Below are positions 1 to 64,000 of a stretch of DNA of 64,000 nt, in pieces. The notes beneath the pieces were generated by a model. It worked only from the letters and a program-made list of their open reading frames with translations, searched no databases and was not told the DNA's origin. The position numbers were made by a program, and so were the translations under genes. Location of the stretch: positions 32,001 to 96,000 of the forward strand of contig CAVYNH010000004.1 of assembly GCA_963769885.1 (NCBI GenBank), given 5' to 3'. Each line of letters starts with the position of its first letter. The stretch's first letter is position 1. This stretch comes from Methanobacteriota archaeon (lineage in GTDB: Archaea > Thermoplasmatota > E2 > DHVEG-1).

Positions 1-552
1 GAAGAAGATGGCGAGCGCCAGCGGCAGCATGAGCAGGGGCTGGGTGGGGAACACCGCGATACCGCCCCAGAAGGGGATGGCACCGACGCCGAAGGCGACG
101 GCCATGTGCCCGAAGATGCCGTGGTGCTTCCCATAGTAGTTGTAGTACAACCCAACGATGACGAGGATGAAGGTGAACACGGCACAGGTCCAGTTGATTT
201 GCCCGGTCTCAGGATAGGAAACATAGGCTCCGAGGAAAATCGATGCGACCATTAGGATGATCCCTGTGTAGTACACGGTTTTCTCCTTGAGGATGCCGGC
301 GGGGACGGGTTTCTTGGGCCGGTTCACCCGGTCCGACTCCAGGTCCGTGATGTCGTTGTGGAGCATGGTGCCGGTGGAGAGGAACGCGGGGGTCAGGATG
401 ACAAGGAGGAGTTGAGAGGCGGAGAGGCTCACGGATTTGTCGATGTAGAGGGAGCAGTTCAGGGCGCTGACGAGTGCTCCGAAGCTGCAGAGAAAGAGGA
501 TGGGCGGACGGATCATCCGTATCCATGCTATGAGTAAGGTCCTGAACCTCAT
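1..552 (-). CDS. UbiA-family prenyltransferase (DGGGP synthase-like), 3' end runs off the window
   Basis: Not in the ORF track. Hand translation from ATG at 552 gives MRFRTLLIAWIRMIRPP...MLHNDITDLESDRVNRPKKPVPAG, with the NDxxDxxxD motif and hydrophobic helices, open to base 1. Confidence 0.85.
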   Translation of the reverse strand, partial: MRFRTLLIAWIRMIRPPILFLCSFGALVSALNCSLYIDKSVSLSASQLLLVILTPAFLSTGTMLHNDITDLESDRVNRPKKPVPAGILKEKTVYYTGIILMVASIFLGAYVSYPETGQINWTCAVFTFILVIVGLYYNYYGKHHGIFGHMAVAFGVGAIPFWGGIAVFPTQPLLMLPLALAIFF

Positions 553-617
553 GGCGTCTGAGAATAGGGAGCAGTATTTATTACTTAATGTTTTCTCCCC
601 CTAGAAAAAGGGGGGGG

Positions 618-1295
618 TTATGCAAGGCCGTAGAACTCGAAGAGTCGGACGATGCCGCCGTGGACCAGGAAGATCACTGACCCGGTGATGGCCAAGGAGA
701 AGATTGCGAGGAGGACTTTCCTGTTGTCGGAGAACCGGGAGCGTTCGATAGAAATGGTTGCGAAGGTGATGAAGAACAGCAGGAGGAACCAGCCGATGAA
801 GTTGAGGACCGGGACGTCGTAGTATTTCAGTCCGGTGAGGGATCCTTTCCAGATCCACCAGTGGTTATGGTGCGCGATCGGGTCCTCTAAGAGGTCCAGG
901 CAGACGCCCGAGGCGCCTGTGATGAGTGAGACTAGAATGATTTGCAAGCGGTTCGTCTTTTCATAGAGGTTGTAGACGACGTGCTTGCCGATGTTCATGA
1001 ACAGGAAGAAGTTGACGCTCCAGGCGACGATGATGCTCAGGGGGACGGCACCGCCGACGGCGGAGATGTAGATGAGATAGCCGTTATAGTAGTAGCGTCC
1101 GCCGGCGACCCCCGCGGACTCGATGAACATGGTGGTGAGGATGATAGGGAGGAAATAAATCAGGGTTTTATGGACCCCGAATCGTTTGTACGAGTAGTAG
1201 AGGAAGACCAGCCAGAGGACGGCGCATAGCACGACAAAGGGGGCCAGCAGCTGGGTCCCCTCGCCGAAATGAGGGTTGAACTCGAGGAGACTCAT
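618..1295 (-). CDS. Carotenoid biosynthesis protein, CruF/DUF422-like membrane hydratase
   Basis: Motifs E-x-x-G...G-R-Y-Y-Y, VPLSIIVAW, DLLEDP, WWIW and VPVLNFIGWF; multiple TM helices. Confidence 0.75.
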   Translation of the reverse strand: MSLLEFNPHFGEGTQLLAPFVVLCAVLWLVFLYYSYKRFGVHKTLIYFLPIILTTMFIESAGVAGGRYYYNGYLIYISAVGGAVPLSIIVAWSVNFFLFMNIGKHVVYNLYEKTNRLQIILVSLITGASGVCLDLLEDPIAHHNHWWIWKGSLTGLKYYDVPVLNFIGWFLLLFFITFATISIERSRFSDNRKVLLAIFSLAITGSVIFLVHGGIVRLFEFYGLA

Positions 1296-1633
1296 GGGCT
1301 CGTCACCTGCGTTTTCTGCTTGCGCCTTCGGGTGAGAATCAGGAGCAGCAAGGGGATGAGTGCGATGAAACCATTCACAATAGTCGGGATGAGGAAGTCG
1401 GACAAGACCCCGATCACCACAAGGACAACCCAGGCAGCCAGATAGAAGATGAAGAGACTATTGATGCTGAAGTTGCCGATTCTTTTATAATCCTCTTGGA
1501 GGTTTTCTTCCTCGATAGGGGTGTCTTTTTTTCCGGTGAAATACAGGATCATGGTGATGATAAACCCGCCGAGTAAGACAGGAACGAAGAACGCGAGGCG
1601 GTCGACGATATACTGGATGACGGTGTTTTCCAT
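1292..1633 (-). CDS. Hypothetical membrane protein (about 3 TM)
   Basis: Hydrophobic 113-aa ORF with an ATGA overlap onto the CruF-like gene. Confidence 0.7.
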   Translation of the reverse strand: MENTVIQYIVDRLAFFVPVLLGGFIITMILYFTGKKDTPIEEENLQEDYKRIGNFSINSLFIFYLAAWVVLVVIGVLSDFLIPTIVNGFIALIPLLLLILTRRRKQKTQVTSP

Positions 1634-1842
1634 GAGGGCTGACCGGGGGAGGGCATCCTCATAACCACTTAAGAAGGTTCCTGTTTTTCCTCCTAGGTGG
1701 CCGCCTTCGCCGTCATCTTTGCCCTCATCCTCTTTCCTGGCTTCGGGTTTCTTCAGTCAAACCTCGTCTTGCACGGGACCTTTCTGCACTGGAAGACTAT
1801 GTAGGAAAACCTTCAAGTATCCCTGACGGGTTGCTGACCCCC

Positions 1843-2847
1843 ATGAAACGGGCAGTTGGGCTGGCACGCCTAATACGGCTACCAGGTATTGGCGCACTCG
1901 GAACCCCCCCTCTGATCGGGGCACTCACCGTCGGAGTCTTCGATATCCCAAGCCTCATCATCCTCTTCGCCATCGGCGCCTTGGCCGGTATCTTCGGCTT
2001 CATCCTCAATGATTTCGTGGACGCCGAACTCGACCGACTCGTCCCCGAACTCCAGGAAAAGCCCTTAGTGAGTGGTGTAATCCAACGCAAGACCGCGGTT
2101 TTCATCTGCGCCCTCTGCGCGATCTTCGCCTTCTTCCTCCTGATCATACTCTATCACGGACAGATTGTGACAACAGGAAGAGTCTATGCCGCGCTGATGC
2201 TCGTCCTCGCCGGCATCCTCGGCAGCATCTACGACATGTACGGCAAGAAGCTGCCCGGCTCCGATTTCCTCGTCTCCATCTCCATGGCCTTCCTCGTCCT
2301 CCTCGGCGCGCTCAGCTTCGGCACCCCCAACGTCCTCACCTGGATCGTCTTTGTCCTCACCTTCAATCAATCCCTGCACATGAACGCCATTGAAGGCGGC
2401 ATCAAAGACGCGGACCACGACTACAAGATGGGCGTCCTTAATATCGCCTACATCGCGGGCGTCCGCGTCGATGGCGAGAAGCTCACCATCCCCTGGCCAT
2501 TTAAAGCCTTCGGCCTCGGCATCCGACTCACCTCCGCCTTCCTCTTCTTTACCCCCTTCCTCTTCTTCGGCTTTGAGTACCCGATCTGGGTCCTCGTCCT
2601 GCTCGCCGTTGCAACCGCCATCGTCCTCTTCTTCAGCTTCCGCCTTGTCATGATGAACCGGTTCGACCGCGACCGGATCCGCAAATACATCGGGCTCCAA
2701 TCCTTCCTCCGCTACAGCCTCGTCCCTATCATGCTCTATCCCGTCATCGGCTGGCTGGCGATGCTCATCCTGATCGTGTACCCCATCGTCTGGTACATCG
2801 CGTTCACCCCGCTCGTCAAAGAAAAACTCTTCAAACCCAGGATGTGA
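1843..2847 (+). CDS. UbiA-family prenyltransferase
   Basis: LNDFVDAELD and IKDADHD Asp-rich motifs; polytopic. ATG at 1843 preferred over TTG at 1831. Confidence 0.85.
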   Translation: MKRAVGLARLIRLPGIGALGTPPLIGALTVGVFDIPSLIILFAIGALAGIFGFILNDFVDAELDRLVPELQEKPLVSGVIQRKTAVFICALCAIFAFFLLIILYHGQIVTTGRVYAALMLVLAGILGSIYDMYGKKLPGSDFLVSISMAFLVLLGALSFGTPNVLTWIVFVLTFNQSLHMNAIEGGIKDADHDYKMGVLNIAYIAGVRVDGEKLTIPWPFKAFGLGIRLTSAFLFFTPFLFFGFEYPIWVLVLLAVATAIVLFFSFRLVMMNRFDRDRIRKYIGLQSFLRYSLVPIMLYPVIGWLAMLILIVYPIVWYIAFTPLVKEKLFKPRM

Positions 2848-2914
2848 GACCCCGGACCACCACCCCAAGCCCCAGTCTCCCCTTGACTGTCCTTTCTCCC
2901 GGAGAAAACGACAA

Positions 2915-2927
2915 ATTATTTATATAG
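2915..2927 (+). promoter_or_regulatory. Probable TATA box
   Basis: ATTATTTATATAG island in GC-rich intergenic DNA upstream of the 3030 gene. Confidence 0.4.
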
Positions 2928-3029
2928 TGAGCGGGCATGCGGTATACGAAAGCCTGGTTAACGCACGACGTTCCCAAGACCTTCCCACACCCAACCATCG
3001 GGGTGTAACCGGGCAGGGGAGACACTCAC

Positions 3030-3998
3030 GTGACTGTTAAACTGACCATGAAGCAACCCTATAGCCGCACGCACATCCTCTCCAAGAAAATCCGCGCATA
3101 CATCGACCTGCTCCGGCCATTCACCCTCATCGCCCCCTTTTTCGTCGCCATGTTCATCATGCTCGCCAGCCTCGTCTCCCACTACCCGTTTGACAAATTC
3201 CCCTCGAACTGGTGGATTACCATCGGCCAGGCGAGCCTGACCCTCGCCTTCCTCAACGCTGCAAGCAACTCCCTCAACCAATCCACCGACGTCGAATCCG
3301 ACAAAATCTCCAAACCCTATCGTCCCATCCCCAAAGGCCTCGTGGAAAAAGACGAAGCCCAGAGCATCGCCTACATCCTCTACCTCTTTGCGCTTCTGCG
3401 AGCCGTCACCATCAACCTCTGGTTCGGCGTCTTCGTCTTCCTCATCATGATCTTCACGGTCGTCTACAGCCTCCCGCCCCGCATGAAACGCTTCCTCTTC
3501 CTCAACCAAACCTGGATCGCCATCCCCCGCGGCCTCTTCGCCGTCCTCGCCAGCTGGAGCGTCTTCAACGACCCCTTCGCCCCCGAACCGCTCCTAATCG
3601 GCATCATCGCCATGGTTTTCTTCATGGGCGCCATGACCACCAAGGACATCGTCGACTGCGAAGCCGACCGAAAAACCGGCACCCGCACCCTCATCAATAC
3701 CTACGGTCTGAAAAAAGCCGCCTACATCAGCCTCCCCTTCCTCATCATCCCCTTCGCCAGCATCCCCGTCTTCATCCATTACGGCATCTTCCAGCCCTAC
3801 TTCCTCCCCCTCACCATCCTCGTCATACCCGCTTTCTACATCTTCTACCTCATGCTTAAACAACACCAGAATCAGACCATGGAGAATGTCTCCGCCTGGT
3901 CCCTCATGTACATCACCTACCTCATCTACGCCGTCAGCTTCACCACGCTGATCATCCTCGGGGAACTCGGATACGTCTCCTTCTTCCCCCATCTCTAA
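3030..3998 (+). CDS. UbiA-family prenyltransferase (NQxxDxxxD variant)
   Basis: LNQSTDVESDKISKPYRPIPKG, YSLPP and KDIVDCEADRKTG motifs. Confidence 0.88.
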   Translation: MTVKLTMKQPYSRTHILSKKIRAYIDLLRPFTLIAPFFVAMFIMLASLVSHYPFDKFPSNWWITIGQASLTLAFLNAASNSLNQSTDVESDKISKPYRPIPKGLVEKDEAQSIAYILYLFALLRAVTINLWFGVFVFLIMIFTVVYSLPPRMKRFLFLNQTWIAIPRGLFAVLASWSVFNDPFAPEPLLIGIIAMVFFMGAMTTKDIVDCEADRKTGTRTLINTYGLKKAAYISLPFLIIPFASIPVFIHYGIFQPYFLPLTILVIPAFYIFYLMLKQHQNQTMENVSAWSLMYITYLIYAVSFTTLIILGELGYVSFFPHL

Positions 3999-4012
3999 CC
4001 CCTTGAGGTCTC

Positions 4013-7000
4013 ATGCCCACACTCCGCGCCGCCGGCATGGATGCTGCCCAGCGAGGACACAACCGACACGCCCTCCTGGCCATCACCCTCGCCCTGGCCC
4101 TCCTCCTCCCCTGCCTCACTGCCAGGCCTCTTCTCGCTGCAGTCGACACTATCCCCTCCTGGAACGCCCAGTTCCCCAGCAGCCAAGAACTCATCATGCC
4201 CTACAACACCAGCCTACCCCGCGCCAAAAACCAGGCCATCGACCTCCCCATCACCTTCCACGGCCCCTGCTGGACCACCAACCCGACCCAGACCTCCGTC
4301 CGCGTCGCCTGCTGGAACGGCACCGGCTGGACCGAACTCCCCTCCCAAATCTATAACCTCCAGACCGCCAACGACACCAGCCACATCAAAGCCTGCAACC
4401 TCGTCTTCCTCATCCCCGACACCGCGAACGGCCACGAACGCTACTACATCCACTACAGCGCCAACCAAACCCCCCCACCCGACTACCCCGACCACCTCAG
4501 CATCGTCGACGCCACCTACCAGTTCGCCCCCATCAAGGAAATCTCCGCCGAAGCCCACTTCTACGGCATCGTCGAAGACGGCTACAGCATCTACGGCATC
4601 GGCGAAGAAGGCAAAGTACTCGACCGCGCCTGCGCCCAAGTCGTCGTCAAACAACACAAAGGAGCCACCACCTTCGACGCCCTCAACTCCGACCAATTCG
4701 TCAGCTATGCCTTCTCCTACTACTACGGCACCGACGAAAAAGACGAAAGCAGCAGCGACCAGGTCTTCCTCAGCAAACAAATCCTCGTCGACGGCCCCCT
4801 CATGGTCACCGTTAAAATCAGCAGCCAATCCAGCCTTGCCGACGTCCGAACCACCAACGAATACCGCTACTACTACACCCCCGGCGACGACAAACGCATC
4901 TACGTCCACGCCAAACACGAAATGCTCAAAGCCGCCACCGTCAAAGGCCTCGACGACATCGACGGCCGCTACGGCAGCATCATCTCAGTAAAAGCCCGCA
5001 GCAGCACCATCCCCAGCCTCAACATGGGCGACATCAACCCCCTCCTCGACTTCAACAGCACCACCAAACCCGTCGAAGAATACCAAATGGACCTCAACCC
5101 CGAAACCACCGACCGCGAATGGATCATCCCCTACCAAGACAACGCCGACCTCGGCCCCGACGCCTGGCTCTCCTACGGCGACGGCATCATCGGCCGCGCC
5201 AGCGCCGTCATCTTCGCCACCAACACCGGTCTCATCACCCAAGGCACCAACGAAAACGACGGCATCCAACTCAAAGTCTGCGAAAAACAATACTTCGACT
5301 TCCTCGGCACCCAAGTCGACTACGCCAGCCTCAACTTCGGCCGTAACTCCTACGACCCCACCAAAGGCCACGACATCACCATCCCCGCCAACCTCATCGT
5401 CCAATTCGACGCCGAAACCTTCTACACCTCCACCGGCGGCTACACCGCCACCCAACAAGAAGCCCACCTCTTCCAATCCCTCATCCGCAACCACACCCAA
5501 AACACCGCTCCCCCCACCAACGCCACCCGCTACAACCTCACCGTCAGCGCCTACTTCGGCGGCACCTTCCTCACATTTCCCTGGCTCGCCGAACACCCCA
5601 CCGTCACCATGCAACTCTACCAAAACGATACCTATCTCACTACCATCCAAGCCAACGGCACGACCATCCTTAGCAGCGCCACCGCCACCTTCCCCAACAT
5701 CACCGCTGGCCTATACATCGCCAAAGTCTACCTCAAAATTAGCAACACCCGCTTCCTCATCGGCGCCGCCGTCATCCCTGTCAACAAAAGCCTTACCACT
5801 CAAATCATCTGCACCTGGGAACGTGCCATCAAAGTCACCGCCCTAAACCAATACAACCACGGCATCCCTAACGTCCTCGTTCACCTCCAGAACAAGGACG
5901 GCCTCATCTTCGATTGCAACACCACTGACACCACCGGCAGCATCACCCTCCATGCCCCCTACAACCCCAACGATCCATACAAAGTCACGGCGTTCTACAA
6001 ACAACGCCAAATCTTTAACACAACCCTCCCTGCAACCCTCCAATATGCCGCTGCGAGCATCACCCTCGCCCTCTACAACTTCACTATAAAACTCGTCGAC
6101 GCCTACAACCTCCCCCCCGCCGTCGACGCCAGCCCACAACTCCTCCTTCAAAACGATAACCAGACTATCCCGATTTTCCCGGATATTGTCAATCAGAACT
6201 ATTATACTTTTACCAATCTCTTCGCTGGCAACTACACCGCCCAAATCCTTTACCGTAACCACATCGACTCCTCCTCTCTTACCATCCCTGAAAACGGCCT
6301 CGTTATCCAGATGATGTTCACCCAGACCTACCCGGCTACCTTTGACCTCTACGACGTGCGAGGAAACCCGATCACCGCCAGCGACGTCCTCCTCAGAGTC
6401 ATGCGCAACAGCACACTAGTCTACAGCTCATTCAAACACAGCATCTCGCTGCCCCCCGCCGAGTACGAAATCCTCTTCTACTCCGAGAACCGTCTCATTG
6501 CATCGAAAACCCTGGACCTCACCAGTGAACACCATAGCAGCATCGTCACTACCCTGGACCCTCAGCTGCCTCCCTTCACTATTGCGGCCAGCATTGCCGC
6601 CTTCGCGGCAGCCGCCATCCTCGCCGCACTCCGCAAGATCCGTCTACGCACTCTCTTTCTCGCCCTCGCCTTCTCCCTTATCCTCCTCGCGATTGTCCAG
6701 CCCTGGTGGGAGCTTGATGGTGCTAGGACGAATCCGTCGGCTACCCGGCATATCGATATGTTCATTCAACCGGGCGTCCTCATGGAGACACTCACAAGCT
6801 CGATGGTCACTCAACGAACGATATCCGAGATGCCCCCGCAGTTCATCTCGTTCCTCGGCCTCCTCATCCTTATACTCATGATCGCCTGTGGTATGGCAGT
6901 AGCAACAATCGGCATCTCATTGCATAAAAAACCGTGGTACAGCCTGATCATCCAGCCCGTTCTCATTTGTCTTCTGATAGGCATCGCGGTTGTATACGTC

Positions 7001-7228
7001 TATGGAACTTCGATTCTCACGAACATCGGCATCGGATCACTCCAAGGTTCGGGACCTTTGATCGTGAGCGTGGGCAACGTCAATTTGAATATCCCCTCAT
7101 CCTGGGGGCTAAGCAGCGGCTTCTATCTTCTCATCCTAGCCGCTGTTGCGACAGCGATAGCATTCTCGCTTACCTTGCTTGAATGGCGAAAGAAGAGACG
7201 ATTGTTAGAAGAGCGAACCCGACCGTGA
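4013..7228 (+). CDS. Large exported/membrane protein with beta-sandwich repeats and C-terminal TM helices; function unknown
   Basis: 1071-aa ORF with an N-terminal hydrophobic segment, beta-rich body and about 5 C-terminal TM segments; starts 14 bp after the UbiA gene. Confidence 0.75.
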   Translation: MPTLRAAGMDAAQRGHNRHALLAITLALALLLPCLTARPLLAAVDTIPSWNAQFPSSQELIMPYNTSLPRAKNQAIDLPITFHGPCWTTNPTQTSVRVACWNGTGWTELPSQIYNLQTANDTSHIKACNLVFLIPDTANGHERYYIHYSANQTPPPDYPDHLSIVDATYQFAPIKEISAEAHFYGIVEDGYSIYGIGEEGKVLDRACAQVVVKQHKGATTFDALNSDQFVSYAFSYYYGTDEKDESSSDQVFLSKQILVDGPLMVTVKISSQSSLADVRTTNEYRYYYTPGDDKRIYVHAKHEMLKAATVKGLDDIDGRYGSIISVKARSSTIPSLNMGDINPLLDFNSTTKPVEEYQMDLNPETTDREWIIPYQDNADLGPDAWLSYGDGIIGRASAVIFATNTGLITQGTNENDGIQLKVCEKQYFDFLGTQVDYASLNFGRNSYDPTKGHDITIPANLIVQFDAETFYTSTGGYTATQQEAHLFQSLIRNHTQNTAPPTNATRYNLTVSAYFGGTFLTFPWLAEHPTVTMQLYQNDTYLTTIQANGTTILSSATATFPNITAGLYIAKVYLKISNTRFLIGAAVIPVNKSLTTQIICTWERAIKVTALNQYNHGIPNVLVHLQNKDGLIFDCNTTDTTGSITLHAPYNPNDPYKVTAFYKQRQIFNTTLPATLQYAAASITLALYNFTIKLVDAYNLPPAVDASPQLLLQNDNQTIPIFPDIVNQNYYTFTNLFAGNYTAQILYRNHIDSSSLTIPENGLVIQMMFTQTYPATFDLYDVRGNPITASDVLLRVMRNSTLVYSSFKHSISLPPAEYEILFYSENRLIASKTLDLTSEHHSSIVTTLDPQLPPFTIAASIAAFAAAAILAALRKIRLRTLFLALAFSLILLAIVQPWWELDGARTNPSATRHIDMFIQPGVLMETLTSSMVTQRTISEMPPQFISFLGLLILILMIACGMAVATIGISLHKKPWYSLIIQPVLICLLIGIAVVYVYGTSILTNIGIGSLQGSGPLIVSVGNVNLNIPSSWGLSSGFYLLILAAVATAIAFSLTLLEWRKKRRLLEERTRP

Positions 7229-8087
7229 AGAGAAAATAGGTCAGGTACATCGCCATCCATGCACTCGTATTTTCCAATGATCGACGCCGATCATCACGTA
7301 CAAGAAGAACAGCAATCAAAACCCCGCAGAGCATAAGTCCCGCCAAGACGAGGAACGCCTGCGGGAGGACTCCAACGATGACCAGGGGTATGACTGCGGC
7401 GAAGGAGGAGACCATGATGATGGCGGAGAGCATCGCTGTCTTGCGCACGCCCAGGGCGTTGCAGAGAGTGTGCGTCCCTACGGAGCGGTCTGCCGCTGTA
7501 TCCAGGACGTCTTTGGTCGCCGTGCCACCGAAGAGGAACACCGACGCGATGCCGCCGATAGCCAGGGGAAGGCTCTGGAACGGGTTTGCGAAGACACTCC
7601 ATGATGCTAAAATCCCGAACAACCCCCGGGGTAGAGCCACCCAGAGTTGGTTGATGGCCAGGTGCTGTTTCATGCGGGGAGGCAGCGAATAAGTGATTGT
7701 GAAGAGGGCGATGATGAACACGAACCCAGCGAAGAGGACGTGGACGAAGAACGCTATAGATAAGGACAGGAAATATAAGAGGAGGGAAATCGTGTACGCT
7801 TCCCGAAGCGTGATGAGCTTTTTTGGTAGGGGTCGATAGGGCTTCGAGAGGCAGTCTTCCTCGTAGTCTGCTGCTTGGTTCAGCGCATTGGAGGCGCCGT
7901 TGAGGAGGGCGAGGCTGAGACTGGCCGGCAACATCGCGCCGAGAAGAGAGAGAATGGGGAGGGAGTGGGCGGCGGCGTAGACGTAGCTGGCAGCCATGAC
8001 GCTGATGCTGACGATGAGTGGGGCGAGTAGGGTGAATGGCCGTAGGAGAAGCAGGTACTTGTGGAGGGTACTGAAGGTCTTCCTCAT
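7170..8087 (-). CDS. UbiA-family prenyltransferase (NQxxDxxxD variant), paralog of 3030..3998
   Basis: LLRPFTLLAP, LNQAADYEEDCLSKPYRPLPK, YSLPPRMK and KDVLDTAADRSVG motifs. Confidence 0.88.
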   Translation of the reverse strand: MRKTFSTLHKYLLLLRPFTLLAPLIVSISVMAASYVYAAAHSLPILSLLGAMLPASLSLALLNGASNALNQAADYEEDCLSKPYRPLPKKLITLREAYTISLLLYFLSLSIAFFVHVLFAGFVFIIALFTITYSLPPRMKQHLAINQLWVALPRGLFGILASWSVFANPFQSLPLAIGGIASVFLFGGTATKDVLDTAADRSVGTHTLCNALGVRKTAMLSAIIMVSSFAAVIPLVIVGVLPQAFLVLAGLMLCGVLIAVLLVRDDRRRSLENTSAWMAMYLTYFLFTVGFALLTIVSSFAIQAR

Positions 8088-8148
8088 CTATAGGGTGTTC
8101 TGTTTGTACTGCCTTATAAAGGATTTGTGACAGGTGGTGTCCGTTTGG

Positions 8149-8652
8149 TTAGGGGTGGTCTTTGAGTCGGTCTTGTCCGTGGATTTCTTTGATGATGTCG
8201 ACGACGGCTGGAGGGACGAGATGTGTCCAGCGGCCGCCGGTGGCGAGTCGGCTGCGGATTTCTTTGCCGCTGTAGTGGTCGCGGTGATAGAGGGGGGTGC
8301 GTTTGACGTGGAAGCCGTGCTGAGTGAAGAGGCGGGTGGTTTCGGGGTTGTTGGTGATGACGTCGGTGAAGTCGGTGACGTAGGTGAGGACGTGGTCGAC
8401 CCAGTGGGGTGGGTCGTGGATGTCGGGGATGGCGATGATGCGGTAGTTGGTGATGCCGGCGTTGGTGAGTGATCTGGTGATCATTTCGCGTCGTTCGTCG
8501 TAGGAAAAAGGGTTCTCGGCGGTGTGGCTGTATTGGGAGGAGCCGACGCCGATGATGATTTCGGTGTAGGTGGGGCTGAGGGTTTGGATGAGGTGGAGGT
8601 GGCCGTTATGGAATGGTTGGAAGCGTCCGATGAGGAGTGCGTTCATGGCCAT
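8149..8652 (-). CDS. nadM: Nicotinamide-nucleotide adenylyltransferase
   Basis: GRFQPFHNGH (HxGH), GSSQ..HT.ENPF, ER..MI and SGKEIR motifs. Confidence 0.92.
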   Translation of the reverse strand: MAMNALLIGRFQPFHNGHLHLIQTLSPTYTEIIIGVGSSQYSHTAENPFSYDERREMITRSLTNAGITNYRIIAIPDIHDPPHWVDHVLTYVTDFTDVITNNPETTRLFTQHGFHVKRTPLYHRDHYSGKEIRSRLATGGRWTHLVPPAVVDIIKEIHGQDRLKDHP

Positions 8653-8673
8653 TCCACCTGGCTCATTTTTGTG

Positions 8674-10737
8674 TTAGGGTGTTTTGTTTGGGTTTTTGGT
8701 TTCGCGGTATTCGATTTCCTTGAGTTTTTTGTCCTCTATTTTGACGAGGGGGGTTGATTTGCGTTCGGATTCCATCTCGACTTTGCCGGTGATTTTTGGT
8801 GGTTTCATTAGGCGGAGTTTCTGGAGGAGTTCTTCTTTGCCGGGGCCGGTGAGTGCGTTTTCGAGGACGTCGGTGAGGGTTTCGACCGGGATGATTTTGA
8901 TTTTGTCTTTGTAGCGGTCTTCGATGAGGATGTCGTTTAGGTTTTTCTTGGGGATGAGGACGGTGTCCATGCCGGCTTCGGCTGCTGCCTCGATTTTGGC
9001 GGTGACGCCGCCGATGGGGAGGACGGTGCCGCGGATGCTGATGGATCCGGTCATGGCGACGTTCTGCTTCACCGGGACGTTTTCCATGGCGCTGATGACG
9101 GCGGTGATGAGGCTGATGCTGGCGCTGTCGCCTTCGACTCCTTCGTAGGTGCCGATGAACTGGATGTGGATGTCGTGGGTGGAGATGTCTCGGCCCATGT
9201 ATTTCTTGATGATCGCGCTGATGTTTTGTACGGATTCTTTGGCGATCTCGCCGAGTTTGCCGGTGGCGATGACTTTGCCTTCGGATTGGCTGCCGGCGGG
9301 GGTGACTTCGGCGACGATGGGCAGGACGAGTCCGCTGAACTCGCTCATGCTGGGGTCTGCGGAGTGGACGGCGAGTCCGTTGACGACGCCGACTTCTTCG
9401 CCTTCGATGCGGAAGGAGCGGTAGGCTTTTTGGCTTTCGAGGGCGCGGTCTGCCACTTGTTGCTCGAGGCTGCGGGCGATCTGTTTTGCCGCTAGGACGT
9501 GGTCTTGGGTGACGAGTTTGTCCCCGCGTTCGTAGGCGATGTCGCCGGCGACTCTGATGAGTCCGCCGAGTTCACGGAGACGCAGGGAGAGTTTGCCTTT
9601 GCGTCCGGCGCGGCGTTGGGCCTCGTGGATGATTTCTCCGACTGCTTCTTTGTTGAAGTGGGAGATCTTGGAGTCTTTTTTGACTTCCTGGGCGACGAAG
9701 CGGATGAGTTTGGTGCGGTTTTCTTCGGTGTCGTTCATCGTGCTCCAGAGGTAGCTTTCGTAGCCGTAGCCGCGGATACGGGACCGGAGCGCTGGGTGCA
9801 TGCCGTTGAGGGCGTCGAGGTTGCCGGCGGAGACCAGGATGAAGTCGCAGGGTGCGGGCTCGGTTTTGACCATAGCGCCGAAGCTGCGTTCGGATTGTCC
9901 GGTGATCTGGAATTTCTTCTCCTGGATCGCGGTGAGGAGGTGTTGTTGTGAGGGCAGGCTGAGGGTGTTGATTTCGTCGATGTAGAGGACGCCTTTGTGT
10001 GCGCGGTGGATGGCGCCGGCTTCGACGAGCTGGTGCGGTGGCGTCTCAAGTCCTGCGGATTGGAATGGGTCGTGGCGGACGTCGCCGAGCAGCGCACCGG
10101 AGTGTGCCGCGGTGGCGTCGATGAAGGGTGGGAGGTCGTTTTTCTCGTGGCCGACGAGGATTTTGGGGATCATTTGTATTTCTTTGCGTTGTGAGAGTCC
10201 TCCTCGGGCGATGATGAGGTAGATGAAGACAGCTGCGAAGATGCCGAGGAGGGCGTATTCCAGGTGGTTGGTGAGGAAGGCGGCGGCGATGGAGAAGACG
10301 ACGATCATGAGGACGATGCTGAGCATGAAGTTGTTCTGCTGCTCCGCTTTCTTTTTAGCTTGTTCGCGTTGGCTGCGGATGATGTCTTGTGCTTTGCCGC
10401 TGGGGACGACGCGGATGGTGGGGGTGTTGGTGTCCTCGTTGTTGGGGTAGACGATGATGTCTTCCAGTTCGCCTTTGGGGAGGAACTCAGTCATGGCTCG
10501 GGCGATCATGGATTTGCCGGTGCCGGGGTCGCCGATGAGCATGACGTGGCGTTTCTGCTCCGCCGCTTTCTTGATAATCGTCACGGTCTGGTCTTGTCCG
10601 ATGACCTGTTCGAGGAGGGTGTCTGGGACTTTGATTTCCTCGGTGGTGCGGAAGTTGACGGTCTTGATCCATTCCTTGATTGGGGGAAGGGCCTCCGCCG
10701 TGACAGGTTCTTCACTGGCTTCGGTTGTCCTAGTCAT
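8674..10737 (-). CDS. lonB: Archaeal membrane-anchored ATP-dependent protease LonB
   Basis: Walker A GDPGTGKS, two TM helices inside the AAA domain, YIDEI, catalytic GDSAS and GGVTAK (Ser-Lys dyad). Confidence 0.96.
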
Positions 10738-10848
10738 TCTTTTGTGGTGAGAGGATTACTGCATATAAGGCTTATGGATTTGGATTCAGTGTTGTACGGG
10801 TGTTGTGTGTGTTTTCTCTGTCAGTTTAAATGGTGGGGCGTCGTTGGC

Positions 10849-10857
10849 TTTATATTT
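10849..10857 (+). promoter_or_regulatory. Probable TATA box of ychF
   Basis: TTTATATTT about 30 bp upstream of ATG 10888. Confidence 0.5.
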
Positions 10858-10887
10858 GGTTTTGTTCTACCTAGATAATAGTAACGT

Positions 10888-12081
10888 ATGCAGCTTGGTA
10901 TTGTCGGGAAGCCGAACGTGGGGAAGTCGACGTTCTTCAACGCGGCGACGAAGGCGCATGCGGAGATCGCGAATTATCCGTTCACGACGATTGAGGCGAA
11001 CCGCGGGGTGATGTTCATCCGCAAGCCGTGCCCGTGCCGGGAGTTTCATGTGACGTGTACGCCGCATAACGCGCGGTGTATCGATGGGGTCCGGTTCGTG
11101 CCGATCGAGGCGTTGGACGTCGCAGGGCTGGTGCCGGACGCTCATAACGGCCGCGGTCTTGGGAATAAGTTCCTGGATGATCTGCGGCAGGCGCATGCAC
11201 TCATCCACATCGTGGACGCGTCCGGTAGTACCGATGCGGAGGGCAACCCGACAAACGTCGGTGCTCACGATCCGGCGGAGGATATCGCTTTCCTTGAGAA
11301 AGAGATTGATTACTGGTTGTTCGGGATCATCAAGAAGACGTGGGAGTTGAACGCGCGCAAGTCGGAGCTTGAGGGCAAGAAGATTGAGCAGATGCTTGGG
11401 GAGCAATTGACCGGGCTGGGGATCAAGGAGGAGCATGTGACCGCGGCGATCCGGAAGCTGAACCTGGACCGGGAGCGGCCGGCGTTGTGGAAGGACCAGG
11501 ATCTGTTTCGGTTCACGAGTTTTTTGCGGGTGTTCAGCAAGCCGATGATCATCGCGCTCAATAAGAGTGATATGGCGCCGGAGGCGCTGATGAAGAAGCT
11601 TCTCGCGATGCCGGGGTACACGATGATTCCGACGAGCGCGGAGAGCGAGCTTGCGCTGGGCAACGCGTTGGATAAGGGCATCATCGACTATGTGCCAGGG
11701 GCGGGGAGTTTCAAGGTCCTGCATCCTGAGACGCTGTCGGAGAAGCAGAAGGGGGCGCTGGAGTACATCCAGACGCATGTCCTTGGGAAGTACGGTTCGA
11801 CTGGTGTCCACCAATGTATCGATGAGGCGGTGCGGATGCTGGACCTTATCGTGGTCTACCCTGTGGCGGATGAGCATCATCTGACCGACAAGGAGGGTCG
11901 GGTGCTGCCGGATGCGTTCCTCGTGCCGAAGGGGACGACCGCGAAGGAGTTGGCGTTCAAGGTGCATACGGATCTGGGGAACCATTTCATCCGCGCGATC
12001 GATGCCCGGGCGCATCGCGTCATCGGCGCGGACCACCAGGTAAAAGACGGAGATATCATCAGCATCATCGCGGACATCTAA
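10888..12081 (+). CDS. ychF: YchF/Obg-family GTPase/ATPase with TGS domain
   Basis: GKPNVGKST, NYPFTT, DVAGL, NKSD and C-terminal TGS (VHTDL) motifs. Confidence 0.93.
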   Translation: MQLGIVGKPNVGKSTFFNAATKAHAEIANYPFTTIEANRGVMFIRKPCPCREFHVTCTPHNARCIDGVRFVPIEALDVAGLVPDAHNGRGLGNKFLDDLRQAHALIHIVDASGSTDAEGNPTNVGAHDPAEDIAFLEKEIDYWLFGIIKKTWELNARKSELEGKKIEQMLGEQLTGLGIKEEHVTAAIRKLNLDRERPALWKDQDLFRFTSFLRVFSKPMIIALNKSDMAPEALMKKLLAMPGYTMIPTSAESELALGNALDKGIIDYVPGAGSFKVLHPETLSEKQKGALEYIQTHVLGKYGSTGVHQCIDEAVRMLDLIVVYPVADEHHLTDKEGRVLPDAFLVPKGTTAKELAFKVHTDLGNHFIRAIDARAHRVIGADHQVKDGDIISIIADI

Positions 12082-12189
12082 CCCTCTTTTAGTTACATTT
12101 TTTCTAAAAAACGAACTAAATATTCCTTAAAAAGAGGTCCAATAATAATAAAAGACAGAACGATGATTACTTCATTGGAGGAACGCCGT

Positions 12190-12903
12190 ATGAAAAGAAA
12201 TTTCATACTTGGAGTAATCATATTTTCTGTTATTTTTGGTAACGTCTCAATTAGCAGGATAAGCTCGGCGCAGCCTCTTCAACCCCAAATTATCCTTGAC
12301 CCTCCAGCGCCGAATGGAGAACATGGATGGTATGTAACCCCAGTGAACATCAGTTGTATAACTGAAAATTGGACCGTCATATATCGCTTAGACAATAGTT
12401 CATGGCAGACTTACCAGTCCACGATCTGTGTCAATACCGATGGCCATCATAATTTCAGTTATTATGCCATTGATCCTCAAGGAAACGTCACACCTACTAA
12501 ATACATCGTATTCAAAATAGACCAGACCCCACCCTACCGGTTCGGAGACAATACGAGCGGGATTAACCGAGTCGAATATTACCTGCAAGGCGCATTGCAA
12601 TTTACAGCTACAGAACCACCGTACGAATGGACGCTTTCCCCCCTCCCCCCCGGTAATATTACGATTGGAATCCGCATCTATGATAATGCTGGCAACAACA
12701 TCTCAATCTTCCAGAGAACCCAACACGTGTTCGGCTTTATCATCAAAAAAGGAGGATGCCACTGCTGTCCCGACTGCTTCGCTATTGCATTGAAAATCGG
12801 GTCAGAATGGCATTTCCTCGAACCAGTCAACTTATCCGGCGGACACTCCGGTTATTACGGCAAATTTTTTGTCTGTGGCTGGTTCTTGTTCACGCTCACT
12901 TAA
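12190..12903 (+). CDS. Secreted Ig-like (OmpL47/chitobiase-type beta-sandwich) protein
   Basis: GGAGG RBS before ATG 12190, signal peptide, PNGEHGWY...YYAIDPQGN...KIDQTPP; lower GC than neighbours. Confidence 0.65.
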   Translation: MKRNFILGVIIFSVIFGNVSISRISSAQPLQPQIILDPPAPNGEHGWYVTPVNISCITENWTVIYRLDNSSWQTYQSTICVNTDGHHNFSYYAIDPQGNVTPTKYIVFKIDQTPPYRFGDNTSGINRVEYYLQGALQFTATEPPYEWTLSPLPPGNITIGIRIYDNAGNNISIFQRTQHVFGFIIKKGGCHCCPDCFAIALKIGSEWHFLEPVNLSGGHSGYYGKFFVCGWFLFTLT

Positions 12904-12938
12904 GGGCTTCCTTCCAGAGAAAAAAAATGGATAGGTGT

Positions 12939-12972
12939 GTAGTTGCACATCAGGCTGCCTGGTAGTTGCACA
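12939..12972 (+). repeat. 11-bp direct repeat GTAGTTGCACA, two copies (putative operator)
   Basis: Copies at 12939-12949 and 12962-12972, just upstream of TTTTAAATA at about 12991. Confidence 0.6.
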
Positions 12973-13072
12973 CCCAGCTACGAAACAAGCTTTTAAATAA
13001 CGGTGAGGATGGGAGGCTTGGGATCACTCAACAAATCATCGTCTAATCGATTGCCGCTAGGAGGAGAGACGC

Positions 13073-13534
13073 ATGATTGCCAACAAAAGGATTAGCACGA
13101 AGACGCTATCGAAAAACTTCAAGTCCACGAAGGCGCCCGTGCAGTTCCTCGCCCTTGGACACCCCAAAGGGAACCGCCCGGAGCCGAGCCGAAAAATCCC
13201 GTGTCAACAACCCATGGTGTGCGCTATGGACGAGGACCCGCCGCGGCCACGGAAGCACCGCCTGCCGGTCTCGATCAGGCCGTCCGTGACGGTCCGCTTC
13301 ACATTCAAATCGCTGCGCTGGATCATCGTTGTGCTGTTCCTCTACCTGGTCATTGGAACGGTGATGATGGTCGAGGACGGGACGGACTCCATGAAGACCA
13401 TCATCATCTACAGCGTCATGGGCTTCGCGACGTTCTTCATGGGCTACTTCGGCTGGATCGTCGCCCGGGACGTCCTTGAGCAGATAAGCCGGCATCGCCA
13501 AGCCCAGGATGATGCCACCCCTGAGGCACAATAG
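13073..13534 (+). CDS. Hypothetical 2-TM membrane protein (true start may be downstream)
   Basis: GGAGG RBS upstream; two hydrophobic helices; T-rich tract downstream. Confidence 0.6.
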   Translation: MIANKRISTKTLSKNFKSTKAPVQFLALGHPKGNRPEPSRKIPCQQPMVCAMDEDPPRPRKHRLPVSIRPSVTVRFTFKSLRWIIVVLFLYLVIGTVMMVEDGTDSMKTIIIYSVMGFATFFMGYFGWIVARDVLEQISRHRQAQDDATPEAQ

Positions 13535-13593
13535 CTGCCTCACCCCCTATCTTTTTTTACCTCTGTTTTGTTCTGACCTTTGAGTGATACCTA

Positions 13594-14424
13594 GTGATTA
13601 TCTTTGAGAATCATCTGCATCTCCGCCGCGACGGCCACTACATTGAGGCAGTCAAAAAGTTCGCCAAGGCCGGCGGAACGCACCTCGTCCTCACCCAATA
13701 TCCCATGCCGGAGCGGGTCCTGATTGAGAAAAGCTATGTACCACTTTATACAGACACGCTACGGATGGCTGAGGAGATCATGGCCGCGGTGCCCGTAACG
13801 GTGTTCACAGTCGTGGGGCCGTACCCCGTTGACTACCTCGCCTTCCGGGACGTCATCGGCCGTGACCAGGCTATTCTGCTCATGAAGAAAGGGATGGATG
13901 AGGCCGCAGGGCTCTGTTGGGAGCATCGCTGCATCGCAATCGGGGAAATCGGCAGGCCGCACTTCCCCGTCGCAACGGAGATTATCCGGGATTCTAATGA
14001 AATCCTGCAGTATGGGATGCGGTGTGCGGCTGAGGTTGGCGTCCCAGTGGTGTTGCACACGGAATCGACGACGCCGGCCCACTGCAAGGAATTTGTTGAC
14101 CTGGGTCGCGCTGTCGGCCTGCGAGCTGATGCGATCGTGAAGCATTTCTCCCCGCCGTTGATCACCAGCGTGGAGAACTTCGGGTTGATGCCCTCCGTGC
14201 TTTCAAGTAAAAAGAATATTGTGACGGCGTTGACAAAAGGCTCCCGGTTCCTCATGGAGACGGATTACATCGATGATCTGAAGCGACCCGGGGTGGTCCT
14301 GGGCCCGGCGACGGTGCCGACGCTGACCAAGACACTGCTTGCGCGCGGGGTCATGACGGAGGCGCAGGCGGAGACGATTCACCGGACGAACCCGGAAAAG
14401 ACGTACCATCTCACGCTTGAGTAA
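13594..14424 (+). CDS. TatD-family metal-dependent hydrolase
   Basis: ENHLH, IGEIGRPH, VLHTE, VKHF and METD motifs. Confidence 0.88.
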   Translation: MIIFENHLHLRRDGHYIEAVKKFAKAGGTHLVLTQYPMPERVLIEKSYVPLYTDTLRMAEEIMAAVPVTVFTVVGPYPVDYLAFRDVIGRDQAILLMKKGMDEAAGLCWEHRCIAIGEIGRPHFPVATEIIRDSNEILQYGMRCAAEVGVPVVLHTESTTPAHCKEFVDLGRAVGLRADAIVKHFSPPLITSVENFGLMPSVLSSKKNIVTALTKGSRFLMETDYIDDLKRPGVVLGPATVPTLTKTLLARGVMTEAQAETIHRTNPEKTYHLTLE

Positions 14425-14472
14425 ATTGCTCTATCCAAATCTTTATCTAAAATAAGTAAGGTACACGGTGGC

Positions 14473-15033
14473 ATGGCGTTCATCCGGACTTTCATTGCGG
14501 TGGACATCGCGTCGACGCCGGCGATGCTGGAGTTTTCGGAGGCGATCAAGAAGACCGGGGCGGACGTGAAGCTCGTCGAGCCGCAGAACATCCACATCAC
14601 GCTGAAGTTCCTCGGCGACACCGATGAGCAGCTCCTCCCAGATATCGAGGAGGTCATCCGGGACTCGGTCGTCGGCGTCCAGCCGTTCTCTGTCAGTCTG
14701 CAAGGGACCGGCGTGTTCCCGAACCGCAACTACCTCAAGGTCATCTGGGTCGGTTTGATTGCGGGTGAGCAGATGGAGACGATCGGAGGCAGGATCGAGG
14801 AGGGTTGCGCCGGGCTCGGGTTTATGAAGGAGCGACGGGCGTTCTCCCCGCATCTCACGGTCGGGCGGGTGCGGACCGCGCGCAACAAGCAGCAGCTCCT
14901 CGACGTCATCGACAAATACAAAGAGACGATGTTCGCGACGGAGGAGGTCCGTGCGGTGGCGTTGAAGCGCAGTGTCCTATCGCCGAGCGGACCGACCTAT
15001 ACAACCTTGATCTCGGTTCCCCTGGAAGGCTGA
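14473..15033 (+). CDS. thpR: RNA 2',3'-cyclic phosphodiesterase (2'-5' RNA ligase family)
   Basis: RTFIA, HITLKFLG and PHLTVGR (two HxT motifs). Confidence 0.93.
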   Translation: MAFIRTFIAVDIASTPAMLEFSEAIKKTGADVKLVEPQNIHITLKFLGDTDEQLLPDIEEVIRDSVVGVQPFSVSLQGTGVFPNRNYLKVIWVGLIAGEQMETIGGRIEEGCAGLGFMKERRAFSPHLTVGRVRTARNKQQLLDVIDKYKETMFATEEVRAVALKRSVLSPSGPTYTTLISVPLEG

Positions 15034-15037
15034 GGCC

Positions 15038-15838
15038 GTGGTCGAAGCCTGGATGGTCACCCTTGGAGTACTGAACTTTGTCCTCTTGCTCATCGGCTTG
15101 TTCGTAATCCTGCCGTGGAAATGGTGGTCCGAGGTCCGCGGTTTTTCCCATGATATCCTCATTGTTCATCTGCCCTTGCTGTGCCTGATTGTCGCTGTGG
15201 TCATTGTGCAATTAATCGAGGTGAACTACCTTGACAGCCTCGCGACCGCGCTCGTTGGCCGGGATTTCACACCGGTGTTCCAGTCGATCGAGGATGGGGC
15301 GGTGCGCTGGCTGGTGCAGCACTGGTATCCGCCGCTGGTCACCGTCTGCGTTTACATATATATAGGTATATATCCTTTCACGCTGTGGTTCACCCCGTTG
15401 TTCTTCGTGCTGACCAACAACCAGCGGGCGCTGAAGACCTTCGCCGTCGGCCTCCTCTTTATCTTCGCCGTCGCCCTCCCCTTCTACCTCTTCTTTCCCA
15501 TCACCAACGTCTACACCTACTTCCACGAACCCTTCGCACTCGACTCCGTGATTCCCTCGGTCGGGCATTTCTTCTACACGACGACCACGACGAACAACTG
15601 CTTCCCCAGCCTGCACGTCGCCATGGCGCTGCTCATCTTCCTTTGCGTCACCATCACCAAGAACCGCCGGTACATCGCCCTGACCGCCGTCTCCGCCGGC
15701 GGCGTCATCTTCTCCGTCCTGTACCTTGGCATCCACTGGATCACGGACGTCATCGGCGGGACGATTCTTGTACTCCTCGTCTTCTATCTTGTGACCCGAT
15801 TCATCCGAGGCCCCCATGAACGACAACTCCGAGATTGA
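15038..15838 (+). CDS. PAP2-superfamily (IPC synthase-like) membrane protein
   Basis: NCFPSLH and SVLYLGIHWITDVIGG motifs; multiple TM helices. Confidence 0.85.
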   Translation: MVEAWMVTLGVLNFVLLLIGLFVILPWKWWSEVRGFSHDILIVHLPLLCLIVAVVIVQLIEVNYLDSLATALVGRDFTPVFQSIEDGAVRWLVQHWYPPLVTVCVYIYIGIYPFTLWFTPLFFVLTNNQRALKTFAVGLLFIFAVALPFYLFFPITNVYTYFHEPFALDSVIPSVGHFFYTTTTTNNCFPSLHVAMALLIFLCVTITKNRRYIALTAVSAGGVIFSVLYLGIHWITDVIGGTILVLLVFYLVTRFIRGPHERQLRD

Positions 15839-17177
15839 AAAAAAGATCCTGAAACAAATCACGCCGACTCCTACGGAAAAAAAGAAGGTCGCCAAGACCA
15901 TCCAGGACCTCACCGCCAGGGTCAACAAGGAGATTGCCAAGGCAGGCCTGCCCATCACCCCCACCCTCGTCGGCTCCACCGCCAAGGATACCTTCCTGCG
16001 AAACACCCTGGACATCGACCTCTTCCTCCTCTTCCCGCCGGCCACCCCGCGCGAGACGTTGGCCTCGGCCGGCCTGTCCATCGGCCGCGCCATCCTCAAA
16101 GACCAGGAGGAATGCTTCGCCGAACACCCGTACCTCCGCGGCACGTTCCAAGGCTACAAGACCGAGCTCGTCCCCGCGTACAAGATCACCGCCGCCACCC
16201 AGAGACTCTCCGCCGTCGACCGCACCCCCCTGCACACCCAGTACGTCACTACGCACCTCCGTGATGACCAGAAGGACGACGTCAGGCTCTTCAAACGGTT
16301 CCTCAAAGGCATCGGCTGCTACGGCGCCGAAGCCGAGGTCGAAGGCTTCAGCGGCTACCTCTGCGAAATCCTCATTCTCCACTACCACAGCTTCCACGCC
16401 CTCCTCACCGCCGCCAAAGACTGGAAACCCGGCCTCGTCCTCACCCTCACCCCACAGACCCCGCCGCCGCCCTTCCCCGGCAGCCCCTTCGTCTTCATCG
16501 ACCCCGTCGACCCCAGCCGCAACGTCGCCAGCGCCCTCTCAGAGGACACCTTCGACCGTTTCACCACCGCCTGCCACGCCTACCTCAAAAAACCCTCCAC
16601 CACCTTCTACTTCCCCAACCCCCTCAGCTTCTGGCCGCTGGACAAAATCACCGAGGAACTCGAAGACCGTAAGATCATCGGCATCCAAATCAAGAAACCA
16701 AACATCATCCCGGAGAACCTCTACCCGCAGGTCCGCAAGACCCTCCGCGCCATCCGCGAACTCTGCGACGCCTACGGCTATATGATCACCGAAGCCCACT
16801 ACATGGTCCTCGAAGACACCATCTACTTCGTCTTCCAGGCGACGACCCTGACCCTCCCGGCGACCGAGACCCACATGGGCCCCCCCGCGAACCTCCAGGA
16901 CCACGCCAAGGAATTCAAAGACAAATGGGACGCGAACCCCCGGACCGTCACCCCACCGTACCTCAAAGATGGCCGCTGGTACGTCGAAATCACCCGCGAC
17001 TACCCCACCCTCCGAGATCTCCTCACCGCCACCGTCACCAGCCTCAGCCTCGGCAAAGACATCGCAGACACCATGAAAACAAAATTCACCATTAAGGAAA
17101 AACCAGACCTCATCACCCCGAAGCTTCAAGGATTCTGGACCCAAGTCCTCGACACCAAGATGCCATGGGAATGGTAA
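15816..17177 (+). CDS. cca: Archaeal class I CCA-adding enzyme
   Basis: VGSTAKDT..DIDLF, FAEHPY, SAVDRTPLH, GFSGYLCE and DPVDPSRNVA motifs. Confidence 0.96.
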   Translation: MNDNSEIEKKILKQITPTPTEKKKVAKTIQDLTARVNKEIAKAGLPITPTLVGSTAKDTFLRNTLDIDLFLLFPPATPRETLASAGLSIGRAILKDQEECFAEHPYLRGTFQGYKTELVPAYKITAATQRLSAVDRTPLHTQYVTTHLRDDQKDDVRLFKRFLKGIGCYGAEAEVEGFSGYLCEILILHYHSFHALLTAAKDWKPGLVLTLTPQTPPPPFPGSPFVFIDPVDPSRNVASALSEDTFDRFTTACHAYLKKPSTTFYFPNPLSFWPLDKITEELEDRKIIGIQIKKPNIIPENLYPQVRKTLRAIRELCDAYGYMITEAHYMVLEDTIYFVFQATTLTLPATETHMGPPANLQDHAKEFKDKWDANPRTVTPPYLKDGRWYVEITRDYPTLRDLLTATVTSLSLGKDIADTMKTKFTIKEKPDLITPKLQGFWTQVLDTKMPWEW

Positions 17178-17288
17178 GAAACAACCAGCATCCCCCCTCC
17201 TCCGATTCTCACCAATCCAAGCACATATAGATACGTTTTTATGACTTAACCGGATATGCGTATCCACGTACGTATGCACCAGGATGGG

Positions 17289-20200
17289 ATGAAACGAACC
17301 TACCAGATAGTTGTACTCAGTATTCTCCTCCTCGCACAATGTACCGCCCTCCTTTTCACGCCAAACACCCGCGCGGAGCCCACCACCCTCTACGTCGGCC
17401 AAGGCGAACTCTACACCACCATCCAGGCAGCACTGGACAACGCCTCTGACGGCTACCGCATCTTCGTCTACAACGGCACCTACCACGAACACCTCACCAT
17501 CACCAAACGCATCGACCTCTTCGGCGAAGACAACACCATCACCATCATCAACGGCAGCCACACCGGCACCCTCATCACCATCACCTCCCCTTCCGTCAAC
17601 ATCAGCCACTTCACCCTCACCACCGCCGGCACCAACACCACCGACAGCCTCATCGACATCCAAGCCGCCCACTGCATCATCACCGACAACATCCTCACCA
17701 CCGCAAACACCGGCATCCACCTCAACCACACCGGCGGCCACCTCATCTACGACAACACCATCACAGACCTCACCGGCGACGGCCTCCTCCTCAACGCCTC
17801 CAACACCAACACCAACATCAGCTACAACACCATCACCGACTGCCGCAACGCCATCCTCGCCACCAACTCAGACCACAACCCCTACTACCACAACACCCTC
17901 ACCCACAACACCCACAACGGCATCTTCCTCAACCACAGCCTCACCAGCAACACCATCCACCAAAACAACCTCAGCGACAACAACCACAACGGCATCTACC
18001 TCAACGACTACACCAACTACACCACCATCACCGACAACACCATCACCCACAACCACGACACCGGCATCGCCCTCGAAAACTGCAGCCAAACCACCATCAC
18101 CGACAACACCATCACCACCAACACCAACTACGGCCTCAAAATCATCGGCGCCCACACCACCATCACCACCAACACCATTACCGACAACCAAAAAGACGGC
18201 ATCTACCTCAGCGCCGACAACAACAACACCATCAACCAAAACACCATCACCGGCAACCACAACGCCGGCCTCAGACTCTATAACTCCACCGCCGACTGGA
18301 TCACCACCAACACCATCCACCACAACCAATACGGCATCTACCTCGACTTCTTCACCACCCACAACCTCATCTACAACAACGACCTCCACCAAAACACCAT
18401 CAACGCCCAAGACAAAAGCCTCCAACAAAACCACTGGAACACCACCCCCCTCACCGGCACCAACATCATCGGCGGCCCCACCCTCAGCGGCAACTACTAC
18501 GACACCTACGCCAACACCAGCCAAGGCGCCACCGACGCCAACCACGACGGCCTCGCCGACACCCCCTACACAATCTACGCCGACAACAAAGACGACGGCC
18601 CCCTCCTCGACACCATCCCCCCCACCCTCACCACCCCCCACATCACCCCCACCACCCAAACCCTCGGCGGCACCACCACCATCACCGTCACCACCACCGA
18701 CAACACAAAAATCACCAGCGTCACCCTCACCATCAAAACACCCACCAACACCCACCTCACCATCCCCATCACCCAAAACAAGACCGGCACCACCTACACC
18801 TGCACCCGCCGCTACCTCACCGTCGGCAACTACACCGCCAACATCACCGCCACCGACCCCCGCAACACCCAAACCTCCACCACCGCCACCTTCGCCATCG
18901 CCCCCGGCACCCCACCCACCATCAAAGACACCAGCCCCAAAAACACCACCCCCCACACTCTCTACCACTTCACCGTTAACGTCACCAGCCCCAACGCCGG
19001 CCCCGCCAACCTCACCGTCTACGCCAACTGGACCCACCACACCAAACATGCCAACACCACCCTCGCCCGCACGTCCGGCAACACCTTCACCGCCAACATC
19101 CTCCTCGACAAAAGCACCCGCAACCTCACCTACCGCCTCTACGCCCGCGACACCTGGGGCAACGCCAACCTCAGTAAAACCGCCACCGTCCGCGTCATCG
19201 ATACCCAAAAACCCCATATCCTCGTCACCAGCTACGGCCCCAGCTTCGCCATTCTCCCCGGCAGCTTCACCTTCCGCGCCCTCATCACCGACGACTCCAC
19301 CATCACCAACGCCACCATCGAATACTGGACCACCGACCAGCCCCACCGCACCGTCGCCATGGACCACCCCACCACGACCACCTACGAGAAAATCATCATC
19401 CCCGAGATAACCCCTAACCGCGTCTACTGCATCATCAACGCCACCGACGAAGCCGGCAATTACAACACCACCAAAAACCCTACCGCCAAACCCGACGGAC
19501 CCTACCGCGCCCTGGTCAATCAGCCGGTCTTGTTCAACGGCTCGCAAAGCTACGACCTCGATGGCAACATCACCACCTACAACTGGTCATTCGGCGACGG
19601 CACCACCGCGAACGGCTCCACTCTCAACCACACCTACTACGCCAACGGCACCTATACCCTCACCCTCACGGTCACCGACAACGACGGCAGGAACGGCACC
19701 AACACCACCAAGGTCGAGATCGGCACCTTCTCCGTCCACTTCATCCCCCTGCGAATCCTCACCACCCTCAACAGCCGCTACAGCCTCAGTCTCACCAGCC
19801 CCTTCTACTGCTACGATGCGAACGAAGACGGCCGCGTGGACTCATTCTACGACCCCAACAACCGACTCTACGCCGTCCACAACACTTCCGTCAACCTCAG
19901 CGGCACCGAACACTTCACCATTTCCCTAGAAGAGGACGACATCCCCGAGTTTCTCTGGAACACCAAGGATGATACCATTGAACCAATCACACATACACAA
20001 GGGACCGTTGCTGATTCCGCGGTGAACGAGGATCTGCAACAGGCGGTCCTCACCATCCATGCGGAGAAAGCCTCCTGGATCTATGTGGATGTCGCCGATC
20101 CGTATCCAACGGCGTCTCTCTCGATTACAACGGGAACACGCACGATCCCGTCCACATTGATCTGGCGGGAAGATAACCATATTCACCTATTGGATGATCC

Positions 20201-20927
20201 AGAGACATCGTACATCTTCACCTTCAATGATATCTATCCGCCTCTGGAAGCAACCTTCTCACCCCCGGAAGGCGGGATCATCGGTGAGTACTCCACGACC
20301 ATCTCCGTATCCTTCAACGCCCCCGTGATTATCCTCATGGCGACCTTCGGCGATGCAGATATCAAAAACTCTCTAGTATCCTCCGATGGAATCCATTTTG
20401 GGTACACACCGCCTTCGTACCTCGCCAACGGGACGTACTCCTTGCTTATTGACGTCCAGGCCCTCCATGGCACCCATTTCCTTTCCGCGGAGTCGGCCTA
20501 TATCTTCTTCACGTATGGAACCGTCCCGAAGAAAAGCCTGCTGGAACAAATCTGGCCGATACTCGTCCTTGGACTGATCGTCGGTGGCATCGGGAGTAGC
20601 CTCTTGGTGCTCCGAGTTAAACGGGTAACGCTTGATGGGTCGGTGTACATCCGGTCAAAGCGACTGCTGCCTTTCTTCAAGACTGTAGTCGTCGGTCCCG
20701 TCTCGGTGCACATCGATGATGCACGGCTACAGAAGGCTGAGTTCTACGTAGACGGGGCGTTGAAGCAAACCGCGACGACGTTTCCCTATACATGGCAGTG
20801 GAAGGAGAAGGCGCTGTTCAAGCACACCTTGGAGACACGGGTCTATAACGGGGAGGGCAACAGCGTCTCGACCGGGCCGGTGGATGTGTTCCTGTTCAAT
20901 CCTTATAGGGCCAGGGGAAAAGAGTAG
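17289..20927 (+). CDS. Cell-surface protein: NosD/CASH beta-helix, Ig-like and PKD domains, TM helix and terminal Ig-like domain
   Basis: Signal peptide, YTTIQAALDNA, N-x-I beta-helix repeats, GNYYD...DGLADTPY, WSFGDG PKD, TM about 120 aa from the C-terminus. Confidence 0.85.
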   Translation: MKRTYQIVVLSILLLAQCTALLFTPNTRAEPTTLYVGQGELYTTIQAALDNASDGYRIFVYNGTYHEHLTITKRIDLFGEDNTITIINGSHTGTLITITSPSVNISHFTLTTAGTNTTDSLIDIQAAHCIITDNILTTANTGIHLNHTGGHLIYDNTITDLTGDGLLLNASNTNTNISYNTITDCRNAILATNSDHNPYYHNTLTHNTHNGIFLNHSLTSNTIHQNNLSDNNHNGIYLNDYTNYTTITDNTITHNHDTGIALENCSQTTITDNTITTNTNYGLKIIGAHTTITTNTITDNQKDGIYLSADNNNTINQNTITGNHNAGLRLYNSTADWITTNTIHHNQYGIYLDFFTTHNLIYNNDLHQNTINAQDKSLQQNHWNTTPLTGTNIIGGPTLSGNYYDTYANTSQGATDANHDGLADTPYTIYADNKDDGPLLDTIPPTLTTPHITPTTQTLGGTTTITVTTTDNTKITSVTLTIKTPTNTHLTIPITQNKTGTTYTCTRRYLTVGNYTANITATDPRNTQTSTTATFAIAPGTPPTIKDTSPKNTTPHTLYHFTVNVTSPNAGPANLTVYANWTHHTKHANTTLARTSGNTFTANILLDKSTRNLTYRLYARDTWGNANLSKTATVRVIDTQKPHILVTSYGPSFAILPGSFTFRALITDDSTITNATIEYWTTDQPHRTVAMDHPTTTTYEKIIIPEITPNRVYCIINATDEAGNYNTTKNPTAKPDGPYRALVNQPVLFNGSQSYDLDGNITTYNWSFGDGTTANGSTLNHTYYANGTYTLTLTVTDNDGRNGTNTTKVEIGTFSVHFIPLRILTTLNSRYSLSLTSPFYCYDANEDGRVDSFYDPNNRLYAVHNTSVNLSGTEHFTISLEEDDIPEFLWNTKDDTIEPITHTQGTVADSAVNEDLQQAVLTIHAEKASWIYVDVADPYPTASLSITTGTRTIPSTLIWREDNHIHLLDDPETSYIFTFNDIYPPLEATFSPPEGGIIGEYSTTISVSFNAPVIILMATFGDADIKNSLVSSDGIHFGYTPPSYLANGTYSLLIDVQALHGTHFLSAESAYIFFTYGTVPKKSLLEQIWPILVLGLIVGGIGSSLLVLRVKRVTLDGSVYIRSKRLLPFFKTVVVGPVSVHIDDARLQKAEFYVDGALKQTATTFPYTWQWKEKALFKHTLETRVYNGEGNSVSTGPVDVFLFNPYRARGKE

Positions 20928-20929
20928 GC

Positions 20930-21808
20930 TTACGACGTGCTGGGGCGCAGGGGCCGGTTGTTCAGCAGGTTCATGCCTTCTTCGGTGAGCTCGATCTCAT
21001 TGTAGGAGACGTAGTGGAGCATCTCGGCATGGACGAGATTTGCAATCATGTTTTCGAACTCGTTTTTAGTAACGTGGAGGCTGGCGGCGGCGGTGTCCGC
21101 GTCCATATCCTGTATTGAGAGCATCCTGAGAAGTTCGATTTCTTTGTCGGAGAAGTTCAGCCCGGTGGCAGCGGCAGGCGGAAGTGACTCTTCCTCATGG
21201 GTGATGTGGGTGACGTAGCTTTCAATGATGGTGCCGAGGTCGAGGCGATCGAGTTCGTGGCCTTCTTTGTCGTAGAGGACGCAGGTTTTTTTAAGGGGAT
21301 CGAAATTCCAGGATCCGACGTTCTTCCAGGTGTAACCGAGGAGGCTAACGTCGTTTTCGGGTTTGATGGTTTTGCGGCGGTGCTGGCGGTGGAGGTAGCG
21401 TTGTTCGGTCTGGAGGAGGGTGAGGTCGACGTTGTAGGTTTTGAGGGCATTGACGATGTTCTCGCCTGCTTGTTCTTTGAGTTCTTTGAGGAAGAAGAGG
21501 CCGGCTTTGCCGACGAGGTCCATGTAGACGATGCGAATGATTTCTTCGATGACTCTGCCGATCTCGTTTTTGGGGGTTTGGTTGATTTCGGGGCTGACGG
21601 TGACGGTGTCGCTGGTGTTAACTTCAAGGTCGGCAACGGAGACGTGTTTGAGGAATTTGTAGTTTTGTTCGAGGGTTTTGACGATGGCGCCGATGACGGT
21701 GGCGGCGAAGGCTTGGCTGGTGCGTCGGCTAGCGACGGTGTAGACAGCGCGGAGGACCTCTCCGAGAACTTCGGCATGGGTGAGAGTGTTAGGTGTGTTT
21801 TGGGTCAT
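20930..21808 (-). CDS. Hypothetical protein with C-terminal winged-helix-like domain
   Basis: ATG at 21808 overlaps the kinase TGA (ATGA). C-terminus FSDKEIELLRML...LHVTKNEFENMIANLVHAEML...IELTEEG is wHTH-like. Confidence 0.7.
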   Translation of the reverse strand: MTQNTPNTLTHAEVLGEVLRAVYTVASRRTSQAFAATVIGAIVKTLEQNYKFLKHVSVADLEVNTSDTVTVSPEINQTPKNEIGRVIEEIIRIVYMDLVGKAGLFFLKELKEQAGENIVNALKTYNVDLTLLQTEQRYLHRQHRRKTIKPENDVSLLGYTWKNVGSWNFDPLKKTCVLYDKEGHELDRLDLGTIIESYVTHITHEEESLPPAAATGLNFSDKEIELLRMLSIQDMDADTAAASLHVTKNEFENMIANLVHAEMLHYVSYNEIELTEEGMNLLNNRPLRPSTS

Positions 21809-24189
21809 GGTCGTGTGACTGGGGGGTGGAAGTCGACGGTCATCTTGTGGATGTAGGGCAGTTCGATTTTGAAGACGCTGCCCTTGCCGACTTCGCTTTC
21901 CGCCCAAATCCTCCCGTTGTGTTTTCTAATGATTTCTTTGCTGATGAAGAGGCCGAGGCCGGTGCCTTCGTTGTTGCGGTCTTCGCCGGTGTAGGCCTGG
22001 TAAAATTTGGTAAAGATTTTTTTGAGTTCTTCTTTGGAGATGCCGATGCCGGTGTCGGCGACGGTGATTTCGATGGTGGTGTCGTGGTGGGTGGCGTGGA
22101 GGCTGATGGAGCCGGTGTCGGTGAATTTGAGGGCGTTGCCGATGAGGTTTTTCATGACTTGGCTGAGGCGGTTTTTGTCGGCGAGGATGTGGGGGATGTC
22201 GGGGGGGATGTTGAGGTCGAATTCGAGGTGTTTGGCGGTGATGGCGGGTCTGGCGTCTTCGGCGACTTCTTTGAGGAGTTCGGTGGTGTTGAGTTTTTCC
22301 ATGTCGAAGCGCATGGTGTCGCTGTCGAGTCTGGCGACGTCGAGGATGTCGTTGACGAGTTTGAGGAGGCGTTCGGCGTTGCGCAGGCTGATTTTGGCCC
22401 AGTTTTTGATCTTGTCGTTGGCTTCGGGGTCGTGGATGATGAGGTCGAGGTAGCCTTTGATGGGGGTGACGGGGCTGCGGAGTTCGTGGGCGGCGATGTT
22501 CATGAACTCGGTTTTGAGGCGTTCGTTTTTGCGGAGTTCTGCTTCGATTTCGCGGCGTTGGACGATGTCGCGGACGGTGCAGACGACGCCTTGGAATTCG
22601 TTGTCTTTCATGAGGGGGGCCATGTTGACTTCGATGGGGATGACGGTGTTGTCGGCGGCGATGAGTTCGAGTTCGATGTTTTCGATTTTTTCGTTGGTTT
22701 TATGGATGTCGAGGAAGAGTTGTTGAAGGAAGTAGATGGAGTCTTCGAGGAGGAAGGTGCGGAGGGGGGCGGTGAGGATTTGGTCTGTGGTGCGGCCGAG
22801 GAGGCGTTCGAAGGCGGGGTTGGCGTAGGTGATGCGGCCGAGAGCGTCGGTGGTGAAGACGCCGTCGGCGCTGGTCTCGGCGAGGACGCGGTAGCGTTCC
22901 TCGGATTTGACGAGGTCGTCCCAGACTGTGTGGCGGTCGGTGATGTCTTCGATGGTGCCGACGATGGCGTGGGGCTGGTGTTTGGGGTCGAAGAGGACGA
23001 CGCTGGTGTTGCTGAGCCAGCAGTAGTCCTTGTTTTTTTTCTGGAAGCGGAATTCGAAGGGCTGGGGCTTGTCTTTCTTGGCTGCGTAGGTGCTCTGTTC
23101 TTTTATTTTATTGAGGACGGTGGCGCGGTCGTCGGGGTGGAAGTGGTCGATGATGGTTGCAGAGGTCCAGGCGAGGATTTCGTCGGGGGGGATGCCGAGG
23201 ATGGTCTGGGTTGAGGGGCTGACGTATTCGAAGGTCTGTTTTTTGAAGTTCATTTTGTAGAGGATGTCGTGGGAGTGGTCGAGGACGGTTTGGAAGCGGC
23301 GTTGGCTGTCGGTGAGGTCTTTGATGGCGTTTTTGTACGGGGTGATGTCGGTGCAGGTGAACATGAGGTGGCGGGGGATGCCGAGGGGGTCGTCGATGCG
23401 GGTCCCGGTGAGTTGGAGGGGGATGAGGGTTTTGTTTTTTCTGATGCCGGTGGCTTCGCCGGTCCAGTGACCGGTGGCGAGGACGTCAGCGCTGAGGGGC
23501 GTCTTGTTCTTGGTTTTAATGAGGGCGTCGATGTGTACGGAAGTGAGGTCGGTGAGGCGCTCGTAGCCCCATTGGTGTTGGAAGGCGGGGTTGGCGTATG
23601 TAAGGGTGCCGTCGAGGGTGGTGAAGGTGATGGCGGTGGGGGTGACGAGGATGGCCGCCTCGGCGAGTGCGCCGGCTGCTTGGTGTGGGCCCTGGGTGGT
23701 GGTCGTGGGGTCGGGTTGGCAGTGGATGAGGTAGCCGTGGGTGTCGGTGGCGGTATGGATCTTGGTGACGGTGAGGGTGGCGGGGATTGGTGTGGATCTG
23801 CCGGTGTGGAGTCGTGTCTGGTAGGTGGCGCGGGTGTGGGGTTGGGTGGTGATCTGGGTCGCGGTCTGTTTAGAGTCTGGGGCGAGGAGATGGTCGAAGG
23901 GGAGCAGGAGGAGGTCGGTGCGGTTGGTGTGGAGGAGTTTCTGGGCGGCGGTGTTCCAGGAGATGATGCGGCGGTGGTCGTCGAGGAGGAGGGTGGGGGT
24001 GGGGGCGTTGTCGAAGAGGATTTTGAGGATTTGTTGTTCGTCGGAGCCGTTGAAGCTGCCGAGGATGGGAGGCTTGTGGTCGGTGGGCTCTGCCTGGATG
24101 GCGGGGGGGCTGGTGGGGCGTCTGCTGGGGAGTCGCCCTGCTCGTTCTTCTGCTTGGAGTTCTTCGACGATGGCTGGTACCTTTCTCAT
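21805..24189 (-). CDS. Soluble multi-PAS sensor histidine kinase
   Basis: About 4 PAS domains, H-box AAHELRSP, N-box NLIGNALKF, DTGIG and GTGLGL; no TM segment. Confidence 0.95.
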   Translation of the reverse strand: MRKVPAIVEELQAEERAGRLPSRRPTSPPAIQAEPTDHKPPILGSFNGSDEQQILKILFDNAPTPTLLLDDHRRIISWNTAAQKLLHTNRTDLLLLPFDHLLAPDSKQTATQITTQPHTRATYQTRLHTGRSTPIPATLTVTKIHTATDTHGYLIHCQPDPTTTTQGPHQAAGALAEAAILVTPTAITFTTLDGTLTYANPAFQHQWGYERLTDLTSVHIDALIKTKNKTPLSADVLATGHWTGEATGIRKNKTLIPLQLTGTRIDDPLGIPRHLMFTCTDITPYKNAIKDLTDSQRRFQTVLDHSHDILYKMNFKKQTFEYVSPSTQTILGIPPDEILAWTSATIIDHFHPDDRATVLNKIKEQSTYAAKKDKPQPFEFRFQKKNKDYCWLSNTSVVLFDPKHQPHAIVGTIEDITDRHTVWDDLVKSEERYRVLAETSADGVFTTDALGRITYANPAFERLLGRTTDQILTAPLRTFLLEDSIYFLQQLFLDIHKTNEKIENIELELIAADNTVIPIEVNMAPLMKDNEFQGVVCTVRDIVQRREIEAELRKNERLKTEFMNIAAHELRSPVTPIKGYLDLIIHDPEANDKIKNWAKISLRNAERLLKLVNDILDVARLDSDTMRFDMEKLNTTELLKEVAEDARPAITAKHLEFDLNIPPDIPHILADKNRLSQVMKNLIGNALKFTDTGSISLHATHHDTTIEITVADTGIGISKEELKKIFTKFYQAYTGEDRNNEGTGLGLFISKEIIRKHNGRIWAESEVGKGSVFKIELPYIHKMTVDFHPPVTRP

Positions 24190-24291
24190 GGTCCTCTAGC
24201 TAGGGTGGTTGGTCAGTATGGATCCCATCCGGTGTGTGTCCCGTGCCTGCATCCCGTGGCCGGGGGTGTTGGTAAGGTGGTGTGAATCGGG

Positions 24292-24654
24292 TTATCCTTT
24301 TAAAATCTTGTCGACGCGTTGGAGGAGGGTTTCTTTGTCGAAGGGTTTCATGATGTAGTCGGCGAGGCCTTCGTCGAGGAGGACTTGTTTGCGTTTGTCG
24401 GAGATCTCCAGGACGCTCATGAAGGCGACTTTGATGCCCTGGTTTTTTTTCTTGATGCGGTTGAAGACGTCCCAGCCGCTCATGCCGGGCATCATGATGT
24501 CGAGGAGGACGAGGTCGACCTGTTCGCCTTCCAGCTTGCGGAGGGCTTCTTCGCCGCTGTACCAGGGTACGACCGTGTAGCCGCCGAGTTCCAATACTGT
24601 GCGCGTGAGATCGACGATGTCGGGTTCATTGTCGACGACCATGATTTTTTTCAT
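24292..24654 (-). CDS. Stand-alone response regulator receiver
   Basis: IMVVDN, LLDIMMPGMSG and YIMKPF motifs; 120 aa with no output domain. Confidence 0.95.
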   Translation of the reverse strand: MKKIMVVDNEPDIVDLTRTVLELGGYTVVPWYSGEEALRKLEGEQVDLVLLDIMMPGMSGWDVFNRIKKKNQGIKVAFMSVLEISDKRKQVLLDEGLADYIMKPFDKETLLQRVDKILKG

Positions 24655-24790
24655 GCATCCGTCTCCTCAGGGTCGTAAGCCTCTGTGCGGTATAAGAACG
24701 TATCGTTTTTCCCCCCTGACCGCGAGCCGGTAGTAGCCGGGGGGAAGAAAAAGTATAAATCTGGCATCGCCGATATGACAGGCTGTTGGG

Positions 24791-25246
24791 ATGGGACCCA
24801 TGGAGCATGTACCAATCCTTCTTTCGCTCGGCGTTGAAAAAGATGCGCAGACCAACGAGTTGGTCCTGCAGGTGATTTTCCGTCACGATGCCGTGAACAT
24901 CGGGGTGACGAAGTCTGCGTTCACCTGGTATCCTACGGCGGAGGAGCTGCAGTTTCTGAACGAGGCTTTCGCGATGTTCAAGCGTCCCAGCGAGGCCGCG
25001 CCTGCGCATGAGCATCATCCGACGATCGGCAAGGATCCATCGATTCGGGACACCGCGACGGACGAGGAGATCCACGCGGCGGTTGTCGCCAAGAAAAAGG
25101 AGGAAGACCAGGATCAGGTCCTCGTCCAAGTCGACGACACGCTCATCGACGAGGCGATCAAGCGGCGTAAGAGCACGGACGAGCCTCCCAAGACCACGGA
25201 GGAGTCCCTCGTCGACCGGCTCACCCGAAAAAAGAAGACCGCTTAA
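24791..25246 (+). CDS. Hypothetical protein
   Basis: Plausible 151-aa ORF divergent from the receiver gene, host-like codon use. Confidence 0.65.
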   Translation: MGPMEHVPILLSLGVEKDAQTNELVLQVIFRHDAVNIGVTKSAFTWYPTAEELQFLNEAFAMFKRPSEAAPAHEHHPTIGKDPSIRDTATDEEIHAAVVAKKKEEDQDQVLVQVDDTLIDEAIKRRKSTDEPPKTTEESLVDRLTRKKKTA

Positions 25247-26043
25247 TGAGTCTTGGTCGCCATCCGGCTGTCTATCCCATGTTTTTGGCAGAGATGTTCG
25301 ATGCGTGATCCGAGTCGGTTGAGGTAGCCTGGGTCTGGGGAGATTGCGTTTTCGTACCAGCGTCGGTACCACGGGAGGGCCAATGGGAACTCCTCCGCCA
25401 GTATCTGCAGGAACCGGTCTCGCTGCTCGCCTTTCAACTCCAGGTGCTTATACAGGAGGAACGAGGCGTGTGCCTCCGCGGCCGCGGCGACGGTTGCCTC
25501 TAGGTCAGGCTCGGCGAGCAACGGGAGGAACGGCATCAGCGCTACTCCAGCGTTTATCTCATGAGAACGAAGTGTCCGTACGAGATCGAGCCGCTGCAGC
25601 GGAGAGACGACCCCGGGTTCAAAGGCCGCCGCCAGCACCAGGCTCGTGGACAGGAGGCTGACCGCCACCGTACAATCAAAGGACGAAATCAATGGGAGGT
25701 CGCGCAGGACCAAAGGGGACTTAGTGAGGATATTACATGGGAACCCATGGTCACGGAGGACTTCAAGGATCGCCCGCGACAGCCCTCGCTGCTCCTCGAC
25801 CGGCTGATAGGGGTCATGGACGGAGCCGAGGATCACGCGACCACGCGGAAGATGCTCTAATTCCTTGACGAGCACCTCAACGGCATTGACCTTGATGTCG
25901 ACCGTGTCCACGGAGGAGTCGCAGTAGCGGCATCCCAAGGCACAGGACCGGTACGGGTCGACGGTATACTTCCCATGGAAAAGGGTATCTGGCCTCGTGA
26001 TGATCTTGAGGCAATGGCTGCAGGCGACGTCCCGGTACTGCAT
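25243..26043 (-). CDS. Radical SAM protein (SPL-like family)
   Basis: DPYRSCALGCRYC (CxxxCxxC), DPYQP and ILTKS motifs. Confidence 0.88.
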   Translation of the reverse strand: MQYRDVACSHCLKIITRPDTLFHGKYTVDPYRSCALGCRYCDSSVDTVDIKVNAVEVLVKELEHLPRGRVILGSVHDPYQPVEEQRGLSRAILEVLRDHGFPCNILTKSPLVLRDLPLISSFDCTVAVSLLSTSLVLAAAFEPGVVSPLQRLDLVRTLRSHEINAGVALMPFLPLLAEPDLEATVAAAAEAHASFLLYKHLELKGEQRDRFLQILAEEFPLALPWYRRWYENAISPDPGYLNRLGSRIEHLCQKHGIDSRMATKTH

Positions 26044-26046
26044 CGC

Positions 26047-27771
26047 TCACATTTCCTCTGGGGCTGCAATCCCGAGAATCCCTAGACCGTTGGCCAGGAC
26101 AATGCGAGATGCTTCGACCAGCGAGAGCCGTGAGGCCCGCAGCATCTGCGTCGTCTCCGAGAGCACGGGGCAGTCCCGGTAGAACTGGTTGAAGGCGGCG
26201 GCGACCTCGTACACGTAGTTGGCGACGAGGTTAGGCCGCCGGCCCTGACAGGCCTCGTCGATGACAACGGGAAACCGCATCAACAGGTCAAGCAACACGG
26301 TCTCAGATGGATGAGTCAGCCGTGTGGCTTCGAAGGAAAATTTCTTGGTCTTGGCCTTATGGAGGATGCTGCAGGCGCGGGCGTGCGCGTACTGAAGGAA
26401 GGGGACCGCGTTGCCCTCGAAGTTGAGGGCCTCCTCCCATTTGAAGACGATGTCCTTCTCAGGCTGCACCCTGATGATGTTGTAGCGGAGGGCGCCGATG
26501 CCGACCTGCTCCGCGATGGACCGCATCCGGTCCTCGGAGAGCTCCTGGCCGCGCCGTTTCCGCACCTCTTCCAGAGCGCGGGCGATGCATTCGTCGATGA
26601 GATCATCAAGGTAGACGACCCGACCGCGCCGAGTGGACATCTTACCACCTGGTAGTGAGACGAATGAGTAAAATACAGCCTGGGGCTGCGGCTTGATGTC
26701 CAGTAGGGTAAGTGCGATTTCAACCTGACGGCTCTCTAGTCTATGGTCTTCACCAAGGACGTTGACCAAGCGGTCAGCCTGCGTGGCTTTCCAGCGATGA
26801 TAGGCGACGTCCCTGGTCGCGTAGAGTGTGGTCCCGTCTTTGCGCAGGAAGAAGAACTTGGTATTGCGGCCGTGGACGCCGTAGGGTTCGAGGTCGAGGT
26901 AGAAGGCGCCTTCCTCTTCATGGCTGTACGGCGTCTGTTTCAGCCCGTTGACGATGGTCTCGACGCCGCCGTCGAGGACGAAGCGGGACTCCGGGATGTA
27001 GTCATCGATATGGATATGGATGCGCTGCAGGCTCTCCTGGATTCCGCGCAGGACCGGAGTGTAGGCATCATGGACCTGCTTCAGGGTGTGTTTGTTGCCG
27101 TGTTCAAGCTGCTGGATCAGGGCGTTGATTTCTTCAGCAACGCTGGGTTCCTGTTCCATGAGTTCGTTGGCTTTTTGATAGTAGCCGACGAGGCGGTGGT
27201 CTTCCTTGTCGACCTCGGGAGCGGGAATAGTCTTGGCGTCGAGGTGCTGGATGCCCCAGGCGAGGATCGCGACCTGTTTGCCCATGTCGTCGAGGTAGAA
27301 CTGGGCGGTGGTGGTGTAGCCGTCGGCCTTGAATAGCCGGACGAGGGTGTCGCCGATGATAGGGTTCCGGGCGCGGCCGACGTGCAGCGGCCCGTTGGGG
27401 TTGGCTGAGGTGTGTTCGATGATGACGGTCTCGTGGCGTGGGTCGTGGTGGCCGTAGGAGTCTTTCTGTTTGAGGATGAGGCTGAGGGTCGCGTCGGCGA
27501 GGCGGGCTCTGTTGAGATGGAAGTTGACGTAGCCGCCCCTGGCTTCGACGTGGTCGAGCCAGGGGCCGGGCGTGAGTGTTTTGGCGATGGTTTCGGCGAT
27601 GGCCTGTGGGGCTTTTTTCAATATGGGGGCGAGGGTGAAGCAGGGGAAGGCGAATTGGCCCATCCCGGCGGGGGGCGTCTCTAGCCGGATCTCGGCGGGG
27701 TACTGCAGGCGTTTGAGGGCGCCCGCAAGGGCGCGGGTGAGCTCGCGTTTGCACTCCTCGAGTGGGTACAT
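26047..27771 (-). CDS. argS: Arginine--tRNA ligase
   Basis: EHTSANPNGPLHVGRARN, KMSTRRG, LQYAHAR, FNQFY and C-terminal APEEM. Confidence 0.97.
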   Translation of the reverse strand: MYPLEECKRELTRALAGALKRLQYPAEIRLETPPAGMGQFAFPCFTLAPILKKAPQAIAETIAKTLTPGPWLDHVEARGGYVNFHLNRARLADATLSLILKQKDSYGHHDPRHETVIIEHTSANPNGPLHVGRARNPIIGDTLVRLFKADGYTTTAQFYLDDMGKQVAILAWGIQHLDAKTIPAPEVDKEDHRLVGYYQKANELMEQEPSVAEEINALIQQLEHGNKHTLKQVHDAYTPVLRGIQESLQRIHIHIDDYIPESRFVLDGGVETIVNGLKQTPYSHEEEGAFYLDLEPYGVHGRNTKFFFLRKDGTTLYATRDVAYHRWKATQADRLVNVLGEDHRLESRQVEIALTLLDIKPQPQAVFYSFVSLPGGKMSTRRGRVVYLDDLIDECIARALEEVRKRRGQELSEDRMRSIAEQVGIGALRYNIIRVQPEKDIVFKWEEALNFEGNAVPFLQYAHARACSILHKAKTKKFSFEATRLTHPSETVLLDLLMRFPVVIDEACQGRRPNLVANYVYEVAAAFNQFYRDCPVLSETTQMLRASRLSLVEASRIVLANGLGILGIAAPEEM

Positions 27772-27939
27772 CGTCGGGTGGAAACCGTCCGCCGCTATTT
27801 AAATAATCGGGCGGCCCGCCGCCTCAACGAATTTAATCTCGAAGAGAATATTTAAATAGACTTGCAGCCTATTGATTATCTATTCATCAACGACACGTTT
27901 TAATACCATCGGGTATTAAGCGGGCGCAAGGGGATAATC

Positions 27940-30128
27940 ATGAAAAACGTTCTCAATAGGCCACGCCAGATGATGTTCATTCTCGGTCTTGTGACCCTGC
28001 TTCTCGCCACCTCGCTGCCAGGGGAGCTGTCGCGAACCCCACCAGCATGACCCTGACGGAGACCTACCAGTTCTCGACGCCGGCCCTTGGTCAGACGGCG
28101 GTCAACGGCGAGACCTACGACACCGTCTCGCTGCCGGACGGCACCGGCGGCCGATCCGTCGGAGAGCCGGACCTCCCCAGCCGCGGCGCCTCCCTGCTCC
28201 TCCCGCAAGGAACAGCGGTGGCCAGCATCGACATCACGCCTGGCGCTCCCATCGTTCTCGGCACCGGGTTCCATGTCATCCCTGTCCGCACCCCGGTGAA
28301 GCTCTCCGAGACAACGCAGACCGCCCCTGCACTTACCTTTGATTCCTCCATTTACGGCGGCGTTGACGCCTTCCCCGAAAGCCTCATCGAAGACCTCGGC
28401 ATCCAATCCTTCCGCGGCTACAACATCCTAGAGCTTGCCCTCAGCCCCGTGCAGTACCTTCCCGCCACCGGAACCCTACGCTTCTACCCTTCCCTGTCGG
28501 TCACCGTGCATCTGCAGTCGGCACCGGCCAACCCCCTCTTCCGTGGCCGGTCGGATGACGAGGTCATGGCACGGGAGAAGGTCGACAACCCTGAGGCTCT
28601 CGCCTCCTATCCGCTCCTCCCCGCCCCCGCCTCCAATGATTCGTACTCCCTCCTCATCCTCACGACCGATACGTTGAGGACTAATTTCGAGCCTCTCAAG
28701 GACGCCCACAACGCCAAGGGGTTGCCGACTCAGATCAAGACCCTCAGTGAGATTTCCTCAAAGGCCCTCACCGCCTCGGCCATCCGAGATTTCATCCGCC
28801 AGGAATACCTCACCAACGGCATCGAATACGTCCTCATCGGGGGCGATGACAACGTGGTCCCCGCCCAGTACCTTTACGTCCTGGCATGGACCGGGGGAGA
28901 CAGCGATCAGCTCCCTTCAGACCTCTTCTACGAATGCCTCGATGGGACCTATGACTACAACAACAACGAGATCTTCGGGGAATCGCACGATGGGCCTGGC
29001 GGCCGTGACGTCGACCTCTACGGCGAGGTCTCCGTCGGCCGCGCCTGCGTCGGCACTGCCGCCGAAGCCGACTTCTTCGTCCAGAAAACCGTCGCCTACC
29101 TCCAAAGCTCGGGGATCACGAGCGGCCCCTGCCTGATGGTCGGGGAGTACCTCTGGGAGAAGCCTGATACCTACGGGGACGACTACATGGAGGAGCTCGT
29201 CAACGGCTCGACCTCCTACTACACGACGGTAGGCATCCCGGCGAGCCAATACACGATGAGCAGATTATACGACAGACTCTGGAACTACCCACCGGGGTGG
29301 CCAGGTACTGAGCTCATCAGCCGCGTGAACGCTGGTGTTCGGCTCATCAACCATCTCGGTCACTCCTCCTCAGATTATAACATGCGGATCGTCAACGATG
29401 ATGTTGACGCTTTGACGAACACGGTGCTCCCGTTCGTGTACTCACAGGGATGCTACGCGGGCGCTTTCGATGCTGACGACTGCATCGCGGAGCACTGGAC
29501 GGTTAAGACCGCCCATGCGGGCTTCGCGGTCATCATGTGCGCCCGCTACGGGTGGGGCGTCGTCGGTAGCACCGACGGGGCGAACCAGCGGTACCACCGC
29601 TATTTCTGGGACGCGGTCTTCGCGCAGAACATCACCAGCATCGAGAAAGTAAACCAGTACTCCAAAGAGAAGAACGTCCATAAGATCAACGGCTCCTGCA
29701 TGCGCTGGGTCTACTACGAGATGAACCTGTTCGGCGACCCCGCCCTGGAGTTCTTCCCGACAGAGAACCAGGCTCCCGTGAAGCCTGCGGCGCCGAAAGG
29801 CACCGCCCAGGGGACGCTCAACACGAACTATGTCTTCAATGCCTCGACAACCGACCCGGACGGCGACCGGCTCTACTATAAATTCAGCTTCGGGGACGGC
29901 ACTTTCAGCGCCTGGCTCGGCCCGTATAACTCCGGCACAGAAGTCAAGGTCTCCCACAACTGGACGAAGCGGGGCACCTACAACGTCCAGGTCCGCGCCA
30001 TGGACACGCATCGCCAGCAGAGCGACTGGTCCGACCCGCTCCCGGTGAAGATGCCGTACCGCCCGCACTGGCTCGACATCCTAGTTAGAATCCTGGCGTT
30101 CTTCCAGCACCTCTTCCTCCCAAGTTAG
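27940..30128 (+). CDS. Peptidase C25 (gingipain-like) with propeptide and PKD domain; signal peptide out of frame (frameshift near 28021)
   Basis: YVLIGGD, SDLFY, VGRA, NHLGHS, SQGCYAG, LFGDP and PKD. ATG 27940 encodes a signal peptide in a different frame from the 28047 ORF. Confidence 0.88.
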
Positions 30129-30160
30129 AAAACAAAAAAAGAAGAGGCCCTGGGAACACG

Positions 30161-30421
30161 TTAGGTGATCATGGGGTCAAAGGGATCCCCGGCGGTCGGC
30201 CGAGGAGGCTTGACTGCTGACGGCCCATCCATCCGCCTCGCGACCACGGCAAGGACGTGCTTCTCCACCAGCTCGACGTGCCGGCGGCTGAGGTTCTCCT
30301 TGCGCAGGATGATCTCCCCGCACTCGTTGTAGACCTCGATGACGCCTTTCTCTGGGTCGGCGATGACCCTATAGGTCTTCCCCTTGGATTTCGTCCAAAC
30401 CCAGACGTGCTCGCTGCCCAT
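30161..30421 (-). CDS. Small hypothetical protein, paralog of 34183..34413
   Basis: Shares WxW, ExG, Y(N/D)E, R(K/R)xxLS and (R/K)R(M/L)D with the paralog; AT-rich promoter upstream. Confidence 0.8.
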   Translation of the reverse strand: MGSEHVWVWTKSKGKTYRVIADPEKGVIEVYNECGEIILRKENLSRRHVELVEKHVLAVVARRMDGPSAVKPPRPTAGDPFDPMIT

Positions 30422-30579
30422 ATGAATGAATCCCGCATTTTTATTAATATAAGGAGAAAGTTATTTTAATGACTATTTAAACCTTGCCCCTTTTCCAAAG
30501 AGAGAAGCTTCCGGATTGGCATTCCGTCACCCTATCTTTATATATGATTCATAGAAGAACCTACATCGGGTAAGGAGAG

Positions 30580-32460
30580 ATGCAAGGAATAACGCAATCA
30601 AGAAAAGACCCGCAGCGCAAAAAACTCAGACTCGCCGCCATTTTCCCAATACTCTTCCTGATGCTTGCGACTATCCCCTTGGTCGCAGCGGACACCGCCG
30701 TGTACGTCGACGCGGCCAATACCACCGGGCCGTGGGACGGGACCGCGGACCATCCCTTCCGGAACATCAGCGACGCCACCGCCACCGAAGCAACGACGAT
30801 CTATGTCTCTACCGGCACCTACGCCGAAAACGTCGTCGTCACCCATTCCCAAAGCCTCATCGGCGCCAGCGCCCTCACCACCATCATCGACGGCGGCAGC
30901 CACGGCCATACGGTCTACGCCGCGGGCACCGAGGACGCTGAAATCACCTTCACCCTCTCAGGCCTCACCATCCGGCATGCCGGCATGCACGGATTCGCCA
31001 ACATCGCCTGCTCCCACGTCAACGGCGGCACCATCGAGGACACCACCATCCAAGACTGCCAGGAAGGGGACGGCATCCAGCTCGACCACTGCACCAGCCT
31101 CGCCATCCATGACACCATCATCACCAACTCCTACGTCTCCGGCATCAGCCTCACCCTCTGCTCCACCTGCACCCTCGACCACAACACCATCCGCTACAAC
31201 CAGAAAGGCATCAGCATCAGCTACTCAGTCGCGAACCTCATCACCGACAACACCATCTCCAAGAATACCATCTACGGGGTTTACCTCTTCCAGTCATCAC
31301 AGAACCAGTTCTCCCAAAATACCTTTTCCATGAATGGACAGCCCGCGAGTGACCCCTGTAGCAACACCTGGTCCATCAGCCAGCAGGGTAACTCCTGGGA
31401 TGATTACGGTGGCGTTGACGCTAACCATGACGGCATCGGCGACACACCCTACCCAATCCCCGGCGGGTCAAACACGGATAACTACCCCCTTGGAGTCTTC
31501 CAGACTGCCCCCTCGCAAGGCAGCGACAACACACCCCCCACCGTGCTCTCAATGACCATCACGCCCTTGGAAGCCTTTGCCGGCGATCCGGTGTACTTCA
31601 GCGGCGAGGGACATGACACTGACGGGATCATCGAAGGATACTGCTGGCGGTCCAATCTCGACGGTCAATTCAGCACCAGCAAGACTGCCACTTTGACGAC
31701 GCTTTCGGTCGGAGTACACACGATTTCCTTTAAAGTCCAGGATGACGACGGGGACTGGTCGTCCCTGCAGACCGGCACCCTGACCATCAGGGCGAATCCC
31801 GCTGCGGTCATCGACTCTGTCTCACCTTTGACGGCGCTCGTCCATCAAACGGTCGCCTTCCAGGGCCACGCGGAGAACGCTGAAGGGCTTGATGTCCAGT
31901 ATCAATGGACGTCCTCGCAGGACGGCGTGCTCAGCTCTGAGGCAGCATTCACACGATCGAATCTCACCAACGGAGTCCATACCATCTCGCTACGGATCCG
32001 TGCCCAGGGCCATGAATGGTCGGCGCCAGCCACGACTCTGTTGACAATCCAATACCTTGACCCGGATAATAGGACGGTGGTCGCCGATGCCGGTGGCCCG
32101 TACCATGGCTGCATCGGGGAGCCGATTCTGTTCAACGCCTCAAAGAGCAGCTCGAGTGTTAGAGAGAATCTCAGTTATCTCTGGGATTTCGGCGACGGGG
32201 CGACAGGGTCGGGCCGGACCGCGTCCCATGCGTACGCGACCCCCGGGGAATACAATGTCACATTGACGGTGTCCGCCTCAAATGATGTCGAGGTATCAAC
32301 GACGCAGGCTGCCGTCTTGGAATCAGGGTCACACATGGTCCCCTCTGGGTCGTCTCAAGGTTCGCTTCCCCTCTCGCCGTTGGTCTTGGGTGTCCTTGGC
32401 CTTGGCGTGGCTATCCTTGCCACAGCAGTAGGCCTAATGCTGTGGCGTCGGCGATCCTAG
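30580..32460 (+). CDS. Membrane-anchored surface protein: DUF1565/NosD beta-helix plus PKD domains
   Basis: Signal peptide, VYVD..N..GPWDGT..HPF, GNSWDDY..DGIGDTPY, WDFGDG, C-terminal TM followed by RRRS. Confidence 0.88.
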   Translation: MQGITQSRKDPQRKKLRLAAIFPILFLMLATIPLVAADTAVYVDAANTTGPWDGTADHPFRNISDATATEATTIYVSTGTYAENVVVTHSQSLIGASALTTIIDGGSHGHTVYAAGTEDAEITFTLSGLTIRHAGMHGFANIACSHVNGGTIEDTTIQDCQEGDGIQLDHCTSLAIHDTIITNSYVSGISLTLCSTCTLDHNTIRYNQKGISISYSVANLITDNTISKNTIYGVYLFQSSQNQFSQNTFSMNGQPASDPCSNTWSISQQGNSWDDYGGVDANHDGIGDTPYPIPGGSNTDNYPLGVFQTAPSQGSDNTPPTVLSMTITPLEAFAGDPVYFSGEGHDTDGIIEGYCWRSNLDGQFSTSKTATLTTLSVGVHTISFKVQDDDGDWSSLQTGTLTIRANPAAVIDSVSPLTALVHQTVAFQGHAENAEGLDVQYQWTSSQDGVLSSEAAFTRSNLTNGVHTISLRIRAQGHEWSAPATTLLTIQYLDPDNRTVVADAGGPYHGCIGEPILFNASKSSSSVRENLSYLWDFGDGATGSGRTASHAYATPGEYNVTLTVSASNDVEVSTTQAAVLESGSHMVPSGSSQGSLPLSPLVLGVLGLGVAILATAVGLMLWRRRS

Positions 32461-32515
32461 CTGGTTTGGGGAAACGTATAAGGAATAGGTCTGAGATATG
32501 GGAAGGCGAGGAGAG

Positions 32516-33388
32516 ATGATGCGCTCTATTCGGAAGGTGCGGAATTCCGCGGTTGCGGGAGTCATCGAGGCACTGCTGTTAGTCGGTCTGGTCGCGATCA
32601 TCATTTCCATGATCCAGCTGGTCTACATCCCTCAGGTCATGGAGCAGCGGGAGGCGGATCACATGGATCAAGTCTTCAATCAACTGTCTCAGTTGAAAGC
32701 GATGGTCGATGTCCAGATGATGACGAAGTCGTCCTCACCAATTTCCTCGACCCTGACCTTGGGGAGTCCGAAGCTGCCGTACTTCCTGACAGTGCAATCA
32801 GTGGGCCGTTTGGCGTACGAGAATGAAACCAGCTCGAATATCACCGTGTACAACTCGGTGACCCCTGTTAGAGTGGTTCTACCGTCTTTGCAGTATTTGG
32901 GTGAGAATTCGTATTTCGTGAATCAGGAGTACGTGCTGGAGGGCGGCGGGATCATTGTGAATCAGGATGAGGGGGGCTCGGTGATGCGGGCGAATCCTTC
33001 AATCGATGTCCAGAATGAGACCTATACTATCGTCGTTAATTGGACGTTCCCGTATTTCAGTGGCGTCGAAGGGAAGACGCAGACGGAAGGCCTAGGGAGA
33101 TGCTGCGTTCGGACGAATTTTTCCTCACTGTTGCCGCCGCAGAGCTTTACCATTCATCCAGGAGGGTTTTTCAGGATCTATACGAAATACGACGCTGCCT
33201 GGAACAAGACGATGCATGATTTCTTAGGGATCTATGAGAAGAACGGGTACATTACGATTTATAGCTACGATGCAGAACCGAGGAACTATGTCGAGGTTCA
33301 TGTCAGCCTGTTAAGCTCAAAGGATGTTTTCTTGGAGTTGCATCCGATGGTCATTAAGGTTCAAATCGGTCCAGGGTGGATTGAATAG
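32516..33388 (+). CDS. Archaeal type IV pilin-like protein (class III signal peptide)
   Basis: RKVRNSA|VAGVIEALLLVGLVAIIISMIQLVYIP followed by E..H..V; beta-rich remainder. Confidence 0.65.
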   Translation: MMRSIRKVRNSAVAGVIEALLLVGLVAIIISMIQLVYIPQVMEQREADHMDQVFNQLSQLKAMVDVQMMTKSSSPISSTLTLGSPKLPYFLTVQSVGRLAYENETSSNITVYNSVTPVRVVLPSLQYLGENSYFVNQEYVLEGGGIIVNQDEGGSVMRANPSIDVQNETYTIVVNWTFPYFSGVEGKTQTEGLGRCCVRTNFSSLLPPQSFTIHPGGFFRIYTKYDAAWNKTMHDFLGIYEKNGYITIYSYDAEPRNYVEVHVSLLSSKDVFLELHPMVIKVQIGPGWIE

Positions 33389-33412
33389 GCGCAAACCTGG
33401 AACGAGCCTTGT

Positions 33413-34192
33413 ATGAGCGAGGTAATAACGGAGAAGAATGAGCAGGAGGTTGTCCTGCGGACCCGCATTCCCGGGTTTGATGAGTTGTTCGCAGAGGGCG
33501 GCATCCCTCGGCATAACGCGGTCCTCATCGCGGGGGGGACGGGGACGGGGAAGAGCACGTTCTGCCGCCAGGTCTGTTTCAACCTGGTGAGCGCGGGGCG
33601 GCACTGCATGTACGTCAGCTTCGAGGAGAGCACCGAGAAAATCGTACGCAGCATGACCGCGTTCGGGTGGGATGCGAAGGCGTACGTGGACAACGGTTCG
33701 CTGCTGATCCAGAAGATTAACCCGTTGGATATCCTGCGGATGAAGTTTGGGTCGGTGAGCGGGACCGGGTCGGCGACGGAGCTATCGTATAAGATCAAGC
33801 CACTGATCATCCCGAAGGGTTTCAACCCGGAGCTCATTGTCGTCGACTCCCTGACCGCGATCATCTCCGCGTCAATCAGCAAGGAGAAGAACTATCGGGT
33901 GTACCTGCAGCAGCTGTTCAGTTTCTTTGAGGAGACGGGGGCGACATCGTTTTTGATTACGGAGACGGAGCCGATGCCGACGCGGTTCAGCGAGACCGGC
34001 ATCGAGGAGTTCCTCGCAGATGGGATCCTGGTGTTATATAATATTCAGCGGGGGGACCGTCGGGAGAACGCGGTGGAGGTGTTGAAGATGCGGTACTCGC
34101 AGCATCAGAAAAAGGTGTTTCTGCTGGAGATAAATAGGGAGGGGATCCGGGTGTATCCGGACCGCCAGGTGATCCTGCCGTCTTATAAATAG
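33413..34192 (+). CDS. KaiC/RAD55-like single-domain ATPase
   Basis: TRIPGFDEL..GGIP, GGTGTGKS, VSFEE, VVDS, EFLADG and LKMR motifs. Confidence 0.92.
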   Translation: MSEVITEKNEQEVVLRTRIPGFDELFAEGGIPRHNAVLIAGGTGTGKSTFCRQVCFNLVSAGRHCMYVSFEESTEKIVRSMTAFGWDAKAYVDNGSLLIQKINPLDILRMKFGSVSGTGSATELSYKIKPLIIPKGFNPELIVVDSLTAIISASISKEKNYRVYLQQLFSFFEETGATSFLITETEPMPTRFSETGIEEFLADGILVLYNIQRGDRRENAVEVLKMRYSQHQKKVFLLEINREGIRVYPDRQVILPSYK

Positions 34193-34413
34193 GTGTAGGG
34201 TTCTTTGTGGTCGTCGAGGCGTTTGACGTTGAAGGTGGTGAGGAGCGCCTCGAGGGCTTTGACCTGTTGTTTGGACAGACCGATGCGGCGGATGAGGATG
34301 TTGTCGTACTCGTCGTAGATCGTGAGGGTGCCGGCCTCGTGGTTAGAGATGGCCTTGAGGATTCGGTAGTTCTGCACCCAGATCCAGATTTTGATGCTGT
34401 GGTTCTGTGCCAT
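34183..34413 (-). CDS. Small hypothetical protein, paralog of 30161..30421
   Basis: Aligns with 30161..30421 over about 60 aa; lies between the two KaiC-like genes. Confidence 0.8.
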   Translation of the reverse strand: MAQNHSIKIWIWVQNYRILKAISNHEAGTLTIYDEYDNILIRRIGLSKQQVKALEALLTTFNVKRLDDHKEPYTYL

Positions 34414-34558
34414 GGGAATCTGTCCCTGTCTTCTTAATTATATGTTCGGCTTTATAAATATATAAATATTTTCATAAAAATTAATATAAACCGTGCGACA
34501 GGCTCGCAGACTCGGTGATAAATTAATTATACGTGCAGGCCGATACCAGACCCTGAGG

Positions 34559-35326
34559 ATGGATGCCATGACACTCCTGCAAACAGATAAAAAGCCAACC
34601 GGCACCATGACCCAACGCATCAAAACCGGCGTCCCAGGGCTCGACCAGCTCCTGTCAGGCGGCTTCCCCAAACAAACCATCACCCTCGTCAGCGGACCTC
34701 CCGGCAGCGGCAAGTCGATCCTCTGCTACCAGTTCATCGCCCAGGGCGTTGCCGACGGCCACAAATGCCTCTACCTCACGCTGGACAAGAAGATCGAAGG
34801 CCTCCTCACCCAGGCCAACGAACTCGGCCTCAACTTCCAGCAGGCCATCGATAATGGTCAGGTCAAGTTCCTCTTCCTCAACATCAACAAGAAGCTCATC
34901 TACGAGACCATGGTCAACGAGATCCTCTCGGGTAAATACGACCGCATCGTCCTAGACTCCATCACACCGCTCTCCGAGATGCCGATCTACATCAACAACC
35001 CCGAGTTCGCCAGCGACCTCAGCAACGTCGACCCTGAAGAGCTCGCCAGTGGCAACTTCCCGGTCCGCCGCCTCCATCTCCATTACATCATGAACGCCTT
35101 GGAGACCTCCGGCTGTACTGCGGTCATCACCAGCGAGCTGCCTGCCGGTTCTAACCATATGTCCCGTGACGGCCTCTCGGAGTTTCTCGCCGACGGCGTC
35201 ATCGTCCTGAGCCTTGACCCGACCATGGACCGCCGCAAGCTCGCAGTCTTGAAGATGCGCAGCACCAAGCACACGCTGAAGCCGCAGGACATGCAGATCG
35301 ACAAGGGCGGCATCCGCCTCGGCTGA
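34559..35326 (+). CDS. KaiC/RAD55-like ATPase with degenerate EE motif
   Basis: KTGVPGLDQLLSGGFP, GPPGSGKS, TLDK in place of SFEE, VLDS, EFLADG and LKMR; start uncertain. Confidence 0.9.
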   Translation: MDAMTLLQTDKKPTGTMTQRIKTGVPGLDQLLSGGFPKQTITLVSGPPGSGKSILCYQFIAQGVADGHKCLYLTLDKKIEGLLTQANELGLNFQQAIDNGQVKFLFLNINKKLIYETMVNEILSGKYDRIVLDSITPLSEMPIYINNPEFASDLSNVDPEELASGNFPVRRLHLHYIMNALETSGCTAVITSELPAGSNHMSRDGLSEFLADGVIVLSLDPTMDRRKLAVLKMRSTKHTLKPQDMQIDKGGIRLG

Positions 35327-35349
35327 CCCAGTTCCCCTGTTGATCTTAC

Positions 35350-35817
35350 ATGCTGCACTATCGGCCTCCGAAGGAACTGCGCGCCCTCTTCATCGTCCAC
35401 TATGCGCCGCTGATCCTCATTATCCTGACGGGGCCGCTCACCGCGTTCTACAGCGTCTTCAAATTACCGACGCCGATGCTGCCGACGATCCTCGCCGGCG
35501 TGATCTTATTCCTCGCCGCGGCCTATGTCTACTTCAAATGGGAGTTCTTCTGGTACCGTGAATACCATGGGCAGCTGGTGACCGGTGGCATCTTCCAGAG
35601 AATCCGGCATCCGCACTACACCTCGATCCTGATCGCCGGCTACGGCCTCGCGATTTTCTTCTACTCTCTCTTCGCGCTGGTTGTCGCGACCATCGCAATC
35701 CCGATCATGATATGGAGCATCGTGGACGAGGAGAAGCTCCTGGTGCGCCAGTACGGGGAGGATTACCGGCGGTACATGAAAGAGGTGCCCTGGCGGATCA
35801 TCCCCTACCTCTTTTAG
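35350..35817 (+). CDS. Isoprenylcysteine carboxyl methyltransferase/PEMT-family protein
   Basis: LVTGGIFQRIRHPHY, EEKLL..YGEDY..Y...VP.RIIP motifs. Confidence 0.88.
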   Translation: MLHYRPPKELRALFIVHYAPLILIILTGPLTAFYSVFKLPTPMLPTILAGVILFLAAAYVYFKWEFFWYREYHGQLVTGGIFQRIRHPHYTSILIAGYGLAIFFYSLFALVVATIAIPIMIWSIVDEEKLLVRQYGEDYRRYMKEVPWRIIPYLF

Positions 35818-35827
35818 GAAAAATTGT

Positions 35828-36871
35828 TTATTGGACTTTGAACCAGCCGCGGCGCCGCATGATCATGTAGATAAACACCGAGGACAGGACCGTAGAGATT
35901 ACAAGAATCGTCAGCGACACATGCCAGTCGAGAAAATTGAACGTCGGCATCCCGAAGATCGTCGCCAGCGTGTTGGGGACCATAACGACGGTCGCCAGTA
36001 CCGCCAGCCACGCGGCGAGGAACGCGAGCCGATTGTTCAACATCTGCAGCTGGTTATTGTAAATCGTCTGCAGCACCTCAAGACCCGAGGCCAGCACCTC
36101 ACTCATATGCTCGGCCAAGGAGATGTTCCGTGAGATATCATCGCCGAGGATCCCGATACGCTGCAGGAGCTTAGGGCTGTCCGTGATGAGCTCCGCGTCT
36201 CCGTACCGCAGGGAGTTGACGACATCGAGGGACGCCCACAGCGTGTTGAGGTACATGATGAGCCCGTGTTTCATCTTGTAGATGTCGTTGCCGATCTCGA
36301 CGCGGGGGGCATGGATGTCGACCATGTACTTGCCGAGCTCGTCACCCTCCTCCTCGATCGCCCGTAGGCCCATGAAGTTGCGCTCGTTGTTCTCGTCAAG
36401 CAGGCGGGTGACCAGGACCGTGATCTTGTCATTGGAGGGAAGGTCTTTTTTGATCTTCTTCATGAAGATGTCGGCGTACCGGTACAGCTTCTCTAGCCGC
36501 ACAACCTCCTGAGGGTGGATCGTGACGACTAGGTTCTTCCGTATGAGGATTAGCAAGGGGTAGACGTTCACCTCGAACTCATGGACCCGGATCGCCGGTA
36601 TCATCAGCCCTAGCTCGTACTCGTTGTCCTCGTAGGCCGAGAACCGGTTCGACAGAATCGTGGTGACGAGCTGCTCGCTGAACTTCAACGACGAGGCGAT
36701 CGCCAGGCTGTCCTTGAGGATGTCAGAAACCGAAAAATCCATCCATTCCAGTTCTTCCTCGTGCAGAAGGCTGGTGATCTCCGTGAAATCATCACTCTCA
36801 ATCTTTTGCGCACCCTGAGCAGACAGTGAGACGTAAAATGCCTTCTTGGTGTTCTTCTCAGCCTCCCCCAT
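35828..36871 (-). CDS. corA: CorA-family divalent cation transporter
   Basis: Soluble N-domain, two C-terminal TM helices, FGMP (GMN-like) loop. Confidence 0.82.
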   Translation of the reverse strand: MGEAEKNTKKAFYVSLSAQGAQKIESDDFTEITSLLHEEELEWMDFSVSDILKDSLAIASSLKFSEQLVTTILSNRFSAYEDNEYELGLMIPAIRVHEFEVNVYPLLILIRKNLVVTIHPQEVVRLEKLYRYADIFMKKIKKDLPSNDKITVLVTRLLDENNERNFMGLRAIEEEGDELGKYMVDIHAPRVEIGNDIYKMKHGLIMYLNTLWASLDVVNSLRYGDAELITDSPKLLQRIGILGDDISRNISLAEHMSEVLASGLEVLQTIYNNQLQMLNNRLAFLAAWLAVLATVVMVPNTLATIFGMPTFNFLDWHVSLTILVISTVLSSVFIYMIMRRRGWFKVQ

Positions 36872-37058
36872 GGTGGGCTTCCCCTAGTGAAATCTGACCC
36901 TACATCGGCCCACACCATTTAAAGGCTGCGAAAGTATCACACCATGCGCCCTGCCATTTTTCAAATGAACCGGCGTGTTCCTTCCATCCGATGCGTTTTA
37001 TATTTGACAAAACTATTAATATACATATGACCCTAGATTCCTCTCATAGAGGACATCG

Positions 37059-38828
37059 ATGAAACGCAAGAATCTCAGGGGCTCCACCGGCATCCGATTC
37101 ATAGCGTCGTCCCTCGTCCTACTATTCCTCACCTCACCCTGCGTCTCACTCTGTTCTTCCAAAGTGATCAGCATGAACCCATCGATGACCGTGGACGGCC
37201 GGATCTTGTACGCACCCATGGATTCCCAGGCAACGTATTTGATCAACAGCGACGGCAGCGTGAACCACATCTGGCTCAGCCAGTATTTCCCCGGGGAGAT
37301 GGTCCGCTGGCTCGGCGACGGCTCCATCCTTCGCACCATCAAGGTCAGCCTATCCGGTGTCGGCGGCTCCGGCGGAGGCATCCAACGAGTAACATGGGAC
37401 GGGTCCGTCACCTGGGACTACCGATATAACACCGAGCAAAACCTCAGCCACCACGACATCATGCCGCTGCCCAACGGCAACGTGCTCATGATCGCCTGGG
37501 AGAAAAAAACCCGCACCGAAGCAATCGCCGCCGGCAGAAACCCAGCCACTATCACCTCGGACACCTTCATGCCGGACCACCTCATCGAAGTCAAACCCAC
37601 CGGCCCCACCAGCGGCCAGATCGTCTGGGAATGGCACGTCTGGGACCACCTCATCCAAGACTACGACCCCACCGCAGCCAACTACGGCGACGTCGCCCAG
37701 CACCCCGAACTCATCGACCTCAACTACGGCATCATCGACCCCCTCCTCTCCGACTGGCTCCACACCGACTCCATCGACTACAACCCACAATTCAACCAAA
37801 TCCTCCTCAGCGTCCACAACTTCAACGAAATCTGGGTCATCGACCACAGCACCACCACCCAGCAGGCCGCAGGCCACACCGGCGGCCGCAGCGGCAAGGG
37901 AGGCGACCTCCTCTACCGCTGGGGCAACCCCCAGGCCTACCGGGTAGGCACCGCAGCCGACGACCAGCTCTTCGGCCAGCACGACGCCGCCTGGATCAAG
38001 CCGGGCTACCCCGGCGAAGGAGACATCCTCATCTTCAACAACGGCTTCAACCGCCCCACCGGCATCTTCTCCACCGTCGTAGAAATCATCCCCCCGGTCA
38101 ACGAAACCGGGGTGTACACGTTGCAGCCTGGCGCCGCGTACGGACCGGACGCCCCAATCTGGAGCTATGAGGCCGATCCCCCCGCCAGCCGCTACTCCGG
38201 GCTGTTCTCCGGCGCCCAACGGCTCACCGACGGCAACACCTTGATCTGCGATGGAGCAGCCGGACGATTCTTCGAAGTCACCCCCTACGGCGACACTGTC
38301 TGGGAATACCTCAACATGCACCCCAATCCAGTCATGAACAACATTTTCAAAATCGTCTTCATCCCCACCGAGGTACCCAACGGCCCGAATCTTCACTGCA
38401 TCGGAAGCTTCTCCTGGACCAGGATCAGGCCCGGCCAGACCGTCACTGGCAGCTTCCAGGTCCAAAACATCGGCTCATCCGGCTCACGGCTCAACTGGAC
38501 CACCAACACCTCTTCCCTCACCTGGGGGACCTGGTCATGCCAGCCGGCCCACGAGAAGAACCTCTTACCGACGGTCGGCTCGCTTACCGTCAACGTCACC
38601 GTCACCGCCCCCGACCAGGCCCATGGACGTTTCGAGGGATACCTCCGCGTGGAGAACACGCAGGACCCTACCGATTTCGAACTCATCCCCGTCACCCTCA
38701 AAACTCCCGTCATCACACAGCACTTCCCCTTCCTTTGGCAGCTGCTTCACCAGATACTCCAGCGACATCCCCTCCTTGAAAAAATAGCAGATGCCCTCCC
38801 TCAGACATCCAGGCCTTTTTTCAGTTAA
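37059..38828 (+). CDS. Secreted aryl-sulfate sulfotransferase (ASST)-like protein
   Basis: HHDIMPLPNGN, DWLHTDSI, LYRWGNP, QHDA and SGAQRL..GNTLIC motifs; signal peptide. Confidence 0.85.
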   Translation: MKRKNLRGSTGIRFIASSLVLLFLTSPCVSLCSSKVISMNPSMTVDGRILYAPMDSQATYLINSDGSVNHIWLSQYFPGEMVRWLGDGSILRTIKVSLSGVGGSGGGIQRVTWDGSVTWDYRYNTEQNLSHHDIMPLPNGNVLMIAWEKKTRTEAIAAGRNPATITSDTFMPDHLIEVKPTGPTSGQIVWEWHVWDHLIQDYDPTAANYGDVAQHPELIDLNYGIIDPLLSDWLHTDSIDYNPQFNQILLSVHNFNEIWVIDHSTTTQQAAGHTGGRSGKGGDLLYRWGNPQAYRVGTAADDQLFGQHDAAWIKPGYPGEGDILIFNNGFNRPTGIFSTVVEIIPPVNETGVYTLQPGAAYGPDAPIWSYEADPPASRYSGLFSGAQRLTDGNTLICDGAAGRFFEVTPYGDTVWEYLNMHPNPVMNNIFKIVFIPTEVPNGPNLHCIGSFSWTRIRPGQTVTGSFQVQNIGSSGSRLNWTTNTSSLTWGTWSCQPAHEKNLLPTVGSLTVNVTVTAPDQAHGRFEGYLRVENTQDPTDFELIPVTLKTPVITQHFPFLWQLLHQILQRHPLLEKIADALPQTSRPFFS

Positions 38829-39021
38829 AAGAAAAACAGTGAGCGGACCTGTCGGGGTTAAGGTTTTCACGCTTCTGTTGAAAATCTTAACAAACACCCC
38901 TACAACGCGGTTGAATAGTTCGCCTACATTACTCTCTAAAATCTTTCTCTTTTTTCTTTCCTTTTTCTCAATTCTAAATGACCTCTCGTCCGAATTTACA
39001 CCATCTAAGCGCATGATCTAC

Positions 39022-39140
39022 GCTTCAGGCCAGTGGTCTAGTGGTAAATACGGTAGAATAACCGGTGTGTTTATTCGTCGAAAAAGTCAGCGAAATTTTC
39101 CACGGACTTACTAAAACTCTTCTCTTTTTTTCTCCCCTTT
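39022..39140. repeat. Non-coding element, copy A (copy B at 50423-50538)
   Basis: Identical blocks AGTGGTCTAGTGGT and ACGGACTTACTAAAA at a constant 11,400-bp offset. Confidence 0.85.
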
Positions 39141-39189
39141 ATACAAGAGGACTTCTTGATTAAAGGCATAGTGTAACTACACTATTTTG

Positions 39190-39218
39190 AATTGCGGTTA
39201 AGGTCTTTAACCGCAATT
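39190..39218. repeat. Perfect 12-bp inverted repeat AATTGCGGTTAA-N5-TTAACCGCAATT
   Basis: Read directly from the sequence. Confidence 0.85.
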
Positions 39219-39595
39219 ATCCATTATCAACCAGGTCACCAAGGCCATTGACATTTGGATATTTTTCTTGCAAACTTTAATATAGAAAATATGAATAAAT
39301 TAATATTCGAAGAGTCATCCCAATTGTAAAAAAGATAAAGGAGGTGAAACGACGCTCCTCTCATTCGTTGGCGAAGTTGGGCATAGGATCCTTACCATCG
39401 GCCAGCAGGCACTGAAAGCCACGTACACCATCTTGAAATAATCCGGTACTTTCTAATTCAATGCCTTTTCACGCGATATTCATTAGTCCATTGAATAATT
39501 TCCCCTTCCATTCGTTGATAATGCATACCAAGACTATTTCCAAAGCTCCTACAAGAAACAAGAATTATCCTGTCGCTTTTCAAAGATTTTGGAAA

Positions 39596-39628
39596 AGAAA
39601 AAAAGAGAATCAGGCAAAACGCCTGATT
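39596..39628 (-). terminator. Hairpin plus U-rich tract after the S8 gene
   Basis: AATCAGGC-AAAAC-GCCTGATT (39608-39628) followed on the minus strand by a T-run; a related hairpin lies at 50620-50639. Confidence 0.6.
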
Positions 39629-42600
39629 ATTTGACCACGGTGAACTGCCAGGAGGCCTCAATCTTATTTTGATCGCTGTCAACCAAGATGTTACCATTGG
39701 GGTCACGGAACGCGGCATAGACACGGTACAACCCTTCGCCATTGGTAAGATCACAGGCCCGCACAAGGCCGTTGAAGATCTGGTCCAATGCAAGCTGCTG
39801 CCCCGGTTCAATCATCCTGGGGCTCGTCTCATTCACTGCATCATTGTCAAGGATCCATTCCTTGGATTGAGGATCATAGAACTGCACTTGAATCAACAGA
39901 TACCCGCTGAGATTCGTGGTGCCTGTGTTCTTGATTTTCGACTGGTTCTCATGGACGATAACAAGCCTTGGCGCGAAATCAGCTCCTTGTTCACTGTTGA
40001 AGAAGTCGACGTATTCATCCCCGGTCGGCGGTAGCGCAGCGATATCACGGCTGCTGCGCAGACAGAGCTTCGTCCAATGACTCAAATTAATCCATTCCTC
40101 GTTTTTGGTGTTGGTAAGCTCGATGTCGTTGTACCCTTCGACGAGATTAGCGGTATTCAACGTCCCAGTAATGTTGCTGTAATACGCTTTGTTATAATCT
40201 GTTGTATCAAGAGGATCTTTGGGATGATCCGGCTGCCCGCTCTGCACCTGGATATTGAAATCAGTGTCGGAACTATCGCCAGCATTATAGAGACTGAGTG
40301 TCACATTGTGTATGACCATGTTGCTGGGAAGCATCGAGGTATTGAAGTACAGGAATCCCCGGTAGATGTAATAGTCCGAGGAGAAAGTCTCCTGCCCGAT
40401 CTGGATGAATAAATTGGGGTCACATATCGGACCATTCGCTGTTGTCGCCTCCCATGCATCCTCATAATGGGCATCAAAACGGGGGAGATAACTAGCGCTA
40501 CTGCTAGAATCCACGGTCAACGTCGGATCAATGATCACCGGGAATTGTAGAGTCATCAGGTCAGAGTATTTACAGCCGGAGAGCAGGTACCATTCCCCTC
40601 CCATCCTGATGATGCGGTATTTCAATGGCAGGCGATGACTGGCGTTTTGCAGCTCATACGCATCATCAATGGGCATGGCGCATTTGAAAATCCCTGTAGC
40701 GTCTTTGAAGGACAGGCGCCCGTTCTCAATCGTGATGTTGCCGGTGATTTCACTGGAGGCGTTGTAGAGATGCAGTGTTAGAGGGTCGAGTTTGGTGATG
40801 AAGACGAGGTATGATGTCTGTGTATTCAGTCCATAGGATGATGGAGGATGAGCGAGTAGCATTGATTTCGCTGTGGTACCCAGTTGTATGTTTTCCTTCA
40901 GCATCGTTGATTGATAACGGTAGATGACATCCGTGCCGGTGAACGCGCCTGGGTAGATGACTGCGTTGTTCTGGAGTTGTCCCTGGCTACTTTGGATATT
41001 CTGAAGAATAACGTGGTTCCAGTTCTGGGAGGGATCAAGGTACCCGACTCCAAGAAGCTTCGTTCTCAGGATGTTCATTGTCGGATTCTGGGATTTGTTG
41101 TAGGCGAAGGCGACGGGCCAGGCGTTTTGGAGGTTGGGTTTGAAGTAGGCGTTGTAGAGTCCGTGGTCGTTGCCTGCTCGATATCCATAGTTGTACGCGA
41201 GATTATTGGATGTCAACAAAGTAATGTTCTGGTTGATCGGAGTCCAGGTATTGTTCTCGTTTTGATAATTGACTGGACCAGCGTATGCCTCAAGGACATC
41301 ATATCCTAAGGCGTTATCGTAATAGGTGTTCCAGGTGAGGCCGCGGCCGGTCAAGGTGTAGTTCTGTGGTGGGGATGGCGGATCTGTGAGTTCTATGTAT
41401 TCATCATTTGTGTAATGAGCTTTAAGGGTTGCGACATTTATGGATGCATGTGATGTTACATTAAAAGAATGGTCTATCGAATAATTACTGGAACCAATTT
41501 CGTCCATAGTCCAAATGGAATAGTTATATTTTCCCGAGGTCCAGCTATCGTTGAACAAATAGGAAAATGTATTGTTATTTATCTGGTTCATTGTTAGATT
41601 ATAAAAAGAATTATCAGGGTATTTGATCCTTATTTTTGTTATATTGATGGGTATTTCAAAGGATTCAATTCCCGTGGTAAGCGTAGTGTTGCCCCCAAAC
41701 CCGATAGGATTTGGAGAAGCAGAAATCATTTTGATTTCTGGTTTAGTTACGTAGCCACAGAAAATTGAATTCATCTCGTTTGGAAATTGATCCCAAACAA
41801 TGGTTGATGGGGGAACATCACTGTCATAGGTTTGGGCTTTTAACCTTCCGCAAGAAACAGTCGTACCGTCATAAGCCAAGTAGCAGGGCTGACCACTCCA
41901 ACAGACCAAAGAATAATCAGTGTTATTCCTTAGAGTGAGCGGTGTGGAAAAATTAAAAAGAACCCATGAGCCATTATCATTTGAAATCGTTTTTTCCTCT
42001 GTCATTCCTAATAATGTGTCATCGGAATTGTAAATCATGCATCTAACAGTCGATGATGTTCCAAGATCAGTTTTTATAAAAGCACACATATAATTAGCCG
42101 TTCCATTTGCGGTCATTGTAAAGGATGAGCCGGCTATTTGATTTTCAACGTTTTGGACATATCCTCCAACTTGCGGGCAGCCAACAATTTGATCGACTGG
42201 GGTAATAGTCAATGGTTCTGACCATTCGCTCATCACCCCGTATGCATCTTTAGCCCGCACTTTGACTGTAGGTTGATGAGTTCCCCATGAATAACGATGG
42301 GATTGTGAACAGGTGACTCCTGATGCTTCAGGGCCTACCCAGCCGCTGTTGGTCCCGTCACCCCAATCAAAAGTATAGAAGATATTATTATTATCCGGGT
42401 CGGTGGAAGTTGCATCGAACCAATATCTCTTGAGCCCAGTCGGCTCCGGAATTATATTAGATTGGGTTAACGTGGGTTTACAAGGTGGACTATTTGACGG
42501 AGGAATATAATATCCGGTGTGCTGGGGATCATGCTGGAACATTGGCCACTCAAGGGCAGCCGAATCAAAATCTCCACCTGGAGTCCAACAATATATTGCG

Positions 42601-45600
42601 TTATGAAATGATGAACTTATTATATCTACAAGTCCATCTCCATTAATATCAGTAATTAAGGAACCAGGTTGTTCAAAAACCAAAATCTGATAATCACGGA
42701 CGGGTTTCGGCCAATTTTCAAGTACTTCGTATGGTCCTTCTTGATTAACCTTAAAAAGTCGAACTTCCCATTGGGAACGCCCAATAATTTCTGGATAAGA
42801 ATCAGAATCGATGTTTGCAATGCAACAGTACGTCAAAACACCACTAGTATCCTCGATAGAAATATCTAAAGGAAAACCAGTTACTAAGGTTCCATTACCA
42901 TTGTACGCATATAAGTGGCGACTGGATTCTGCTTCCCGGTATAGGACAATTTCTGGTAAACCGTCTGAATCTATATCACCTAAACCAAAATTATTGCTAC
43001 CGCTATTTTCAATGGATTGAGGCCACCCTTCACTTACCAATCCGTCAGATTCAAACATCCATAAGTTGTCTTCTCCTGAGGGATTATTTTTACCATCTAT
43101 AACAATTTCCAAATTTCCATCGCCATCAAAATCAGCGACTGCAGGGGCACTATCCTGATAACTGAACCCTGCCTGATAAAGTAAATATGGCCATCCGTCA
43201 CGAATAGAACCGTCATGGTTGAAAACATATACATTAATATCTGGCCCAATCACAACTACCTCTAAATTCCCATCATTATCAAGATCAGCAATGGCGGGAT
43301 TTGATATAATATAATCACCAAAATTATTATTAATTATTTTAGGTGACCAACCTTCAACAGGTGTGCCGTCATAATTATAAGCAAAAATTCTTCCGCCTTG
43401 ACCAGTTGCCACAATTTCAAGATGACCATCACCATCCAAATCTACTAGTGAAGGAGAACAAAGAAAATTATAGTCATGTTTACTCCATAGTAAAGTGCCA
43501 TCATAGTGGAACACGTACAAATTGTACCAATCGGCTACTACAATCTCAGCCAAACCATCATCGTTTAAATCACCTATTGCAGCAGAATATTCTACTGGCC
43601 TTTCGGTTTCAAATGGCCAGTTTGGAACAATATTCCCATCAGAATCAATGACAAAAACTTGGCCTTTATATTGCAAATCATCGTAAGAGGACCAGGGTCC
43701 ATATGTACATACTACCGTCTCCTGCTTTCCATCGTGGTTAAAATCATAGGCATTAGGTGGTGCACTTATTGCTCCCGTGTCCAAATACGACGGCCAACCT
43801 TCTGTTAGTAAAGAATCGAAATACACTACAGCATAATCAAATACTACTTCTTGATTACAAGAGTTAACAACTAATTTAATTGTATAAAAACCATCATTTT
43901 GAAGATTACTCGCATCCCAAACCGCCAATAGACCATCATTTACAGGAGTTGAGGATGCATCTATTAAATTCCAATCATTTGGATAAATACCTTCCCCATA
44001 ATAAACTTCATAGGATTGAAAACTATCAGTATACGATATTGCAGTACCCCGTATATCAAATGTATGGGGGCCAATAAAGGTTTCATCAAGATATGAATTT
44101 AATTTTGCGATTAAATGGGGGTTTAAAGTGAGGGCATTATAGGCATTAATTCGCCCTGTTCCAATATAATAATCAGTATTTATAGAATCGACGGATGAAT
44201 GAAGAATAGTCCTTATTTCGTCGGTAGAAAGAGAATTATAAGAAAGCATGAGTCCAACCAATCCTGAAACAAACGGACAAGCAGCGGAGGTACCTGAAAA
44301 ATTATCATAATACATATCGTAGCCTAGATCATTCATATAGACATGGTAAGTTGGAAGTACTGTGAGAATATTCTCTCCAGGTGCAGCAATATCAGTCCAC
44401 GATCCATAGCCAGAAAATTCAGACCTCTCATCGACATTGTTTGTAGCAGCAACATTGATAACGTTGTCATACACTGCTGGGTAGGCTCTCATATCTCCGA
44501 CATAATTCCCCCGCGATGCAACGAGCACAACGCCATGAGATGAAGCATAGTCAAGAGCCTCTTTCAAAATAGTATCAGGACAAAGCGAACCCCAACTCAT
44601 GCTAATGATGGATGCACCATTATCTACCGCGTATTCTATGCCACTTACAATAGATGAAAGATAGCCGGTTCCATACTCGTCAAATGCTTTAATAGGCATA
44701 ATTTTACAATTCCAACTCACTCCTGCCATGTATTGAAGATTATTAGTCTTGGCAGCAGCAATACCTGAACAAGCCGTTCCGTGTCCGCAATCATCTAAAG
44801 GATCATTATCATAATTAACAAAATCCCATCCTATAACATCATCAATGTAGCCGTTATTATCGTCATCTATACCATTGCCTGGAACTTCGTTTATATTGTT
44901 CCAAATTTTATTATTCAAATCTGGATGACTGTAATCTATCCCAGTATCCAATACCGCGATAACCACATCTGGATTTCCCTGCTCTATATCCCAAGCTTGA
45001 GTAGCGTCAATGTCATGATCATTACTCTGTTCAAGTGCCCATTGATTATCAAAAAAAGGATCATTTGGTTTTACGTATACTTGATAACAGTTGTCGAAAT
45101 TAACATATTCGATATTGGGATCTTGTTTGTATTTAAAAACACATTCACAAACATCAATTGTTTTTTGGAATTTAAATACATAAGTGTTTGAGTGCTCTGA
45201 AGTATCCTTTTCATCAAATATTTTTTCGATTTTTTCTATATTGTATTTTGCATTCAATTGATCTATATATGGCAATCCAGTTAAAACAGATTTATTATCA
45301 TTATGAATGTTTACTATTGCATTTTTTTTAAATTTAATAATGATACTAGTGTGAGAAAAGTTATTTTTAAAATTTTCATTTAATTTGGCTAATTTTGCGG
45401 ATGTAAATTGATCAGTACCATTGAATAAAATATCTATATTCTCTTGTTCTCCCTTGTAGTCGTAAATATTTTTATTGTTAAAATTTTTCTTTAAAGTTTC
45501 GTTAACATCTGTAGATAGCATTGATTTTGGGGATTCATTCGTGTGTGATAACATATGAGTATTTCCAGGTAAAACAAAAATACCGACAATCATTAATATA

Positions 45601-45641
45601 ATAGCCAATCTCCAGCATCGTTTTAATAAAATAATTTTCAT
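39627..45641 (-). CDS. Secreted S8 (subtilisin-like) peptidase with FG-GAP/VCBS repeats, PKD and a C-terminal DNRLRE-like module
   Basis: Signal peptide, triad VLDTG/HGTACSG/GTSAACP, repeated D-x-D-G-D-G-x-x-E-I-V, FDWGDG, FPVIIDPT...RGFLYFN..TLSLY. Confidence 0.92.
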   Translation of the reverse strand: MKIILLKRCWRLAIILMIVGIFVLPGNTHMLSHTNESPKSMLSTDVNETLKKNFNNKNIYDYKGEQENIDILFNGTDQFTSAKLAKLNENFKNNFSHTSIIIKFKKNAIVNIHNDNKSVLTGLPYIDQLNAKYNIEKIEKIFDEKDTSEHSNTYVFKFQKTIDVCECVFKYKQDPNIEYVNFDNCYQVYVKPNDPFFDNQWALEQSNDHDIDATQAWDIEQGNPDVVIAVLDTGIDYSHPDLNNKIWNNINEVPGNGIDDDNNGYIDDVIGWDFVNYDNDPLDDCGHGTACSGIAAAKTNNLQYMAGVSWNCKIMPIKAFDEYGTGYLSSIVSGIEYAVDNGASIISMSWGSLCPDTILKEALDYASSHGVVLVASRGNYVGDMRAYPAVYDNVINVAATNNVDERSEFSGYGSWTDIAAPGENILTVLPTYHVYMNDLGYDMYYDNFSGTSAACPFVSGLVGLMLSYNSLSTDEIRTILHSSVDSINTDYYIGTGRINAYNALTLNPHLIAKLNSYLDETFIGPHTFDIRGTAISYTDSFQSYEVYYGEGIYPNDWNLIDASSTPVNDGLLAVWDASNLQNDGFYTIKLVVNSCNQEVVFDYAVVYFDSLLTEGWPSYLDTGAISAPPNAYDFNHDGKQETVVCTYGPWSSYDDLQYKGQVFVIDSDGNIVPNWPFETERPVEYSAAIGDLNDDGLAEIVVADWYNLYVFHYDGTLLWSKHDYNFLCSPSLVDLDGDGHLEIVATGQGGRIFAYNYDGTPVEGWSPKIINNNFGDYIISNPAIADLDNDGNLEVVVIGPDINVYVFNHDGSIRDGWPYLLYQAGFSYQDSAPAVADFDGDGNLEIVIDGKNNPSGEDNLWMFESDGLVSEGWPQSIENSGSNNFGLGDIDSDGLPEIVLYREAESSRHLYAYNGNGTLVTGFPLDISIEDTSGVLTYCCIANIDSDSYPEIIGRSQWEVRLFKVNQEGPYEVLENWPKPVRDYQILVFEQPGSLITDINGDGLVDIISSSFHNAIYCWTPGGDFDSAALEWPMFQHDPQHTGYYIPPSNSPPCKPTLTQSNIIPEPTGLKRYWFDATSTDPDNNNIFYTFDWGDGTNSGWVGPEASGVTCSQSHRYSWGTHQPTVKVRAKDAYGVMSEWSEPLTITPVDQIVGCPQVGGYVQNVENQIAGSSFTMTANGTANYMCAFIKTDLGTSSTVRCMIYNSDDTLLGMTEEKTISNDNGSWVLFNFSTPLTLRNNTDYSLVCWSGQPCYLAYDGTTVSCGRLKAQTYDSDVPPSTIVWDQFPNEMNSIFCGYVTKPEIKMISASPNPIGFGGNTTLTTGIESFEIPINITKIRIKYPDNSFYNLTMNQINNNTFSYLFNDSWTSGKYNYSIWTMDEIGSSNYSIDHSFNVTSHASINVATLKAHYTNDEYIELTDPPSPPQNYTLTGRGLTWNTYYDNALGYDVLEAYAGPVNYQNENNTWTPINQNITLLTSNNLAYNYGYRAGNDHGLYNAYFKPNLQNAWPVAFAYNKSQNPTMNILRTKLLGVGYLDPSQNWNHVILQNIQSSQGQLQNNAVIYPGAFTGTDVIYRYQSTMLKENIQLGTTAKSMLLAHPPSSYGLNTQTSYLVFITKLDPLTLHLYNASSEITGNITIENGRLSFKDATGIFKCAMPIDDAYELQNASHRLPLKYRIIRMGGEWYLLSGCKYSDLMTLQFPVIIDPTLTVDSSSSASYLPRFDAHYEDAWEATTANGPICDPNLFIQIGQETFSSDYYIYRGFLYFNTSMLPSNMVIHNVTLSLYNAGDSSDTDFNIQVQSGQPDHPKDPLDTTDYNKAYYSNITGTLNTANLVEGYNDIELTNTKNEEWINLSHWTKLCLRSSRDIAALPPTGDEYVDFFNSEQGADFAPRLVIVHENQSKIKNTGTTNLSGYLLIQVQFYDPQSKEWILDNDAVNETSPRMIEPGQQLALDQIFNGLVRACDLTNGEGLYRVYAAFRDPNGNILVDSDQNKIEASWQFTVVK

Positions 45642-45709
45642 ATTAATACCTCCTCATAACTTACAAAAATAAATAAATTATTAATTAATAAATCTTTCGT
45701 AAATGTGTA

Positions 45710-46799
45710 TGTTGCCCGTACATTCGTTCCTCTTCCTGTTCAATGCATGCAATTTCATAAGGTGAGCCTGCAGAGCACTTCAATGTACTGATGGAGTCTT
45801 TTCTTCGATGCAAGCACCGAGCCGAACACTTTCTTGATGGCCGAGATGATGCCCTCGGTAACCAATCAATAGTAATATTCTTTCATGAACTCCTCAAATG
45901 GTCCTTTTAATGGCGGATGTTCCTCCTCCAGGATGAGTTCCCTGACTTTGGCGGTCGAGTTGTTCTTCATCTTGATGTATGGCGTCGCTTGGGAACCGTT
46001 CGACCTCGCTAGTCATTTCCCGGGAGAGGTATCCAGAGCCCGAACCTATGGTCGTGCTTCCAGCCTTTGGAGCTGAGGTCGACGAGGATCCTGCCGCTGT
46101 CTAGATCCACGGCGAAGTGGACCTTGATGAATTTCCGTTTCGCCTTCTTTTTTCCGTTCCGTACCTGAATCTCTTGCAGAAGACCGTTCGCGGTCTGGAT
46201 GGTCGCGGGATAGCGGTGATCATTGACGCCACCGGTCTGTCACTGAACCAGTACGGTCAGTGGATCGGCGAGGTAAGTAACGGGGATGTCCTTGATGTGG
46301 TCCTGCACGATGTTCGCATCAGGGACCGCTTCAAGCAACCACGAATTGTCCTCGCAAACCCACGCAAGAAAACTCTCCGTATCCAGATAGGAGAGGCAGA
46401 ACAGGTACTCGAACATCAGGAAGACCGCTATGTCCTTCGGGCGGACCGGAGGCCGGCCCATCGTACCCGACGGACGGACCGTGTACGGGTCCGGCTTTGC
46501 TTTGACCAGTTGTTTCACTCTAAGGATACACCGGGCGTACTTCCATTTCCTCTGCTCTTTGTATCCAACCCAGAATCCCTTGCGGTATTGCTTGTATTTG
46601 CGTCCGCTGTATTTGCTTTTTCTCCTGTTTTTCTTCATTTTCGCATCCCATCCTGCACCACACTTTTTCGGGATGGATGCTGTCCGACAGTATTAAAACA
46701 GTGAGCGGATTACCCTTAGGAAAGATGCCCATCCTCGCTTTCTTGTGATGGCAAAAACGATATGGGCTTTATCCCGATAAACTTAATTTACGGGCAACA
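45710..46799 (-). mobile_element. Decayed IS5-like (DDE) insertion sequence with 11-bp terminal inverted repeats
   Basis: TGTTGCCCGTA (45710-45720) and TACGGGCAACA (46789-46799). Transposase fragments GRPP, IIDATG (inverted), FIKVHFAVD, SGYLS and EGIISAIKKVFG, with stops and frameshifts. Confidence 0.82.
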
Positions 46800-46874
46800 C
46801 TTTGAACCAGGAAAAACAATAATAATCGAATGATTGTAAAAAACTAAGATTTTTGACCCCCAACTTTATTAAAA

Positions 46875-46902
46875 TATGTAAGAGATATTATGTAAGAGAT
46901 AT
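46875..46902. repeat. 14-bp tandem duplication TATGTAAGAGATAT, two copies
   Basis: Read directly from the sequence; lies between the two IS remnants. Confidence 0.7.
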
Positions 46903-46944
46903 GTATTAATATAAAGAATTGATAGATATTTGTAGCTCTAAGAA

Positions 46945-48235
46945 ATACATAACTCGTGTCTGAGCAAGTTTTTTAACTCATCAGCCATGTTTTATCCTTA
47001 CAACCGCCAAGTTGCAAGCACCGAAACGATCCGCTTATGATTTTCTAATCCCCGATTGGACCGGAAGGCGCCGATGATCTTGCGCATAACCACATGCTCG
47101 TGAATCGTTTGCTTGGCGACGTTGTCCGTCGGCTGCATCTCTGGATACAGCAAGCACGTATGCTAGCTGCTCGGTCCGTTCATTAGGTATTGCGCCTTCA
47201 CTCGCGCCTCAGGATTATCGATGTAGTTATCAACCAGGGATTTAAGTTCCCGGTCCCAGTGCATTTTTTGTTTGATGCGCTGGGACATCGGCGGGTCCTT
47301 GCCGACGAAGACTTTCAACTTCTTGAATCGTCGATGCAACTTTCGGGAGAACCTCTGTTCGTGGTCTGAGAGGGTCGCCAGCATCGACCTCTCGGTGGAG
47401 GTGTGCCCAGCAGCGCTTTACCGTGGGCAGCGCCTGGTAGCTGCGGTGGCCGTCGTTGACCAAGGTGCCGTTGACACCTCGGCGCCGAAGATTTCCTTAG
47501 CCCTTTCTGCTACGGGATGCTCTGATCATTATTAGGACACCCGTACTAATCGGTTAAAAAATCCGCAGCTAGTGGTTCCTCCTCGTGATTGGCACCCCGG
47601 TCCCGCCGGTATGCCGCCAGCGAGTGGTCCTAATCCTCAGTTGGAGACATTCGTATTCGGGAGCGCAGGTGCCCCCAACCCGTAGGGAGATGTTGTGGAC
47701 GTCTTTGGGACTAATCTGCAGCCCATATTGTTGGTGGAGGGCGTCCTGGATGCGTCGCAGGACGCCCCGTTGGTGGAACTTCATGAGGGTAATGGTGGTC
47801 ATGAGGTGGACGCAGAAGCTGCCTTGGTGTGGACAGTCCAGATGCGCAGCAGTGATTTCGATGCCGCACCCGAGGCAGTGACAGCAGTGAAGGTCGTCAC
47901 AGGCAACCTTGACGTGTGGTGGTGGGATGTCTTCGATGGTGCGGAATTCGATGCTGGTCGCGGCTTCTACCTCGGAGCCACATCGGGAGCAGCAAGGGTA
48001 ATGACGATGATTTCATTGGGGTCTGGTATGTCCCGGGTGGCACTGCGGTGGCCCGATAGGGCACCATGTCGCCCTGGCGTGCTGCCCTGCCAGCGTAGAT
48101 TTTAAATCGTTGTTGGGACAGTAGCGTATGAGCATTCTCCTACGCCTTTAGTCGTTGTTTGGGCTCTTTTATTCTCCGTTTTTTAAATGGAGCATATTCT
48201 GCCTGACTTTGTCAAGCTGGTTCTGCAGCCCATCC
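46945..48235 (-). pseudogene. IS66-family transposase remnant
   Basis: Fragments ENAHT, Cys-x2-Cys pairs, RCWAHLHRE and EHVVMRKIIGAFRS...LATW across several frames; boundaries approximate. Confidence 0.75.
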
Positions 48236-48418
48236 AACTAGTTCTATATCGATAAAAGGCTGCAAGGTTTTTTCAATCAAGAAAAGAGAAGGTCAACTAA
48301 ATAATACACAGATAAAATCTTATAATTATTATATAGTCTATTAAAGCCGATATTCCCTCTTTTGAATAACAAATTTAATATAGTAGTATGTCATTTCATA
48401 ATGGTAGAGAGGGAGAAA

Positions 48419-49195
48419 ATGAAAAATAAACCTTTGTATATATCCCTTGGAATCGTTTTTCTATTCATGAGTATTGTGATTTTACCTAGTATCTATGCAG
48501 ATAATACTACATCGATAACCGACAATCTGATTGTTGTAGTACAAACAGATAAATATAACTATGAAGTGGGCGAACCTATTGAAATTTCAATTTATGTTGA
48601 AAATCATGAAGAGACGGATATTACAGTTGTTTTTCCAACCACCCAAAAAGCAGATTTTCAAGTAAACAATTGCTATCTTTGGTCATTTGGTAAATTTTTT
48701 ACTACATTACCGACAACAGTAACAATACAACCTAAGGAAAAAGTACTACTATTAAATGATAGTTGGGAACAAGTTGATTTCGATGGAAATCAAGTTTCTC
48801 CTGGTTTATTTATTATTACCGGATGGATGGTTCAAACCCAACAATACCCTCCAATTATTTCTGAGCCAGTTACCATTAGAATTGGTTCAGAAATAAAAAT
48901 CGGGATTAATTACGGGCTCGGCGTCACAATATCCGCTGCCAATGTCGGAATGTTCAATCTAACCGATATTCGGGAAAATATATCAATCACGGGCGGCAAC
49001 CTTGGTTTTATTCACATATCAAGATTATATGAAGTTGATAATTTGAATATTAATCAATCATTTACAAAAACTTTTTATCCCTTTGGTATTGGTCCAATAA
49101 AAATTGATATTAAAGTTATTGCATCCAACGCTCCAGAATCAACTCTTAAAAAACAATTGTCTTTAATTTTCTTATTTGTGTATCCTGAAGAGTAA
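48419..49195 (+). CDS. Secreted protein with BsuPI (proteinase inhibitor-like) domain
   Basis: Signal peptide; TDKYNY..GEPI.I...VEN......V.FPT.QKADF...W...K.F...W.Q....G..V.PG pattern. Confidence 0.65.
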   Translation: MKNKPLYISLGIVFLFMSIVILPSIYADNTTSITDNLIVVVQTDKYNYEVGEPIEISIYVENHEETDITVVFPTTQKADFQVNNCYLWSFGKFFTTLPTTVTIQPKEKVLLLNDSWEQVDFDGNQVSPGLFIITGWMVQTQQYPPIISEPVTIRIGSEIKIGINYGLGVTISAANVGMFNLTDIRENISITGGNLGFIHISRLYEVDNLNINQSFTKTFYPFGIGPIKIDIKVIASNAPESTLKKQLSLIFLFVYPEE

Positions 49196-49551
49196 TCCTA
49201 TGGAATAATCAGTTACAGAACTTTTATACTTTTATATAAGGAGGCATGCAGTATATGCCTTACCTATTTACCATTCAAGCATCCGTCGTCTTTCTTTTTT
49301 CTTATGAGTGTTCATGGTGAGTCCAGGGTAGAGTAATTTCGGTTATTGGTCTTTACCGAAATTCAATGTTCATTTAAGCCATCACGCCCAGAGTCTCCAC
49401 TCCTTAACCATCGACAGGATTTATCCGCACCCAACAGAAGTTAAGTTCTGCTGACACAAAGCTGTTTTTCGGCCTCGAATAGAGAGATCCCGTAGGTATT
49501 CCTCATTTCTCAAGGAAAAATTATTATTCATGAAATGGTTATGAGAATAAT

Positions 49552-50277
49552 ATGTCTCAAAAAATATCTCCCATGACAGGATTACCGCGCATTCCCCCAC
49601 GGATACGACTCAAGGCAATATTACCACCTACTTTACCAAAAGATTCCGATGAAATTAATAAAATTATGAAGGAATTCCCGTTTAATGCATTTTTACTCTA
49701 TAGTGATATGGATATGGATATCACCGAGTTTGTCCGGTTGCAGGGAGGTCTTCTCCACGATTTGTCTGGTAAGGATTGTCTCATCCATGTCCTAGAAAAT
49801 CCCACGGAATGGGATAACAACTGGGAAAAATATTGGGAGGAAAAACTAGGAGACAAATATTCTGAAATATCGAAATATTGGCATACCTTGCAACCCTGTG
49901 AACGGAATAAAGCATTCGAGATCGCGAAGGAATTTGGCGTTAAACTTGATTCCCTTCCCTCCATTTTCTTATTTGTTGATTATCAGAGCCGGGAGGGGAT
50001 ATCAATCCCTATTGTAATCAGCAAGGATAATTATCTAAAATTTTTTGAAGGGCTCTTCCAGAAGATCCATGAAGTATGTGATAATGATTACCAAATTCGA
50101 CTCGGGGAATTTAGAAAGTCATACCGTAAATTTTGGCTTAAATGGGTATTGCCGGTGAAAGTGAAAAAAGGTCTTGAAGCCTTCAATGATTGGGGTTCAC
50201 TCATAGCTCAAACAGAAAAGACAATTAAAGACATCATGTCGCCTTTCAATTTGTTACCTGAATCGACCAATAAATAA
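49552..50277 (+). CDS. Hypothetical protein (possible thioredoxin-like fold)
   Basis: 241-aa ORF; IAKEFGVKLDSLPSIFLF resembles a thioredoxin cis-Pro loop, but there is no CxxC. Confidence 0.6.
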   Translation: MSQKISPMTGLPRIPPRIRLKAILPPTLPKDSDEINKIMKEFPFNAFLLYSDMDMDITEFVRLQGGLLHDLSGKDCLIHVLENPTEWDNNWEKYWEEKLGDKYSEISKYWHTLQPCERNKAFEIAKEFGVKLDSLPSIFLFVDYQSREGISIPIVISKDNYLKFFEGLFQKIHEVCDNDYQIRLGEFRKSYRKFWLKWVLPVKVKKGLEAFNDWGSLIAQTEKTIKDIMSPFNLLPESTNK

Positions 50278-50422
50278 GGTGCACAATTAAATCAGCACTT
50301 TCAAAGAAGGAATAGATGTTCTCTTGCCACATAGAAAAAACATAGATGAGAATAATAGTTATGATTGAATAAGGGAGGGTTCATTACACCAGTGGTCATA
50401 GAAGCAAACCAGCGGTAATAAT

Positions 50423-50538
50423 GCTTGGGCAAGTGGTCTAGTGGTTATCAGAGGAAAATAACCGTTATGTTTTTTCGTTAAAATATTCAGCGAAGATTTC
50501 TACGGACTTACTAAAAAACCATTCTTTTTTCTCCCTTT
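50423..50538. repeat. Non-coding element, copy B
   Basis: Colinear with 39022-39140. Confidence 0.85.
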
Positions 50539-50638
50539 TCTTTCACTATATATTTTTATGACAAATATCACTCTGATATTAACGGAGTAGAACTGACTTG
50601 GGTCCTAAGAAAAAAAAGAATCAGGCTTGAAAGCTTGA

Positions 50639-50919
50639 TCATTTAACCACTGTGAACTGCCAGGAGGCGGCAAGTAGATTCTGATCACTATCGACCAAGA
50701 TGTTGCCTTCAGGGTCACGGAACGACGCATAGGCACGATACAAGCCCTCGCCGTTCTTTAAATCCCCTGCCCGAACAAGACCGTTGAAAATCTGATCCAA
50801 TGCAAGCTGCTGACCAGGTTCAATCATTCTAGGACTCGATTCATTGACTGCATCATTATCAAGGACCCACTCTCCAGATTGTGGATCGTGGAACTGCACC
50901 TGAATCGAGAGACATCCGC
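50639..50919 (-). pseudogene. Orphan 3' fragment homologous to the last ~93 codons of the 2004-aa S8 gene
   Basis: Gap-free match to 39627-39907 (IQVQF.DPQS.EW.LDNDAVNE.SPRMIEPGQQLALDQIFNGL...ASWQFTVVK); homology stops 11 bp from the OLD stop codon. Confidence 0.88.
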
Positions 50920-50930
50920 ATTTTCCTGCC

Positions 50931-52880
50931 TCATAATGCTTTTTTCAAAGTAATTATTTTATTAACAATATTCTCAATTGATTTACACGATTTTCCGTCA
51001 TTCTTAGCTTTCTTGATTAACTCCTCAAAAACTGTTGGGTTCTTATCAACTTGTTCAGAACGAAGGCAAAATTGTTTACAACACCCTGCTTTGAAAGTGG
51101 TGACAAAATCTAACCCCAGTTCACTTGACATCGTTTGTGGTAAATTCTGCTTGAAACATGCATATTTATCTGATATATTGTCGGGCCAATCTACTTCCGG
51201 TTCGCCACATAACTTTAACAATTTTCGATTTTCAATAGGCGTTGATTGAGGTTCTTCAGGAGGATGAAAATCACCATCCCATAATGGATATACTAATATT
51301 CCCATTTTTTGGAATATTATTAGTGGTTTGTCCATGTTTCCTTTGCCCATACAGGGTATTATGGGGATCCCTTCTGTCTCCATATTTATACCGATAGCTG
51401 CAGCCGTTCCCATGAGTGCAGCCTTATCGCTTTCCCCCTCGACTAAAATTACTAAATTAGAAAAAAAGCCTTCGTTCATAATCGGCGTCATAATTATTCT
51501 CAAACGGGCTTCTAAACTGTGCGGATTTAAGGTACCTTTTGGTTTTCCATCCGCTCGGTCAATAATTTCAGCTACCTCAAGTAAATTTGTCGATGTGATT
51601 TTTGCCTGTTTTGGTTTTGCTGGATCTATTGTCTTCTTCCGTATTGACCTTATTTGGTCAAGTTTTTTAATATCAACAAATAAAGGAGAGTGTGTAGTGT
51701 AAATAATCTGTATTTTATCGATAATTTCTCCAATTCTACCTGCTGCCAATTCTTGCAAAATATTTGCAAAATGACGCTGTCTGATTGGATGCTGATATAA
51801 TTCTGGTTCTTCGATACCTATTATGAGGTTTGGCAATTTTGCCTTAACAGTAGGAGGAACCCCTGGTTCGCCTTCTTTTTTTTCTTCTGTCGATTGTGTT
51901 ATTGCTAACTGTTGAAATAATGTTAAAATAAAAGCTCGTTGCAATCCATGGCCCACTCGATCTATTGATGATGGATAGTCATCTTCTATTAGTTTGATGT
52001 CTGCGATTGGTGATGGAATTTCTATTGTTTTTTGGAAATTCCAGTTTAATTTGATACCCGCATCAGGAATAAACTGTTTTAGGGCAGTATTCAAATTTTC
52101 TTCAAGAACGCCCAGCTCAGTGAAATCTTTAGCTTGTAAAATTTTTTCATATTCACTTTGTGTATTTTCCCCCAATCTGACCAGTTTTGTGTTTCCTGCT
52201 AGTGTTTTACGAACTACTAAATCCATAAGTTCAGTTAAGGGTGTGCCCTTTTTTTCCTCTGCATCCTCTGCAGCATCACGAACGGCAGGAATTAAAATGA
52301 ATTTTGTAAATTTTTCAAGATGACTGTTTCCAACAGCATTGAATCCAAAAAACTGACCATCATCTCTACGTCTTGTGCAAGAAGCTTTATTCGCCTCCTC
52401 CCATTGCTGAAGGAAACTTTCGCATTCTTCCTTGTTAGTATAATCTGGTAACCCAAAAGTTTCCTTCAATGAAGAGTATTCTTTTCTAAGTTGCGATGTG
52501 CCATGAGCAGATCTAAAAGAATCAAAAGCTGGATTCCGAAGACTTTCGCCATAATATTTTTGTATTGACTTTGGAGTCTGAAACGTAATTATTTTTTGAA
52601 CAGTAAGTGTATTGTCGAAAATATATTTATTAAAAAGGGTTTTTTCGTCTTGGTTCAAGTCTTTGTATCTGACGGATATGATTATTTCATTTGAAGTCTC
52701 ATGATTATAAAAATCTTCTTCAGTTATAGTATAATTTATTTCGTAGAAGATTCTTAGAGCTGTTAAAAAGGTTGATTTCCCTGATCCGTTTGGACCTATC
52801 AGGGCAATGAGTTGTTGACAATTAAGTGTTTCATCAACGATACAGCGAAAATTTTGTACCCGTAAACTTTCGATGATCAC
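50931..52880 (-). CDS. OLD-family ATP-dependent endonuclease (ABC ATPase plus TOPRIM)
   Basis: VQNFRCI, GPNGSGKS, GHGLQR, IEEPELYQHP, TTHSP, LVEGESD and WDGD motifs. Confidence 0.92.
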   Translation of the reverse strand: MIIESLRVQNFRCIVDETLNCQQLIALIGPNGSGKSTFLTALRIFYEINYTITEEDFYNHETSNEIIISVRYKDLNQDEKTLFNKYIFDNTLTVQKIITFQTPKSIQKYYGESLRNPAFDSFRSAHGTSQLRKEYSSLKETFGLPDYTNKEECESFLQQWEEANKASCTRRRDDGQFFGFNAVGNSHLEKFTKFILIPAVRDAAEDAEEKKGTPLTELMDLVVRKTLAGNTKLVRLGENTQSEYEKILQAKDFTELGVLEENLNTALKQFIPDAGIKLNWNFQKTIEIPSPIADIKLIEDDYPSSIDRVGHGLQRAFILTLFQQLAITQSTEEKKEGEPGVPPTVKAKLPNLIIGIEEPELYQHPIRQRHFANILQELAAGRIGEIIDKIQIIYTTHSPLFVDIKKLDQIRSIRKKTIDPAKPKQAKITSTNLLEVAEIIDRADGKPKGTLNPHSLEARLRIIMTPIMNEGFFSNLVILVEGESDKAALMGTAAAIGINMETEGIPIIPCMGKGNMDKPLIIFQKMGILVYPLWDGDFHPPEEPQSTPIENRKLLKLCGEPEVDWPDNISDKYACFKQNLPQTMSSELGLDFVTTFKAGCCKQFCLRSEQVDKNPTVFEELIKKAKNDGKSCKSIENIVNKIITLKKAL

Positions 52881-53135
52881 AATAATTCCTTTCTAGGATA
52901 TCCAGTTGATATATGCTTTTTCCTTTTCATTCTTCTCGAAAAAGTTATACCCTCGCTAACAACTCTTTCAGACTAGAAATGTTTTAGGGCCCTATAAATT
53001 AATCTAATTTTGATTTTATCAAGACGGTTAACAATGCAACTAATAAAAAGATTTTAATAGAACCTTTAGTTAAGAATCATGCATAGAGGCGCAGGATGAC
53101 AAAAGATGACATACTACTGAAATGGGGATATTTTC

Positions 53136-54269
53136 ATGCCGATTAAGTTTCTACATACGGCTGACTGGCAAATGGGTATGAAAGCTCTTCAAGCTGGCGA
53201 GAAAGCAAAGGAGGTTCGTGTTAAGCGTTTTGAGACAGCGAAGCGAGTTATTGAATTGGCAAAAAATGAATCTGTTGATTTTGTCATTCTTGCTGGTGAT
53301 TTATTTGAGCATCATGATATTGATGAATTAGTTGTCCGGAAAACAGTGGATATTCTGAACAACTTCAATCCCATTCCAGTCTTTATACTGCCAGGTAATC
53401 ATGATCCTCTTGTTTCCGGCGGCATCTGGGATCGGCATAGCTGGCAGCAAGTTAAAGGTCATATTACACTACTTCGAGAGGCTAAAGAAACCTTGGTCTC
53501 GGATCAGGTCGTCATTTATCCTTCGCCATTATCCCAGAAACAAAGTTCGACCGATCCGACAGAATGGATTCCAACCAGAACTCCTGGCGATAATCGTATT
53601 AGGATTGGGATCGCGCACGGTTCTTTAAACATATTACCTGAGCGTACCAACTTTCCTATTGCAGCTGACCGTGCGGATAAATGTTCATTGGATTGTTTGG
53701 CTCTTGGAGATTGGCACAGTTTCCTACAACATGGTCGGACTGTCTATCCTGGTACTATGGAGCAGACAAGCTTCACCGAAAAAGATTCGGGAAACGTTGC
53801 AATAGTAGAGATTAAGAAAGTGGGTAATGAGCCGATTGTTTTTAAAAAACATATTGGACAATTCCTTTGGAGCGAGCATCAACCAACTATTCAGGACAAA
53901 ACCGATGTTGATGGTTTTCGTGCCTTACTCTTGAAACAAGCATCGCTTTCCAACCAACTACTTAGGATAGCACCGATAATCACTCCAGAAGCCTCTTCAG
54001 ACGCTATATCCGAACTAAAAATACTTCGAGATGAGCTGTTTGAAGAATCATTCTTTCTCAACTGGCCAGATGAAATGTTTAATACCACCCTTGATACCTC
54101 AGCGCCCTTACCGGACGGACTACTATCTAATGTGGATATTGACTTCGCAAACATTCTCAATCACCGGATTCCAGATGGACCTGGCCAGGAGTTCGCATCA
54201 GCTGACTTAACAGTGGTCCTTGAGGCACGAACTCTTCTCAGACGAATTGCAAAAGAGGGGGCAAAATGA
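53136..54269 (+). CDS. Mre11/SbcD-like metallophosphoesterase nuclease (YhaO-like)
   Basis: HTADWQMG, AGDLFE, PGNHD, IAHG, LGDWH and YPGT.E motifs. Confidence 0.92.
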   Translation: MPIKFLHTADWQMGMKALQAGEKAKEVRVKRFETAKRVIELAKNESVDFVILAGDLFEHHDIDELVVRKTVDILNNFNPIPVFILPGNHDPLVSGGIWDRHSWQQVKGHITLLREAKETLVSDQVVIYPSPLSQKQSSTDPTEWIPTRTPGDNRIRIGIAHGSLNILPERTNFPIAADRADKCSLDCLALGDWHSFLQHGRTVYPGTMEQTSFTEKDSGNVAIVEIKKVGNEPIVFKKHIGQFLWSEHQPTIQDKTDVDGFRALLLKQASLSNQLLRIAPIITPEASSDAISELKILRDELFEESFFLNWPDEMFNTTLDTSAPLPDGLLSNVDIDFANILNHRIPDGPGQEFASADLTVVLEARTLLRRIAKEGAK

Positions 54270-56956
54270 TTCTCGAAGAAATCCAAGTAACTAACTGGCG
54301 AAAATTTCGTGAACCTCAGGCATTCAAATTCAAAGACGGAGTTAATTTATTAGTCGGCAGGAACGAAGCGGGTAAATCCACTCTCTTTGAAGCACTCACA
54401 AGGGCTTTTTTCGATCGATATAATTCCAAAAATGATGAAATCAAGGCTATGCAACCGATTGGGAGTTCTCTTGGGCCTGAAGTAAAAATCCAATTTCAAT
54501 CGAATGGTACTCGGTATATGAGCGTAAAACGGTTCATTCAAAACCCTCAAAGTCAATTATTTTCCGAACGAAATGGTAAATGGGAACTGAACCACGAAGG
54601 TGATAAAGCCGATGCATACATGCGCGAACTTCTGCAAGGAGAGACAGCACAAAGAACTGAGGCGAGACCTGAACACCGTGGTATCGCACAGGCCCTTTGG
54701 TACCTTCAAACAGATGGATCAATCCCAGTTACAGCCTGGAATGAGGGCGTCAAACAAGGTCTTCAAGGTCTAGTTAAGATTGCAGCAACTTCACCACGAG
54801 AAAGAAAAATTCTAGAAGGTATCGAAAAGGTATACAATGAGTACTGGACACCAAAAGGTCGTCTTACTTCAAATAGTGAATTAGCTAATCTTCAAGTAGA
54901 AATACCTATATTAGTAGAGAATTTGACAACGATTCGCGAAAAAGCTCGGATAGTAGATAGTTATAGAACTGACTTAGAGGAGTATTGTGATGAAGAATCC
55001 TTGAAAAAACTCGAACTTGGAAAAGCTGAAAATGAACTTATAGAACTAACCAAGCTCGTTCAAGCTGCAGAGATAGTAGAGAAAGAAAAGGAATCAAAAG
55101 AGAAGGCAAAGAAAGAGGCTTTTGAACGAAGACAAAAGCTCAAGCAGGATATCGAACAAATCCAAGGTCGACAGAGTAAGGTTATTGAGTTGAAAAACGA
55201 GTTTAAAAAATTAAATGAATCCTTAACCGAAATTGGAACAGATGCCAAATTAGAAGCAACTGCGAGCGAACGGCATGCTCGATGCTGGAAAGAAGAACTT
55301 GAACCTATCCTAAAGCATTTGGAAGACGAACTCCGCGCACTGCATGCTGTAGCAAATCTTAGAAAGCTGGAGAAAGAACAAGATCGTCTAAAGGAACATG
55401 GTCAAAAAATTATCCAAATCCGTTCCCAACTTGAAGACCGTAAAAAGGAACGTTCCGGAATATTATCTCCAGATATTCAGGAATGGAAAAAGTTCACAAA
55501 AGCCTCAGTTGACTTGAACATCGTAACAGCAAAGGTTGAGTCAAGTGCCGTTAGGGTAAAGTTTGAATGGGATGATACTAAGAAGAAAATCACGACTCGC
55601 CCCCCTCTCAAAGAATCGGGAAAGGGGGAGTTCATCGTTGCGGAGGCTACTGAGTTTATTGTCCAAGGAGTGGGCAAAATTCATATTCGCAGCGGGGCTC
55701 AAGACTTGAAGGATCTCCTATCTGAACAGGCTCAATTAAATCAAGACTTAGACAAAATACTACAACGATTTCATGTTAAAGATAAAGACGGCCTCGCGAC
55801 TCTGTATGAAAAGGGGCGCGATTTGGATCAAGCAATTACCAAATTAGATGAGAATCTTCAAGAAATAGAAAAAAGAGAACCTGATTGGGAAGAAGAGTTA
55901 TCACGCACTGAAAGAGGTATTGAAGAAGAAACTCGAGCAGCTGGAGAACTCGCCTCAGAAGCATTAAAGCAAGGAGGTCGTTCCATTAGGGAGCAAATTG
56001 CTAAAAAAGAAAGTGAAAAAGAAGGTCTAATAAGAAGAATTAAGGGGGAACAAGAACTTGCTGAAGCAGCAGGTAAAAAAAATTTGGATCTCCTGAAAAA
56101 GCAAGGAATCATATCCAGTACAATAGCAGAACGAAATGCGCAAATTGGGATGCATGAGGAAAACATCACTGAAATTCTACAAGCTTACGGGACTATTAAT
56201 CATCTCAAGGAACTGGTTATCAAAGCCGATGAGGAGCTTGCAATCGCTCAAACCTTATTAGAAGGGCTTCTCCAGGATTATGAAAAGAAGGTGGACACTC
56301 CCAGAAAACTCTATTCACAGTGCCAAGATCGGGTCAAGGAACTTGAAGGACAAATAAACGATTTGCGTACTAAGGTGATCTCCACAATGGCTCGTATCGA
56401 AGAATCCGCAGCCCAAGGTAACTATGGGCAACTGGCCGACTTGGAAATCGATGTTGAACAGAAAAGAAAGCGGGTTGAAGTCCTACAACGTCGTGCAAAT
56501 GGAGTAAAACTTTTACACGACATTGTGGCAATCCATGAAAAACAACGTTCCGCTGCTCTTTCAGGACCAGTCCAGGATCTTACAAATAGATGGCTTGGAC
56601 TTCTTACTGATAGCGATTATGATTTACTCCGTATTGATGAATTAATTAGGCCAGCAGGTGTTCACATGACTCGTTACAATGAGGATCTTCCATTGACAAG
56701 CCTTAGCTACGGCGCAAAAGAACAAATTATCGTGTTATTGCGACTTGCAATAGGTGTGCTTATAAGCAAGGATAGCCAGAATCTTGTAGTCATTGATGAT
56801 CATCTTGTTAATGCTGATCCGGTCCGTATGAAACGATTGTGCCTCATTCTTCAGGAAGCGTCTAAAACTTGCCAAATTATAATTGCAACATGCAATGGTA
56901 CGCCCTATGCAGGATTAAAAGCGCACTATGTAAGAGTCCCAGCAGATAAGACCTGA
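54266..56956 (+). CDS. Rad50/SbcC-like coiled-coil ATPase (YhaN/AAA_27-like)
   Basis: GRNEAGKST, long coiled coil, LSYGAKEQ and VIDDHLVNAD; ATGA overlap with the nuclease gene. Confidence 0.9.
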   Translation: MILEEIQVTNWRKFREPQAFKFKDGVNLLVGRNEAGKSTLFEALTRAFFDRYNSKNDEIKAMQPIGSSLGPEVKIQFQSNGTRYMSVKRFIQNPQSQLFSERNGKWELNHEGDKADAYMRELLQGETAQRTEARPEHRGIAQALWYLQTDGSIPVTAWNEGVKQGLQGLVKIAATSPRERKILEGIEKVYNEYWTPKGRLTSNSELANLQVEIPILVENLTTIREKARIVDSYRTDLEEYCDEESLKKLELGKAENELIELTKLVQAAEIVEKEKESKEKAKKEAFERRQKLKQDIEQIQGRQSKVIELKNEFKKLNESLTEIGTDAKLEATASERHARCWKEELEPILKHLEDELRALHAVANLRKLEKEQDRLKEHGQKIIQIRSQLEDRKKERSGILSPDIQEWKKFTKASVDLNIVTAKVESSAVRVKFEWDDTKKKITTRPPLKESGKGEFIVAEATEFIVQGVGKIHIRSGAQDLKDLLSEQAQLNQDLDKILQRFHVKDKDGLATLYEKGRDLDQAITKLDENLQEIEKREPDWEEELSRTERGIEEETRAAGELASEALKQGGRSIREQIAKKESEKEGLIRRIKGEQELAEAAGKKNLDLLKKQGIISSTIAERNAQIGMHEENITEILQAYGTINHLKELVIKADEELAIAQTLLEGLLQDYEKKVDTPRKLYSQCQDRVKELEGQINDLRTKVISTMARIEESAAQGNYGQLADLEIDVEQKRKRVEVLQRRANGVKLLHDIVAIHEKQRSAALSGPVQDLTNRWLGLLTDSDYDLLRIDELIRPAGVHMTRYNEDLPLTSLSYGAKEQIIVLLRLAIGVLISKDSQNLVVIDDHLVNADPVRMKRLCLILQEASKTCQIIIATCNGTPYAGLKAHYVRVPADKT

Positions 56957-57154
56957 AAGCAATAAGTGAATTTCGAAATCGGAGAATTGGTAATGATTGC
57001 AAATAAGAAACGAACTGAAGCATTCCATTTGGAGAAAAAAGCGATAAGGACCGTAGAAGATTTAATAATGAAATAGGGGCTTTGCCCTTATAATCCCTTC
57101 CGCCTTCGTTCCTTACATCTGATGGCAGTAGAACCCTTTTTCTAAAGAGAATAC

Positions 57155-57184
57155 TCAAGTGCTTCTTGCCATTAAAGCACTTGA
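57155..57184. repeat. 10-bp inverted repeat TCAAGTGCTT-N10-AAGCACTTGA upstream of the IS110 transposase
   Basis: Read directly from the sequence. Confidence 0.75.
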
Positions 57185-57204
57185 ATCTAAGGTGAGAACA
57201 CACT

Positions 57205-58182
57205 ATGGAAACACTCTATGGAGGCATAGACATCCACAAAGAAAAACTAGCAGGCTGCATCATGGACAAGGATGGAACCATCACCAGAGAACACACCTTT
57301 CCATCCTCAAGAAAGGCACTAGAACGCTTCCTCACCGGCATCCCCAACGCAGGCACAACCATCGCCATAGAAGCATGCGGAATGTGGAGAGGAACACACA
57401 AAATATTAACAGACATGGGGTACGACGTCAAACTGGCGAACCCGAAGAAAATCCATGATATCGCCTGTAAAAAGAAAACCGATCGAGCCGATGCCAAAAT
57501 CCTGACAGACCTCGTGAGGACGAAGTACCTCCCCGAGATCTGGATCCCAGACGAACACACCCTCAAGTTCAGGGATCTTACACGACACAAAGCCACCCTC
57601 ACACGACTCAAAACACAGATACAATGCAAGATCAAAAGCTACCAGCTCCGAAAAGGAGCACCATATAGCAAACACTGGAACAAAAACACCCTCGCAGCAC
57701 TCACCGAAGAAGAACCAGACATCCGAAACCTCATCACCATCTACACCACGATCACAGAAGAAGAAAAAGAAGTCATGAAAAGAATCAAACAACTTGCCCG
57801 ACAGAACAAAGAAACAACCCTGCTCATGACCATCCCAGGCATCGCCGAATTCTCCTCCCTCATGATCCTCGCCGAAATCGGCGACATCCACCGCTTCAAA
57901 ACACCCAAAGAACTCATCAGCTACGCAGGCCTCTACCCAGGCGTCTACCAATCCGCCACCACCGAACGAACTGTCCGAAACACCGCCGTGAACAAATGGC
58001 TGAAATGGATCATCTACGAATGCTCAGGACGAGCCATCACACTCGACCCACGATTCCAACACTCCTACTACCCAATCCAGAAACGAAAAGGACAACAGAC
58101 TGCACGACGATCCACCGCACGCAAAATGCTCACCATCATATGGTATATACTCACCAACCAAGAACCCTACAAAGCATCATAA
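57205..58182 (+). mobile_element. IS110-family transposase/recombinase (intact ORF)
   Basis: DEDD domain GIDIHK, IEACG, KTDRADA; C-terminal IPGI...ILAEIGDIHRF....LISYAGL.P..YQS. Confidence 0.95.
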
Positions 58183-58380
58183 AAAAAAAGCATTCAGAGT
58201 CCTCTATCGGACAACAAATCATGGAGGGCAAGGGCACCCCCAAAGACCCGCTAAGCCAAACAACACACTAGCTGTCTGAGCTTCCTCATCTGATTTGGGG
58301 GCTCTTCAACCACTTGCCACAATGTGCCACACAGAACGATGTGAGCACCCAGGAATGCTTGTGGATTAAGCCCTTGCCAA
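58183..58380 (+). ncRNA. Candidate bridge/seek RNA region (structured 3' non-coding end of IS110)
   Basis: Several complementary pairs immediately downstream of the transposase; function inferred from family knowledge only. Confidence 0.4.
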
Positions 58381-58520
58381 CAAAAAATATTAATCAAAAC
58401 GGAGGATACCAAAATAGCGAAACAGGAAAAAGAGTTCTAAGGAATGCGGGTCTTACGCTAATGCTTCAGACCGCGCAGTATTCCCGGCCGCTACGGATAA
58501 AATCTTTTCAATTCAAAAAT

Positions 58521-59003
58521 TCACGTAGTTTTTTCTGGTAAAATTATTACTGTAGGGTTCCATCTAAGATATTCGCCACGATATTCAATATCTATTAACA
58601 TTGATGAGGTAATTAGTAAAGAAACAGCCCTCGGTTTTTTAAGAAAGTCTCTGTATGTTTTGGGATAAACATAGGGTACAATAATATCTCTTCCAGGACG
58701 AATTGACCATAAAAATCCAAATAGTTCTTTATTTTCGAATTTTGTTATGATTATACATAATTGTTCATTTTTCTTAACATTATAATTTGATATATTTATT
58801 AGGCATACATCAAGATAGTAGTGGTTGAAACTATGAGGCGTATGTAATAGATATTCGAAATAATACTTTGGAATTATATTTATACTACCGATTGAATTCG
58901 TAGATTTATAGAAGATGTAATGATTTGGTAATTTCAATTTATCAAGTATTTTTGATTTTATTGTTATTTCACAAGTTTCTTCATCCATTTTATCATTTAT
59001 CAT
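58521..59003 (-). CDS. Hypothetical protein downstream of SIR2-like gene
   Basis: 160-aa very AT-rich ORF starting 5 bp after the SIR2 stop. Confidence 0.65.
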   Translation of the reverse strand: MINDKMDEETCEITIKSKILDKLKLPNHYIFYKSTNSIGSINIIPKYYFEYLLHTPHSFNHYYLDVCLINISNYNVKKNEQLCIIITKFENKELFGFLWSIRPGRDIIVPYVYPKTYRDFLKKPRAVSLLITSSMLIDIEYRGEYLRWNPTVIILPEKTT

Positions 59004-59008
59004 AGTTG

Positions 59009-60142
59009 TTATCCCATTGATTCAAATAAGTCCATGAGTTGTAAATTTGATTTGAAACCGCCATTAATGAAGATTGGATCCTTTACTATTTTTGTATATC
59101 TTTTTTTTAACTCATTATCTATATTTTTATTTATAATAAATATTTCCTTGTTGTTATATTCATTTATATATTGAAATAATTTTTTAGCTTCTTTATCATA
59201 ATCTGGAAAGGAATATCCAATGATATAGATAATATCAGCAGTTCTAATTTCATTTAATGCTTTCTTCCATAATCTCTTTAGGGAAAAATGAATATCTTTA
59301 CAATTGGGTGGAACTATAAAATGTCTTGACCAATTTTTAACCTTACATATTGGACATATTTCCGCATCATCTGGAGTTAGAAATGGAGCAGGGTAATAAA
59401 AAATAGTTTTACAGTTATAGCATTCATATAATGATAACGAGCCATGTAGCTTTAATATTGGTATTTTGCCTTTGGTTGGGTATTCAACTGGAAGAAAGCT
59501 TAGAAGATTAGTAAACTCTTCTATGTTTGGATACTTAACTCTAAAGAAATTCTTAATTTCTCGATTGCTGTAACCTAAATTATAGTTCTTGAAATTATCT
59601 TTATTTAGCCCTAAATCTGGAGAGGTCGATGCTAGATCATAAAGCGTTCCTAAAGTATGTTCTAAAAATAGATCATGATTAAAGGAAATTATTGAATTAG
59701 ACCTGCCAGAAAAAATTTTATATATAAAGTTCATAAATGAATTATCAGGAATTTTACATAATATAACATCATCTGCTTTTAGTAATAATTTATGATAATA
59801 ATTAAGCAGTCTGTTTAACTCTTTCATATCTTTTTTCTTTTCAAGATACGTCATTAATTCTTCAAATTTTAAACCATATTTTAAAAAATATTCACATTCA
59901 GCTTTGAGTTTATCTATAGAATCCTCCCCAAAAAATGGTTTTGGACCGTCGGTGAGAGTAAAATTTGGTGGTGGTTTATAGAGACTAATTATAGGTGTTT
60001 CATCTAATAATGATTTTATTTCTAGTTCAATGTAATTCAAATAATCTATAGAAAGAACATCACTCACTGATGGATATCCAAAACCCTTTGAAGCTCCTGC
60101 ACCTAATATATATACACGCTTAATGCATTGTAATTTACTCAT
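59009..60142 (-). CDS. SIR2-like (SIR2_2) protein with Zn ribbon
   Basis: ILGAGAS, SFNHD, LKLHGS, CYNC..CPIC, IVPP and IIGYSFPDYD motifs. Confidence 0.88.
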   Translation of the reverse strand: MSKLQCIKRVYILGAGASKGFGYPSVSDVLSIDYLNYIELEIKSLLDETPIISLYKPPPNFTLTDGPKPFFGEDSIDKLKAECEYFLKYGLKFEELMTYLEKKKDMKELNRLLNYYHKLLLKADDVILCKIPDNSFMNFIYKIFSGRSNSIISFNHDLFLEHTLGTLYDLASTSPDLGLNKDNFKNYNLGYSNREIKNFFRVKYPNIEEFTNLLSFLPVEYPTKGKIPILKLHGSLSLYECYNCKTIFYYPAPFLTPDDAEICPICKVKNWSRHFIVPPNCKDIHFSLKRLWKKALNEIRTADIIYIIGYSFPDYDKEAKKLFQYINEYNNKEIFIINKNIDNELKKRYTKIVKDPIFINGGFKSNLQLMDLFESMG

Positions 60143-60451
60143 ATTACATTCTCATAGTGATCTTGATTTGCACAATTTCAAATTATTGTGGCTCATGTCC
60201 GTGAATCATCGGACAGCATGAGAGTTTTAATACTTTGTTTCAGACAAATTGCTTTGACGAGAGTCATTCCTTGTACTTCGTTAGCTCAATTGATTATAAA
60301 GCTTTATGGTACATAGATGAATCGATGATTTACCTAAAGCCTGGAAGGTACATGGAAAAAAGAATCTTCCCTGCTGTAGGATTCATAGGTTATGTTGATA
60401 TTGTGAAGAATGAGCACAAAGAAGGATACAACAAGATATTCTTTAGATGAT

Positions 60452-61381
60452 TCACAATTCTTCAGGAAGTTCGGTGAACCCTCTGTAATTGAGTTGCTGT
60501 AGCCAGTCTTCTTTGTTCACCCCCAGTTTATAGAGTGCCTTGATTGATTCCCTAACAATAGATCGTAGTGCTAATAAGTCACCGTCCGTAATATTGCTAG
60601 TGCCTGTATGTACCAACTTTGACCTTTTTCGGTACAACTCTCTTACCTCTTTATGGATCACGCTTGATGGTTTTTCCTTGCCTCCTAATAGAGTCGCGAC
60701 ATTACGAGAAATCCTATACTGTAGTTCGCCCTCATCAGTTGGATGGAAGAGAGTTTCTAATGCCATCATCAAGGAAAGGAAGGAGAGGTGCTTTGTCTCC
60801 ACCCTGAATGTAATTTCATAGTTCTCGTGTGCTAACTCCAAGGCAGGATTCTGGAAGGGTAGTTTTGTTGTTGTAAGGAACTCATTCAATCCCGCAAGTT
60901 CCTGAGTATTAAGAGAGTACCTTTCATGAGTAAAAGGAGGAATAATTAAGGTTCTAACAAAGACAAATGGTTTATCTTCGGTCATAATATAGAAGCGATA
61001 TTCCGGCATACAGATATTGCCTTCCTTGTACAATCTCATTAATTTGAGAGTATCATTTAGATAACCATGTACAAGATTTTTCTCGCAATCATCGAATTCC
61101 TGTGATTGAGGAAATGATATGCCAGGTTCACGAAATCTCATTTCTTCCTTTAATGTCTTAGTAATAAAATAGATTCTTTTTTCTCTAGAATGCATTAGGT
61201 ATGTAAGAATCAGTTTCTCATTCATATCTGAATGAGTTGAACCTTCAAGTAATGAGAAAAAATTTATAGCCTTATCAAGCGGAAATGAACCAATCTTGAA
61301 GCCGTACTTTAGTTTGACATTCTTGATTGATGCATCGACATTAGTAAGCAAGCCAAGGAAGTGAGCCTTTACTCTTGTCAT
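60452..61381 (-). CDS. HEPN-domain (ApeA-like) protein
   Basis: ALETLF...ELQYRISRNVATLLG...LYRKRSKLVHTG (RxxxxH). Confidence 0.82.
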   Translation of the reverse strand: MTRVKAHFLGLLTNVDASIKNVKLKYGFKIGSFPLDKAINFFSLLEGSTHSDMNEKLILTYLMHSREKRIYFITKTLKEEMRFREPGISFPQSQEFDDCEKNLVHGYLNDTLKLMRLYKEGNICMPEYRFYIMTEDKPFVFVRTLIIPPFTHERYSLNTQELAGLNEFLTTTKLPFQNPALELAHENYEITFRVETKHLSFLSLMMALETLFHPTDEGELQYRISRNVATLLGGKEKPSSVIHKEVRELYRKRSKLVHTGTSNITDGDLLALRSIVRESIKALYKLGVNKEDWLQQLNYRGFTELPEEL

Positions 61382-61499
61382 AAATCACAGAGAGTAGTAG
61401 GTATTCATTTAATTAGGTTGAGGCTTAGAGTACTAGCCTCACGAAATGATGTACTGGAGAACTTTTGCACTTTTTTAAGCCCCCCCATAGATTTCAGAT

Positions 61500-61890
61500 A
61501 GAAGAACACCGTTCCCGTCCGCAAGGATGGGATGCATGATGTTCTTCACAAAAGAAGTGGATACTTTTTGTAAGGCCCTTGAAGTCTTTGGGCTTTGGTA
61601 GCTTTCTGGTGTCAGTTGCGAAGGTGCGAGGTTATAGGGCTTAATATCGACGATATTCATTGCGAAGATAAGAAACTCAAACTACGACCAGATATAGTAA
61701 AAGGTGGAAGGCCAGCAACCATCAATATTTCCCAAGAAGCATTAGATATCCTGCAAGAATATCTTAACAACCATAGAGGAGAACCCATACCTTGCAATGA
61801 ACAGGCTCTCTTCCTACATAACGGTAGAAGGATATCAAAAACAACACTTTAGGAGATCGCCATAGAATACTGAGCCATAACGGGCCAAGG
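61500..61890 (+). pseudogene. Tyrosine recombinase (XerC/integrase-like) remnant
   Basis: LRRCEVIGLNIDDI, VKGG and ALF..NGRRIS followed by in-frame stops; no HxxR or catalytic Tyr; boundaries approximate. Confidence 0.72.
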
Positions 61891-62049
61891 TTGGTTCGGG
61901 ATGGGTCATATAACCTTGTAGACCCCAAGAAATTAAGCCATCGAAATTCCCTCTTTAAACAACGCACCATATTGTTACAGCAATATGGAAGAACGTCGTT
62001 CAAATGTGATACATAAAACTTATAGACCACCACTGCTTGAGTTTGATCA

Positions 62050-62601
62050 ATGGTCCTAAAAGCCTATGTGGTCGAGGAGATGAGACGACTACGACATGAG
62101 GAACATCTCTCGATCCGGGACATCGGGAAAACACTCCACATATCACCTACGACAGTAAGTAAGTATCTCCACGATAAAGACCAAGTGGCATCAAGATACA
62201 GGGAGAATTCACGGGTGCATACCAGTGAGCGGATAACGAAACAGGAGGAGATGTCAGCGGAAGATAAAATGTATACATTCCTTGAGAAGATGTATAAATT
62301 CGATTTACTCTGCCTTCGCTTACGTTTGGAAAGGAAACGATTGCAGGAACCGCCAGCCGCTGAACAACCCGTCGAGGAAAAAAAGTATCCCCTTGTTGTC
62401 GATGGAATACTTCTCCATCTGAATGCACATGATTTGCTTGAATGGAAGAAATATCAGTTAGAGAGGGAATCAGCTCGAGAAGAACGAGAGCTACGCATGA
62501 GGCGGACGATTTACGAAGAAGAGAACTGGGGAATGAGTAATGAAAAAAAGGATGAGGAAACATGGCGGAGGATGCTAGACAATGAGTTTGAAATGACCTA
62601 A
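62050..62601 (+). CDS. Hypothetical protein with N-terminal HTH
   Basis: LSIRDIGKTLHISPTTVSKYL followed by a charged helical tail. Confidence 0.7.
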   Translation: MVLKAYVVEEMRRLRHEEHLSIRDIGKTLHISPTTVSKYLHDKDQVASRYRENSRVHTSERITKQEEMSAEDKMYTFLEKMYKFDLLCLRLRLERKRLQEPPAAEQPVEEKKYPLVVDGILLHLNAHDLLEWKKYQLERESAREERELRMRRTIYEEENWGMSNEKKDEETWRRMLDNEFEMT

Positions 62602-62996
62602 TATAATTGCCTTGGAACTACGTATGGTCTAAAGCACTAGACTCGTGGGCTGGTAATTATAATAAAAAAAACCTCTTTTCTTCTGAATAGCCTTCTCCCG
62701 TCGGGATACGTGAGCCACAGGTAAAAATCTCCTAGTTTGGATATATATGCCTTTATAAGCAACTACCCTGTGACTATGACCTTTAGGAGGGAACACTGAG
62801 CTAGAGTTAAATCCAACTATTGGCACACGCCAAGTTCTAAAGCAGGCACTTTAATTTCCATCATATACTGTCACTAATCTTAACTCTTTTTTTCGACCGC
62901 TCGGTTTATTCATCATGGAGGATATTGGTTTTTCTAAGGGCGAATGCGTGAATAAGAAAAGACCAGATAAAAGAATAAGATCCATGCCTGATTCTT

Positions 62997-63926
62997 TTAT
63001 AATGTCTCCCCAATCATCAATGAATTTTGGGCAACCGATTCATATACAATATGATAAAAGAAATCTTTAATACTCTTCGAGTTCAAAAAAATTATTGGAA
63101 GTTTCCTCACATAAGGAGGTTCATTCCATATATTATTATAGATTAAAATTTTATTACTTTGTCTAGTTTGCAAATAAGATGGCAAAGGATATTCATAGAC
63201 TAACCAAGGAACTGGAGTTAATTTGAAATTCTCCACGTTTCCTTCTGTTAGTGTTATTTCAGTTGGTTTAAATTCACTTACCATTAAATCTGCATTGGTT
63301 ACTACCACTGGAACAAACCAAAAATTATATTTTATGTCATCACGAAATTGACAGTTTTTCATATCGAGTTCATCGAGTAGTTCAGCAAAATTTGATTTTA
63401 CCCCGAATAATGCATGAGATACTTCAGATGAGGCTTGATAAATCGATGTTGAATCATTCCTAATATTTTCTTTTTTCAGCATTTGACCTTTTTTATCGTT
63501 ATCATGTCTTAAAACAATTTGATCATAACAATAGGGTATTTTTATATTTGAAAAATGTTTAAAAAAATTATATTCATTCTCTATTTGCTGAGGTAATTCA
63601 ATTGCCCAAGATTCAATTGGTGCATCCTTTGTTTTAAAGAATATCCATTTGTTTTTTGCCGAATATGATTTCTTGCACTCTAAAATTAATTTGACAGTTG
63701 CTCTATCACGATCTGGTAATCTTTTGGTTGCTACAATGTCAGCAGCTCTTGACGCTCCTTTTTCCGATGTATATCTTTGTAGAGAATAAGGTGATTCGAG
63801 GTCGCAAGACCAGTGTAATTCGGATAATTTTTCAGCAACCGCTTTTCTAAAGAAAATCCCTTCACGAGCAATCGCATTTTGGATTTCGATAAGGTTATTC
63901 AAAGGATTATTATTTTCATCATTCAT
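62997..63926 (-). CDS. Hypothetical PD-(D/E)xK nuclease-like protein
   Basis: E...ADIVA...LILECKKS pattern. Confidence 0.65.
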   Translation of the reverse strand: MNDENNNPLNNLIEIQNAIAREGIFFRKAVAEKLSELHWSCDLESPYSLQRYTSEKGASRAADIVATKRLPDRDRATVKLILECKKSYSAKNKWIFFKTKDAPIESWAIELPQQIENEYNFFKHFSNIKIPYCYDQIVLRHDNDKKGQMLKKENIRNDSTSIYQASSEVSHALFGVKSNFAELLDELDMKNCQFRDDIKYNFWFVPVVVTNADLMVSEFKPTEITLTEGNVENFKLTPVPWLVYEYPLPSYLQTRQSNKILIYNNIWNEPPYVRKLPIIFLNSKSIKDFFYHIVYESVAQNSLMIGETL

Positions 63927-64000
63927 CCGGTTTTACCTCAAGAAATAGAATGGTCGGGTTGTTTTTGATGGTTTGGGTAGTTCCTTCGATAGACTTAAAA

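Follow-up and report, generated by a model that had tools for sequence, protein, structure and literature searches.

Over blocks a few kilobases long, freely evolving positions in the archaeal genome studied here have been driven almost wholly to C or A on one strand and to G or T on the other. This is a strand-polarised substitution bias tied to chromosome position. Starting from discrete sites, the strand that runs 5'->3' outwards is pushed toward C (and A) and the complementary strand toward G (and T); the sites are mostly intergenic regions that hold promoters, a canonical ORB origin among them; and each polarity continues until it meets the opposite polarity from the next site, which leaves abrupt flips at the sites and ramps scaled to their spacing in between. 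Because the block pattern is set more by position than by gene direction, it points to a strong, previously undescribed, one-directional DNA process that starts at many fixed sites.

Strand skew in the window

The window (the whole stretch of DNA analysed, 64,000 nucleotides) belongs to an uncultured sediment archaeon (Thermoplasmatota). Its kilobase-scale strand skew is confirmed. Domains were delimited by HMM segmentation, and the profile was taken from four-fold degenerate sites. Keto skew in 500-bp windows ranges from -0.62 to +0.49 (binomial sd 0.045, z up to 14), and its absolute value exceeds 0.25 in 29 of 77 such windows at 1-38.5 kb vs 2 of 50 at 39-64 kb. At four-fold sites, the plus-strand skew is near saturation, at -0.97 to -1.00 over 17.5-19 kb and +0.84 to +0.97 over 22-24.5 kb (extremes -1.00 at 17.5-19 kb and +0.97 at 22-23 kb). 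The first-pass annotation had described alternating A+C- and G+T-rich blocks; its counts are exact (54/60 A+C at 18601-18660, 49/60 G+T at 23821-23880), its block coordinates agree with the segmentation, and the G+T bias that it reported for intergenic DNA is present (97/130 at 10741-10870, 68/101 at 24190-24290).

From left to right, an A/C-rich domain (1923..6145, four-fold keto skew -0.73) extends over two UbiA genes and into the gene for a 1071-aa surface protein (4013..7228), of which it includes the first two-thirds; along this gene, the four-fold skew weakens from -0.95 to -0.22. A gradual rise through zero (6148..7809), spanning the convergent junction 7228(+)/7170(-), leads into a G/T-rich domain (7815..11979, +0.74; HMM, profile, Pfam) that holds CTP-transferase (-), LonB (-) and YchF (10888..12081, +), the last skewed against its own orientation; the divergent intergenic region inside this domain (10738-10887) has a keto skew of +0.43. 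Four-fold sites are 68% G in YchF and 74% C in the neighbouring LonB. The Ig-domain gene that follows (12163..12903, +) has low GC (0.45), is not in the same-genus genome, breaks the domain and looks like a recent insertion.

The strongest A/C-rich domain (15890..19997, -0.82, with -1.00 at 18.0-18.5 kb) spans the gene for the CCA-adding enzyme and the initial two-thirds of the NosD-PKD gene (17256..20927, +), whose four-fold skew runs -0.91, -0.76, -0.15 and +0.11 along the gene; the fading of the bias inside this gene and 4013..7228 had been noticed from the outset. Thr makes up 21.6% and His 5.3% of residues 1-640 of the NosD-PKD protein, vs 6-9% and about 2% in low-GC orthologues, which bears out the earlier remark on Thr/His-loaded proteins. 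Another gradual rise through zero (20003..21182) starts within the 3' end of this gene, and the G/T-rich domain that follows (21185..24637, +0.84) contains hyp325, a PAS histidine kinase, a response regulator and the intergenic region 24190-24291 (keto +0.35).

An abrupt G/T to A/C flip (27772..28046, +0.73 to -0.31) occupies the divergent intergenic region between the ArgRS gene (-) and a C25 peptidase gene (+), and a step of the same direction (30422..30579, flanks -0.08 to -0.59) occupies another, bordered by an 86-aa minus-strand gene and the NosD-PKD626 gene. Over the plus-strand DUF7289 and KaiC genes (32498..34192), the coding strand is G/T-rich, with skew rising from +0.26 to +0.71 as the next flip is neared, and the direction of skew is identical in the sister species. 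KaiC (33413..34192, +) and YchF are thus both G/T-rich like the DNA around them, as the first-pass annotation had stated. The flip that they approach (34414..34492, +0.64 to -0.64) is the sharpest of the window; its location is an AT-rich promoter region from which a 76-aa minus-strand gene (34183..34413) and a second KaiC-like gene diverge, and the sister species has kept it. Ahead of the low-GC region, the final domain is A/C-rich (36860..38814, -0.66) and lies over a 589-aa plus-strand gene. The low-GC DNA itself (38816..64000, GC 0.25-0.45) is almost without skew and provides an internal control, with two short exceptions, one at 41091-41457 and one at a native-like gene in an A/C-rich domain (56905-58527).

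Position and gene strand

Genome-wide, 504 strong domains (median length 1.4 kb) take up 44% of coding DNA, and low-GC islands have no skew. The autocorrelation of the skew reaches its minimum at 5.5-6 kb and is back to zero at 11-12 kb, which fits the period of 6-13 kb first suggested. Skew is also present in intergenic DNA, where it tracks that of the flanks (r=0.77, slope 0.36, n=805).

The claim that the bias ignores gene orientation is overstated. Position outweighs strand: R2 is 0.56 with the neighbours' skew vs 0.28 (0.275) with a gene's own strand, and the partial r with the neighbours' skew, given all three strands, is 0.74. Orientation nevertheless matters, as the coding strand is A/C-rich at 84% of the sites in strong domains and at the 5' ends of 66 of 70 long genes. 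Opposite-strand neighbours are correlated in the skew of the physical strand (r=+0.46), and pairs of one G-class and one C-class gene make up 134 of 421 opposite-strand pairs vs 48 of 787 same-strand pairs. At about 28 divergent junctions, with 56 gene starts, the skew carries on without a flip. Genes skewed 'backwards' include YchF, KaiC and several ribosomal-protein genes. Coding-strand four-fold skews differ within one co-oriented ribosomal-protein cluster (uL3 -0.91, uS3 -0.27, eL19 -0.89, uS5 +0.17, uL30 +0.42), which shows that expression is not the cause; uS2, on the same strand just past the cluster, has +0.65. These data support an effect that is local, positional and exerted on the physical strand, as opposed to codon preference. 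None of the three outcomes that the first-pass annotation named as refuting it was observed: gene strand alone does not predict the skew, intergenic DNA has it, and so does a related genome.

Related genomes agree. A same-genus genome, assembled separately, carries the same domains, and a contig from a separate sequencing run has an identical LonB with the same neighbouring genes; low-GC sister genera with identical gene order lack the domains. Three other genera or species share gene order and orientation at the locus, so inversions have not occurred here. LonB is of A/C type in some species and of G/T type in others, and the zero crossing near it lies about 1.2 kb further right in the sister species, inside minus-strand genes, with gene order unchanged; the skew class is therefore not intrinsic to the gene.

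Flips, ramps and the ORB origin

Abrupt flips run down (G/T to A/C) in 35 cases and up in 8 (p=4e-5); at divergent intergenic regions, the counts are 30 and 0. Most occupy promoter regions between divergent genes, and the canonical ORB origin has one as well. Between successive flips, the ramp is proportional to their spacing (classes 3-6, 6-10 and 10-20 kb), mean |skew| is near 0.5 at all spacings, and arms lengthen from about 1.5 kb in short intervals to about 3.5-5 kb where intervals are long. In many long genes, skew grows with distance from the promoter.

The ORB origin adjoins orc1 and has two inverted mini-ORBs, one of them exact (TTCCAGTGGAAA), flanking an AT-rich stretch. Its flip has the same polarity as the others, and its right arm, over minus-strand genes, is skewed against their orientation; among tandem minus-strand junctions, a flip of this kind occurs in only about 1%. 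As the only flip with independent evidence of an origin, it calibrates the polarity, although it is a single site and is also the orc1 promoter. The switch persists for only 2-3 kb, and no chromosome-scale skew or two-replichore pattern was found to extend from it, so that, as a start site, it would not exceed the promoter sites in strength. The first-pass annotation had suggested a search of the switch points for a shared motif; at flips other than the origin, we found no ORB and nothing enriched beyond TATA-like words.

Base composition and mismatch repair

On the G/T-rich strand, G makes up about 87% and T only about 7%, and silent-site GC climbs together with skew; simple C>T deamination, part of the chemistry first invoked, fits neither observation. 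In strongly skewed stretches of lower GC, the A+C-rich strand has G and T each near 6-8%, which is a true signature of keto depletion.

NucS was found in G000, G001 and 17 of 26 family genomes, unskewed relatives included, and MutS in none of the 26. Skewed and unskewed relatives show no gene-content difference for Y-family polymerase, EndoV, UDG, PolB or MutS. EndoMS cuts G/T, G/G and T/T mismatches but not A/C, C/C or A/A (PMC4838380, PMC6159521).

Proposed DNA synthesis from promoter-linked sites

Our preferred explanation, held tentatively and at somewhat less than even probability, is that the skew is the footprint of DNA synthesis from many fixed promoter-linked sites, with NucS/EndoMS possibly setting its axis. 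The number of fixed start sites would be well over a hundred, with synthesis proceeding outward from each in both directions, perhaps through origin-independent or recombination-dependent replication, and the pattern would be a map of fork polarity comparable with those of yeast origins and human skew N-domains. The keto/amino axis may arise because NucS/EndoMS, the only mismatch repair found in the family, spares A/C-type mismatches: errors that escape it in the new strand would swap G or T for A or C, and a leading-type new strand that is more error-prone or less well corrected would turn A/C-rich. Most coding strands would be A/C-rich because the start sites sit at promoters. Of the local positional processes proposed at first, dispersed initiation of synthesis is the one that we favour, and persistent R-loops are not supported. 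We know of no archaeal precedent for more than 100 start sites in 2 Mb.

Alternative explanations

Break or nick hot spots in promoter regions, followed by 5'->3' resection, would also leave mirror-image skew on either side of each site; we regard this as unlikely. Damage while single-stranded, together with error-prone refilling, might deplete the exposed 3'-ended strand of C and A (C>G, A>G, C>T), or heteroduplex repair might be biased during gene conversion between chromosome copies. The polarity fits, with the forward strand G/T-rich left of a flip and the reverse strand right of it, an arrangement shared with meiotic hot spots in humans, at which the resected strand carries C>N and A>N changes over 1-2 kb (PMC7615360). 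A G/T-rich strand made mostly of G is what C>G and A>G would yield, the rise of silent-site GC with skew is expected of a conversion-like process, and GRINS, the closest bacterial analogue, are linked to gene conversion (PMC8256042). Refilling under NucS-only repair would probably give an equal polarity. Against resection, the arms have no fixed decay length, mean |skew| is still near 0.5 at mid-interval, skew increases away from the promoter in many long genes, plateaus at +-1 extend for several kilobases, and none of 26 family genomes yielded a Y-family (Rev1-like) polymerase.

An asymmetry of transcription-coupled damage or repair that makes the non-template strand A/C-rich, with antisense or read-through transcripts from bidirectional promoters producing the backward genes and ramps, is also improbable in our view. 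The 84% concordance with gene strand and the A/C-rich 5' ends of long genes are expected under it (the former is predicted by this model as well as by DNA synthesis), as are flips in promoter regions with TATA-like words. Genes facing a convergent neighbour fade toward the 3' end and tandem genes often do not, and the KaiC skew could be read-through from the 76-aa gene. Some boundaries coincide with operon ends, as at 8.1 kb, where skew changes from +0.86 to +0.18 between CTP-transferase and UbiA; this boundary resembles a transcription unit and counts against the synthesis reading. To our knowledge, however, every described transcription-associated asymmetry has a sign opposite to that seen here. 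The sign is likewise opposite to established exposed-single-strand chemistry (PMC7615360); exposure of the non-template strand in persistent R-loops, one of the mechanisms first proposed, would give G/T-rich coding strands. There is no dose effect (histidine kinase gene -0.89 vs aEF1A -0.46 and thermosome gene -0.66), uS5, uL30 and uS2 would require more antisense than sense transcription, and YchF has no minus-strand gene downstream, where gene order is conserved. Skew also crosses the 28 or so divergent promoter regions undiminished, and the zero crossing shifts between sister species under unchanged gene order.

Selection on codons (C-ending vs G-ending classes) or for unstructured A/C-rich messages would account for most of the signal lying at third positions and for the majority of coding strands being C-rich at silent sites, but it is very improbable, being contradicted by intergenic skew, class switches within single genes, dependence of class on the neighbours' physical strand and opposite classes of one gene in different species. 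Least probable of all is an artefact or accident of history (a chimeric or mis-assembled contig, strand-specific sequencing errors, or replication skew scrambled by inversions): the genome is metagenome-assembled in 7 contigs and GC changes sharply at 38.8 kb, but proteins are intact and match Pfam families, and the second-run contig, the same-genus genome and the gene order conserved across genera contradict it.

Comparison with known systems

Yeast origins and human skew N-domains have one-polarity jumps at initiation sites, ramps scaled to spacing and many sites per chromosome, as here. Their skews are far weaker than the archaeon's, whose silent-site amplitude is near saturation (up to +-1.0), whose spacing is about 5-12 kb on a 2-Mb chromosome, and whose candidate sites lie in promoter regions without an origin motif. 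Leading strands in Saccharomyces cerevisiae, K. lactis and C. albicans are rich in A+C (PMC3459929), and the ORB origin and other flips of the archaeon have that same polarity.

Meiotic double-strand-break hot spots (Hinch et al. 2023, PMC7615360) share with the archaeon a mirror-image asymmetry (1-2 kb each side), loss of C and A from the strand whose 3' end faces the site, and prominent C>G and A>G. They differ in that the mutations there are de novo and the resection length fixed, whereas here the composition is a fixed state and arm length scales with site spacing.

In GRINS, GC skew and TA skew are intense and correlated, and within about 1 kb on a single strand they may take either sign (PMC8256042), as here; in both systems, third codon positions are affected and proteins are recoded, either toward Pro/Thr/His/Gln or toward the opposite set. 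Streptomyces has GRINS most often (PMC8256042), and Actinobacteria are without MutS and depend on NucS/EndoMS (PMC6159521), as this archaeal family does, which may link the two systems. By definition, however, GRINS are duplicated regions (>500 bp, >80% identical, within one gene cluster) tied to gene conversion between repeats (PMC8256042), whereas the archaeal domains are single-copy (a search of the genome against itself gave only 87-208 bp matches of 69-80% identity), include intergenic DNA in their coverage and form an ordered sawtooth.

Classical origin-centred GC/keto skew of bacteria and some archaea likewise switches sign at the origin, as at the orc1/ORB origin here, with G accompanying T and C accompanying A, but has the two-replichore pattern that is missing here, and the strand leaving the origin is G/T-rich rather than A/C-rich. 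A recent survey found archaea to be largely without strand-specific mutational skew (PMC12999951); the present genome contradicts it.

Strand bias in the window and across the genome

The 2.09-Mb assembly of the studied archaeon (G000) comprises seven contigs, and the window spans positions 32001-96000 of contig C4. Its relatives are Thermoplasmatota from sediments, and the one same-genus genome used here (G001; hereafter the sister species) is a lake-sediment MAG. Keto skew is given as (G+T-A-C) on the plus strand unless the coding strand is named, with negative values denoting A/C-rich DNA and positive values denoting G/T-rich DNA.

The first-pass annotation described kilobase-scale alternation of A+C-rich and G+T-rich blocks, and every one of its base counts was reproduced exactly on recount. 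In 500-bp windows, keto skew ranges from -0.62 to +0.49 (binomial standard deviation 0.045), and the signal at four-fold degenerate sites is far stronger than that in bulk DNA. The orientation of 22 genes in 1-33.4 kb was set by Pfam. Four-fold sites are 88% C and 3% G in the PAS histidine kinase gene and 74% C in LonB (minus strand); those of the adjoining YchF (plus strand; 68% G, 17% C) are the complement of LonB. Plus-strand four-fold skew, in 500-bp bins, has its extremes at 18.0-18.5 kb (-1.00) and 22.0-22.5 kb (+0.97). It varies smoothly within genes and crosses zero at about 7.0, 20.4 and 32.2 kb, with abrupt switches from G/T-rich to A/C-rich (hereafter flips) at 28.0 and 34.45 kb and a lesser step at 30.5 kb.

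Genes were called genome-wide by a model using codon positions 1 and 2 only, which separated 22 Pfam-supported genes from 16 shadow ORFs with zero overlap. Longest-ORF calling was dropped for mis-assigning strands, which it does because skewed DNA carries long shadow ORFs. Across the whole genome, the median absolute keto skew per kb is 0.14, and the value exceeds 0.25 in a quarter of 1-kb windows. Skew is restricted to DNA with GC above about 0.5, and low-GC islands are flat. Four-fold GC skew is spread nearly evenly from -1 to +0.9 over 1734 genes. A hidden Markov model delimited 504 strong domains (254 A/C-rich and 250 G/T-rich; median 1.4 kb, longest 8.2 kb), which cover 44% of coding DNA. 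The autocorrelation of skew is positive up to 2.5 kb, has its minimum (-0.27) at 5.5-6 kb and is back at zero by 11-12 kb, compatible with the period of 6-13 kb initially proposed.

Gene strand and position

Position outweighs gene strand as a determinant of skew, though strand counts too. The coding strand is A/C-rich at 84% of four-fold sites in strong domains, and at the 5' end of 66 of the 70 genes of at least 800 aa; 67 domains are entirely discordant with gene strand. A gene's own strand explains 27.5% of the variance of its plus-strand skew, versus 56% for the plus-strand skew of its neighbours, and the partial correlation with the neighbours' skew is 0.74 when all three gene strands are controlled. 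Physical-strand skew is correlated between opposite-strand neighbours (r=+0.46), in convergent and divergent pairs alike. Pairs that mix a gene with C-dominated and a gene with G-dominated four-fold sites account for 134 of 421 opposite-strand pairs, versus 48 of 787 same-strand pairs. Additionally, intergenic skew tracks that of the flanks (r=0.77, slope 0.36, n=805), and about 28 divergent junctions (56 gene starts) are traversed by skew without weakening.

Gene strand therefore does not fully predict the skew, which is present in intergenic DNA and in a related genome. The positional mutational process put forward in the first-pass annotation was largely right; its statement that domains ignore gene orientation was too strong, given the 84% concordance, even though position is the better predictor, and independence from gene direction was thereby overstated.

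Flips and ramps

Abrupt flips (within ±50 four-fold sites) run from G/T-rich to A/C-rich in 35 cases and in reverse in 8 (p=4e-5). Scored across intergenic regions, flips number 38 in the first direction and 11 in the second; those at divergent intergenic regions number 30 and 0. When two small minus-strand genes are counted, every flip of the window (28.0, 30.5 and 34.45 kb) falls in an AT-rich divergent promoter region. Each of these genes (30161-30421, 86 aa; 34183-34413, 76 aa) sits precisely at a flip and is the divergent upstream neighbour of a plus-strand gene. They may be related to each other, and the second has a conserved counterpart in the sister species. A comparison of 6-8 k-mers between 38 flip and 584 other intergenic regions yielded TATA-like words only, none of which survives multiple-test correction. 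Nor are flips favoured at tRNA genes, of which 3 of 37 have a downward and 2 an upward flip.

At a looser threshold (143 flips), the mean profile between consecutive flips is a ramp, rising gradually through zero, that scales with flip spacing. Intervals of 3-6, 6-10 and 10-20 kb give similar decile profiles, with the zero crossing at about 2, 4 and 5.5 kb, respectively, and mean absolute skew stays near 0.5 throughout the intervals. The profile is that of two opposed fluxes cancelling at their meeting point, not of a decay of fixed length. The scaling of the ramp could be mimicked by the way gene orientation alternates from one divergent promoter to the next. Skew often grows away from the start in long genes with a tandem downstream neighbour, and it fades over the last 1-2.5 kb of genes facing a convergent neighbour.

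The orc1 site

The orc1/cdc6 gene lies on the minus strand of contig C6 (C6:260359-261630), with a NucS/EndoMS gene directly adjoining; both genes and the neighbouring origin region fall within C6:259505-262032 (locus L026:4505-7032). The intergenic region upstream of orc1 contains two inverted mini-ORBs, one an exact TTCCAGTGGAAA, with G-strings directed outwards and an AT-rich stretch between them; judged by these motifs, it is a predicted canonical archaeal origin. A mini-ORB search of the contigs found paired intergenic copies with at most one mismatch at the orc1 site only.

At the orc1-adjacent intergenic region, skew drops from +0.78 to -0.19, a flip in the usual direction, and the minus-strand genes in its right arm are skewed against their own orientation; only about 1% of tandem minus-strand junctions flip as this site does. 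The strand leaving the ORB site 5'->3' is A/C-rich on both sides, not G/T-rich. Thus, at the sole site where bidirectional synthesis is expected, the outgoing strand is A/C-rich. The effect extends only 2-3 kb, and cumulative four-fold skew has no V shape indicative of two replichores on the 785-, 564- and 392-kb contigs. Cumulative gene orientation peaks near the orc1 site; genes therefore tend to point towards the origin, not away from it.

Related genomes and protein composition

The wave recurs in the sister species with reduced amplitude (r=0.68-0.74 over 22 orthologues). YchF, DUF7289 and KaiC are skewed backwards there as well (i.e. with a G/T-rich coding strand), and both species have the flip at 34.45 kb. 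Near LonB, skew passes through zero about 1.2 kb further right in the sister species, within minus-strand genes, and only one of the two species shows skew in the CTP-transferase and response regulator genes. Inversion of replication-skewed segments was rejected as a source of the pattern: the sister species (75% nucleotide identity) and two other genera (GC 0.31-0.35) have an identical gene order and orientation over 3-35 kb. In the other genera of the family, silent-site GC is 0.15-0.40 and the pattern is not common to them; therefore, the trait arose or intensified alongside a rise in silent-site GC to about 0.85. Within a single genus, the process can lift silent-site GC from roughly 25% to roughly 85%.

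Most of about 80 species, GC-rich ones among them, have a flat LonB; elsewhere its four-fold GC skew is either of A/C type (-0.59 to -0.67) or of G/T type (+0.55 to +0.61). The LonB loci included L050, L052, L053, L059, L068, L070 and L095, which are regions of other Thermoplasmatota. In several low-GC species, the locus has a GC skew of ±0.5-0.6, of either sign, with opposite AT skew, so that weaker forms of the phenomenon are perhaps widespread across the group.

Thr, His and Val usage varies with local skew. Thr makes up 10.1% of residues in the most A/C-rich stretches of the genome and 5.2% in the most G/T-rich ones; the corresponding values for Val are 5.1% and 9.3%. In residues 1-640 of the NosD-PKD protein, Thr content is 21.6%, against 15.0% for the sister species and 6.4-8.6% for low-GC orthologues. 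This surface protein domain (22% Thr versus 6-9% in relatives) illustrates the extent to which proteins can be rewritten by local mutational bias.

Substitution spectrum and repair genes

On the A/C-rich strand of strongly skewed stretches, base frequencies at four-fold sites are C 0.87, A 0.07, G 0.03 and T 0.02. At lower GC, strongly skewed stretches are rich in A+C and have 6-8% each of G and T, and the primary effect is therefore the loss of keto bases. Between the studied genome and the sister species, C replaces G, T and A at four-fold sites of the C-type strand; at 75% identity, these sites are saturated and the differences unpolarised, and rates fitted to them under a reversible model are circular. 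Among changes at codon positions 1 and 2 polarised with low-GC outgroups, A>C is far above T>G whether the region is skewed or neutral; selection and codon structure dominate the spectrum at these positions.

The axis and polarity of the skew agree with two published chemistries. Exposed single strands lose C and A (PMC7615360), and EndoMS/NucS cuts G/T, G/G and T/T mismatches while leaving A/C, C/C and A/A uncut (PMC4838380; PMC6159521). NucS is found in 17 of 26 family genomes (G000-G024 and G041; completeness 64-95%), including the studied genome and the sister species, and MutS and Y-family DNA polymerase were each found in none of these 26. When the skewed genus was contrasted with 24 other genera for gene content, EndoV, UDG, NucS and PolB were present in skewed and unskewed genomes alike. 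NucS can thus set the axis of the skew but not its intensity, because unskewed relatives also carry it.

Candidate mechanisms

We tentatively favour, with somewhat less than even confidence, dispersed promoter-linked starts of DNA synthesis, which would leave a footprint resembling fork polarity. A more specific form, which we hold to be doubtful, has the genus copying or continually re-synthesising its chromosome from promoter-linked start sites, well over a hundred in number and independent of any ORB motif, so that silent-site skew would be an evolutionary record of fork direction. The keto/amino axis would then come from the blind spot of NucS/EndoMS for A/C-type mismatches: by our own derivation, the errors that survive NucS-only repair would all swap a keto for an amino base in the new strand. 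The same cause might perhaps lie behind GRINS in NucS-dependent Streptomyces.

An unlikely alternative is that promoter hot spots of breakage and resection, or of biased conversion, generate the skew. Equally unlikely is a skew set by the polarity of transcription, antisense transcripts included. The strand concordance of strong domains (84%) fits this explanation; own strand accounts for 27.5% of the variance (R2 0.275), and the 67 wholly discordant domains would call for antisense transcripts. Skew does not strengthen with expression as judged from gene identity. In a co-oriented ribosomal-protein cluster, coding-strand skew is -0.91 in uL3, -0.27 in uS3, -0.81 in uL6, -0.89 in eL19, +0.17 in uS5 and +0.42 in uL30, and it is +0.65 in uS2, on the same strand just past the cluster; the histidine kinase gene (-0.89) is more strongly skewed than aEF1A (-0.46). 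A skew driven by expression was rejected on this range and this ordering. Selection or artefact is very improbable: codon or mRNA selection, which would confine the skew to coding DNA and fix it to the coding strand, is excluded by the intergenic signal, the within-gene gradients, the neighbour effect and the LonB class differences across species, and artefactual or chimeric assembly is ruled out by intact conserved proteins, the sister genome and an independent contig (from a separate sequencing run, with identical LonB and the same neighbouring genes).

Relation to known strand asymmetries

The closest known patterns are the skews at yeast origins, human N-domains and GRINS (PMC8256042). The first two share with the present case single-polarity jumps at discrete sites (here 35 versus 8, and 30 versus 0 at divergent regions) and a ramp scaled to spacing, but origin sequence features are found here at one site only. 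In yeasts, the A/C-rich strand leaves the origin (PMC3459929), as it does at the orc1 site. Classical oriC-centred skew likewise switches sign at the origin, but its two replichores and G/T-rich outgoing strand are both absent here. GRINS resemble the pattern in having intense GC and AT skews of the same sign and recoded proteins. They are, however, duplicated regions longer than 500 bp and more than 80% identical within one gene cluster (PMC8256042), whereas window positions 7001-27000 searched against their own genome gave only matches of 87-208 bp at 69-80% identity.

We found no account of such a pattern in archaea in the literature. A 2026 survey reported little strand-specific mutational skew in archaea (PMC12999951), and the studied genome is a clear counter-example to that conclusion. 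Methods that assume homogeneous composition (codon usage, horizontal transfer, phylogeny) will fail on such genomes. Should the skew be a record of DNA synthesis or of strand exchange, the sequence alone of an unculturable organism could reveal where these processes start and which way they run, and origin-independent replication in archaea would become testable on natural genomes. Were the reading with more than a hundred starts true, the skew would provide the first fork-direction map of origin-independent replication in archaea, and the NucS link, if true, would give the archaeal pattern and GRINS a shared cause.

Other features of the window

Four UbiA-family prenyltransferase genes lie within 8 kb at 1-8087 (1-552, 1831-2847, 3030-3998 and 7170-8087), with a carotenoid-synthesis-family gene among them (618-1295). 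Between YchF and the next conserved gene lies an Ig-domain (Big_7) gene (12163-12903; GC 0.45) that has no counterpart at the corresponding position in the sister species or in two other genera; it looks like a recent single-gene insertion. At 38.8-39.1 kb, GC falls from about 0.58 to 0.25-0.45, and the window beyond is almost unskewed; 38800-64000 is probably foreign or recently acquired DNA. A minus-strand gene of 2004 aa (39627..45641) lies in this low-GC part, as do short inserts of GC-rich DNA (46.0-46.5 and 47.0-48.0 kb) and one native-like gene (57205..58182) within an A/C-rich domain (56905-58527).
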